From assembly GCA_973895155.1 (NCBI GenBank), contig OZ316896.1, positions 868,001-932,000 on the forward strand: 64,000 bases of DNA, read 5' to 3'. Source of the stretch: Marsupella aquatica (taxonomy: Eukaryota > Plantae > Marchantiophyta). The position numbers and the translations under genes were made by a program. Shown here piece by piece: positions 1 to 64,000 of this stretch (position 1 is the first letter of the stretch; the number at the start of each line of letters is the position of its first letter). The notes under the pieces are model-generated. The model saw nothing but the letters and a program-made list of their open reading frames with translations, was not told the DNA's origin and ran no database searches.

Positions 1-446
1 AAAAGGCTTCCCATCTGCTGCTGGTCAGCTTGTTCTCACATTCCCACTCACATTCTTGACATAGGGTTGCAGCTCAGTAATGCCCCCACCGACATGCAGA
101 CCCCAACTATCCTACATGAATTATCCCACACAGCCAATCAGCTTGCTCTCACACTCTGGACATAGGTTTATACCTTAGTAACCTTCCACCCAGACCTTAA
201 TCATCCTATAAATCAGTTATGAATCCCATATCCCCACCGGACCCAAGAGTTCCCTCCCTGTACGCACTCCAATGAAGTGTATAAGGCCTCCCATATGCCT
301 CCTTGCATACATGGGTTGACATACGGCCAACCTTAATATGCAGGAATGGTCCATCTCAGGACCAATCTTTTGTACATTTTTGGGGCCCTTTCGCAGGCAA
401 GATGTGGTGCCATTAGTGTGGGTTAGATCTAAGTCCAGGTCTAATA

Positions 447-870
447 CCCAGTTTTCTTGGGCCTTGTACACTGCCCCTACCAATCCCCGTTGTGTGCGGC
501 GTGCTTTGGCCCAATTGACTTTGGTTTATCTTCTGGCATTGACCTTGGGTTTGTTTGGCCGCTCCCACTCCATCAACAGAAACTTCAACCATGGTACCAC
601 ATGCAATGTGAAAGGGTGAACTCAAACCACAGCTGCCCTTCAAAAGCTACGGGTTACCTGTAGTTACCATTTAAAGGAGATTTTTCCTGAAATTGTGGAG
701 CAAACTGGCATGCTAGAGGATAACAGTGATTGGAATGTGCAAAAAAGGGGAGGTCTTGGACACTTCCCCTTCTATAGGGCAAGTTGTGGTTTCATCCTTA
801 CAAATTGACAAAAACTTAAACTTTAGAGTTTCACTAACACAGCAACAATTGCAACTCATGCTGGGGAACC
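447..870. repeat. Dispersed repeat; diverged inverted copy at ~2032-2300
   Basis: cccagttttcttgggccttgtacactgccc (from 447) matches the reverse complement of 2269-2300. Further blocks (tgcaatgtgaaagggtgaact; aactttagagtttca) match 2060-2135 in inverted orientation. Confidence 0.6.
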
Positions 871-1994
871 ATGAGTTAGCCATAACCGGGGCCATAACAT
901 ATTAAGCCAACTGGAATTTCTCTTAGGCAAAGTATTGGGCTTTGCTTGAACACTTACACTCTATAAGCCAAGTACTTGTGGCTGCTTGGATCCATCCAAC
1001 TTGAAATGAGGTAGGGTTCAGCCACACCATTCTTGTTCTTTGCATTTGGTTGGTGCCTGTTGCGAGGTACTTAACTCAGACAATAATAAGTGAGACTATA
1101 TTATTGCCTCTGTTTTGTACTCTTATGAGTGTTTGGCTTCTTTCAATATCACGCTTACCTTGATAGTCTTGGGTGATGATCTGTCAAATGCTCCTTCCTT
1201 GTGGACTCTTTGTTGCTCTTCTGGCAACACTTCTTTCCAGCAAACTCATGGTTGCTTTGCTAACAAAGTCCAAGTGTTGAATTGCAAGCAAAGCTTGATA
1301 CTTTGGTTAAGAGCCACGGTGGATGGAGTCTTGGTTTATGTTCTTACAAACTCATGGTTCCCCTCTCTTTGGGGGTCTCACTTCCACAAAAACGACACAT
1401 TACTTGCCACGAGACACATGGTCATTTTATTTGTTCTAAAGGGAAGACTTAATTATTTTTTTGTGAAAGATCACTATCATCTGCCTCTCAACACAACGTC
1501 ATTGCAATGTGTTTGAAAATGGAAAAAGGTTGGCCTTCCTAAGAGGAAGTATTTTCAACTTGAACACAACACCACTCTAACACATTGGTTGGGCACTGTG
1601 TTTGAGTTGGGCATTGTGTTTGAGTTGGACCCCAAACTGTTTGACATTTGGCTCACAAGGACAGTGCAAACACATCAATGAGATGACAACAACTCCATAC
1701 TCCATACATATATAGCATTTCTGTTTACACCCTAATATCATCACAATGCCAAATTCAAACAATGCCCAAACTTGAACACAACAACATGTATATACAAAAA
1801 CCAAGCAGAGAGTGAAAACTTGAATACAACACCCCAGGTGCACTAGTCAAATATGACTATATGGCATTGTGTTCGGGGGAAGACAACAACATCTTAAGAT
1901 ATGGGTTTGAACCAACAATATCTCAATTTAATTGAGGTTAAAAGCTACCCATTTTTTTCTTATGTTTTGGAGTGTTCAAGCCTTGGAAAGGTTA

Positions 1995-2031
1995 CACGTG
2001 ATGGGGGCCTCCATATAGTGAGACCCCCTAG
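1995..2031 (-). mobile_element. Isolated terminus of the P-like MITE family
   Basis: Reverse complement ctagggggtctcactatatggaggcccccatcacg matches the left end of the MITEs at 15260 and 22393 (ctcgggggtctcactatatggggacctccccatcgc). The other end was not found. Confidence 0.65.
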
Positions 2032-2329
2032 TCCCACCAAGAGTTGTGATTACTGCTTTGGCAATGAAACTCTAAAGTTCAAATTGGTTTATCAGTTTGT
2101 AGACACGCTTAAGTTCACCCTTCACATTGCAGTGATACCATGATTTAAGGTTCCATCAACAAATCCGGGACAACAAAAAGTAAAGGGTGCCAGAACACAC
2201 ACCCAAAGTAGATGCCTAAACACAAACCAAATTAGGCCAGAGCTGGCAGCATGCATTGAGGACTGGGATGGGCAGTGTACAAGGCCCCAAGAAAACCTGG
2301 GGGAGTGTTAACTTGATCTAAATTTAACG

Positions 2330-2596
2330 CACCCTGGTGCCGTTTGGTCAGCTCCCTCCCTGCCCGTTCTGAGCTTGTCCACGCTTATTTTTGGTGGGGC
2401 TCTCTGGCGGGCAGGCAGTGGGTGCCATTCCGTCAGCTCCCTCCCTGCCCGAATGCTGCCCGTTCGCAGCTCATCCGTGCTCGTTTTTCTGGGCCTTTTC
2501 GCGCGCAAGAAGTGGGTGCCATTCGGTCAGCTCCCTCCCTGCCCGCGCTTATCCACACTCGCGGCCCATAGGCGGGCAGGAGGTGGGTGCCCGCGC
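2330..2596. repeat. GC-rich foldback with internal repeats upstream of psbO
   Basis: gtcagctccctccctgcccg occurs three times (~2347, ~2432, ~2526), with inverted ggcgggcagg units at ~2406 and ~2571. Confidence 0.6.
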
Positions 2597-2870
2597 AGAG
2601 AGCAAAAACTTATTACGGCTTTTATCCACACTCTCATCCGCATCGTCCTCCCGTCCTGTTCCCGCATTGGACCTCACCCATGCCCCAAATCTCGCCCCTG
2701 TTCGCCCCATTTGCGACAACAAAATCGGAGGAGCTCGGTTGATTGCATTCTTCAACTAATCGAGAAGAGGAGGAGAGGAGTGAGATCGAAGCAATTTTCC
2801 GAGGAGCAAACGATCCAGAGACAAAGGAGAAATTCGGAGTTGCATCGACGCGACCATAGAGACGATAGCT

Positions 2871-4124
2871 ATGGCGGCCTCGGTAGCCTCCGCGTCGTCG
2901 GCCTGCTGCAAGGTCACAGGGCTCTCGGCTTCGAGCTCGCTCTCGTCGGCGTCGTGCTCTCAGAGACTATCGGTCTCCAAGGCCTTCGGCGTTCGTGCCG
3001 GGAACGGTCGCGTTTCCTGCTCCATTGAGGAGGATGTCAAGTCGTTCGTGAAGAACTGTGCTGATGCCGGAAAGATGGCCACTGTCGCCCTCGCCGCCTC
3101 CGCTTTGGCTGTTTCTGTAAGTTTCGGATCTTTGCTCTTCGTCAATCTCCTTATGCAGCTCCTTCTCAGTCTCTCGCGAGCATAAATGCGGCCTCTTCTG
3201 TGGTGCCTTTCTGTTTCCAATGGTCAATCTTCACGTCGCCTTGTCTCCCTGCTCGTTTTCGATGGTTCGTTGTTGTCTGTGGATTACAGCTCTCCCGTTT
3301 CGTTTTCTTTTCTGGTACATCACTGAGGGCATTCGCTTTGGCTGTGGTGTGGTGCGGAATGAGCACAGGGTGCCAATGCTGAGGGCGTGCCACAGCGTCT
3401 GACCTACGACGAGATTCAGGCCCAGACCTACAGTGAGGTGAAGGGTAGTGGCACCGCTAATCAGTGCCCAATTATCAAGAGTGGCGACTCTGGATTGAGC
3501 ATCAAAGCTGGAGACTATCAGCTGAAGAACCTCTGCCTGGAGCCGACGTCCTTCACCGTGAAGTCCGAGGGGCTTTTCAAGGGTGCCGGTGACGAATTCC
3601 AGAAGACAAAGCTGATGACCCGATTGACGTACACCCTGGACGCTATCGAGGGAGATTTTAAGGTCGGCGGTGACGGATCGGTCAAGTTCACAGAGAAGGA
3701 CGGAATTGACTACGCCGCTGTCACAGTGCAGCTCCCCGGAGGCGAGAGGGTTCCGTTTCTGTTCACCATTAAGGAGCTAGTTGCAGAAGGCAAGGCAGAC
3801 AGCTTCGCCGGAACTTACTTGGTGCCATCATACCGAGGCTCTTCCTTCTTGGACCCCAAGGGACGGGGTGGATCCACCGGGTACGATAACGCCGTCGCCC
3901 TCCCCGCCGGAGGACGTGGTGATGAGGAGGAGCTTTCAAAGGAGAACGAGAAGAATACCGCCGCTTTGAAGGGTAACATCACCTTCAAGCTCGCTAAGAG
4001 CGACTCCGAGACTGGAGAGATTGCTGGAGTGTTCGAGAGCATCCAACCTTCTGATACAGATTTGGGTTCCAAAGCTCCCAAGGATGTCAAAATCCAGGGC
4101 ATCTGGTACGCGCAGCTCGAATAA
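2871..4124 (+). CDS. psbO: Oxygen-evolving enhancer protein 1 (33 kDa PSII extrinsic protein); exons 2871-3116, 3369-4124
   Basis: Bipartite transit peptide ending ...ALAVS|[17 protein letters not shown], then [61 protein letters not shown], ending QGIWYAQLE*. The GTAAGT..CAG intron (3117-3368) keeps the frame. Confidence 0.98.
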
Positions 4125-4930
4125 GCGAAGCTGTCTTTCTGTTATTCGTCTCGTCTCGTCTCATCTCGTGTTAGGATGATGCTCTAGGTGCCTCAATCAG
4201 CCAGCGGCGTGTGGACTTGTATTTGGTAATTGTGTACAGAGGAAGTCTCTCATTACAGAGTGTACCTAAAGCGCTGAAGCTTTTCGCTCAGGTTTTTGTC
4301 ACATACACATAGTATCCACCACCATCATTGATTGAAGTTTGATTCTAAGGTTCTCTCGGCCGGAAAATGTTGAATTCTAGTCTGAAAATTGTTAGCAAGT
4401 CGTTTGGAAGATGGTCCCAGCTCAGTGAAGATGTCTGAGAAAGCGCGAATCTCCCATGTTGTGGCATTTGAGAGGAACTAGTGCAGGAGATTCATTGACA
4501 GCATCTACAGTAGATGAATGTTTTGCAACCGACAGCATCTTTTTTTTTACATCAGATCCGTCATTTGCAATTGGAACAATCTAGAGAAAATTCTCCAAAC
4601 ATTATCACACGACATGCCTCGTTTACCCTTCCCGAGAGTTTGATGGTATAGATTTCTGGTCCGGAATTTTCTGCGAGAAAGTGGGGAGTGTCTGCTGTGG
4701 TTGACGTAGTTGTGCACTGGACATTCTGTATCCGAAATAGAGGGGAAGAGAGTTTGGATTGTCCTCGTCTGTGGTTGGTCCCAGTCTCCATGGATTGGGG
4801 ATTGGATACTGTACTTCATCCCCAACGACCAATCACCCAATCACCCGACCAGGGAGATTGTGCCTTGTGGGGACCCACCTTACTGGGCACTACTTGTAAT
4901 TGGCGCACATAGCCAAAATTCGACCTCCCC

Positions 4931-5463
4931 TTGAACTGGAAATTCATGAGGTAATTTTGGGAAATGGGGAGTAAATAAAATCCCAAAGAGAAGAGAAATG
5001 GGGAGTGAATGAAATTCCAGACAATACACCTATTACCTTAATTAGTATCACACACCCAAATTACCGGATGTCACCATAATTAATGTGTGTGAGACACTAT
5101 ATTACCTTAATTAGTATCACACACCCAAATGTCACCATAATTAATGTGTGTGAGACACTATATTACCTTAATTAGTATCACACACCCAAATTACAGGATG
5201 TCACCATAATTAATGTGTGTGAGACACTGTCACCATAATTAATGTGTGTGAGACACTATAAAAAGTGAGTAAATACATGTTATTCTAAATTAAAGTAAGG
5301 GAGATGGATGTCCCCATAATTAATGTGTGTTCTCTATATAAAAAGTGAGCAAATGCATGTTATTCTAAATTAAAGTAAGGGAGATTATTTTTGGTGACCC
5401 ACCAATAGTGTGTGATGAACACTTAATTAATGTGTGTTACTTATGAATTTTCCCAGTTGTAAG
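4931..5463. mobile_element. MITE-like element with internal ~60-70 bp tandem repeats
   Basis: Imperfect ~25-bp inverted ends (cttgaactggaaattcatgaggtaa / ttacttatgaattttcccagttgtaag). The interior repeats tattaccttaattagtatcacacacccaaat and gtcaccataattaatgtgtgtgagacact. Confidence 0.55.
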
Positions 5464-5739
5464 ATGTATTTGCAAAGGCATATAAAATCAAAAACAATAT
5501 TTATTAAAATCAGGTTAGGAATACAATCGAAATCTTACTATGACAATTGACTGAACTCCTTCCTCGTACTCTCGTAATCCAAGTCTACTCCAATCCATGT
5601 CCAGATTCATCATCTTGTGATCCGAAATCATTGCCTTCAGACTCAGAATCCACAGGTGGGTCCTCTTCAGAATCAGTACTATTAATTGTGGGGGAATTGG
5701 GGGAACAATGACAAAATCTGTATTTTGACCAGGTACATG

Positions 5740-7340
5740 TCCCATAGAAGGCACAGTTGTGCCTTCAAAATGCATCTTGTATTTTTGAATCAAATTTTGA
5801 AAATCTGGATTCAATTGTTGTTCATGCCACACTTCATTGATATCAAGGGAAAGACCACAACGAATCATAGTCTTACTTGCGTATGTTATCCCAGTGTGCT
5901 TGTCTCGTTGTTGATTGACCTTTTATACAGATGTTGCAGCAAGCTTTAAGAAAAATTGCTTGCCACGATTCTTCGATCAGTGCTCCAGAATTCTGCCCAC
6001 TGACCAGACAAAAAAAGGGCAGATACTGTGAAGTTTATTGCTTTACGTTTTCCAGGTCTTAGCTGCGGCCTTCCCGGGCTTCAGTAATAATCCCAAGTAT
6101 GACGTAGATCTAAACTCTACTGAAATGGACAATCCACCGGAAACCAAACTCGAAAGAAAGGGACGTGGGGGGTGGGACTGTCCGACAGGTCGGGGCACTT
6201 CGGACAAAAAGAAGGCGAAGGACGTTCCGTAAATTTACGATTTCCGGGCTTTATTTATCCGAGACCAACGGAAGGGAGAGGCCCCTCGGGCGGGCCCTTA
6301 GGAGCCAAATAAGGCTGTCCACCCTTCGGCCCTACGGCCTTTACGCTTTATGGGGAGTAGGATTCTCAGAGACTATGGGCCAAACGCATCTCCACACTTC
6401 GGGTGCCGTAATATATTACTAATGCGCCCAAGTACTTGGCCATCCCGGACTTTGCGTGTAAGATTTTATGTTCGTTTATGTCCAACTCCAGTTCTTCCTG
6501 CAGGAAGTTTTGCACGGCTTTTATAATATCTAGGGCATCTCGTTTGGTGCCCATAACACCTAGAATTATGTTATCCGCGTACCGTAGGTACTTAAGTCTT
6601 TCTAATCCTTCTTTCTCAGCCATTTCTGGAAGCATCTTTCGGCCCAAAGGGCATGAAACTTTAGGGTTTCGGAAGAAGAAGAAATTTACAAAAAAATCTT
6701 TTTTTTTTAACGAAAGCATATTTCTTTTGTTGCTCGCGGTTCATCCATTCTAGGTGTTCGATGTTTTTGATGGCCTGCCCCAATTCTGTATAGTACTCGG
6801 AGAAGGCTTTGTATTTTGAATGGATATCAAGCCTTTTCCTACTATATTCTGCCGACGTGAGGCGCATATTCGCTACATTGTATTTGGGTACGAGTATGTC
6901 TTTGACGTAGCAATCCAACTTATGTAGGAAGATATTGGTACAAAGCGGGGATAGTATAGAGCCCTGCGGAACGCCCTCTGTGTTGTATCCCGCTCGATCC
7001 GTAAGGTTATATACATCTATGTATCCTGCGTTAAGTAGTTTTCTCGTAAGATCCTGTAGTGCTTTAGATCGCAGTACTGATCCCATCTCCTTAATAAGCA
7101 GGTCGTGATGAATCTTGTCAAAGTCTTTCTTAATATCAATTTGTACAAGCCAAGTCGGTGCCGTCCACGAGTAACTTTGACCAGAATTTTGAAATCCATT
7201 CACTCATGGTCATCTTCAACTTGTGCTTCTCCCAGGCATCTGTCCACGCATACTTGATCTTGGAGATCACAAACGAATCACAAGGTTGTGTCTTATAAGT
7301 GGAGCATGGAGGTAAGTTGCGTATGGTAGCATTCAATCTT
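5740..7340 (-). pseudogene. pogo/Tc1-mariner-type (DDE_1) transposase C-terminal relic, split by the insert at 6009-7177
   Basis: LPPCSTYKTQPCDSFVISKIK (~7320-7255) resumes at ~6000 with KNRGKQFFLKLAATSV...MIRCGLSLDINEVWHEQQL. This is colinear with the copy at 46070-46450 (QPCDSFVISKIK...KNPGKKYFLELAAASV...MIRTGLGLNLNGQW). Confidence 0.8.
6009..7177 (-). other. Probable mitochondrial insertion (NUMT) containing a frameshifted group II intron RT/maturase (~6366-7170)
   Basis: RT motifs WLVQIDIKKDFDKIHH, GVPQGSILSPLCTNIFLHKLD, YLRYADNIILG and KYLG, with a frameshift near the A/T runs at ~6690-6710. The insert is flanked by the 8-bp direct repeat tgaccaga (6001-6008, 7178-7185). Confidence 0.8.
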
Positions 7341-7343
7341 CGT

Positions 7344-7632
7344 CTCGTCTTTCTGTCATTCATCTCCTTGCTACCCATCACGCAAAAGTTAGTATAGGGT
7401 TTGTTTATTGGGTTGAGAAGAATACTTTTCAATTTCTATAGAAGAACATTACGGTTTTTAAAATCCAATTTTGAGAATTATAAGAAAAGATAGTGTTTTA
7501 AAAATGAATTTTGAATTTTTTTTAATATTTCAAAAATATAGGGGTAGAAAATTAGTTCAACAAAACCTTTTTCGCTTGTTTTTAAGGGTGTTTAATAGCT
7601 AAAACTGTTGAGCGTGTTATGAGACCCCCGAG
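7344..7632. mobile_element. ~290-bp MITE of the P-like family (one end degenerate)
   Basis: The right end is tgagacccccgag. The left interior (reverse complement aaaccctatact...gcgtgatgggtagcaaggagatgaatga) matches the subterminal region of the element ending at 42042. No clean TSD. Confidence 0.65.
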
Positions 7633-7639
7633 ACTATTT

Positions 7640-10480
7640 GCAGTGATACAAGCTGAGATAGTCTGTGGTTTCCTCTAGCAGCAGAAAGCTACATTCCAAT
7701 AGACGATTCAGCCATTTAGAACCAAAGCTTCTCCACTCGAGAAGTGAGCTACAGTACTTGAGTTTCAGCCTTTCAGGAAATAATCCACATGCAATTGCAG
7801 ATTAGACAAAGTATGTGCTAGAAGTCCTTTAAGTTCTGTTTAGGAGTACCAGCATATTTAGGTTTCAATCTTTTGGGTAGAAGAATGGTTGGATAAATAT
7901 CATTTTGTTCTATTAGTTGCCCAACTTGTTAATAGGTGACAGCACTCAGATTTTCTTTTGACTTCATTCATCAAAGTGCAGAGTTCAAAATTTAGCCATG
8001 GTTGTACACAACAAGCCAACCCCAAAGCCAACGAGTCATGTGTCCATTGATTATTTCTCACTTATCATTAATTAACCTAAATTTAATCAGACTAGAAGGC
8101 CATAATGAAATCAAACAGTTTGTAGACTTGTGTTAAAGCAAACTGATGATACAATTATATGCTCACTTGATGTGCTTTCTTATGCCTTTGTCTCGAGCAC
8201 CTGTCCAGAAAATTCTAACTGATAGAAACCGGCTCTTGAAGAGGGTCATGCAAGCATCAACACAATCAGACATAAGCTGTAAAAGCTGGCAAGTTAGATA
8301 TGTATTATTCTGAATGTTAAAAAGAATATTAAGAATGTCTGAAATAGACATAGAGTCTTCCTTTTTGCGCCATGTCTATATTAATAGAGCAATTTCTAGA
8401 GATAATGTAAACAAACATTAGTCCAACAAAGTAGTATGATCTTTTGATGGAGAGTTAATTCCCCAATGAAGGACAAAACATAATCATTATGATTTAGGTT
8501 TTGCAAAACTCCATAGATGGGACAATGTGTATCCCTATTGATGAGATTTCACGAAATTTTATAGGAAAAAGTTTGTCATCTTGCTAACTAATATATAAAT
8601 AATTCAAACTACATGTCATACCTAGTGATTTTGTCCTAGTGGAATTGTAACAATAGATTCCTATAGATTGAAATTTGTGACTTCGATCCTTTGACACTAA
8701 CCTTTGATGCTGGTACTTTACTGTCTGGAGAGTTTTGATATTTTTGCACAAAAGACGATACTCTTGAGACCACTTGGGACTTTTTGTAGTACACTGCTGT
8801 TGATTCGCACGACTGATCAGATTTCAGTATCTGTTAAAGATTCTAAGTTCAGGTGGTCTTAGAGATTTTTAATGCCATCTATGTCCTCACACAATTACCT
8901 TAGGTTTCTAGCATTTGTCCTTGTGGAAATGTAGAGCTAAACTTGCCTCACTGAATAACTTGTCCCATTCATTCACAAGGGCGGACAATAACTCAGTTTC
9001 CTTCTCCAGGGATTTTAGAACTCTGAATTCATGAGACCAGTTACAGAAATGTCCTATTCGATTGCATTTTGAACATTATATTTTGCTTAGGTTCACCCTC
9101 TAGAGTCCTGCTCTTCATTCTTTCCCTTTGCTCTCAAGAGTCCTCAATTTCTCCAATTGGCTATCTTTGCAATGGTAGGATCACAAGTTTGGTCATTTCA
9201 TCCCATGGGAAATTTCTTGTTAGACTATCTTTTGGGCTGGAGATAGGCTAACCTCAATTAGAAGTCCTATACAAGTTGAGAACATAGAGAAGGCTCTAAG
9301 GTGATGTGACTGCTCCAGGATTGAGCCATAGGGCACTTCTTGGAGGAGCAGGGCTCCTCAAGGTTTGGTTCATCTTGTAAAAGCCATTTCTACAATATCT
9401 AGAGTGTACTTTAAAAGTCCTTTTTGGAGGGCTATTTATGGAGGAATTTCTCTCTTGGGCAGCTTTAATGTTGCACAAACAATGTCACTTTCTTGTGGTG
9501 CATTGGGAATGAATGAGGTTATTGTGGCTGCCTGAGATTCATGAATGTATATCTGACCTGCAGTAACATCTTATGTTGCAGCAACTGAGAGGAAGGAAAG
9601 TAAGACCTCCTAAAGCTTTGCCTGGTCTCAAACATCTTCCTCTGTCTCATGAATCTATCCTTTTCTAACTCACTTTTGTCCTTCCTTTGGCCCAGTTCCC
9701 ACTGAGATTTTCTAGTGCCCCTGGATACGTCTTTATACATGTTATAAGCAGTAATTACTTAGCTCAAATGCATCCTATGTTAGGGGGTCCACAATCTAAT
9801 TTTCTTATGAGTAAAGTGCTCCTTTCAAGAATAATAAATAAGTAAAGGAATCTGGTGGATCCAGGTTTCTTTGATGGACAGGCGCTTTAAGTAATAAGCT
9901 GCCAGAACATTGGTTGAGGGTTGCATAAATGCCAGAGAACTCTATGTCAATGTAAGCTTTGAGGGTATAAAGTCTAAACGGAATCATGGGTCCCACCAAA
10001 AAATTCTCTGGACCCAAAGTGGTCTCGATTGGATCTATCGAGCCTTCTTTTCTACTGTATCTATCCATCCATCCATATCTACAGTGCCCTCTCGTCACAA
10101 GTCTACGACTGCGTGTCCTCCCTTCATCCATGGTACACTAATCGCAGCAGAGGATGCAACATACGACCTCGGGGAAGGTGGACGAAGAAGATCGTAGCAT
10201 TACGAAATCGGCGGAATGTTCTTCCTGGGCTGAGGTGTAGCGTACAGTAGTAGCAAGAGAATCAGCCGAGCGACGGAGCTTGCTTTCGGCCAAGAAGAGC
10301 AGAGCGGAGCACTCTGTTATCAGTTCGTTGTAGCTGTAGTTGTTGTTGTTGGAGATGGCCGCGGTTTCAGCTGCGATCGTCGGTGCTGCAACCCAGGTGT
10401 GGATCTCGATCGGAGGCCAGAGCGAGCATTCTTTGAGAGAATCGAGGACTGTCTGGTGCCGTTCTCCCCTTTTTCCCATT
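7640..10480 (-). pseudogene. Degraded multi-exon gene of unknown function, head-to-head with LQY1
   Basis: Coding-like segments lie at 10138-10480, 9558-9740 (followed by a GT donor) and 8166-8351 (followed by GTGAG). A CSKCNRIGH zinc-knuckle-like stretch lies near 9050-9078. Many stops and frameshifts. Confidence 0.3.
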
Positions 10481-10899
10481 TCAGCTGGGTTGCCTGTGTT
10501 CGTGTCTGCTGTGGTAGAAGAAGAGAAGCTTTTCTGTGGTCTGCGGGACAACAATGAGTGATCTAGAATGTGCTGTCATCTGTGCGTAGCATGTTAGATT
10601 TTTTCCGTCCCAAGAAGCGTGGGTTGTTGTAGTCCTATTGTGGCGTTTGGCTCGATAGAATTGCTGTTGTTCGGGCTTCCTGAGCTTTACTTCTGGAGTA
10701 TGTCATTGCAACTACGTTGGAGCTGAGGGGTCCTTTTTCTTTCCTATGTTATTTATTTTGTCAGCATTGATTGACTTTCTGAGAATTTTGCCTACTCTGC
10801 TGTCTTTTGCTGTACAAGATATCTCATATGCTATGTAGTCTCTACGTAAGCTTGTAGCCGCAAGCATTATGCACAATCCAAACATTATGCACAATAACC

Positions 10900-12648
10900 A
10901 TGGCATCCTCTGTTTCCGTGGGTCAGCCAGTATTTGTCCCTGCGGACAGACAGACGGAAGAAAGGAAGGAAGGGTGTAACTATTGTTCCTGTAGAGCCCT
11001 CACTAGCTCGGGAATTGTCTGCTACTGTTTGCTTCTGCCATCGCCAGCAGCAGAATCAGCAGCCTCCGTTGTATGTGCCTCCCACTCTGATTTCCAACCG
11101 GAGGAAGACGCTTCTCCCTTGTCCCCGAGCCGAGCTGGATTCTGACACGGTACTGTGCTGGAAACCACTCATCTTCACCCCACTTCCATTGGACTGCACT
11201 ACACTAGGCTGCAAGTTATTCCAGGGCCTGCATTTATCTTGAAATTGTAATGCAGCCCTTCGTGGTGTCTCGTCGTGAATTGTTGGATTGAATTGAGACG
11301 AATTACATTCAGATACTGCGCTTTACACCATTCCGTTCCATTTTAGTCTCTGGATTTCGTCTCTGTATTATGCATGCCTGGCATTTTCGGTCCGCTTCCT
11401 TAGTCTTGCAATTCGGAACCCCTTGGTTCCATCGATCGGTCGGTGTAATCTTGAGGGATGCTTGCTTAGTATGTTGTTTTCTGATTATTTTCTATAGTGA
11501 GTTGGATGACCTTAGGTTTTTGTCTTTTGTTTTTCTCTCCCCAGTTCAATTCGTTGCTGAATGAGCCTCCAATCATGGCTTGCTAAGACGATTCGATGGT
11601 TGGATGAATGCAGATTTTGGCAGTTGGTGTAGGCGTGGCTGGAATTGCCTTGGGAATCGGAATTCCCTTGTTTTATGAAACGCAAGTGAAAGGTTCTGTA
11701 AGTGACAGACAAATACCTTTTCAGTTTTTCTCCCGGGCTACTATGTTCTGAACTCCTCATAAAAGTCGCTTGGAAGGATGTCGGCTGACTAATGCCGCTG
11801 TTGTCATGCAGGAGGGAAGAGAAAATGATCAACCATGCTTCCCTTGCAACGGCAGTGGTTCTCGTGAGTGAACATAAACAATGACCTGTTAACCCTATGA
11901 GATTAATCAATTACTGTCATATTGGGTCTAACTCAGCTCCTCTGGTTGTTGACTATGCTAAACCTCCATTCCGGTCACAACTTCTTGGCTTCATGGTGGT
12001 CTCGAAGTACCACCTCAAACTCTTAATTCTCGGGTTTTTTGGTTTCCAGAAACATGCCGATTTTGTGTTGGTGCTGGAAATATTACGGTGGAGCTCGGCG
12101 CAGGTGAGAAGGAGGTATCAAAGTGCATAAATTGTGAAGGAGCTGGTAACATCACTTGCACGACCTGTCAGGGTTCGGGTGTTCAACCTCGTTACCTAGA
12201 TCGCAGGTTTGTGATTCACGTTCTGTATGGTACACTCTTGTTCTGTCCAGCCGGCGTGTGAAGGAGAATCCACAGCGAATGTTGCATTATTAGTGTATTT
12301 TTCTTTTAATGGGTTTGTCAAGTCCTCATGAAAGAATTCTGGAAGGCAAAGCACCCACCAGTGTGCTGTTTGACATGAGCTTCCATTACAGCTGTTTGGA
12401 TAGTACTCATCGTCTGGTCCCCTCTTGCTAAGTTCGGGGTTTTTGTTTGAGACTTTGTCATGACCAGAAGCGCCATCTCAAGTTTCCTCCTTCTCTTGTA
12501 TCCTTTTGGCTGGTCTGCTTTTGTACACGGAGTCACTATTATTCACTGGGTAGACAATATCTCTAATATTTCGGCGCCAAACTTTGCTGCATTCTGGGTA
12601 AGTGCTGATAGGTGGATTTCTGGCAGGGAGTACAAGGATGAAGACTAG
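10900..12648 (+). CDS. LQY1: LQY1/SPA thylakoid DnaJ-type zinc-finger protein; exons 10900-10921, 10995-11149, 11614-11697, 11812-11863, 12050-12206, 12627-12648
   Basis: The spliced product reads ...PRAELDSDT ILAVGVGVAGIALGIGIPLFYETQVKGS EGRENDQPCFPCNGSGSQTCRFCVGAGNITVELGAGEKEVSKCINCEGAGNITCTTCQGSGVQPRYLDRREYKDED*, matching Arabidopsis LQY1 (four CxxCxGxG). All introns are GT-AG and in phase. Exon 1 is the least certain. Confidence 0.93.
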
Positions 12649-13439
12649 CTGCATTATCAGCTGTTCGTCAGTGTGGTGAGCTAGTCGCCCACAGCACATT
12701 TGTCTGTCTAGAGATTGTGGGACCTCCACTCCCTTTCAGGATGACTTGCAACAACGAATCACAAGTGCTCCAATGGTCTCATCCTCTCTGTTCCGTCAGT
12801 GTGAACACTTTTGGTCGACACCTCTTTCGACTGTCGCTTTGTTTCAAGAATGGATTGGTGCTGGGGTAATTCTACCCAACTCAGAGCACAATGACTTAGA
12901 TGTTGCCGACAGTTGGCTAATCAATAGCCTTTTATTGCTGCCGTGCCCCTTTCTCTCCCTTATTTTAAGAAAGTAGGGATTTGGTCCTGAGAAGCTCTTC
13001 AATCTGCTTTCTTGAGCTGAGCACTTTGTTGTCACTTGGCTTCTGGCCTTGTTTGTATTCTTTGTCCTTCCCGGACTTCAAATGATAAATCAACTTTTTT
13101 ATTAAAATATGGTATAGGGGACTTATTTCAAGTACCTCTGTGCCGAAATTCAACTTTCAAGTACTTCCCAATCCGCCGTGGACAACGCGGATGTGACGAG
13201 GATTAGCTGCTCAAAAAATCTCTTGTAGGTGTGCAAAAGAGAATTCAAGAGGCAAGCCAATATGTCCACTATTGAACCATGTCAGTAAATGTGCAACGGG
13301 GATTTGTGTGCAAAAGGGATTTGAAGAGGCAAGTTAATCTGTAGCGTACAGACCCAACTCATGTACAGTTTGTTTCAACCCTCCTCCTTTCAGTCTACCA
13401 AAGCACTCATATACACTAGTTTGGACTTTATATCATGAT

Positions 13440-13910
13440 GACAAGCCCAGTTTGGACTTGCCCGGCAAATGGAGCCTTTGGAGCACATCAACCGGCAAGT
13501 AGTCACCCGGACCTTCCCGGCCACCCGATGTCAACTGCCCCTTCCCGGCCCAAGCTGGCCCTTCCCTGAAGCTCCCCGGCCCGACCTCCCTGGCCTGACT
13601 TTCCTGACAAAACCCCCAGGGCCCGTCCCCGGTCGCCCCACCCCGAGTGCTCACCCAGGCCTGGCTCCTGGCCCCATCCCCCGGTCTCCCTTCCCAGTTT
13701 GCCCTTCCATGGGCCAGGTCCGGGGTCGGGTGCGGGGCAGGACCGGGTGCGGGGAGGGTTAGGGCGACAGGGTCCGGGAATGGTTCAGGAAGGAAGGGGC
13801 CAGGTCGGGCCAGGGAATAATCGAGAATATCCGGCAAATGGAGCCATTTTTGCCTGGCAAATGACGACTTTGCGTGCCAGGCAACTCGACAACTTGCCCA
13901 TAACTTCAAA
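13440..13910. repeat. GC-rich foldback element
   Basis: A C-rich left arm and G-rich right arm surround an apex near 13705. The 15-bp direct repeat ccggcaaatggagcc occurs at 13462 and 13831. The distal part resembles the reverse complement of ~32030-32210. Confidence 0.55.
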
Positions 13911-14734
13911 TCGGGATGACAAGCACCTCACCTGTCCCAAATGGAATCAGCCCACTCATTACGGACCCCATTAGAGGTCCTTTCCAAAATTAATTTGAGA
14001 CTCCACAACGTGCCACATCATCATGGTGCGCTGCAAACAAGAACAGAATTGTTTGCAAATAAAAATAACTACTCCTTTCCTGTTTGTAACAAGTTCCGGG
14101 TAAAATTTAGGACGTCCTGCCATAAAACATAATGTTTTGACATACCAAACCCAATACAATAATATTGAACCATTTTTCATAAGTGTTTTCCTTACAACAT
14201 GTCATAACTGTTTTAGTGATCTCTTGTTCTTATTAAGTAAAAACATAAGATAAGTAATGAAAATTTTGGCAACCGTAACCAACACTGCATTTTTGGTACT
14301 AGGCAAGCGGAGTAGTCTGAAATCTCTTTGCCTGTGAAGTCACCCTGGACGCAACGAGCTCTACCAAAGAGGGACATTGAACATCATGGAGATTGTCGAC
14401 ATGTACGAGTGCAAACTCATAGTGGAATGCAAGCTGGTCAATTGTAGCAAAGTGGGACTTTGTGCAACCTTGGCTCACAATGCACAGCTCGAAGGAAGCA
14501 TAACTGGCGCTTTGCCACCGTGATCTAAGCAATGAGCAGTCTTATTGAGGTCACCATCAAGAGGTGCCAAATGATTTCCTATCTGTCCTTTCTGATATCA
14601 TGCATTTTGATTGTCTTGTAAATTGCATAGATTGAATTTCTGGTCTTTCAAGAATGGTGCAAAGATTCAGGTCATGGTACTAACATGAAGTCATGCCAAT
14701 ACCATTGTTATTTGCTTGGATTGTGCGCAAATGG

Positions 14735-14738
<4 letters not shown>

Positions 14739-14796
<58 letters not shown>
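14739..14796. repeat. (TC)n microsatellite
   Basis: About 29 perfect TC units. Further tracts are (CT)n at ~17954-17992 and (AT)n at ~20237-20286. Confidence 0.95.
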
Positions 14797-14801
<5 letters not shown>

Positions 14802-15259
14802 CGTTTTCTTTGGTACGCTCCATGGGGATTGAGAGAGCAATCAAAAGTAAGTCATCTGTACATGTGAGTGAGTGAATGTAGTCAAGAGCGTGGCCAGGGC
14901 CTGGGAGGCACCCCAAAGCAATCAATTTTGTTGCTCTGATAACTTTGACAGCACAAGACTGGTCAATTTGGTCCACCAGCCCCCCGTCTAAATCCAAAGC
15001 TAGCATGACCAGACTCTGTGGTTTGGTCCTCGATGAATAATACGTGTTCAAGTGCCCCGTTTGAAGTACCTCTATACAAAAAAGTAGTTCTAGTCGATTC
15101 TAGATCACTTGCTCATCAATTTTCTTAATTAAAACATCTTGTAAAGTCATCAGAAGCCAATAGCTTATGTAGACATTCCACATAACTTGAAAAGTTGGAG
15201 ACATCCTCCATTCTGCATATTGGCATTCTGCAAAAAGATAATCCTTCATAATCCATGAT

Positions 15260-15556
15260 CTCGGGGGTCTCACTATATGGGGACCTCCCCATCGCCTGCA
15301 ACGTTTTTAGGCCTCGGACCCCCTAAAATGTAAGAAAAAATTATTATTTTTTAACCCCTATAAAGTTGGAATATTCTTGGAATATTCTAAAATTTGGATT
15401 AAAAAAACCCTAATGTTCTTATAAGTCTCAAAATTGAATTTAAAAGACCCTATTGTTCTTCTACAAAAATTCTTAAGTCTTCCCTTAGAACCAATAAAAT
15501 GACCCTATCCTTCGTCGCACGTGATATGCCATTTTTGTGGAAGTGAGACCCCCGAG
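15260..15556. mobile_element. 297-bp MITE, P-like family
   Basis: Perfect 15-bp TIR ctcgggggtctcact / agtgagacccccgag. 8-bp TSD tccatgat (15252-15259, 15557-15564). Confidence 0.95.
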
Positions 15557-16539
15557 TCCATGATCCTTTCAAACATCATGTCAATCAATGGTGTAACGGC
15601 GCTGTCTTGCGTGCTCTCCGGACTATGAAGTCTCCAAAGAGGAATCCATGGGCCGACGACATCCATAAGATTCCAATTGAAGTTCCGGATTCTACAAGCA
15701 CTCCTTAGACGATGGTTACGATTGACACCACGATTGAAGAGTCAAATTTTAGTTTACCGAACACTATGATGTATCAAAACAATCAACTACCGTTCATTAT
15801 CACACATTGTTCAACACAAATATCAACTACATTTCAATCTTAACATCAAAAACTTCAAACACAAAAGAGATAATTAGGGGACCACAAACTAATTCTTGCG
15901 TTTTGCCATGCACATCTACAAAGGTACACATATACATCACGAACTTGGTGTCCGTCCTTTCCAACAATGTTTCATGATGATTTCACCTCAACACATAACC
16001 ATCACTCTTATAAATGCAAAATATTTCAACGATGATTCATTGTTGCAATTTTCAACATTGCCCATAGGGTTTTAGAGCTAAATGTTTTCAGTATGTTATC
16101 ATTGTCTATTCATTGTGAATATATAGCTTATGTTTACATCAATGATTTGTAGTGTATATCTCATGTTAAAAATTTAGAAATAACTCATCAAAAAATCAGC
16201 AATGATTTTCAACAAGTTTCCACTAGAATGTCAACATGTACTCAACACCCAAATAATATTCAATGATCGTGCAATGATTCATTGGTAGTTTGATAAGTGT
16301 TAGAGTGACAATGTTATGGTGTAAGAGTATTTACTGAATCATTATAGAATCAATTTGGTTACAATATTGATTCATTATTCTTAAACTACAATCATCAGAA
16401 TTGTGTCATCAATTAAACGTTACATAGTCAATGCTCTTTCAAAACCAAAACAATATGTTATTTCAAGACTAAATAATCCAATTTTCATTGGAATGAGTTT
16501 TAATTTTTTAAGACAAAACCGGCCGCAAAAAACCCCACA

Positions 16540-17290
16540 GCAAGGGCAAACAATGCAAAGCACGCAAAAAACCCCTACAGGCCCCCTGAATCAGAGGGCC
16601 CGAGAGTCACACCATAAGAAGGCCATAGTGGCAAAAAGCAAAAAGGGGCCCCAGTGACCCCACAATAATAACGCAACATACCAACCAGTCACAGGCATCC
16701 CTGCATACCAGGCACCAATCAACAGCCTCAATTGTCAGAGGATATCCGGCCGCAACCGTTCCTAAGCCAGAGCCTACGCTGGACATCTATCCGGGCCTTG
16801 GCCCTAAGGAGCCTAGTACACTTCCTACTCAAGGGAAACCTATGACTCACAGCAACGAGGTGATTGGCAGTCTCTGTGAGGACCAGTCCGAGATCAAACA
16901 CACGACAGCCGCCAACTTGGAACATATGAGTATGTTGTCCCAGCCATAGCATTTACAGTATTTGGTATAGAACAAACAACTTAGCCACATGGATCATGTG
17001 ATCTTTCCCATACCCCGCCTCTAGCAGAGACAACATCCCCTGGCCGATAGGCAAATAGAGGTCACTCAGATATAACCTGTAGAGTCGCCAACACCTCTCT
17101 ACATGTACACATTGGAAGAAAAGGTAGGGGTGGTCCCCAGCACTCCTAGACACAACTTACATTTGCCGTTGCTCACCTCCATACGTAGAGCCCTAGCCCG
17201 GGCAGTGAAGAGCCCTCCAACAGTAATTCACCATATAAATGTTTTGCCCCTGGTCGGCAAGTTTGATCCCCATAGCTTAAAGACTAATCC
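16540..17290 (-). mobile_element. L1-type LINE 3' fragment
   Basis: A zf-RVT-like remnant (DHPYLFFQCVHVERCWR) is followed by a G/T-rich 3' UTR. Confidence 0.55.
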
Positions 17291-17607
17291 AATTTTGGTT
17301 CATCATTGATAAATCCTATTTCTATTCAGGGTTTCGTTGTGATTAGAGTTTGGCTTTTCAGATTCAGGTCTTCATTGTCATGAGTTTGAGTGAATTGTAA
17401 CCCGACACAAACAGGTGCAATTCACAAAGAAATGATACAATCGTTGTTTCACCTCATCAGCCCACAATCATCATTAACAATATTGTAGTATTGAGTTGAA
17501 GGCATGCATTTGAAGCCACAATAAACTAAGGGTTTACGATCATGCTCCTTCAGCTTGTTCATTGCTTGCTGCTCCTCTTCTGCTAATCAAGCATGATGAG
17601 GGTGACC

Positions 17608-17893
17608 CTCGGGGGGTTAACTAAGTGTATATTTTGGGGTACCACGTGTGATCTTAGTCTAATATAAATAGACCTATTTTATAAAGAAAATATTCCAAGA
17701 ATATTCTTCATTTCAATATTAATAACCTATTTTACTTTATAAAAAGTATATATTAAAGAATATTCTATAAACATGAGTTTATAATACCTTCTTTTGCCTC
17801 TTGCGCTTTTTAAAAATTTAGTTAATTTATACCAAAAATACTTATTTTGGATCGCACGTGGTTCCTAAGATTTTTAATAGTCAACCCCCCGAG
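17608..17893. mobile_element. 286-bp MITE related to the P-like family
   Basis: TIR ctcggggggttaacta / tagtcaaccccccgag (1 mismatch in 16). The flanks gggtgacc / ggggatct are only a degenerate TSD. Confidence 0.7.
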
Positions 17894-17952
17894 GGGGATC
17901 TAGTAACCAATACTCGAGCCAATACTTAGTTACAGGAGACCTTTCAACAATG

Positions 17953-17995
<43 letters not shown>

Positions 17996-18653
17996 AGAAA
18001 AGAGTATGATAAGCCACTAATAATTCCCATGGCTAAAGATAGGTGAGCACCAAGACAAGAACATGATCTCATCATATCTGGGTAGGTCCCATGACATGCA
18101 CTACGGATATATACCCCCTGTCACCTATACAGGGATAAAGTTAAAATTAAAATCCAGAATAACCAGGATATAATCATCCGGCCACCAGAGCCATTGATTT
18201 ATTCCCAATACATTTGGGCCACACAAAACAACCAGATGCTAGAGCCCATGACCTAAAAAGCAAGCCAAGATAGCGGCGCTACCAAGTCCAACCATCCAGC
18301 CACAGAGCTTACATTTCTCTGAAAACACTCGATAGGTGAAGAAGCACACACCCTGTGGGAAGCATAGGCTGACATGCATGGCAGAGTAAGAGGACACACT
18401 GCACTGGCAAGGAGATCGTGGGACTAGCAGCGCAGCCCAAGGATCAAGGACTGCTGAAGCAACACAGTGATACACAACTTGTCGTGGCTCAATGGGCATC
18501 CCACCAAATCAGGTGCTAGCTCACACTTTTTTACAGCAGATGTTGCTCCTTCTTTTCTATATCATTCACGACGTATTGGTATGCATGAATGTGATGTTGG
18601 AGTTAATAATAAAAAGGAACATAACAAGGCTTGGGAGACTCGACTTTTTCCGG

Positions 18654-18860
18654 CCTATGTCTCCCCGCAGCCGTCTAGACATCGCTGTAGAAACATGGGA
18701 CTAGAAATTGTGCCTACTAAAGCACAATCTCGATCCAATGGCGGGGGCTGAATGAAGACATTGGAATTGTGAATGGAAACAGTCCGTCCATTCCCGGTAA
18801 AAGAATATGGTCCATGCTCAATGTTGTGGACACAACGTTTGAGTACCACTGTCACCAAGC
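18654..18860 (+). ncRNA. Intronic structured RNA motif, copy 1
   Basis: cctatGTC-TCCCCG-hairpin-GAAACatggg-hairpin(attgtgc/gcacaat)-tccaatg-gCGGGGG-CTGAATGAAGA-cattgga-hairpin(gaatgga/tccattc). Confidence 0.7.
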
Positions 18861-19845
18861 AGTGCTCAGCATCGAAAGATACTCAGCTTTATAGATCTAG
18901 TTATCTTGAAAATGGACAGTTTATAAATAAGAGTAGTTATACAGAATAAGCAAGTCTTACTTCCATGGTTAACAGACGTTCGCAGTACCGAAACCTGTAT
19001 GTGTGAATGTATGTGTGAATGTATATTTCGATACTCCGCATATGATTGAATGTTGATGATCGATACTCTGCATATGATTGAATGTTGAATCAAGGAATGG
19101 CTAATAGAGAACAATAGGACCTGCGTTAATGCAGGATGTAATATATCTATGGATATCTGATATAATATCTCTCTCTGGTCTAAGTATGGACTGGTCGGTA
19201 GTAAAATAATGGTAGAAAACTCACATGGCTCTAGTGTTCCTAAACAAGAAACGGTACCCAATATTATGTATTAAAAGCAACTCTTTATACATAGGATGTA
19301 CTACATAATATTTCCATATACTATACACCAAGAATACTTTATTGCATGCGTTGCTATACCCTGCCACCTCACTACATGAGCAGCCACCACTATGACGGCT
19401 ACCCTAAAAAAACAAACGTACCATTATGTGAGTTTCCCTCCAATGAGATCAAATGATATTTTTTTCCCAGACCTACCTTTCTCGTCTTCATTGAGGGGAC
19501 TGTTTAAGAGACTCTCACCCGCTCTGGCTCTTGGTCATATCTTGCCACTGTCCTCAGTCTGTCACATTATTCTTCCAACCCTCTATTGCACCATTTGTGA
19601 GAGCTTCTATATTTCACTTGCTATGGCAGGACCACAGGACTGTAGTAGTCAGAATCAGCACACAAAGTCTCTACAAAAGGAGGCACCAATCATTTTTCTT
19701 TGAACAACTACATCAACAATTGTTGCACACACCAACATGGCATGAGTTGCACAGGTACGTGCCCTCACCCGTGGAGCTTATAGCTTAACTTTACATTTTA
19801 TTGCTTTATCATAGTCAGAATCAGTGCTAGTCCAGGGATAAAATA

Positions 19846-20043
19846 ATGCACGTCTCCCCTTTGCCGCCGCGGCTATTGGCAGCAGAAATGTATAATTGGA
19901 ATCATTGACATGTACATGATTCACCTCAAGGATGGGGGCTGAAAGACAACCTTGAAGCGGTAGTATGGTCCAAGCTCAACCATACTTTTACTCTGGCTGA
20001 CGATCTACTTTAGGCTGTTTGACTCACAGTGTTGATGCACCGC
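19846..20043 (+). ncRNA. Intronic structured RNA motif, copy 2
   Basis: acGTC-TCCCC-hairpin-GAAAtgt-hairpin(gaatcat/atgattc)-tcaagg-aTGGGGG-CTGAAAGACAA-ccttga-hairpin(agtatggt/accatact). The mini-exon ATGGCATGAGTTGCACAG|GT lies at 19737-19754. Confidence 0.7.
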
Positions 20044-20233
20044 ATTGAGACTACATTTAATCTACTTAAATATATTATGTGAAACGTTACCTAGATTAAG
20101 GTTGCATGTTGTACTAACAGCACCTGATGCTCTGCTGTGATAAGGACTCCACATGACCATTTAGAGCCTATGCGAATACATAACCTTTTAGAGATAAAGA
20201 CGAATAAAACATGGAGCTTCAATTTCTTGCTAT

Positions 20234-20288
<55 letters not shown>

Positions 20289-20592
20289 GCTTGCAAGCTA
20301 ACGTGTGGATCGAGAAACTCCAGAAAAAACACTTTATGTTCTAACACCAACAACCAGTTACTCTATTTTTGACATCTGTACTACTAGATGTGTCATAAAT
20401 CCACTTTAGACAAATAGTATCGTGACCCCACTAGACCAGATAATGTTCTACGTATCTTTTGTGATCTCATATGATTCTGCATTTGGATCTAAATATAAAT
20501 GACAATGGTGTATGTCTGCGTATATTCCAATCACACCTTTACACTGTTGAGCTTAGGACTAGTCTAGATCAAAAGTTAGTCCTGCCTTGATG

Positions 20593-20608
20593 TGGCCTTG
20601 ATTGGGTG
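20593..20608 (+). promoter_or_regulatory. Conserved unit-end motif TGGCCTTGATTGGGTG (also 21271, 31321; variants 43569, 45682, 61733)
   Basis: Three exact and three near-exact copies, preceded by TGA-N2-3 and usually followed 20-35 nt later by a TCTCTC run. Function unknown. Confidence 0.6.
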
Positions 20609-20782
20609 TTTTCATCTACACTTATCTCTCTCTAACCAATACCACTCCATTGATTGGTTTTGGTGGACCACCATCAATGTTAGAACTAACTAGATATATG
20701 GACGGATGCCTGCTTACAAAAAGGATGGTTACGGGAACTTCAAACGCTTGGATATGACAATGACCTTCCGCGATCATGTAAC

Positions 20783-21250
20783 ATGGCAATCCAAGTTACA
20801 TTGGCGTCCATTCGGCAACCTGAAATCCATGCAGCCATTCAAACTCATGATCGCGTCGTGATACAACGCGGTCTGGATGAAGAACAAGGTCAGTTACTAT
20901 TGCACAGCCTTGGGATCAATGAATGGTTCACAGTTTACCTTGCTGCTAGATATTCCGGCACTGAAGCTACTCTCAAGAAGCTTGACAACCTTATCAACAC
21001 ATTAGATACTTTTGAGAGCATCGATGAGGACGAGTTAGACCAGGCACGATGCCTTGGTTGCAAGTTAGCTAATATGCTTGCCTACTTACCTGCTCACACC
21101 GGAGCAAGTAGTTATACTGACACGCCGGCTACATCGGACATTGCTCATAAACTTCGTGAGAATCCGCTCATCAACACCGAATGGCTTTCACCTGAGGAAC
21201 ATACCGCCTTTTGGACTATTGATGTGCAATCCAGACTTGTGTGTATATAG
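20783..21250 (+). CDS. Hypothetical 155-aa protein between two TGGCCTTGATTGGGTG motifs
   Basis: An uninterrupted ATG ORF of protein-like composition in otherwise decayed DNA. The stop lies 20 nt before the motif at 21271. No family recognised. Confidence 0.5.
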   Translation: MAIQVTLASIRQPEIHAAIQTHDRVVIQRGLDEEQGQLLLHSLGINEWFTVYLAARYSGTEATLKKLDNLINTLDTFESIDEDELDQARCLGCKLANMLAYLPAHTGASSYTDTPATSDIAHKLRENPLINTEWLSPEEHTAFWTIDVQSRLVCI

Positions 21251-21849
21251 ATGTTTACCAATGCTGACTTTGGCCTTGATTGGGTGAAAATATGAAGTAC
21301 ATGGATATAATGCAAAACAAGTTAATAGTGATAGTCTAATATGAAGGATCTACTCTACACACTTCTATGTGGCCCACGTTACATATTAAGTAAACAAGAG
21401 GAAAAAATAACATACTAAAGACAGTCACCAAGATAAACTGTCATGTATGTCTTTAAACATTTAAGATGATAAATTATTACAAGACAATGTTGGCAATAAA
21501 AATTAAGTTTTATAATTTGCAACCCTAGCTTGGCAATATTGTTGATTTTTGAAGTGTCTCATTTTAATTCTGCATTTTGCAAACAACCTCATTCAAAATA
21601 AAACAAAACTCAAGTTAAGAAGTGCAATTGACATACTACTTTTGCAATGATATTTGTAATCAATGTCATTAATATTATTCTTATAAAAAATACTATTAGT
21701 ATGAGTTAATTTACTTAACTTATATGCTTGGTTATATGACATGGTGGTAAGTATGGTGGAGTCACTTGGGTGAAGGTGCAATTTATTTTTAAGATAAGAA
21801 AAATTAAATTTATCATGCTACAAGCTGCGGTTCTGAAAACCATTTTTTT

Positions 21850-24110
21850 TCAAGATACATGCCCTTGCTACGATAAATGTACTCAATCTCAATTACCATA
21901 GCAACGCATTGCAACTCTAGTCAAGTGTCCACCATATTTAATTAGCACCATGATATGTACCTCAAGTAAACACATATAAATCTAATTTGTTTATAAAACA
22001 ATGTCAAAGAATAGCATTGGTAAGTCGTAGTCTTATTGACGGTCCAATGCATGCAATAAAAACTTTGCAACTTTATCTCCCTTTAATAATTTATACTAAT
22101 AAACTTTGGGTGTATATAGTTGTTATTTCCTCACTCTTCAATATATATCCATCAATTGGGTTGTAAGATTGCAATAAGCAACATAACATGCACTTTGAGC
22201 ATGACTTTAAGACAAATAGAAAACCTTAAAACTAAGGGATTTTGATGGTAGTTACATATTTTGTACATAATTATATAAAAAGAATTTCTAAAAAACCCTA
22301 CAACTTGTGTATGCTCAATCAACCGATTTGGAAGAATTTTTTTGCGAAAATAATTTACCCAATTCTTGACTTGAAAGGTTGGATCTCTTAGCCTCAGGGG
22401 TCTCACTATATGGGGACCTCCCCATCGCCTGCGACGTTTTTAGGCCTCGGACCCCCTAAAATATAAGAATTTTTTTTAATTTTTTAACCCCTATAAACTT
22501 GGAATATTCTTGGAATATTCTAAAATTTGGATTAAAAAACCCTAATGTTCTTATAAGTCTCAAAATTGAATTTAAAAGACCCTATTGTTCTTCTACAAAA
22601 ATTCTTAAGTCTTCCCTTAGAATCAATAAAATGACCCTATCCTTCGTCGCACGTGATATGCCATTTTTGTGGAAGTGAGACCCCCAAGCTCTTAGCATGT
22701 ACAAATGTTCTCCTCGATTTTTGGTTTAATGTCAATGCAACTACATATACTAGATTATAGTTCTTCCAAGCTAGATCTACAAAATGGTTAACTTTGTGAA
22801 AGTTTTTTCTTATTCCTGTAATATGTTATATTCTTCATATTTACACGATTGATTAGTGGTCCAACAGCTCTCATATTTAATTGTAAACTACCTCTCTTAT
22901 CTATGCGAACGACGGTTTTTTTTAAATAATATTGATCTTCACTATTGGTCTTGCACTCAAATCTAGGGCCTCTTTTATTCACCCTCCTATAAAATATTTT
23001 TGTCGTTTTGTTACCCATGGTTCTCTTTCAATCCAAAACTCAATTTTTGATGAATGATGCATAATGTAAAAACTCTCAGAAATATTTTTCCATGTAAGTA
23101 GGTTGCATCTATTTTTTGTTTTCCTCTTTTTTGTTCATTCCCAAGTGATTGTTTCATGTCGTTTGATATCAAATATTTTCCATCATAAGTTTTAAATGTT
23201 TTTTCATTTTGTTTATCAAACATTTTAATACTACCATTTTTTCCAATTGTGGAAGTAAGAAAGTATTAAAATATTCATTTTGAGATTGAATCAAACCATG
23301 CTGATTATTTCTCAGTTTCTTAATACTTTTTCGTATTCCCCTGGGTAGTAAATTCACTGCATATCGTGATTCCAACATAGTGGATATTAAAGTCCATATT
23401 TTAATATTAGAGTGTTTTCCACCTCTTATGTTTCTTTAAATATGTATATCTTGCAAGAAATTTATTTTGGGATATTGTGTTGGAGGTATCACCATAAGTT
23501 TGCAACCCATAATTAAATATAAATACTTCTAGATACTACCACTTTGAGAAAAATCTTTAAGTGGAAGTAGTCATATCCTACTAGTTTGATAACATCAAAA
23601 AAATATTGCTCACAAGTTCTTAAGTCAAGTCTCAATTCATTAAGTGCAAGGCGAGTGCAAGATTAAGAGTAACATTAATTTTTCCAAGCATTTGGAGGAG
23701 TATTCCCTGCAACCAATAACATGTATTCATTATTTACACACAACATTTGCAGGAATTCCAAAGGTCCATAACTTCAGTTGACAAGAAATTTCCAAAAAAC
23801 CAAATATAAATAAACTTTGTAGTTAAATGGTACTACACATACCTTGAGTTAGCCCACCAAACTTTTCTCTCTTCTTCCTTAAGTTTGTTTCTGGCACAAA
23901 AGTTATTTTGATATTTTCCACAAACTTTTGGACAAATTTTGATGAAAGTTGCTCCCTTGCTTACCCTCCTGTGACTTTGCTTGCTGCTCATGCAACTCTT
24001 CAAATATTCTTCTGACCACGACCCGTTCTTTTGGACCAAAAAATGTACCAAAACTAGAATGATCTTGAGAATCGTATGATAGTTTTTTTGTCTTATCCTC
24101 CATTGTTACT
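21850..24110 (-). pseudogene. Heavily decayed AT-rich ORF of unknown (probably TE) origin, interrupted by a MITE
   Basis: A chain of overlapping minus-strand ORF fragments (24145 to 22152) with protein-like composition. No motif recognised. Confidence 0.3.
22393..22688. mobile_element. 296-bp MITE, near-identical to 15260-15556
   Basis: TIR ctcaggggtctcact / agtgagacccccaag. 8-bp TSD ctcttagc (22385-22392, 22689-22696). Confidence 0.95.
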
Positions 24111-25299
24111 AATGACAAAGTAACACTTTTTCTGCAAAAATACAATACAGGACTTCATAATTTAAATCCTTATAACAAAACATCCCACAACATATATTGA
24201 ACACATGTAAAGAACATTTGTAAGGATAATTGAAAAATTAAATTAAAGAGTACTACAATTTATTATCTGCAAATGGAAAAAACTAGGTACAAAACCAAGT
24301 AACATTGCGCTAAACAAATTAACTAAGCCAGACCCACACAAATTTCATATCTTCAACTTCATCTTATTTTGCAACAAGCTTAGGCAACAAGCTAGATTAT
24401 ATCATGGAAGAAGCTGAGATCATTTATTTCATATTAAAGATGACACACGGTCTGCAAAACCCACTTTCATTGAGCAAAGCCCATCTCCAAGCCGACCATT
24501 TTCAAATCGTTTGAAGTTTAAATAAACCCTTGGTTGAGAGCATTTCTTAGATGATAGCCCATACGATAGGGGCTACAAAAAGTGACTAAGTACTAAGGTG
24601 CCTCAAACCTCCTACTTAGTGTGAATCTCGGTGTGAATCCATGGAAGATAAGCTACAATAGCATGGGGCCAGAGACAAGAGGTACAGTCCATAGCATGGG
24701 AGTGTAAGGCAAATGCACAATAAAAAATTCAGGTGCATCAAGTGACGGTTCACACGTGTGAGTACCCGTGATGTTGATCTTGGCTATGCAGAGCACTCAA
24801 TCCATAGAGTTTTGTAGTAATTAAAAAATTTGGCCGTGTAGAGAGCCCCGCGTAGCCACGTACATCAGTAAATTGGCGCAATAGTTCAGATTATTGGCCA
24901 AAAAGAGCCCAGCACAAAGCAAGCAGGAGATTGAAGACATCAAGAAATTGCACTTCAATCCATTCTGGCTCTCACCTCCTACCTACATTCAGAGCATTGT
25001 CATGATACAGGCAAGTGCAACAAAGATTGGAAAGTTTGAATGAAGTGCACAGCCTTCGATACGTTCTTGCGCATATCTCTAATGGTGCAAACTAAGCTTG
25101 CTACAATGTACACAGTCTGGGTCTTTATTGGTTTTCCAAGCCCACCTCACCATCTAACCAAGTGCGTTGGTAATTATCAGGTTTTCCACTACATCGGTCA
25201 CCACCGACATTGGACCTACCAACCTCATGGCTGTCTTCAATCATTGATCCCACCATCTGAGTGCTTTAGACTTTTTCATGTTTCTCTCTACATTGGTCA

Positions 25300-27670
25300 C
25301 CACCAACCACCAATGTAGTACAAAACCAATAACAATGAGTTGTCTTCATCGACTGTATTTTTGTGAGAAACGAATGAGTGAGAGAGTATCTCAATCATTG
25401 ATGTCTTTGAGAATGATAATTGATGAGAGTGCTGATAATCATCTAGCAAAGCTCAGAACAATGGCTACAAGTGATACTTGGGAGACTGTGAGGGAAAGAG
25501 TAAATAGTATAAATATTTCACTTGGTCTAGGACGCATTTCTCAACCAACAATGAGTTTTCTTCACCAGAAATACTTTAAGGAGGTAGTGATTCACAAGAA
25601 GGGGAATAATTTCTCTAAATATAATACTTACAATGAATTGCAACAACAAAAGACTTATCTTTCAAGAGCCAAAGAGGAATTGGACCTATTCAGGCGGGAT
25701 GAAAGAGAGCATCATGAAGATCACACTCAAGGGAGGATTTTGTATCATGCTTGGAGGTCACACTTTGTTGCTCATCCAAAGGAGTCAATATGCATAATCC
25801 ATGACAAAATGGACCATTGTAAAATTGCTCTCCCCAAAATGCCATGGCTTCCTAAAGATTGTGACAACGCACTATAACTTCCTATCACAATCACAGGGAT
25901 TTTGACTCATGGCCATGGCCCAAAAGTTGCCGCGCAATATATTTGGCATGTTGGCCATCGGATTCAAACTCAAGTATAGGTTCCATTGACTCAATTCTAA
26001 GGATGCTGGAAAATCCAAAACCCATGATCAATTCGCTTCTAGAGGGACTTGATTCAACAAATGTGTTTGGTAACATTTTATATGGAAGGAAAAATGTCTT
26101 GAAGGATGATGTTCAGAAAGCATTTTTGGAGGATACAACTTTTATTGCCGACCAAGGTACATTTCTCTAGTCCCGTACATTCTGCTATTTTGTTTGATAC
26201 CAAATAATTTTGAACAGAAACATTTCTCTTGGAGGAAGAGTTTATTTTACCATCAGCGGAACAGTGTTCCGCAGTTGTTTTAATCTTTGTATTTCTAAAA
26301 TGCAAGTTGTGTATTTTAGTGATTGAATATTCTAACATGCATTGTTTGCTGATTATGCAATTAGTGATTCAACTTTGCGACCGTGAGCTGACTCTTACAG
26401 ACCTCTCTCACAGACTTTAAAACTATAGCTTGACAATGCCCCAAGCGATAACAAAAATTGTTTTGTCATGGCTTATTTGTCACTTTTAACGGCAAACCAA
26501 GTTTTTGAGGAGGTTCAACTTGGGTTTCTTATGGTTGGTCACACACATGAAGATGTCGATGCAATGTTTGAAAATTTATCAGAATCTTTGATGCATAATC
26601 CGACTTGGACATTACCAGATTTGATGACCTTGTTCATGAAGGCGAGAACACCAAGTCCAGTTCCACATTTTATTCAAGAGGTATCAGACTTTAAATCATA
26701 TGTTGAGCCATTTCTTTTGTCAGGGCTTGATTCATTGGTGGGACACGAAAAACCGCGTTTGTTCTGTTTCTATGTTAGACATGATGGGATGTCATGCTTT
26801 CAATACAAGCTAAAGTTAAACAATGATGTACCTTGGCTGCCTAATGACGGCATTGAAATGTGGTCATGGACTAAAGATGGTTGTCCAAACCTTCCAATTG
26901 GAGTGCCAAAGAGACTACCTATGACTAAGATAAAAATGTTGGCTGATGTGCGACAAGGGATACGAAAGCATTTGAAGTTCTTCGAATTGATTAGAGATAG
27001 AAGTGCGAAAGATAATTTGAAAGAATCTTGGGATGATCTCATTGAATATTGGAAGAGCGTGCTAGCAACGCTAGAAACAGAGGTTGTGCAATATCGAGTT
27101 GAAGATGAAATAGAATTGAAGGGTGGATTTTGGTTGAGGAAAAATTGGAGAGATAATGTCTCTATAACTTTTAGGAATGTTGCATGTGAACTGGATGCAA
27201 AAGAAGACTACATTGGACTAGTGAAGAATAAGCCTCATGAAGCCTTTCAACCAAGGGTAGATATTATGAAGGGACAGTTTATCCTACAACGACCAACATC
27301 AGAGGACAAAGATAATTACCCTGTTCATTTGGGAAGAGTAATAAGTGATGTGGAAGAGGGAGACTTGAATGTTGAAAACAAGTTGGAACATGTGTGTTTT
27401 GTGGAATGGTTTCGGCCTTATATGGTGAAAAACGATGTTGGACAAAGAGAAAGATGGAAAAAACTATTGGAGTAAGAAATGGGAACGCGATGAACGAGGG
27501 TATCCATCCCCATAAAAAATAAGTATGAATACTATGTTGTGGTGCTACAAGACCCGGAATAGTAAGAATGGTTTGGTTTCAATTCTAAAATCTGTTATTA
27601 TCAAAGCACAATATAATCTTGAGAAATGTATAGATGTAGAGGCAAACACTCTTGGCCAAGATTTATAGCA
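25300..27670 (+). pseudogene. Sola-like (DUF7869-type) DNA transposase relic
   Basis: CIIHDKMDHCKIALP...ITGILTHGHG, LDNAPSDNKNCFVMAYLSLL and FLMVGHTHEDVDAMF motifs, with several C>T-type stops. Ends not located. Confidence 0.7.
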
Positions 27671-28189
27671 TATCTGATGAGTAGACACATGTGATAAATA
27701 ATTATAAATATTGAGTTAAGTTTCAAAGATAGTCTAGCTAGGGAAAATGAGTATTTAGTCATTGGCGGCTTAGTTACTGACCCGTAGTACGTTAATATAT
27801 ATGTGGCTCTCTATTTCAAATAAATTATTATGAAACAATTATGAATAATTATTAATCTTCAGTACATGTTCAAAATTGAAGTGTAGTACTACTCTCACTA
27901 TGCCTTTGGAGGCAAGTGTGACTTTATAATGTCTACTCTTTGTCTCTCATACAAGTATTGTTTTATAATGAATGATGCAAATACTAAACTAAGGATTAAT
28001 TATGGTCTATTATACTCTTGAATGTTGTGTCAAGAGAGGTATTTTAAATATGAAATTCTTATGGATGGTGATTTATGTTCCAAAGAACTTGATTAGACTT
28101 AATTAGAGTTAATACTAATTAATTGATTTAATTAGATAATTCTCTTAAATATATTTAGGAAATACTGGAATTTGATGAATAGCCTGGTA

Positions 28190-29600
28190 TTGTCAAAATG
28201 GAGGTTCTATTGTTCCTGGCTTCACAGACAAGACCCGACATTGCATTTGCAATAAACCTGCTAGCCCACCATAGCTCCCAATCTACAATCAGGCACTGGA
28301 ACAAGGTCAAACAAATATTTGGTTATTGAGTGGCACAATTGACCTTGGGCTATTTTATCCAAGCAAAATGGACCTGACATTATCAGGCTATGCAGATGTC
28401 AGATACTTATCTGATACAGCTGATGCAAAATCTTAAACAAGATATGTGTTCAAGATCGGTTCCATTGCAATTTTGTGGAAGAGCATGAAGCAAACTCTTA
28501 TAACAACTTCCTCAAACCACTCTGAGATTATAGCACTTTATGAGGCCAACCGCAAATATATCTGGCTACGCATTGTTATTAACTATATACAAGAAATCAC
28601 AAGTATGACAAAACTCACATCACCTACTGTTATCCACGAAGATAATAAGCCTTGCATTGATTGAACAAATAGCAGCCGGATTTATCAAAGGAGATAGGAC
28701 AAAACACATCACCCCCAAGTTCTTTTTCGCGCATGATCAACTGGGAAATATGATCGACGTCAAATGGATTTCTAGCTCCAAAAACTCAACAGATATGCTC
28801 ACAAAACCCTTACCTCCAATTTTGCATTCAATACTCACTAAATCTATTGGCATGTGTAGATTATCTTAACTATCACAGGACACTAGTTGAAAACAAACAT
28901 CCAAGATTAAGTGGGACTAAGCACTCACTTGCGGGAGCTCAAAGCAAATAAAAATGACATTCGAGCTGAAGAATGACAAAGAAATATTGCTTACCCAAGA
29001 ACTCAAAGCTGAAGCCAAGACAAAGAAATGCATCACGCACAGACGACGATCCAGGAACTCAATGCAATGCCAGAGCAAGACATCCTTATCGCGCTGCATA
29101 CATCACCCAACAATTTCACCCTTCATTCCCCCAACACACTCTCATCTATTCACAAACAGAACCTAACACTCAACACCAACTACCCTATGCGACCTAAAAG
29201 ACTGACCATCGAACAAAGGCTGGATTTTTTTTGCCTAACTTAGCATAGTTAGAACCCAAGATCCACAAAAGACTTAACATTAACAAGGGGAATAGGAGGG
29301 GTGGTAATACTCTTTCCTCCCACAAGAAAGGAGAGGGAGGTTTTAATGAGATTACACCCCACCTCCACACTTAATATCTCAAATACATACATTCAACTTG
29401 GAAATACTTTATTTAATCATAGTAAATTACTAAAGATAGACTTTAGATGTCTACATCTTTCTCATAACAAAGATACAAACAAGGGGGAGTGTTGCAACCC
29501 ATAGGTTAAATCAGTCTACCTTAGATTAGAACTCTAACCGACGGCGGTTATACCACTAACCACCTTAGTAACAACCTTGTGTATAAAGTATTCACTGAGT
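28190..29600 (+). mobile_element. Ty1/copia 3' fragment (RT end, RNase H, PPT, start of 3' LTR)
   Basis: TRPDIAFAINLLA, GYAD, SSNHSEIIALYEA, EDN, RTKHI, DMLTKPL. The polypurine tract aagggggag is followed by TGTTG at 29490. Confidence 0.9.
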
Positions 29601-30551
29601 AAAGAAATTGGAGTTATTGTGATGTTGAACAAATGATAATTTGTATGGCATGTGTATAAAAGATATATGTATGTAACAATGACATACCAGGGAAGATTTT
29701 GGAAGCAATTATGTTATGGATGGAATTCATGACTATGTATATGTAATGGGTTATCGATAGGAACCAGCCTGTGAACAGGGATGATAATGCTATAAAGTAA
29801 CACTTGGACCTAATTGTATGTTAGGATGTGATATCTATTGTGATATATATTATTTGATCTCTCTCTCTCTAGATACATCTCAAAGTGACCCAATGTAAGG
29901 AATAAATATAAAATAAGCAGTATATAGAACAAACCATATACACACCAAGATAACACACTAAAGTACTATGTACATAATAAACAAACATAAGTAACACCAT
30001 ACGCATATAATCTGGTTTCAAAACTAGTATCAACCATATAGCATAATATGAACCGTCGGATCCAAAATTCACTAAAAAATGGTGACCCACCTAAACCTAA
30101 GTGGCGGCTACCCTAAAAATGAACTCTTCATAGATTTTCATACATATATTCTTCTCACAACACAAACATACGCACTACTCAACAATTTCATATTGTTGAC
30201 ATGCTTGGAACCACGAGCAAATGTTGCGCATCTCTCTAGGCATCTATCTCTCTCTCACATTGTACTCTCTGCAACTATGCACACCATGACACTTTATTCT
30301 CTGCACTTTAGGTCTGCACATAGTACTTACTATATGCTCTGGCACTCTTTCACCGCACTATTTTACAGGCACATTCTCTCCTCACTGCTACGTTTTGCAC
30401 CTGGTTTTTTTCCCGTTACACTCTACACCTGGGGTGAGCAACAACATAACTCAAATTCATATGGCCAAATCCCAATAGGTATGACATCTTACATTATCCG
30501 TTGTATACACAAAGAAATTTGTCAGAATTTTTTGTGCTAGCCTGAAATTAC

Positions 30552-30752
30552 TATGTGTCTCTCCGTTGCTGCCGTGATTCAAAGTAGCATAAATACATAA
30601 CCTGACTTCTTCATTTTAGAAAGAGTCCCCTTAAAGACGGGGGCTGAATGATGACCTTAAGGGTGTAATACAGGCTATCATCTGTATTATAAGTCCAGTT
30701 AATGGTCTTTGACATGACATTTTGACACAATGACATGTCTAGACTGCACACC
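30552..30752 (+). ncRNA. Intronic structured RNA motif, copy 3
   Basis: tatgtGTC-TCTCCGT-hairpin(tgctgc/gtagca)-TAAAtacata-hairpin-cccttaaag-ACGGGGG-CTGAATGATGA-ccttaaggg-hairpin(aatacag/ctgtatt). The mini-exon ATGGCCAAATCCCAATAG|GT lies at 30461-30478. Confidence 0.72.
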
Positions 30753-33700
30753 ATTAGAATGATTCTCACTTAATCATTTATATATATATATATCAGTTTT
30801 ATCACCTTGTTATATAAAATTGCTCGATATCTATGTGCTAATACTACTAATATTTTGTTTTTTGTGTGTGCTTGGTTACTCTATTACAAAGAGATAGATA
30901 AAGCAAGTTTGAGACTTATTTCAATCGTTAATCTATAGATAGATGTTACTATGCTGTGACATTTGACACTTAAGATCTGTTGAGAACTTCTTGATATTTT
31001 TTGACATTTTTTGCACCAATCATAACTTGACAATAGAATCTTGAGGTATAGTTTAATCCGATCCAATTTTTGAGCCATGCAATGTTCTGACCCTATATGT
31101 ACAGGTTACTATCACTTTTCTACTTTCTCCTCTACTCACACTCATCCCAATATTGTGCACAAATTGTACATCGTGATTGCCAGCTTCTAAATGATTCTCG
31201 AATAATGTGATGATATCTTTTTGTACGAGTGACTGAGGTGGATATCCTTCTAAAGATCTTTCCATGACTTCTTAAGTATGACTTTATGGATATGTGGCTT
31301 GATATTATGAGATATTGACTTGGCCTTGATTGGGTGTTAAAATATTGACATTACATCTCTCTCTCTTGATACAAGATGACCCATTCAAATAGATTAAAAA
31401 GACTATATATAATAGTTCTAGTTAGAATGACAACACTTTTTCCTCCGCAACACTGTATGACCCTTAAAATACCTATGAAGGATACTAAATACAGTACCAC
31501 ATATGACCATTACGCATAAAAATGATATATACATATGTATACTCACCTAATACAAAGATCTTCTAAAATAATACATCTCTATCATTCATTCAGATCCAGC
31601 CTAGATCTAACGGTTACCGTACTCAAATCTGGACCCCACACAAAATCTAGAAAAAAAATTCCCGTATGATAGATTCCCCCACCAACACTCTTTTTGCTTT
31701 ATAAAAACACACTCAACATCTATTCTGACACACAATTCCTCCTGAACATTCCTTTTTGTATGATGCCTTCTTTCTCTGCGTGAACACACCATCGGGCAGC
31801 TCCATGCATATAGATCTACTACGAGGGTGACTGATTGGCTCAAGCTCTTTTTGTCTTTTCTCACTGTCACTCTGAAGTTTTTTAGCATCCCTATAGCATT
31901 GTTTTTTTAGCACGTTCCAGTTCACAATTCACGTAAGGCTCCTATGTACAACTATGGTGTTGTCATGAGGTTTCCATCCTAAAAGAGGAATCCTCATGTT
32001 TTGTGAAGGAAGTTGAAACCATTTTCTGCTTCTAACTTGGGCAAGTTGACTTGACTTGAGCTAACATGACCATGATGAAGGAGGAAGTAGACTTATGAGG
32101 GTCAAGGTAGGGATGAGGTCAAGCCTACCCACCCTTGTTACTATTGTGAGATATGTTTTTCATTTGTGACCAGTGGTTAAGTTGTCATTTGGCAGATTGG
32201 CAAAATGGAGGTTGCTTGCTCGACAAGCAAGGTATTTAGGGTTTTGGCAATATGGTGACCAGGTTCATTGAATATGGGGAGGAGGTGACCAAGTTCAAGG
32301 CATGTAGGAGGGTTTGGTCCAAGTGCATTAGTTTTGTAAGATATGGGCCGGATTCAGATTTTTGTGTTAAATAGACTAGATTCAATGTATCTAGTTCAAC
32401 GGTGGATCTTGGTTTTGGTTAATTGATGGTTTGGATTGAAGGTGGAGATGCAAGTTAGGGCTTGGTGGAGGTCATGGCTTTTTCAAAAAGATCAAAGCTC
32501 TTTTGGTTTGGAAGTTACTAAGGAGGGGTTTTTTGGCTCATTTCTAGCCGTTTGATCTAATTGGTGTGAGGTTAGGGATGTAATTCAACAAAGACTAAAA
32601 CCATAAGTGGAGGAGCTTGTGGGTGCCCTGAGCCTTCCCACGTGGGTACTAAAGGAGGAAGTTCAAGTGGCCAAGGGTTCAAAAGTTAGATGCTGCTAAA
32701 GTGTTGTGATTTTGCCATTTTGGAGTGTTAAGTCCCATTTCGAGTTGTAGGAACGAACCTCTAGAGGGGAGCTCAAGGATGAGGGATGTGTAAGGGAGGA
32801 GCCCTCCTCCTTGGCCGTGGCCTTAGTTTCTTGAGGGTAGGAGATGTAGAACTCATTTTTAGAAGGAGAAGAGAGAGGTGACAATTTGAATGTTGCTACA
32901 TTTCACTTGTGACAGTTTTTTCTAGGGATTTTGAGGGAGGTTTCGAATGTAGGAGAGACTGATTCAAAGCCTTAGGAAGGAGGTAGACCATGAGTAGGAA
33001 GCTTAAGGAGCATGCATGAGAGATTGTCCACAAGAAGGCATACTCGAATGTAATCTCTTGGCTCCAAGTTTTGAAAGGTTTGAAGTAGTAGGGCTGATTC
33101 AAAGTCTTAGTGATGATATGTAACAAAATTTTCCTGAGCTTGTGTGTGTTGCATGAGAGAGGGCTCATTAAGATGGCCTACTCAAGTGCAAACACCATGG
33201 CTTGGGGGTTTTGAAGGAGGATGATAGGTGTAAGGGAGTAGGAAGGGAGACAAAGCTATTTTGAAGCCTTGAGATGACTATGGTGGTAGTTTGGAGGCTA
33301 GGTAATGTCTTACTTGGTGTTTGAGCTTGTTTGGTTCATCTTTGCTAGGAGGGTCTTGCTTGTGACCCATATTTTAACTTATGAAAGGCCATGATGCTTT
33401 CCATGTGCCGTTTGCCATGCATTTAGAGAAGTAGACTTCTTGGTTTTTGAAAGATGGTGTAGGAGGATTGTTTTGGCTATGAATGAAGGATGAATGGATC
33501 ATTTGTGAAAGCTATGTGATATAATGGGTATTTTTGATAATGTTTGAAGTCTCGGGGGCCTCAGTATACAGAGGCCCTCATACCACGCTCAACGTTTTGG
33601 TCCCCTGCGACCCTAACTTATTAAGTAAAAAAATAAATTCCCCTCCCTATCATACTTAGAAGAATTCCAAATCCTTAAATTTTGACCCCTAAAAAAGGTT

Positions 33701-34149
33701 AAGTTTTGCCATCATTAAAACATACCTTACTAAGAAAAGAAAATTTCTTTCAATGCGCACCTTTTTTGAGTGTTTGTCAAGATTATTTGAGTCTTTGTGA
33801 AGCTCATTCAAGCCCTACTATGCTCCTTTGACATCCATATCTTATCATAAAAAACTTATAGTATATAGTGCAGATGCTTCCACTAAGAATCTCAATTCTA
33901 GTAGAAGCTTCAGCAATATACAGTATGAGTTGTTCATATTTGCAATCTCCTATGCTTGTCTCATGTGAACGGTAGGTGCACCAAAAGAAAATTGAGTAAA
34001 AAATCTGAATGAGTGTATGTGGCAGAGGGGAATTGAACCCCTGATTGAGCAAGAAGCCCAAATATCCAAATCTGCCACCCCTTAGCCTATCCCTTGTACC
34101 TACTTAAACCACTACCATAAGTTTTGGTACATGCACATCATTCAACTCT

Positions 34150-37100
34150 AGACATGGTCTCTAGATAAGTATCCAAAGCTTGTTTGTCAACTCAATCTAA
34201 CACATACACTAAGCCAATCCCTTGTTTCATGCTTAGAGTAACATTAGTCATCACCATTTCTATATCAATCCATTGTAAATCAGTCGTATCATAAGTGAAT
34301 TCAACCTTGCTTGAGCTTGTTGGCTTATACCAATTAAATAAGAACTGACAAATACTCCCTATGTGTCCATGAGGAGGTGTTGGCCTGTCAAGCAAATCAA
34401 TAGCAGATCTCACTCTAGTCCATTGTCCCTTAACTTTCTATCTCATCATCATAATATGACCAAGCCAAAATTCTTTCTTGGCTTGCACTTCTGGTTCTTG
34501 AGTCCTAGCTTTACCTCTTCCTTTACCTTTCCCTTTCTTTGATCTTGTAGAAGGGCCTGCAACATTAGCACTTTCAAATGCTACTCCACAATCACTTCCA
34601 ACATCAACAAAACAGGTAACAGTATTTGGATCACATTGTTTCCTCTTACCAAGATTATAGTATGCCACTTGCTTCACCCTTGTGAGCCTATCCTTAGACA
34701 AATGCGGGTTGCCCACTAGTTGACTCACCAAAGTAGATTTGTAAATTGTTCTGCCCTCATAGGTAACTGTAGGCAAAACCTTCCTCTTTTCCTGTAGAGG
34801 GCTCTGAGTAGACTCTGTAAGGTCAGCCACAATAGAAGACAACACATGACGAATCTCATGCCCTAAAGTATCTACCTCTACAGAATGAGATTCTGGTATG
34901 TCTAACTCGGCCCCATCCTGCAAAACATCATCAGGAATGGTTACATCATCTGTCAACCATGCATCAATTTGATTTAGATCTTCCTCAGGGTCTTCAAATT
35001 CATGAAACTCTCCTTCTGGTCGAGGTCCAATTAGAGATCTGTGCTCTACATGGTCTTCAGAATCGTCAACAACAATTGTTTATGCTATGATAGCTGAATC
35101 TGGCCATGTTTCAACTTCCACATGCCAAGGGTGAGTCCACCACCACTTTCTTGATGCTGGCAGATCACTTCGGGGAGACATTTGCAACATTCTAAGCAAC
35201 TCTTTTGCTTCTTCAAATCCTTCTTTCAAGGTTGCAACCACCAACTCATTAGTTTGTACTTCAGAGTAATCAAAAAGATTAGGTGCATCTTCACCTTCAA
35301 GTAAAGGATGAAGCTTGGCCCACACATGATCTTGCTTTTTATGTGATCGAGCTACTTTCAAGCCCTCTGGTCCACATTCTAATCCAGCAAGACGATTCAA
35401 CCCAACAGCACTATCCAACAAAGAACCAAAATCATAATTTCTCTCATGGCCACTCATTCCACCTACCTTACTGAAAAAGATCTCACAACAATCAGAACCC
35501 AACTCATGAAATGGAATACACAAGTGAGAAAACTTGTCACGAAATGCACATACAAGCAACACAATGAATTGGCAAGACATATTAACATCATGAAAAGCTT
35601 GGATTGAAATCATATTTTTCTCTGTATGTAAAGCAACATTTCCACCTACAGCATGATCACCATACCTCAACCACAACCTCCACAATCGAAAGAACCAAGA
35701 AACTTTTCCTGCCAGCTTCACTCTAGTCCTTAGATCATGTCTCTGGGAGTAGAAAATGTCAATGTAATCTGCACAAATCTGCAGATACAACTCTATCCCC
35801 AAACTTTGTTCATACAACAGATCAGTTCTTAGATGCAAATCTGCTAAACATGCACGCACCTTTTCTGATGCTATCCTCTGGGGACCAGCCCAATTCTGAC
35901 GGTCAGATCTATTCACATCATCCCAATTCAATCCATGTTGATGAATTGGATAACTATTGTACACATTACAAACGTGAAACAGAGAAGCATGTTGGTCTCC
36001 AAGTGCCATTATTGAGGACACTCGATCTAGTGGGTTTATCAACTTTTTCCCATTGTGAGGCTGGTCTTGATCACCAAAACCATAGAGATCCCCATTAGGC
36101 AATATGGCAACTGAGTAAGGCCATCCTTCCCACCTACAGAAAATCTAGGGTAAGAACCATTTTCTCCTCTGTAATCTTCTAACATCAATTTCCTGCGTCT
36201 TGCATCACCATCACTAGCATGCCCAAGCAAAGGACCTACAGAGTCTCTGCAATGCACATCCCAAGATTCCTTCAATTGCATCCAATGCTCTCGTACCCAT
36301 TCTGCCTTGAATTTGTTACAGGTTGATATAGCACAGAGGGCCAACTTTGGCATTCCAACATGCAATGGATTCACAATGACAACTCTAGCATACATCCCCT
36401 TGTTAAAATCCTCAAATGTATTTACAATCTTGTTATAGCCATCCTCATCGTCACCTACAAGAATTTCTAATCCAAATTCATAGGTGTGCTCATCCTTATG
36501 ACCACAAAAACCAATCAGAGTGTCATATTTGGCCTCCCACCTGCAGAGAGCCCAATGTCAATGAGATCAGTTCCAAAGAGTTGATAAAACTACATGTCTA
36601 ACAAATAGTCTTCAACTCCAATTGCATCAATATGTGTTGTAATAAACATACATTGGGCTTTCCTTGATCCTGGTTTCATCCTCTGCAAGCATGATAGGAA
36701 CATCCCCCTGAATTTGTAACATCTCCTTTGCAACAGACAAAATCCAAGCCACCTCCTTGAATGTTTTTGGCCTAATTCCAGCACAAAATTAAATAAATTT
36801 TGCTCTATCTCATTTTAGTGTCTTCAAGCTTGGCCCAGCTAAGTTCCTTGCAAAAACATGGGCCACCTGCCGGCCCCCATATTGAAACATAGCCTAAGCT
36901 ATGGCTTTTGTTTTCTGACTGTAACAAAACCCCCTTGCATTTCTCTCCCAATTTTTACCTACATCCTTCAAGAAATCCCATAGACCTTCTTTTCCACCAA
37001 ATGCACCATTCCTATGACCATTGACAATACTCCTTAGAAAAAGTCTCAAATCTTTTCTGTCTGCAGCTACTCCTAACAGTTCCTGCAATTTTCTCTTCCT

Positions 37101-38400
37101 AGTACTAAGGGCACACACTTTCTGAGTCTGTAGTGCCAACAACCATCTCTCCTTTCTTCTCTTGACATTCAGACCATGCATCTGTTTGGTCAACTCTGGA
37201 CGTGTCAAATAACGTGCATTCAAACCACCCTCTATGCTTCTTTCCCCTCTCTTTGCTAAAGCTTCCGCTTCCCTGTGCACCTGCCCACGAAAGTCATCTT
37301 CTAATGTTATAACATGACATCTACTACAAGTTAGGTTCAAAAACTCCCCACCATACAAGGACAGCCTAGAGCAATCTCTATGCCTAAATAGTCCTTTTAT
37401 ATGTACAATAGAACTTGTGTTAGGATTGTAGACATCAACAGAGACTGTAGCATCTAAATCCCATACATGTCCACCACACTGATCATGCAAGATACCCTTC
37501 ACAGCATACTTCACATTCTTCCACTCTACATATTCATCCCATATTCCCCAACAAAGCAAACTCAAGCCCACATCAATGTCTATAGACCCACCTGTACCAG
37601 AGCTGCTGCTTGCATTGGAAGCATCCTCCTTGAAGACTTTTAAAATTGAATTATGTGAAGGATGTTGATCCCTCTCATCTGGCTTCCTTGGTCTGCCCCT
37701 CTTTCTAGATCTCAATGCAAGTTCAGCAGTATTCTTTCTGGCTTCAACTACATCCAAGTGATCCCGACTAACCAAATGTGTCCTTAGGTTGTGGTCCAAA
37801 GTCCCTTTCTTACAAACCAAATTCATGATTGCCCCACAGACTTTACAACAAACCTTATAAAGGAACCACTTGTTTGCATTATTGGCTACACCAGGCACAG
37901 GGGGCACATGAAATAGCTCATCATCACCTCCACACTCAGTATTCAGAGTCTGGACTATCTCTAGGCCAGTTGCTATGGCCCCCTCATAATCAAACTCAGG
38001 CTTCTGTGCAAGATCAGAGGGCTTGACCCCAGTCATAGCAATGCCCCTTCTCCTGCAGTAATTGTCTTTGTGTTTAGCAAAGGCAAGGTGCTTGGTCTTA
38101 AAATTGCTGAATAGATTAGCAATTGACTTCTTATCTTGGGAATTGTCTGCCCTCCCATAGATCACTCTGCACTCAAGACACTCTAGATGGTCTCTCACAT
38201 CTTGTCCTTCATCCCATGTTCAAATTCTCCAATTATGATTTTTATACCCATTTTTGTGAATCCACTTCTCTAGTCTTATAAATTCATCATTCCAGACTTT
38301 GACAGTTGCTTTAGACATGAGAATAGACTCAAAAGAAGCTCTCACAGGGGGAGCATCTTGAAGTTGTTCACAATGACAGTCACATAAAGAACCTCCCATA
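34150..38400 (-). pseudogene. P-superfamily-like transposase, frameshifted
   Basis: Fragments 38400-36894, 36395-36039, 36102-35080, 34956-34438 and 34413-34192 are colinear with 51419-55916. Motifs GHASDGDARRRKLM, DQDQPHNGKKLINPL and GSDCCEIFFSKVGG. Confidence 0.88.
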
Positions 38401-38589
38401 TAGACTGAACCTGCCATATAGCACAAAGAACAAAACAATAGAAGAGTATTAGAGATTACTCCAAAATAGTTCAAACAAGCTTTTGATGTCCAGATTAGGA
38501 CACCAACAAAAACAAAATTATCACTGTTCACATGTGATTACTCAGCTATATAAGGCCTTTACCAAAGCAATTCTAACAATATTCTGATA

Positions 38590-39258
38590 GCCTCTAAGAG
38601 GTATGAGGCTGCACAGGAACCAATTCCCCCTCAAGTATTGCATGTCTGTGACAATAAATAAAACGTCATCCTTCCACATCCCAATGGTCCCTACCCTTCA
38701 CACACCTCCTGAGGTGTTTCACCCCCCAGGGGTCTCATCATGACACCAACTACGAGGGCATCTACTACACTGTACAAAATCTTTAATCCCATCCTTGTAG
38801 ACTTTACAGTAGTCACAAAAATGCCTTGGGCACATTAGGTTCTTAGGACTTGTTGGATGAGACCTCTGAGGCAGTGCCCCAACCATAAGTAGCACCCTAA
38901 GGCAGCCAGGGTGGTAATGAGAAAAGCAATGAGGATGGGCACAGTGGAGCACAAGAGATTCTTCTGTTGTGAGATTTTCAAATCTGGCAATGAGTCCACA
39001 AGCAAAGCATCTAGCTCTGCCGGCAGCACACAATTGACAAACCCAGGGTGCCCTCCAGTCATTGTTTTCAGGCAATGTGACAGGAGTGCAAATGGCCCCC
39101 TGTATACCTTCTCCACCAACAAAGTGAAAATGTCTACTACAAGGACCATCACAAAATACCAAACCATCTGTCTCATCACAAAAGAAACAGCAAGGGGGAT
39201 CCATGCGGTGGTGCTCCTTATGGGAAAATATGTCAATTCGTGGCACATCCAAAGCCAT
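38590..39258 (-). pseudogene. EDM2/NSD-type multiple PHD-finger protein carried by element A
   Basis: CFFCDETDGLVFCDGPCSRHFH...WVCQLC...RCFACG...CAHPHCFSHYHPGCL...CPRHFCDYC...QCSRCPRSW, continuing across frameshifts as HWDVEG-MTFYYCHRHAILEGELVPVQPH. Cys/His spacing and the tail follow the EDM2 PHD region as recalled. Confidence 0.8.
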
Positions 39259-42200
39259 CTCAGCTTGCCTGATGGTAATTTACCTCTGCACAACAAATGC
39301 TCCATTTACTCAGCATCCAATTTTCAACCCTGGCTTGATATCCATTCAACATTGAACAACACATTCATAGTTATTGGTGCAACTACAAATTGAGCATCCT
39401 GAATATAAGCATAGTTACCTTGATTGTCTGCTCCCTCCACAAATTTTGGGTCTGAACGTATATATTGCTGAAGCTTCTGAGATGCTTCCCCTACACCTTA
39501 AACCAATCAGGAAACCAATCCATCCTGCACGAAGAGTTCAAAACATATTAACTTATCAGAATGTAGGTCACTGAATTCGAGGAGTGTAACTGAGGCCAGG
39601 TTCATTCCCGGTGGAAATACATCCCCTGGTCGAGAGCAAACACAAGACTTAATACATAAATAAAGGAATTAAGAAAGGTAAATGAATATATATCATGCAA
39701 CATCCAATAACTAAGACCAAACTGAACAGAAGAAGAAGGAATAAAAAAAAGCTTTACATACAGTAAACAATTACAGCGTCATGGAGAACTGAGCATAAAC
39801 CAAGAAATAACATTGTGAACTCAAGAGTCAGAACTTAACATACCTTTGCAAGAATTGGTTCCAGGTTCTAGACTTACACAGATCCTAGACAAGTCGGGAG
39901 ACAAGCAACACTGTCCTCTTCTTGAACAAGCTACACAACAGAATTAATGCCAATTGAATGTCAGTTAAAGCTTTTGTTTCTCGACTGATTTTCAGCAAGT
40001 AATCTAATTCTTATTAGATTCTTCCTTTGGTTGAATAATGGAAAAAGTACTATTTCTTTTCACTTCAATATCTAGAGTGTTAAGCCATCAATCAATCCTT
40101 GCAAGCAGGTCCGCAGACAAATCTGCTTGCAAAAGAGGGGGAGGTAAATATATTATGGATTATTTGAGAGCACTGGACACTGCATTGTCTTGCACTAGAG
40201 TAGTCAAATCAAAATAGCTGGCTTGTAAACAAAACAAGATTGAGGAGCAAGTTGACAATATGTAGGGCTCGATCCCTACAAGCAAAGTGGTTGCGTAGGG
40301 CAGAGATGGCTGTCACTTTGCGCATCAGAAAGGTAAACATGACAGCATATTTCAGCTGATGTTCGCTTGAACTCTCCCAGACCAACCAAAGGGAACCCGA
40401 GATCAAAAGCGACACAAAGATTACAACACTATCTAGCAAATAAACCAAGCATCGATTAGAGTGTAGTCTAAGCGAATGAAATCAAAGTAGTCGGGAAGTG
40501 AGCGAGAACTCCACCAGATGCAGTCACCTGAGCTGAGCTTGATCAGGCAGCTCACTTGTGCTTCTTCAATTGCAGCCAGTGATAGTGCAGCACCAACAAA
40601 CCACTCGACCACACCTTCTATGAACTCATTTGCAGCCAGCAACACAGCGCAGCTTATCTCAATCTCAACTGTCTGCAAAAACTCAATCGACCTTCACCCA
40701 ACTTGATTGCAGCCAGCAATGCAGCACACCCTGACCTCCACTCAATCTTGATTTGCTGCGGATGTGCCAGTAGCGCAGCGTAGCAGCATACCCCAACCTC
40801 CACTCAGTTGCAGCAGCCGCAAATCATGACTCAATCGCAAAGCAAGAGCGACTGATCACCCAACCTTCAATCACTCAATCATAGTAGCACTTCACTCAAT
40901 CGCAGTAGCAGCTCATGCGCCCTGACAAGGTCTTCAAATGTAGCAACAACGCACCCCGATCTCATTCAATCAGCAGCCTTTGTCACAAACACATTGCCCA
41001 AGCTCTCAATCGCAGCCGCAACACCCAGTAGCTCACCCGCAGCCCACGATGCAAAGCAACTCCTTAGACTTGCTTGATCTCACTTGTAGTGCCCACAGTA
41101 CTCGCCCGATCAATTTCACTGTAATCACGACAGCACAGATTACCCGCATCGCCCGATCGCCCACTATCGCCCACTATCACCCGATCACTTTCACTCCCAG
41201 AATGACTTCAGCTGATCAAACTTGCAGGTGATCACACTCGCAACTGATCACAATCACAACTTCCACCTAAGTTTGATCAATAGAGCCACAATGCCCATCT
41301 TGTGTGTAAGCATTTCCTTCAAAAAAGCTCAAAGCAATACCCAGACCCTCACCTTAGCTCACATTGATTATGGCCGCAACCCCGGCCGCAACACCCCAAA
41401 TTTTGCATTTCCTTCGAAAAAGATCTAGGTAGCACCCAGCCCGTGGTCTGCGGCTCACCCTGTGCAATTGCTACCCTTCACAAAGCGCAGTCGTCCCTCT
41501 CCAACAGTCCCACTTAGCCCTAAACGGACAAGTAACCCTACACCATTGGATGTGGGGGATGGATCGATGGCCTCGCAAATTGGGCAAACAATTCAAACGG
41601 CTCTTGAGAGGAATTGAGGGCCCGGCCATTGTATTGTAATGCATGGCCCTAAAGGCCCTGACACTTCCTACCGTCCCCTCCCTCTCATGATCCATCTCCC
41701 GCCCACACAATTCAAAATTATCCCTCAAACCCACCACCCAACCCCCATTTTGCCCCTAAACCCTATAACCTATTTACATAAGGAAGTGCCATGTGGACCA
41801 ATTAAAAATTGACATGTGTCCCTCATATATGGCCCTCCTAAAATGCCCTATCTTAAACTAACAACTTAGATTGAAGAAGTGAGATTTTTAGCACCCCTAT
41901 TATACTTCTAAGCTTCAATATGTATTTCTCAACCCCTAAAGTTCTTCAACAAAACTTCTTAAGTATTCCGCAAAATTGAATTAAAAAACCCTATACTTAT
42001 TTGCGCGTGATGGGTCGGAAGGAAATAAGTGAGGACCCCGGGTTTGAAGTCATTTTCAAAGTAGAATGGCAAAGGCATTTTCAGAAGTAAGGTGCTTGAG
42101 TTGGAAGGACTCTTTTGAATAGGAAAGTAGCTTATGATTGCTTATAGCTTGTGGGGTTGCTAGAGTGATGATTTTAAGGTTGCTTGATATTTGTTAAGGA

Positions 42201-42454
42201 CTTTGTTGACCAAACCAAGGCAACCATGAGCAAAGTCTAAAGTATGTTAATGTTTAGGATGTTGAAAGCTATGAAGGTTTGTTGTCACCATTGGTTATTT
42301 TCTCATGCACCCGGTGTGTCTTTGACGAGGTCCTTGAGCCTCTTTTTCCACCTCTTTGCTTATCCTGAGGGCGTGCTCAACATTCTTTTCATCTGGTCCC
42401 CTTTTTTCTTGCTACTGTGTATCTCATGAATGACATAGGCTAGCCCCTAACTAA

Positions 42455-42670
42455 TACATGTCTCCCCGTTACCGCCTGGGTAATTTGGTAACATAAACAT
42501 ATAGCGTGAATTAGTCATCTATTTGGCTTGATTCACCCCATGGACGGGGGCTGAATGACGACCCTGGGGCATGCAATGTAGTCATGTCAACTACATGTCA
42601 ATTATGGTTGATGGTCTACTTCAGTCTGTGAGACACCCGATGAGACATACAAATATGATGCACCGATAGT
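42455..42670 (+). ncRNA. Intronic structured RNA motif, copy 4
   Basis: tacatGTC-TCCCCG-hairpin(ttacc/ggtaa)-caTAAACatata-hairpin(gtgaat/attcac)-ccccatgg-ACGGGGG-CTGAATGACGA-ccctgggg-hairpin(atgtag/ctacat)-tggttgatggtctactt...gatgcaccg. Confidence 0.75.
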
Positions 42671-42711
42671 CTATGCAAGTAGCTTTGCTAAGAGCTAGGT
42701 GCTGGCTCTAA

Positions 42712-43032
42712 GGGGTATTTACAAACGATAGGAAACAGCAAACAGTAACAGGAACCAGAAACTGGTAACAGGAAAATGAGTGGTAATTTTTTTTGAATTT
42801 TTTTGAAATTTTTTTTGAAATTTTTTTTTTGCCAAAAATATTTTTTTGCTAGCGCCTGGCGCTGGTAATGCTAGTGCCCAAAGCTAGCCAAAAAATTGTT
42901 GTCGACAATTTTTTTGTTTGAAAAATGTGACTTTTTAGGAAATATTTTTACATTGTTATTTTTCTGGTAACAGTAAATTTTTGTTGGTATCAGTAAATCT
43001 ATTTCCTATTTACTGTCACGCATGTCATACCC
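42712..43032. mobile_element. ~320-bp MULE-like MITE
   Basis: Direct repeat ggctctaa (42704-42711, 43033-43040). The ends are gggtat / ataccc with diverged inverted subterminal repeats. Confidence 0.7.
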
Positions 43033-44267
43033 GGCTCTAATAACTTCTCTATTTTATACTAACTTTACTAATTTTGTTCTTCATGTTTTAACACTACAAT
43101 AAGATACCAATATGCTCTTGTCGACACCACCATATTAGACTTATCTCTAGTTTTTTTTCTGACCTGATAGAATTACTTTTCTTGCTATACCCTGGTTGCT
43201 AAGATCTATCTACCCAATACATTGAAAATAGCTTTTTTCTGATATGTATCAATTTGACGCTACTTTTGTCACATGTATTACTCTATATCTTCACTAGTAG
43301 ACCCTGCTATTACTCTATACCTGATTTATCTTGATACATATCCTTTTCGTGAATTGATCCAATCATTATATGTAATTGACTTTTTTGATATCCACAATCG
43401 CGTAAGATCTTTTCATATTATTTCTTTGGCTTTACCATGTGTCACCGGCAATGTATGAAGTTCTTGTCTTGGACTACAAGGTGAAATGCATATTTACCTA
43501 AGACTATTCCCAGACCCTATTGTAGGACCATGACATGCGTTATGTGTGGACAAAGTAGCATCTTGAAGTGGTCTTGACTGGGTGTCTTATTTGCTACTTT
43601 ATAAATATTTCTCTCTTTGGATAGGAGATATACTCAAGATAATTGTTTTCTAGATATTTGTAAACTTTTAGTAAAGTGTTAATCTATTCACAAAGTAAAA
43701 CACCATGTATAATGATTGACCATATAAAGAAATATATATACAACAAATGTCTATGTATCTACAACTCCACTTGCACCCTAATATTAAATTACCATCATCC
43801 ATCGACCCTTTTCTACAACCTAGATCTAATGGTCCCTATCATTCACATACACTTTCATAATAAATAGCCTAAAAAAGTACCTCTAGCTACGGTTGCTTCT
43901 TGTGATGCCTTTCACATTACCCCAACATTATAAACAGCAACGGTATCTTCACTTTGGATCTGACGAGGAACCTTGACGGCTCTTCCTTTCATAAACATTC
44001 TCTCTGTCTTGTAATTTATGGTCTTGATCCCATAGAGCATTTACATGCAAATGTTACTGTTCTTGGTCCCTTCTGCATATCCACGCTCTCTCTGGCATGT
44101 TGTCCTATACATCTTGTGACTGCTTTTTACACACTTGTTCTAAACCAACACTCTGGCTACTTCAACAATATTCTCGTGGCTCACATGGCATGAGCACAAC
44201 AGGTGACTATTTTTGAATTTTCTTTACCCCATATATTGCTCCATTTGTTAGGCTAGCCCCCAGCTAA

Positions 44268-45125
44268 GACACGTCTCCCCATTACCACCCGGGAAAATGG
44301 TAACATAAATGTGTCACACATTGAACACCTTTTCTTTAGCTGTGGAAAAGTTGTCAACAGGTGGAAAGAGATCCAACAGCTACTGCACAGCTCCCTTGCT
44401 TTACAGTTTAACCACATATCACTCTTTGATGCTATTAACCATACCATACTAAAACACAAATGGAAACCAGGACCATTGTTGATTCTTATGGAACTCTGCC
44501 ATGACATCTGGAATGAACGGAATAATGCCAATTATTCTCAATTTTTGGGAAGACTTCCTGGATGGGTTGTGCTATGCAACATTGAACTGCACTTGAATTC
44601 CATGGTGACCACTTGCCACACTCAAAAGAAAGGAAAACAACTCCGAGAAGCTATTGAGCAACTTTAGGTTGTGCTTAAGCCATGGGCGCAGATTGATAGT
44701 CCGGTTCCTTTTAGTAATGATGACGATCTAGGAGCAAGCTCAATTGGAGTCATTGTAGTCAGGACAGTCCCAAGGAATGACAAAGGACGTGGTCCTTCTG
44801 GATTCTTTAGTTTGGCCTTTGGGGCTGTTTGTTTGGTTGCCTCTCCCACCCTAGTGGTCTTTGCCCCGGGGTTGGGTTTGTTGGGGTTCTCCCCTTTCCC
44901 CCTTCCCTCGCTTTTGGGGGTGTGGTTTTTTTGGAAAAAAGGAAAAAAAGGACAGAATTTATGCGTTACATAAAACTAGTACATTTGTTGACTAGCTTTG
45001 CCCCATGGACGAGGGCTAAATGACGACCATGTGGGTAGCAATATAGCTCTTATGTCTGCTATATTTTAGGTATGGTTGATGGTCCACTTCTAACTGGATG
45101 AATACCAGAATGAAGCACCGCTAGT
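44268..45125 (+). ncRNA. Intronic structured RNA motif, copy 5, split by an L1 fragment
   Basis: 5' half gacacGTC-TCCCCA-hairpin(ttacca/tggtaa)-caTAAAtgtgtc (44268-44315). 3' half from ~44970: aaactagt/actagcttt-cccatgg-ACGAGGG-CTAAATGACGA-ccatgtggg. The mini-exon ATGGCATGAGCACAACAG|GT lies at 44185-44202. Confidence 0.7.
44320..44960 (+). mobile_element. 5'-truncated L1-type LINE
   Basis: IEHLFFSC...W...IWNERNN (zf-RVT C-terminus). A-rich tail at 44935-44949. Degenerate TSD atgtgtcaca / atgcgttaca. Confidence 0.8.
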
Positions 45126-48100
45126 TTGACATATTGTTCTACCATGAGCAGAACGCATGTTGTAAAATAGTTTCTTTTAATAACTAATTAAGGACTAACT
45201 ACGTGGATGATTGTGATGTTGATAATACTATTGATGCAACGTTTGTGCTAACTCTGTCATTCCTTAGCAATAACTTGTATCCATCATATTCTCCTAAGCT
45301 TGATAAGGCTACATTTTGTTTGACATATTCACGGTGTATCTTTACATAGGTCAAAACTTGTCATCAGTTTCTCTAAACGTTGAATTTTATATACATGCGA
45401 ACCTAGAAGTTTTTTACTTTCCCTATTTTTTACTTTCCCTATTATCATTTTTCTTGTCTTGATTATCACCTACACCAGCGTCACTCCTTTTTAAGTCTGA
45501 ATTATCCAATAAAATACCGTATCATGATTGATCTTTTTTCCGGGCTCCACCATGTGCCATAGCTATTGTGAAGCTTTCCGTGCAAGATTGATTTGGTGAA
45601 TGACATATGAAAAGATTATCCCTAGACCCTACTATATGACTTGGTCATGTGTGTTGTATGGACACAATGGTATCTTGACAATGGCCTTGATTGGATTTTT
45701 GTCCTTATGTGATATCTCTCATAAGAATATGGGGAGGATACACAAGAAATGGAAGGCCAGGCTTGCAACAACCAATAATCTTTGTGTTAAGACCTAGCCA
45801 AACATAATCTATACAATTGCGCTAGTATGAGACCTTCAACTAGAGACCCACAACCACAACATATATACAGGCCATACATAGACCTCAGTCCAAGTATACC
45901 ACACATGGGATACAATATGATCACTAACATACAAAACAAAGATATATGTAAGATCAAAAACATCACCACCGTTGATTGATACTAGGGATCCACAAAAGGA
46001 GAAGTAATCAATGTTAATTCCACAAGCGAGTCCACAAAAGACACGTCCTCAAGTGGAGGAAGTCCATCTCTATACCCATCAAAATTCGACGATACTTGTC
46101 AATGATTTCTTGTAATTGAGGAGTCAATTGTCTTTCTTCCCACTGGCCATTCAAGTTGAGACCCAACCCTGTCCTGATCATAGCCTTCCTTGCATAGTTG
46201 ATCCCAGCTTTTTGTCGATCTGGTTGTTCACGTCTCTCACACTAGCTGCAGCTAACTCCAAAAAATATTTCTTCCCAGGGTTCTTTAACATCCCATAGTG
46301 CCCGTCAGGCCAGATCCTTGCCACTATGCATCTCGAAGCATCTCCAATTTTTTTGGTTCCCATCTCCTGGTCCAAGCGTCCTTAATTTTGCTAATGACAA
46401 ATGAATCACATGGCTGGACCAAGTGAGTAGCTGCTTCTGGAAATCTATGGATTTTTGTCTTCACTCTTTCCATAGCAGCCTCACATTGTGAGTAATTTTA
46501 TGCCGCGGGCAGTTGTCAATCCATTGTATCTTTGTGTGGCCAGAAAGAGCAGCCCAAGTTACTCGAGGCTCACTATAATACTCACTCAACAAATCTGATG
46601 TCATGAAGCTCTTTTTGCTAGTGCGGTAACAAACTTCAGACACTCTATCTGGCACCCCACGAATAGGGTAGGAGCAATTGTCATTTTGAAAAATAAAAAA
46701 TGGAGTTGCAATTTTTCTAGCCACCCCACCCGTAGTTTTCACCACCATAGTGATGCCGACTCCCTGGGCCCTTAGCTTAACTAATTTAGGGACCCTCGTG
46801 CGAACAGCTCAAGGGGTTTTTTAATCCCATTTTCAACTAATTGTTATAATTGTTATAACCTAAGAAGCCCCTATTTAATAATGCTTTTGATTATAATCAA
46901 TGTAGGGGTTATTAAAAAAATATCTCAAGTCGCATTTTGCAAGGGTATGTAATATGGGCTTGCCACACATCACCACCGGATTGGTACACGTGTCTAGACA
47001 TTGCAGAGTGGACATGGTTTAATATGTGCCCAAATACGTGCCTATAATAAGCACACTTTTGGAGAATTTATTAGATGGCTGAGATTTCTTTTATGGGTAT
47101 TGAGCGCTCTAGATTGAGGGAGTGTTTGAAGTAATGCTGGGGAGTGTTTGAACATGATGTTGGGGAGCTGGCGCCTTCTTGGAAGACTGATGCTGGCACC
47201 ACTTTGAAGGGACAAAGAAGAGCATTCTTGGAAGGAAGGAAGACCGCGCTGCTTAGGAAGGTAGGGGATGGTCCTCGTATTTACTGCTCTATGTGACTGT
47301 CAATAATTTTCTTTGTCAGGCTCTATCGTCAATAGTGGATTCACAAGAGACTTCCTTTGGTAGATTGTTCTGTCTTGGATCTTTTCTTGGAGCTATCTTG
47401 GATCTTTCTTGCATTGATTATTTTTCATCCTTCTTGATCAACTGCTCTTGTGCCTGATGATTTGCGTTGGCTGCTCTCAAAATGCGAGTAGGAATTGTCA
47501 GTATTCTAAATTTTGGTGATTGATTTTCATGCCTGGATTGTAGTCTGAGGGGTCTATGTTCTATCTTGATTTTATGTACTCGTCCAAACTTCTACCAGGA
47601 TTATGATGCCGCCATTTATATAAAACGCATTAGACGAAGAGCTTGACTCAATTGTGGCAACTGTGACACCAATCAATGGAGTTCGTGGTTGTGTGCACAG
47701 ATGTTCATGCAGATTGTCGTCTCCGGTGTTCGCTCAAATATCTTTCATAAAACCTGCAAGGTCCGGGACTCGAATCAATGCAGTGAATGGTAGACAGTCA
47801 CTGGGAAAGGGCCACGCTCCGGCTTGAGGTTCTGAGTCTGATAGGGCGCCATTATGATTTCAATTGGTGGATCGATCTGGAAGCCATCCGTAGATTTCCA
47901 TTTCGATTGATGTGATAGGCTTGGCTCCATGTGTTTGCAAATATATAATGTGAAGGACATGATTTGGGTTGCTGACATGTTGGCTTGTCGTGTATCTAGA
48001 AGGGAAGTGTATGGCCATTGACTTCGGAGCTACCGGATGGGAATGACCTTCAAGATGAGCACGGATCTGGCATGACAGCTTCTCGGATGTGTTAATATTG

Positions 48101-48779
48101 ATCGTAAAGCCCCTTGAGATTTTCCACGGTCAAACAGGTAATGATTGTGAGGTGCAAGGCGAGCTGGAGGAGAAATTGGCACCTTTTGTGAACAAGCGTT
48201 TCCACATTGCTGAGGTAATGCCACCTGTGAACCTTTCTCAGCTCCTCCTACAATTCTTCAGCTTTCTTGGAAGCATTCTCTATTGAGCGTCGTTCTTCTT
48301 GTACTGCATTCCCTCGCAGAAACTCTTCTTTGTGCGCGCCCAGCCTTAGCCGTTTATGAGGTTTCGTTGACTCCTCGCCTTTCTCCGCCTATTTCAATCG
48401 TAGATGATCTTGTTCCAGTTCACTTTTGACTACCGTACGTAGCCCCTGCAAAGTGCACATTGTTTTTTGAGTTTCATCGCTACTGTCAAGAACCTACTGA
48501 TGCTCAAATACAACGACAGATTTTCTAATAACAGCAGCTTGGCAGACTTGGGCTGCCGGCACAAATGGAAGCAAAGCATTAATTGAGACAAGAGATTCCA
48601 GTGCCATGCCAAACCCAGAAGTTGAGTTCTTTCGAATAAAAATGACCAGGTTTCTTTGAGCCACAGGTGAAGTCTCAATTCTTTAATGAATGAAAAATTG
48701 ATTGGATCTTTCATGGGGAGTTGTTGACAGTTTCTAGAAAAGTGTTTTGCCTCGGGAGTTTTCTGGTGTTGAAGCCCAA

Positions 48780-49470
48780 TCGGAATTGGCACGTTATTGC
48801 CTTTAAAGGCCGTAAGCATAGATTCGACATAGGCGCCTTGAGCCTCAGCCATGAGACAAATTCCTGCGCACACAAGACAATTCAAGGCATTACGAACCCA
48901 ACGTGAGCACATTACGTTGTTCATTGATACGATAGCACAACACCATTCTAGAGAAAGATTACCTCGACAAGGTCTTTAGAAGGACAGGTCTCTAAGTCAT
49001 ACATGCAAGACAAATGTCTGAAAGAGTTTAATTGTGCGAGACGATACCTTCAGCTTCCTTTTGTTTATTGTAGAGGAAGGCCTCGGCCTCCTTTTGTTGG
49101 CGATAGAGATAGGCATCGGCTTCTTTGAGGAGACCTTCAGCTCGCTTCTGACGATTATAGAGATCAGCGTCTGCGTCCTTCTATAATTTTTAGACATCAG
49201 CGTTGGTGGCCTGCACCTTCACCTCGTAGTCGACTGTTGCCTTCGCCAACGCATTTCCCCGAAGCCTCTCTATCTCTGCTACGAGCCTTCTTCCGCTCCA
49301 GTGCCTGCAGCAGCTCCGCATCTCGAATAGCTGTTGTCCGGCTGGATTCAATTTCCGCAATCTTAGATTGTTGCAACCATTGGGATTTCTTCATTACCAA
49401 GTTTGCATTTGAATCTGCCATTTCTGCCTCCCTTTTGTTTTCAAAAACTTTAGTCGTAGCATCCATCTAC
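48780..49470 (-). pseudogene. Captured flotillin (SPFH family) coiled-coil fragment
   Basis: KVFENKREAEMADSNANLVMKKSQWLQQSKIAEIESSRTTAIRDAELLQALE, then after a frameshift ERLRGNALAKATVDYEVKVQATN...[11 protein letters not shown], and a further exon MAEAQGAYVESMLTAFKGN. This is typical of plant flotillins. Confidence 0.85.
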
Positions 49471-49767
49471 AGATATAGATAAATCGTTTCTAGATTAGAA
49501 AATGATACTGAATCTTGAGTCGCGTTTCAAATGATTCAAATAAAGCTTAATTGATCAGGAATCGCCGTCAGGATCTGAGCACTGCCTTACCTTCAATTCT
49601 TGTTGCCGTGCCTCTGCTGTTTGAGTCTTGGTATATATTTTCGTTTTAGCTATTTTCTTTATCAGGCTTTCTTTGGTAGGGGACCACTCACATTGACTCT
49701 GCCCCCTTGAGATACTTTTGTACATGACTAATAGATCAAGGATGGTATTGCCGTGCCTAATGCAGTT

Positions 49768-49920
49768 CACAAGACTTGTTTATGCCGTGTCCTCTGGAGC
49801 TTTGTCTGGCGGCAGCATCCAAACCATTTCTTTTTCATTCAGATCACAAGACTTGTTTATGCCGTGTCCTCTGGAGCTTTGTCTGGCGGCAGCATCCAAA
49901 CCATTTCTTTTTCATTCAGA
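49768..49920. repeat. Tandem duplication of a ~77-bp unit
   Basis: cacaagacttgtttatgccgtgtcctctggagctttgtctggcggcagcatccaaaccatttc..ttcattcaga occurs twice. Confidence 0.9.
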
Positions 49921-51418
49921 CTAGCGAACGATCATTGATGTTCCACACGGATCGGCTTTTTTGCAGCAAATACATATGGAAAAGAGCAAAATTAAGCACC
50001 AGTCCTAAATTGCCTTCCCAACGTTGCATGCTTTCTTGCTCATTGCGTCTAAATGAAGTATCAACTACGATTAAAGTCCTATGTGTTACTGCTTTCTTGC
50101 TCATTGCGTCTAAACTTGAGAGTTACTTGAGACTGATGCCCTTTAGAAGTATTGAAATGTTTGGAGGATGATCGGCTGCTTTCGGTAGCAGAAATAACTA
50201 TGTCTAACCTATTTCCCGAAACTGGAACCAATTATGTGCAGGTAATTATACTTTACGACGGCCAGTGCATGGAACGCAAGAAAATATGGTCAGGCAACTA
50301 TAAAGCCATAGGACTCTAGAGCTCATCCGATCCTCAACGGTGCTATTGTGGTTAACCAGTTACGGTGAGCTTCAGAGACTCCAACATAACAACACCTTCG
50401 CCAACGAACATTAGGCCCGCAGGAGTCGGTATGTGGCTTGCTGTCCTGGATGATTTTGTGCCTGTCTGTGTGAAATCAGTCCCGAGCACTACTCTCGACA
50501 TGATTTTTTAGTTTTTGTTCTCTGATGTTGTGCATGTGGTCAGCAGTTGCTATGCAGTAAAATTTGGTTGGGTGTTCAACAAAGTACTTGGAGCAGGGCC
50601 AGAGAGGTTAGTGGTCACCCATTAATCTCCAGTTTTGTGTTACCTCATTTTTCTTCCTTGCATTTTGGACTTGAGTATTGGCTTTAACGACAGGGTGTAT
50701 TGGCATTTGCAAATTATGGTAAGAGTACATAGATATGTTCTTTATGTTTTCCTTTCAGTTTTGTCTTTCCGCTATTGCAAGTGTGGGTTTGCAGGGTTCT
50801 TGAATTCAAGTGAGACCCCAGGGAAGTAATGCCCCTGGTGGAGACTACTGGATTTTATCACCAGTTGTCTAGCGCTCCTTGAAGGAGAGGCAGGTTGCCT
50901 GGGAGGGGGGGGGGCCTTGGATTTGATCACCAATGGCAATGAGAGTTAGAGCCGGTCATAGAATTTGGGTGGTCCAAGGTGTATGGTCCAAGTTAGAACT
51001 TTTTGAGTGAGTCAATGAATGAATTGTATAGGGCACACCATGTTGGAGGAGAGGGATTGGAGTGGAGGGCCTGGCCCCGACTGCACATGTCTAGCACAAT
51101 TGGACATGTGCAGATCCCATACCTTCTTGTGCTGACATTGAAGCAGGAGTCCTTGCCAGCAAAGGGTACGTCCCTTCCCACCCGACTATAGTCGGAGAAA
51201 GCTGCATGGATCTGTCCAGCCAATCACCAAGAGAAATGGCCGGGATGGGGCAAGGCTCTCTTGGGATTGGTCCTGTGAATATGGTCTTCAAATCATTGGG
51301 GTCTCTTTAGGTCTGTGTCTATAGAAAACATTCTCTTTCAATGGGAAGCCTATCCCATGAAATAATTTCAGGATGATGTTGATTGTTTTTTTTGTGAAAG
51401 TTTTGCAGGCTTGACTCA

Positions 51419-54400
51419 ATGCCCTCAGCAACTGTTTTTCGATTGGACAGTGTGTCTATGGATCCTAAACCTGTAGGATCCATTAGTTACAAGATTGATG
51501 ACACATTTGCCGATGCCAGATTGAAGCTAGAGACTCTGTGTCTCTTTAAGTTTGAGTTTCAATTTTACGATGTGAATCTCAATAGTCGAATGGAGGTGGA
51601 ATGGGAAAAAGCCCATATCATAGATGAATGTGGGAAGAAAATCATTGTCATTCCCAAATATGATTTTGAGGATGGAGGTGGAGATCAACCTCTCTTAGGC
51701 AGTAAAGCTTCCAATGGTCTCTCACCCACTTTCAGCTTGTCGGTGGATGACCTTGTCATGGCAGGTCCACCACTAGACCAGCCAATAATAGATAGTCCAC
51801 CTATTGTGGACATTGAAACCCCAGAGGTAGAGACTGATCCTCAAGCAAGTTTCAAATCTTTATGTATAACAAAAGATCTTGCCAAGGTTTGGCAAACACA
51901 AGTGGAGAAATTGAGGGATCACATGAAACTCATTCAATGTGAGGATCATCAATGGAAGGTGAACACATGGGACATTGAGAATGTGGCATGTGGGAAGATA
52001 AAATGCTGTGAATGTGATGTTCGTGTGGAAGGTGCCTCAAAGTCAGGTAGCATGGATAGAGCCAGCATTACTAATGCTTTCACTAACTTCAAGAACAAGC
52101 ATTTGATCACACCCAAGCATAGCAGGAATGTTGCCAAAAATAGAGGTCAAAGATTGGACTCTGTAGAGATAAATTGTCGAGCTGCAACATCTGCCTTGAG
52201 TGATAAAGCCACTCTTGAACAACATGTTCAAATAGTGGAATCTGTGAACGATTCACAGTCTGCTGGACAAAAAACTTTTAAAATTGTTGGTGATATCAAT
52301 AGAGAGCCAATGGAGTTGCACAAGTTCAAATTGTTCTGCATTTTCTGCTGTGAACATATGGTAATGATACCCAAACAACGGAATCTGGAGGCCAATCTCC
52401 AGGCTCACTGTGTGGGAGTCAATCATTTAAATGCAGTTTCTAAAAGCCAAAGAGTGAGTAGCAATATTCCTATTCTCTCAGGCTGTGCAGGACGACCACG
52501 TCAAGCTGATAAGAGGGATAAACGTCAAAAAACCATTCAGGGCTTTCTAACTGTCAAGGAGAGTCAACGGGGCTCTAGCAGTGCCTCTGGCCTATCATCG
52601 TCCGGTAAAGGCAAAGGTAATACTGATGACCTATCCTTGTTGTGTTGGGGACTATGGCAAAGTGAGTGGGTATATGGCAACCAATCCAGGCCTATCAAGA
52701 ATATCCTTAAAGATCAACATAAAGAAGAATGTCTATGGTATTCAGAGCCCCTAGTGAAGGCTAAAGTGTGGTGTGAGGAGATTGAAGAAATTTGTGTCAT
52801 TGAAGGCCTGTTCAGACATAAATCCTGTACCAAAATATCCAGGCTTGGTGGTGGATTTATAAGGTTGACTTGTGATCATTGTTTCACCATACCTAGTCTA
52901 ACAGACTTTAGATTACCGGTGTTCAGAGAAGTAACTGCAGTTGAGAAAAGAGGTCAGAGAGGGACAGGTCAAGGTAGGCGAATAGATTACCTTACAACTG
53001 AAGAGGTCCAAGAGCAAGCAAAGAATTATCGTAGAATTATCAGGAAGGAGAGAAAACTAGCAAGGAGGTTTCAGCATCGTTTGCTGATGCTCACAGCTAA
53101 AGAATCATCTATGAAAGAGATATGCAAGGAGGCAATTAACAGGAAGGACATAATGAAATTCTGTAATTCTGTTGTTCAAGCACACAAAAAAGGGGCTTTT
53201 GGAGGTAGGCAAGCATTATGGGATATGCTTCAAGATGTTGCTTCTAACTTGAATCGAAGCAAGGTGGGTCATCGATGGAGGAAAGGAACAAAGCTCCTGT
53301 GCCAGGCACTGTTTCTACATGGTGGCAGACGGGTAGTAGATTGTCTCCAGACAAATGGTTTGGGTCCTAGTTTGAACACTCTACAAAGAGACAAGCGTGG
53401 CATGTTTGTCTTCCGTGCTGGCATGCATGCTTCACAATTCAAGTTCATTGCTCAAGTTTACTCAAAACTGAAGAGTCGACTTGGAATATCTGGACCTATT
53501 CCCTGCTATTTGGCAGAGGATGAAACCTGTGTGAAAAAGACAGTCAGGTGGCAGCCTAAGGATGATACACTGATTGGGTTTTGTGGAAAAAAAGACAATC
53601 ATACTTGTGGTGTTGGCCTGGCAATAAAAGTGGGTGAGGGTGAAATTGGCTTCAATAACATTACAGAGGCCTTTGACACTAATGTTGTAGGGCACCAAGC
53701 TAGGTGCATTATGGTAAATCCCTTGTGTGACAAGTTTCCTCGCCTCTGTGCCATGGGCACTGGTACATGTGGTCAATTTACTGCTGATTATGTCAAGGAG
53801 CAATGGATTGAATTGCAGTCACTGTGGGCCACTCATTGTTTGGAGGCTGTTGGACCTCTGTTGGGCCATGCTAGTGATGGGGACTCAAGAAGAAGAAAAT
53901 TAATGATAGAAGACTACACAGGGAGAGGAATTCCAGGCCCTAGACAAAATTTTAGGTGGGAAGGATGGTTACTAATCCACTCCATGATCACTGTTGGAGC
54001 AACTTCTCATGCTTATGGGCTCCATGATCAAGATTTCATTCACAATGGAAAGAAACTTGTAAATCCATTGGATTCAATCAAGAGGGTGATGAAGTTAGGG
54101 GCAGAAGTGGCTGCTTTTAGTTACATAAATCATGTGTATGAATTGTATGATGTCAAAGATCATGCAATGAATCATGAGGATGTTCTAAGATCAGACAGGC
54201 AAAATTGGACTAGTGCCCAACGACTTTGTAGTCGAAAACTCATTAATACACTCTTCATGTTACGAAATCGACCAGATGTCAGACAAGAGATGACTCTTGG
54301 CTCAGAACTTTATTTGGGAATATGTGCTGATTATATTGACATTTTCCTGAATACAAGCTTGAGCTTGAGGCAGAGGATTGTTTTGTGTGGCAAAGTGGGG

Positions 54401-55916
54401 TTCTTTTTCAGACTCTGGCGAATGTGGTGTTTCCATGGGAATCACTCTGTAGGTGGTAATACACAACCAATTAGTTTTAAGCAAAATTGCATCCCTATGC
54501 AAACATTTCTTGACATTCAAATGTCTGTGCATTTTGTATCACTTTTGATTATTCAATTCAGAGACCACTTTCCTGAGTTGCTTATGCCTCTGCATCTGAC
54601 TGGATCAGATAGTTGTGAATAATTTTTTTCAAAAGTTGGAGGCATGAATGGTCATGAACGAAGTTATGACCTAACTGAGTTGGTTGATTGTGCAACCTCT
54701 TTGAACCGGTTGGCAGCAATGGACCTGAGTGAAGGAATAGTGGGAGCTGGTCATAGTCACAAAAAGCACAGAAATATTTGGATGAAACTCCACCCAGTAC
54801 CACATGGGTCTCCAAGAAAATTTAGTCAAACCGACTATACAGGGATTGAAACTGATACAGATATTGTGAGGGCTTTGCAAGAAGGTTTTTTGTTAGCCAA
54901 AGATGTTGCTACTCAGGCCCAGATGAACCCTTCCACATCTGCCAGAAACACTGTATGGTGGGATTCACCATGAGAAATTGAGGCAAAAGGTGCACACCAT
55001 GGAGGATGGTGTGATATCAATGTGGAATCCTTGGAGGTGGATGAGGATGCAACATTGGTGGATAGATCCAACCCCAGACAGAAAGAAAATATACAACTTA
55101 TTCCAGAAGGTCCATTTACAGTAGCTGGATCCTCCACTATAGCAGCTGAAGAGGCAAACTCAGCCCTCCATGATGGGATGCTTGAAGATGGGGTGCCTTA
55201 TGTACACATAGCTCGAGATAGTTGTTTTGCTGTAATGTCTGATATACACACAGATTTGGTGTATGGTGAGTCTGGTATCACAGTAGTTCCCACTGTGAGT
55301 TTTGAGGGTCGGACAATGTACAAAAGTACTTTAGTTAGTCAAATGGTAGGGAACCCTCACCTTAGCAAGGACCGTTTGATACGGGTGAAGCAAAGTCTTT
55401 ACTTCAACAATTTGGTGGATAAACCAAAAGTGCGAGTGGGTGTTCCAACTATGATGATGAGTGTCGGCAGCGACTGTGGAGTATTTTTTATGGATGAGAC
55501 AGCACAGGGAAGAGTGACGAGAAGCACTGAGACCACATAGAATGGGAGACAGAAGCGAAGGAGGCCTAGTGGTTTGCCAGTTCTAGTTGTGTCGGTAACC
55601 AACAATCCAAAATATGTTTGGTGGATAGGAAGAGCTCAAACTATTCAACGGAAATATGGAAACACAAGTGGAAGATCACGAGAACCAGTGGACTTGCTTG
55701 ATAGGCCTGGTCCAGAAGTTGCATGCAAAGTGTTCTTTAATTGGTAATAATAAGGAGAAATTTAGGTACTCTATGTGTGATCCTCAATGGATTGATTTAG
55801 ACTGTGTGATATCAACAGTCACCCTTGAAGTCAATCCTTTGCATCCAAAAGTATTCAAATTGCATCCAGATGATGGAATTGCATTGGAAAACTTTGTAAA
55901 GAGCAAAATTGATTGA
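51419..55916 (+). pseudogene. ~1500-aa P-superfamily-like transposase, nearly intact (3 in-frame nonsense codons, 1 distal frameshift)
   Basis: ORFs 51419, 54644 and 55022 share one frame. N-terminal CxxC...H zinc motifs precede AEDET, GHASDGD, DQDFIHNGKKLVNPL and GSDSCE*FFSKVGG. These correspond to the P/THAP9 D, D, DxxHxxK and DxxExFFS blocks. Confidence 0.88.
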
Positions 55917-58084
55917 ATGTGATATTTGGTAAGTAAATTGTCAAATTGATTTGTTATTTTACTGTAGAAAATTTGTGTCTAGGTTTAGAATCTGGTTTTG
56001 AATGTTATTTAATGTTCAGTTTCTAAGCAAACGTGAGTCATTCCATGAAATGTTAATGAATATGTGGTTTCCTATTGTTCAGGGACAAAGTTGTTTTGAC
56101 CAGTTGCAGCATTATGGTATTTTCTAGAAGATGATATTTTCTAGAGGATCAACTAAGAAGTGTATGGCCATACTTGGCCCCCTAAGGAAGAGGAGGTCAA
56201 GTCGACAAAGGTGTTTTAAAAGCATGTTGCTTCCGATGAAGGATATCAAACATGATATTTGAGAGAGTGCTTTAAACCAGAGTTATTTACGTGCTTTGGT
56301 GAAAATTATCATTTTAGTGAAAAGTGATTAGATAGAAGTTTGGGGGAGGTTTAGATTTACAGGAACTATAGGACTAACTACATTGTGTTCCAACTATAAG
56401 CTTTACTTGCATGATCTTTGACTCTTATGTGCCTCCTTATTTTCTTGAGGAAATGCATGTGTACGAGGAAATGTGTACATAAAATATATGTTATTCTCAG
56501 AATGATATATGTATATTTCAATTTTTCCAATTCAGAATCTCGACATGTTTTTTTAATAATACGTGAAGGGCATATTTAATGATCTTTTGGTGATGATTAT
56601 AATAGCCCAAAGGGTTTTATTAATGGTCCAAAAATAATTTATTAATATTAACAAGAGTTTTTTAAAAGGACAAAAAATAGTACTGAAGGGTTTTGGAGAG
56701 GGGGTCGTTCACAGGTGGGTTTCATTAATATACACACAGTGAGGGCCCAGGGTGCCGACTCCACCACTCACAATGTCAACATACTTGACTTCCTGGTCCC
56801 CTTTGAATCCAAGCGTTCGGCCATTATCCATATTGATAATGAAGTGGGTCTCGTCCATGTTTTTAACAAGATTTTCATCAAGTGCCCCACTACGAAACCC
56901 ACATGCTAACTGTCCCATGTGATAGGAGACACTTCTCTCAATAAACTCAGTTTTTGTTGGTGAAACTATTAACTTGCCAATCTGACTTCTATGAACAATT
57001 CCCTGAGTTTCTTGAAATTGTTGTACCCAACGTGGAGTGATCCTCTCAATAAGAGGTCTGTCATCATCTTCCAAGATGACATTGGATCCAAAGTAAGAAT
57101 GAGGATTGCTTTGCAATGCATTTTTTGCCACTAGCAAGAGGACTTTGGGAGAAAATTTTAATCCTACACTTTTTAACCTCTCAAACTCAAAGTGCACAAT
57201 TGGGTACAACCAGATACTCCAAGCTGCCCCCTTCCTTCCCCCTCCCTGGACGAGCTTTTAACTCCACCCGCTTTCTTGCTCCCAAATAAGTGTGACTAAT
57301 GCTCATGTTATCACTCTTCAGGGCTTCAAAAATCTCGGTCCTCTCTTTCCACCATCTGGAATATTTGACTATATTTGCTGTGTAACTTTTTGCCCTGAAA
57401 ATTTTAGGAAAGTATCTCACAGCCTCAAGGACAATGTTCTTGTCATCACCTCTGGAAGCGATTGTTTCTTGCATCCACTTCACCATCTTCACCCTTTGGG
57501 CCTTTGTGGAGCCACATTGGAGCCTACGTCTAGCAACTGTCATATTGGGATCACGATTTTCATCTACTCGGGCATCATCTATGGGCTCTGTAAGATTGGA
57601 AGATGATATGACATACGGGCGGACATTTGAAAATGCTTGCAACAATGGACTACCAAAATTCATGTTTGCACGGAAGATTGTACAAAAGTGGGCTATTCTA
57701 ACAAAGACAGACAAATATTCTTCGATTGAGCTTGATGGGACTCTTCAAAATAAACTCAAAGATACCAATCAAATTGCCAAATAAATCTTAATCAATTCTT
57801 GACATCAACTTCAAATCAGCCTAGACCAGGATTATAAATGACAAAATTCACTACGTATTGAAAAGAATTCATAATTTAGCTTGTATCAGGTTGCATGAGC
57901 AAGCCAAAATTAGTGTCACAAAGTCAACTATCCTAGCTTTTTGTCCATATTAGTGTAATAACCCTAACTATCATAATTAATGTTAATTCAGACCAAAATC
58001 TTTAGCACTCAAAAATTAGTGTTAGTTAGACTAATTCAGGAATAACACTATTTGGGTAGTAACAATATTTCCGGTAAACAGTGT

Positions 58085-58225
58085 AGTTTGAATCTATCCA
58101 ATGTTTGACTAGATTCACCCAATGGACGAAGGTTGAAAGACAATTCTAAGGTTCAGTGTGACAATTGTCATTCATATTTTAATTTTTTGGTGAAGGTTTA
58201 TTTTTATCTGTGTGACAAATGAATG
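58085..58225 (+). ncRNA. Structured RNA motif, copy 6 (3' half only, decayed)
   Basis: hairpin(gaatcta/tagattc)-cccaatgg-ACGAAGG-TTGAAAGACAA-ttctaagg...tggtgaaggtttattt. Confidence 0.5.
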
Positions 58226-60765
58226 TGATATACTACTCTCAACATATTTCTTCATATGAAAAAGCTAATTAGGTTATCTATAGACTATAAAAATTTATAT
58301 TTATAATCACTATTATTAATCAAACATCCATAATCATATTTTAATTTTCATTAATGATTTAGAATTATATGATGTATTTATGTATGTAGACTCATTGTCT
58401 AGGAATACTATAATTCATAAACCAACTCAGTTATTTACGCTTGAATAGTTTGTGGAGAATTTAAACAAGTTTGAGTTCAAAATAGACAATTTAACATCTA
58501 TGATAATTTTTTTCATTGCATAGAATGTAGTAGAATCAGTTTTGTATGTAATCATCAAATACAATTGGTACTAAGGTGGTGGGTGAGCCTAAAGATAGTA
58601 ACAAAAATTATTCTCTTACTTTATCAGATGATGATGATGATATATAATATAAGCTTATACTCTAAACATATTGTTCAATAGTTTCTTTCTATTTAGAAGT
58701 TTTTTAAATATTCATTATTTTATTTTGCGATAATTTTTTTAGGAGAGAATTTTTATCACAATGAGAGAAATCAAATGCCTTAACAAGGCAAAAGCAAAGT
58801 ATGAGAGAAGTAGATTTGGGATCATTACAAGAATCTTGCATTGTATAAAGCGACATTAATAATAATAAGAATAATGAGATTTTTATTATAGATAAACAAA
58901 TATTGTCAAATATAATCTCAAATACAATTCAAGAACAAGAGGCTACACTACCAATAGCTTTCAAGAGGTTTAAGAAATCAACTTCTATCAATGTCTCGTC
59001 TGGTGAACAACGAGAATCAATTTTCTTCCCAAATTCAACAACAAAGGTGAGATTGTCTTGGTTTATGTTGTTAAATTAATGATATATCCAAAATAATACT
59101 ATATATATTTGTACTAACAATTTTGTGTGTAACAATTTAAAAAAAAGATGTTGTAGGATTACAAAACATTGTGGATCGCTCTATAAAAATAAAATGAGAT
59201 GATTATCAAAATATGATACATTTCATTATGTCATAATTGAAAATAATTAGGTGCAGACAGTGTATTGTGGTGATGTAACATTGTCAATGTCTAACAAAAA
59301 TAAGAAATAATTATGCTTACAAGATTGTTAAAGATGAATACATTATGAAATGCTGGTTATTTTGTAAGTGTTAAATATTTTTTTAATCATGTAAAATAAA
59401 TAATTTTTTAATGTAGATTATCATTATCTACTCATGCAAGTGAAGAATGTGTATTTTTTGTTTTTTCATCATAATTTTTTTTGTTTTTTTAATCATTCTA
59501 TGTTAAAGTTTGTAAATTTTAGAGTTTGAATTTTTGAATATCATGATGAATAATGGATAAAGTGATGTCTCTATTGTTGTGTTCTGATTTCAATGGATTC
59601 ATTGTATGTCATTTTTAATACGACTATATTGAACAAAGGCAAAGTAAATTTTCTATGAACCATAAAACTTAAGATAGTCCAAATAATATTACTTAAAATA
59701 TACCACATAATATTGTTTAATGATACAATATATGACATCATGTATGATATTTTATATGATACATTGTATGATATCTTAAATGACTATTAATGTTGTCCAA
59801 GTGATTAATTTATAATTAACCACATGTCACATTTTTATTGATAAAAATAAATTGCGTAATTTATGACATGTTAATTATGAAAAGAAAAAAAAGTTATATT
59901 TTTGATGTCATGTCAAATGTCATTTATGATATACTATATCATTTATAATATGTGGAGGCTCTTGCCATCTAGTGTGCATCTGTCATGTGTGAAGTCACGC
60001 GCGGATGTTCGAGATTGTTATGAAATATAGTAATTTCATGAAGCTCCATGGTGCATTTCAACGACTCAGTTGCGACAGTGTGTTTCCGGCGCCTTATTAA
60101 ATCGGGCGTTGGTCGAAGCTCCGGTCATCCAGTGTCCAGGTGAAAAAAAGACACACGCGCGGACTCCCCATTGACATGGAACATGACAGTTTCATTCAGC
60201 ATCAAGTTGCATTCCCCGAGCACATGTCCGACATTGCTTTACAAATCCACAATCTTTTTTTGTTGATCCTTCAATTTGAAAGCAAACATTCAATTGCATT
60301 CTTGAATTTATTTTATTTGATCATAGACAACTCGCATGTAGTCTGACATCCTACTGCCCATCGACGGCGAACTGGCCACCTGATCGTAGTGAATGTTTTG
60401 CGTGGTATGTTCAAATATTTTCTCACACAAACGTCCGTAATGACTATATCATGCATGCTTGCATAATTGTCATATTTTGTAAAATAATTTGTTTAAATAT
60501 GTATCATAAAAAATATCATTAAAAATATGGACAAATGACTTATGACTGTTCATTTAGTGATTTTGAACATCATGTCATTTCTAAAATGTTATATTATTTA
60601 GGACTATTATAAATAATGGAGTTTAAATCATTTATTTTAATTTAAATAATTAAGTTCTCTAAAAAATGAGGTAGGTATGACGAAAAAACTCTAGTCAAAT
60701 ATTGATAAAAATAATTTTTTTTGTCTTCATTCTAGTCCTTAAAGACACTATATTCCACTAGTTCA

Positions 60766-60798
60766 ATCTAGTGACGGGGCTAATCAAGGACACTAGAT
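60766..60798 (+). ncRNA. Structured RNA motif, possible copy 7 (core hairpin only)
   Basis: atctagtg-ACGGGG-CTAATCAAGGA-cactagat: a perfect 8-bp stem around a related loop. The upstream partner was not found. Confidence 0.35.
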
Positions 60799-62448
60799 AT
60801 CTAAATAGATATTGTCCATTCATTCTTAGAAAAAAAATATGGCCAATGCTCAATATCATATATATAATATTTGAATAATATTATCACCAAAAAGTGTCAA
60901 ATATTAAAAGATAATCAATAGGACAAATGTCAATCAATTTGTTTTGAAAATAAATTCAATATATCTTTGGAGGATTTTTATATAACAATAAGATAAATAA
61001 CAATAAGCATATAATATATATATACATATATATATAATTTTTTAAAAAATATTAAGAATAATTTTAAAAATAAATAAATATACTCACACAATTATATAAT
61101 ATATATATATATAATAATTATACATACATTATATATAATTATCCATAGAAAATATTTGAAAATATCATAAGAAAATAAAATTTAAAATTATAATATTTCT
61201 TTATAATTTCTTATTTTATTAAATGATATTATTAATAATTAAATAAAAATAAAATAAATTGTTTGACTTGTTCAAATAAATAATTTATAATATAATATTA
61301 TTAGATATATAATAAGTCAAAGTCATAGAATATTTCAAAATAAAATAGTAAATTAAATAAGCTTAATAAACCAAAATAGTAGAATATGACAAAATAAAAT
61401 AATGTGCCAAAATAGTGGGCTAAAAAATTATGTGTAACTCACTTTCTAAAATAATGGACTAATAAATTATGGATAATTCATTTTATAAAATAATAAATTA
61501 AAAAATAGGCAAAATAATAGGCTAGCAAATTATAGGTAATCCATTTTAACATGTTGATAAAAACCTGACTAGGAACAAGGGCCAATGATGTCAATATCAA
61601 TATCTTTGGCTGTTTAAATGACGTTTTGACTTGACATGACATGGTGTATGTCTTAAAAAAGACTCCCCTTGCAATAGCTATTGTTGTGAAATGCAGACTC
61701 ATGTGTGATTCAATGTTTATCATATTTGACCTTGGCATTGATTGGATGAAAGTTTTGTGTAAAAACAAACTTTAAAGAAAAATACCCCCATAAAGTGTAT
61801 ATATACCTCGTACTCCATTTCTTATATACATACATAAAAAATACCTTTTGTATAAAAGTACCAAGTATATCGGGCGTACAAGCTAGGCTTAAAGTAGTAG
61901 GTTTAACTGACACTTTTAGCGTCTATCCTTAAAAAAGGCAACATAATAAAACTTTATAAATGTACTCATTCAAATAGTCTCATAGTACCAACTAATGTTC
62001 TTTCCTTCCTAGACATACGCTCAGAGTCCTATGTTTTCTCTCCCTCTTTTCAACTAATGTTCTCTCTCCCCTGCATATGCATGACATTCATAGATTCATG
62101 TGCTTGTCTTGCTTGTGACTTTACTACATGTGAACATTTATCCTCTTTGACAAAACCAATGATGATTTGTGTGTTTTTCTGAGTTCTTTAAATCTTTCAA
62201 AAACCTGATGTTGGATTGTATGTCTATATTATGAGTTCTTTAGAATCCTCCAAAGACCTGACGTTACCAGTCCCATAAGCTTTATAATTGTCAGAATTTG
62301 CTTAAATTATCTCCTTTAAATTACTATTCATGCACAAGGTTTGGTGTCCACACACAACTCCACCTTACACAAAAACATGGCAAGGGGACAACAGGTTTGC
62401 CTCAATAGTCAATATTTTGCTGTAATTTCTTTGCTAGCCCTAAGTTAA

Positions 62449-62567
62449 TATGTGTCTCCCCGTTCTTGCCGCGGCTGCAAGTAGCAAAAATACATAACAA
62501 AAATCTAATTTTTTATAAAGATTTGATTCATCCCAGGGATGGAGGTTGAATGACAATCCTGAGGATG
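62449..62567 (+). ncRNA. Intronic structured RNA motif, copy 8
   Basis: tatgtGTC-TCCCCG-hairpin(cttgc/gcaag)-AAAAtacata-hairpin(aaatct/agattt)-catcccaggg-ATGGAGG-TTGAATGACAA-tcctgaggatg. The mini-exon ATGGCAAGGGGACAACAG|GT lies at 62377-62394. Confidence 0.7.
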
Positions 62568-62989
62568 TGATTGCAGACCAAGCTTTGGAATTGGCATAGA
62601 CCATTTCTTTGTTGCACTTCCAATTCTACATCCAAAGGAGGATGTACTAGTCAGATAGTCTGGTTAGATCATGTCTTGGTACATGGCTAATCACCGAGAG
62701 CTATTCTTTAATGTTTTTTTTTGCACAAGGACGTATGGTCCTTACGATGAGCTTTCTTGGTGGTGAGGCACGTCACGTACGGACAAGACCATACGGACTA
62801 GACCCACCCAACCTTGGATTCTAGAAATCCCGGCCGCTGCCTTACATCCACAAGGCACAACATAACACAAATACCTTTCATGTATTTTGATTACAACAAT
62901 TAGAACCTAAAAGATGAAATAAAATCTTTAGGTTAGGAAATCAATCCCGAAAACAACACACCCTTCCAACCAACACCATATCTAGGCAA

Positions 62990-64000
62990 GTTACTGAATT
63001 TTTTCCCAAGTAGTCTTCATTGAACCAAAATCCAAAACTTTTGAGGAGTCAATTGCAAAAAAACTCAAAATAAAAGTGTCATTGAGAGCATGGTCCCTTG
63101 GATCAGTAGCCTTTGGCCTCTCTCGCTTCCCTATTTGAATAGTAGCAAACATCTCATTTGTTGTAGTAGTACATTGCTCACCATCCAAATATTTTGAACT
63201 AGAAAGATGCCTAGATTAATATGCTCCAAGTTTGGCTTCTTTGGAACTAATTTGAATACTTGTGTATAATAAGAACACTTGACCTTATACAAGTAAGACT
63301 TAACATGACTAGAAGATTTGGCCCAGTAACACAAAATCCAGCATTGACACGCAACACTATTCCTTGAACAGTTTTTACCTCAACTTCATGGCAACTCTTC
63401 ATTGACCAAAAGCGCTTTCTTTGGGGCATCAGCAAAAATAATTTTGTTTTTGTTACACTAACTCATGGCGTGTTTGGGAGTCACTACATTGTTTGAAATT
63501 ATTAAAAACATTCTTAATCCTTTGGGTGGTTTGGGGCATTGCCCCATCCCCAGGATTGTCTAAACACGACACTCCATGCAATCAAGATGACCAAACACTT
63601 CTTCCTCCTCATCCCATGTCTTTACTCTCCACAGTTGATCTGATTGCCCATGAACCTTCATCCATACTGTCAACTTCCTCACCTGGTCTACCCAAACATT
63701 TTGAGAAGCTGGGCTCATCTGTTTGGATTCCCAGATTGCATGAGACTCAATCTTGTCAATAGCAGGAACATCAGCTGAACTGCAATAATCACAAAAGATT
63801 AGAAGGAGAAGATCCACCTATAGTTAAGTCCCCTTCATGTGGAATCTGTTCTAGATCATCCGGGAGATCATCAACACGTCGGATGACAATGACTATACCA
63901 CCTAGCTCGTCCAATGGCAAAAGATGTTCCATTGCAAGTTTTATTTGTCCCAAAAATCTATTATCCCAAAAATCAAAAGAGAAGTCTAAAACCACTTCTA
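62990..64000 (-). pseudogene. Third P-like transposase, N-terminal part only
   Basis: LDFSFDFWD...GIVIVIRR and VWVDQVRKL...WRVKTWD...HLDCMEC align with the N-terminus of 51419 (LFKFEFQFYD...KIIVIPK; VWQTQVEKL...WKVNTWD...KIKCCEC). It runs off the window edge. Confidence 0.8.

Follow-up and report, generated by a model that had tools for sequence, protein, structure and literature searches.

A same-strand array of probable PLE-X-derived remnants sharing a conserved structured RNA in the liverwort Marsupella aquatica

Composition of the array

The window analyzed here, a stretch of 64,000 nucleotides from Marsupella aquatica (contig OZ316896.1), contains units whose non-coding parts recur in a regular order, and it raises the question whether these units are paralogous genes, cassettes with exchangeable coding cargo or remnants of mobile elements. 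The array consists of 11 head-to-tail remnants, all located on the plus strand and with their parts in fixed order, of which four are complete, two near-complete and five fragments. With the insertions taken out, the units measure 1.2-1.5 kb from the start motif to the TC tract. The individual features are as follows.

18492-18512, plus: 21-nt ATG mini-exon of U18 in phase 0, with GT immediately 3'
18636-18821, plus: structured RNA of U18 with all hammerhead-like blocks including G12; many dispersed relatives
19081-19177, plus: U18-type 3' end and TC tract, common to 29771-29889
19397-19754, plus: 5' part of U19 with start motif, leader and a mini-exon of 18 nt (19737-19754) that contains a stop
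19826-20014, plus: U19 structured RNA, S-G-C blocks including G12
20593-20632, plus: U19 end motif and TC tract
20690-21250, plus: PLE-X-type CxCX1-8C protein, remnant of the N-terminal third (motif comparison by eye)
21216-21289, plus: piece of a 3' end that includes the end motif and is 76% similar to 61678-61751
29771-29889, plus: U29, lone U18-type 3' end and TC tract
30106-31365, plus: U30, complete; start 30106, mini-exon 30461-30478, RNA 30533-30716, end motif 31321, TC tract 31356
31458-31965, plus: 5' part of U31/42, comprising a variant start motif, the leader and the initial 12 nt of its mini-exon
31966-42287, no strand: nested transposon inside the U31/42 mini-exon, with 8-bp duplication
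42288-43617, plus: U31/42, 3' part; rest of the mini-exon, RNA 42436-42625, end motif 43569, TC tract 43610
43864-45720, plus: U44, complete; mini-exon 44185-44202, end motif 45682
58107-58207, plus: U58, 3' half of the RNA alone
60755-60951, plus: U60, U18-like, comprising the RNA's 3' half and downstream sequence
61678-61751, plus: U61, lone end piece, end motif 61733
61921-62575, plus: U62 with a variant start motif, a leader, an open mini-exon at 62377-62394 and the RNA at 62430-62575
62574-62787, plus: second CxCX1-8C-region remnant of the same PLE-X-type protein, directly 3' of the U62 RNA, frameshifted

Several units are interrupted. An insertion of ~10.3 kb with the 8-bp duplication TGTTGTCA splits the mini-exon of U31/42 (31954-31965 and 42288-42293), the 3' part of which also carries a ~330-bp insertion with an 8-bp duplication (42704/43033); the RNA of U44 is separated by ~660 bp of inserted sequence into 44249-44323 and 44990-45093, and that of U62 is broken off after the 5' arm of the fourth hairpin. 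A TRF search with periods up to 500 revealed no short near-identical tandem array, and the likeness of ~70% between units is confined to the RNA.

Conservation of the scaffold and loss of coding capacity

The start motif was recovered where it had been claimed, exactly at 19397 and 30106 and as variants at 31458, 43864 and 61921. The heptamer CCCTAAA, considered as a telomeric primer, is exact in two of the five start motifs and occurs ten times in the window. ATG mini-exons followed by GT are likewise present at 18492 (21 nt) as well as at 19737, 30461, 44185 and 62377 (18 nt), and the one assigned to 31954/42288 is real, though interrupted by the large insertion. Accordingly, splice-donor sequences were found at the mini-exons of six units; three of the six mini-exons contain an in-frame stop. 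The end motif TGGCCTTGATTGGGTG, 16 nt in length, occurs in six copies with up to two mismatches on the plus strand and in none on the minus strand, and TC tracts at six unit ends would fit an insertion of the units at such tracts. The recurrence of a structured RNA was confirmed by six 5' halves and eight 3' halves, every one on the plus strand. Other proposed parts stand out less: the leaders contain 57-63% pyrimidines compared with 51% in the window (90th percentile 58%), a weak enrichment, and the CTAAY and TCTCTC sites exist, with 114 and 49 occurrences on the plus strand, so that either one alone says little.

The variable coding exons claimed for the units were not found. In U19, U30, U42 and U44, the part that follows the branch-like site and precedes the end motif has a longest stop-free plus-strand frame of 39-66 codons. 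When the middle parts were compared in pairs, one of 28 comparisons (U18 with U60) exceeded all 100 shuffles. The initial annotation was right that the non-coding scaffold is more conserved than the remainder of the units, and also in viewing them as retrozyme-like or site-preferring mobile units, not ordinary paralogous genes. The end motif translates as GLDWV, resembling the start of PLE-X ORF2 (ranks 14-785 of 127,888), and the changes in its flank are distributed 9:7:5 by codon position, with 14 of 15 changed codons non-synonymous; a coding ORF2 start might be considered as a weak lead, the flank being without codon constraint.

Protein remnants and the probable link to PLE-X elements

The only two coding remnants inside the array (20690-21250 and 62574-62787) are pieces of one protein family. 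The 186-aa frame of the first matches 52 proteins, among which P0022 is a repeat artefact, and the named matches, nine among 20 proteins looked up, are all liverwort gene models; the U62 remnant matches the same family with a tblastn E of 5e-9 and 54% over 35 aa. The family is characterized by a CxCX(n)C motif within a W..RP[YF]L context, and the same motifs were seen by eye, unscored, in the PLE-X1/X2_cBra, sMoe and sTam proteins in Craig et al. (PMC8557442), the window remnants' own CxCX1-8C motif being decayed. By motif, the coding remnants are assigned provisionally to the N-terminal CxCX1-8C protein that characterizes the EN-less PLE-X type of Chlamys elements. Within the gene model P0007, a protein of this family is followed by a segment matching P0056 (E 1.4e-22), and the motifs of P0056 agree by eye with the PLE-X1_sMoe reverse transcriptase. 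PLE-X1_sTam starts by eye with a 27-nt ATG exon and a GT intron, with a CAG acceptor two codons ahead of the conserved W. At the acceptor position, Q is present in six of 15 homologues and CAA in the window, where 20714-20716 may represent a decayed splice acceptor.

A search of the window for the reverse transcriptase and the CxC linker with P0056 and residues 158-343 of P0007 gave best tblastn E values of 1.8 and 0.48, which counts against the PLE-X reading. Since the window lacks both, it would contain a PLE-X derivative and not an autonomous member. As no liverwort element of the autonomous kind was encountered, the place of the RNA in such an element is deduced from a single junction, that of U62. 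At the DNA level, the protein remnant of U62 has no detectable likeness to the post-RNA part of seven other units (z <=1.0), and a reading of other units as decayed protein 3' of the RNA was not significant. P0056 was unmatched in prokaryote genomes and in PDB sequences, no longer fused forms of P0029 were detected in what is a weak test, and Pfam provided nothing above cut-off that describes the protein family, P0056 or P0058. Fold prediction reached a pLDDT of 45 (poor) from the single sequence and 68 from the alignment; the alignment-based fold had no match in BFVD or PDB, the best VIA Z was 5.3, and the atlas was uninformative.

A covarying RNA behind the mini-exon

The conserved part of the units is an RNA of ~185 nt with four strongly covarying helices. 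The 5' half is 92% paired, with both sides changed in eight of 13 pairs, and the 3' half 80% paired, with both sides changed in 13 of 18, values that support conservation of the structure. None of 500 shuffles per half reached this pairing and slid controls remained at or below 49%, although the structures were derived from the same sequences as tested and have an advantage in both controls. RNAalifold recovered the same helices. Single-sequence folding z-scores on the plus strand are ordinary (-0.5 to -1.6), a point against the reading favoured below; the minus strand of U18 gave z = -3.0. RNA models built from the window copies, which match their training copies by construction, detected no further copy in the window (best other E 0.48 and 2.9).

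Rfam yielded no match in the window at the gathering score and chance hits (E 4.9 and 7.1) in 42300-45400, and neither a tRNA nor a Pol III upstream element was found. A second pseudoknot, GAUUCA/UGAAU, was rejected despite 77.5% pairing, as RNAalifold folds one of its strands into a nearby hairpin instead. Comparison by eye with consensus sequences gave no fit for the HDV-like, hairpin, twister, pistol, snoRNA, miRNA, TPP or telomerase models, and three matches from a metagenome motif scan, all lacking the flanking helices, were judged to be chance. A variant at 18656 in the U18 RNA, which converts a stem G-U to G-C, was present in 12-22 contigs per run; their summed depth, which is not equal to copy number, exceeds the depth of long single-copy contigs by a factor of ~40-85 and is in line with a mobile origin.

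Possible relationship of the RNA to hammerhead ribozymes

The unpaired conserved bases map onto a hammerhead core in the non-circular order S-G-C. With a descriptor that was relaxed after the sequences had been seen, this order together with stems I and III was detected in four of five scanned copies, including G12 in U18 and U19 (9/3000 and 3/3000 shuffles, in any order) and excluding G12 in U30 and U42 (67/3000 and 13/3000), whereas U62 had no S-G-C match. Stem III covaries; stem I pairs, but without any two-sided change. A block-rule stem II, which would connect block C with block G, was present in one of the five scanned copies and with 2 bp. The core CUGAnGA contains one extra base in all copies (CUGA-NN-GA), so that the exact form occurs in no RNA copy, which counts against a hammerhead; CUGA..GA is otherwise intact in four of eight copies, GAAA in two of six and G12 in two of six. 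The canonical type I arrangement CUGAnGA..GAAA was found nine times elsewhere in the window and in none of the RNA copies. Judged from these blocks and helices, the RNA likely descends from an S-G-C-order hammerhead ribozyme and may cleave itself, the predicted cut lying 3' of the GUC at C18661 in U18 and C19854 in U19.

Origin of the array

We consider it somewhat probable that the 11 same-strand remnants are PLE-X-derived and consist of a leader, an ATG mini-exon with a donor and, in the predicted first intron, the ~185-nt RNA of hammerhead descent in S-G-C order. Observed in the window are the order of the parts, the helices, the two protein remnants in sense orientation and colinear behind the scaffold, and the loss of coding capacity; the mobility, splicing and cleavage of the units are deduced from them. 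Internal deletion would have produced non-autonomous units that were copied by a PLE-X reverse transcriptase from elsewhere, and units from different old subfamilies may have inserted successively at the terminal TC tract of the previous unit. Selection for a function in cis, most likely the cutting of unspliced precursor RNA, would have preserved the RNA, and later transposons then disrupted the units. The CpG observed/expected ratio of 0.36-0.71 in the units, compared with 0.94 in PsbO, agrees with this course of events, whereas a target-site duplication was shown for no unit in the window. A more far-reaching version, to be regarded as tentative, would be that liverwort PLE-X elements carry an active split-core S-G-C hammerhead in intron 1 with stem II turned into two hairpins, that the ribozyme is spliced out of the mRNA for the protein while the cut unspliced RNA is the transposition template, and that EN-less insertion at TC tracts of earlier units generates arrays of unrelated subfamilies.

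Conservation of the RNA structure between unalignable spacers would also be expected if the units were an old cluster of host genes that serve to produce this RNA from their introns. Both PLE-X pieces would then have inserted separately, possibly with this RNA as their target in the way that 28S rDNA is the target of the Selaginella elements. The restriction of protein sequence to two of the 11 remnants, which weighs against a PLE-X origin of the units, fits such a cluster, as do the published target specificity of PLE-X and the U62 remnant, which begins mid-gene like a 5'-truncated insertion. This alternative nevertheless appears unlikely in view of the phase-0 ATG mini-exon resembling that of PLE-X1_sTam, the many dispersed relatives, the CpG loss and the stops in half of the mini-exons, and the lack of an Rfam family, a tRNA or a Pol III upstream element. 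Quite unlikely, too, is that PLE-X-derived units carry a non-catalytic pseudoknotted signal for reverse transcriptase binding, priming or splicing control and that the array grew by old local duplication. Such a signal would suit the loss of G12 from four of six copies, with T in its place in three of them, as well as the additional base in the core and the absent block-rule stem II, but the cleavage triplet, the A-U pair, AA and CUGA lie in exact register with two helices, a combination rare in shuffles, and neighbouring units are unalignable outside the RNA whereas U18 has many close relatives elsewhere. The initially proposed cassette system, or viral or giant-element gene battery, with diverse coding cargo and one common processing signal accounts for a fixed scaffold with variable middles but is largely refuted and very improbable, as the middles lack a long frame, both real coding pieces belong to one retroelement protein family, and scans of viral contigs with three proteins (P0003, P0056 and P0045) and with the RNA motif were empty.

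Significance

Craig et al. (PMC8557442) pose the questions by what means PLE-X elements, which have no endonuclease, integrate and which role ribozymes play in PLEs. On the PLE-X reading, the units reveal the cis parts that a non-autonomous derivative has long kept, namely the mini-exon, the intronic RNA, the 16-nt end motif and the TC junction. Their RNA is short, and its predicted cut site is testable by one gel. If confirmed, an S-G-C hammerhead whose core is rearranged still further, and which lies in an intron of a land-plant retroelement, would widen the class, and an active split-core form would represent both a non-LTR retrozyme from plants and a hammerhead connected in a novel way. 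A literature search with thin coverage of subscription journals found no report from liverworts.

Comparison with known systems

PLE-X is the EN-less third type of Chlamys Penelope-like elements, described from Chara and Selaginella (Craig et al. 2021, PMC8557442). According to that study, the Selaginella elements target 28S rDNA, Chlamys elements favour microsatellites, with Chlamys-5_cBra preferring (CT)n, and non-autonomous head-to-tail copies are known for Chlamys (MRC1). The window resembles PLE-X in remnants of the CxCX1-8C N-terminal protein, a putative microsatellite association, the head-to-tail order of probably non-autonomous copies and, by eye for sTam, a 5' ATG mini-exon and predicted intron ahead of the protein. 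Its units differ in being 1.2-1.5 kb long and highly diverged, in lacking reverse transcriptase and CxC linker, and in their liverwort-like host; moreover, the RNA lies 3' of a splice donor and not in the 3' tail, and it differs from the type I hammerhead listed for PLE-X1_cBra.

Type-SGC hammerheads (Eckert et al. 2023, PMC10085705), which are not circularly permuted, were described on the basis of searches in metatranscriptomes and microbes. The window RNA resembles them in the S, G, C block order, the covarying stem III and the short conserved pseudoknot stem I. In contrast, its stem II does not link the C and G blocks, each of which sits on its own covarying hairpin, its core is CUGA-NN-GA with G12 often lost, its cleavage is predicted, ~185 nt lie inside the closing stem, and it is a genomic repeat instead of a metatranscriptome RNA.

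Plant LTR retrozymes, as presented in PMC7229834, are likewise non-autonomous plant retroelements with a hammerhead, whereas the window showed neither an LTR pair, a PBS or a PPT nor a hammerhead of type III. Animal non-LTR retrozymes (Cervera and de la Pena 2020, PMC7229834) are also tandem, non-coding and PLE-linked, and every unit has a ribozyme-like motif, but they form near-identical repeats of 150-450 bp with canonical type I hammerheads (PMC7229834; Li et al. 2026, bioRxiv 10.64898/2026.07.22.740005). The units of the window, by comparison, are 1.2-1.5 kb long, can be aligned nowhere but in the RNA, have retained a mini-exon with a predicted intron, and reside in a plant host.

Architecture of the array

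All units and fragments of the array lie on the forward strand, and the positions given for their scaffold motifs in the initial annotation were borne out. The parts occur completely and in order (start motif, leader, ATG mini-exon with GT donor, structured RNA, branch-like site, middle, end motif and TC tract) in four units, U19, U30, U31/42 and U44, named by their position in kb and measuring 1.2-1.5 kb once insertions are removed. U62 and U18 lack the usual end or start, and five fragments were detected, namely 21216-21289, which carries a protein piece, U29, U58, U60 and U61. The split mini-exon at 31954/42288 is genuine, the 10.3-kb insertion within it being bounded by an 8-bp duplication. 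The leaders are pyrimidine-rich as proposed, but only mildly so; likewise, the branch-like site and TCTCTC occur at the expected places, yet both are common words in the window.

Homology between units was assessed by testing each pair against 100 shuffles. The RNA proved homologous (8 of 10 pairs above all shuffles, 64-83% identity), with homology in none of 15 pairs of leaders and in only one of 28 pairs of middles. The unit middles contain no long open frame, and therefore the diverse coding exons initially postulated are absent. The RNA of U44 is interrupted by an insertion of ~660 bp (44323-44985) with a possible 5-bp duplication; it yielded nothing significant in Pfam and, judged by one motif, resembles a LINE 3' end.

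Other features of the window
2860-4124, +, gene for PsbO (manganese-stabilising protein), apparently interrupted by a single intron (Pfam MSP, E 1e-99)
6366-7203, -, disrupted reverse transcriptase/maturase of group II intron type (RVT_1, E 3.5e-11), probably an organellar insertion
33551-42040 and 51398-55540, opposite strands, large transposase-like gene, unclassified and present twice; no Pfam match for its 1074-aa frame
38719-39279, PHD-finger frame inside the first transposase-like copy
15260-15556, 22393-22688, 7356-7554, 41876-42042 and 1369-1460, MITE-like family of ~297 bp, high in copy number and bearing inverted ends; 96% identity between two of the copies
25248-27475, +, DUF7869 transposon-like frames (E 2.7e-31)
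near 28.2-28.9 kb, after the DUF7869 frames, decayed copia-like RNase H stretch (by eye)
5031-5385, repeats in tandem, with periods of 29, 61 and 80 bp and a single 33-nt core in common

The PsbO gene near the window start identifies the sequence as land-plant DNA.

The structured RNA and its hammerhead reading

The structured RNA has no Rfam match and contains four covarying helices. In its 5' half (six copies) 92% of the cells are paired and 8 of 13 pairs changed on both sides; the corresponding values for the 3' half (eight copies) are 80% and 13 of 18. These pairing values were reached by none of 500 shuffles and slid controls remained below 50%, the structure having been drawn from the same sequences as were used in these controls. 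RNAalifold recovered the same helices, and a closing stem could form in each of five copies examined, with duplex energies between -4 and -13 kcal/mol (no control). The G-U pairs favour the forward strand, and z-scores of single-sequence folding were unremarkable.

Two loops contain the unpaired conserved bases: C-UCCCC opposite ANAA in one, GGGG-CUGAAUGA in the other. Under a hammerhead reading, stem III would be the first helix, closing with an A-U pair before GUC, and stem I would consist of UCCCC paired with the G run, followed at once by CUGA. This putative stem I is 100% paired in four copies, with no two-sided changes. The blocks would then stand in the same S-G-C order as in the type-SGC hammerheads of Eckert et al. 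2023 (PMC10085705). In a relaxed scan, U18 and U19 matched with the conserved core base G12 (shuffles matching in any order, 9/3000 and 3/3000), U30 and U42 matched only without G12, U62 gave no S-G-C match, and three other places in the window matched in other block orders. Against a hammerhead stand one extra base in the core, the presence of G12 in only two of six copies and the missing block-rule stem II in four of five; no RNA copy has a canonical core. On balance, hammerhead ancestry appears somewhat favoured, and present ribozyme activity of any window copy seems rather unlikely.

The window is represented by contigs in four runs, none of them recorded as RNA, and these contigs point to related copies elsewhere. 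A T to C change at 18656, which gives G-C in stem III, occurs on 12-22 contigs per run; their depths sum to ~40-85 times the level on long single-copy contigs, depth not being equal to copy number. Contig junctions link 18765 to 29794 in all four runs and 30656 to 31313 in three of four; at both, the RNA precedes an end motif in the same order, with short sides of 33 and 21 letters and the letters between unread.

Protein remnants of probable PLE-X type

The frame 20690-21250 matched 52 cluster representatives, several of them ~530 aa long; no Pfam family describes them, and a protein fold search gave no match. Among 20 array-protein matches looked up, the nine named relatives are without exception gene models from liverworts, either Calypogeia fissa or Riccia sorocarpa, and a liverwort is accordingly the likely source of the window. 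A second match to this family (62574-62787) lies immediately behind the U62 RNA. The family motif, W..RP[YF]LxCxC..C..WxDH, directs attention to PLE-X, the Chlamys Penelope-like elements without EN whose N-terminal extension carries CxCX1-8C, as described in Craig et al. 2021 (PMC8557442); the PLE-X proteins in its supplement share the motifs of the window's family when compared by eye. In the Riccia gene model P0007 the array protein family is joined to a segment matching the RT-like entry P0056, whose motifs agree with the RT of PLE-X1_sMoe, read by eye from the DNA in that supplement. The window contains no RT remnant. Inspected by eye in the same source, PLE-X1_sTam starts with an ATG exon of 27 nt, and the GT intron behind it runs to a CAG acceptor that precedes the conserved W by two codons; Q occupies the equivalent position in 6 of 15 homologues, and the window has CAA there.

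In File S2 of Craig et al., the hammerheads listed for PLE-X1_sMoe and PLE-X1_sTam are marked as deviating and, by our reading, overlap the intron and coding start; hence these two Selaginella hammerheads may not be real. The same file contains an unlisted CUGAUGA stretch just behind the RT stop of PLE-X2_cBra.

Origin of the array and comparison with known elements

The window pieces are colinear with the 5' half of PLE-X, in the order leader, mini-exon, predicted intron with RNA, acceptor and protein. The main rival explanation is a host RNA gene cluster that was struck twice by PLE-X. Under the PLE-X origin, the units would be internally deleted, non-autonomous derivatives copied in trans. 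Neighbouring units are too dissimilar to have arisen by recent tandem duplication. Together with the TC tracts at six unit ends, behind which the sequence differs, this makes successive insertion at such tracts the likelier way in which the array would have grown. Translated, the end motif of 16 nt gives GLDWV and resembles the start of PLE-X ORF2; its flank evolved without codon constraint, and the motif is therefore best treated as a cis signal. In the literature searched, no report was found of non-autonomous PLE-X arrays in a liverwort-like plant or of the array's structured RNA; the element type itself, PLE-X, is already known.
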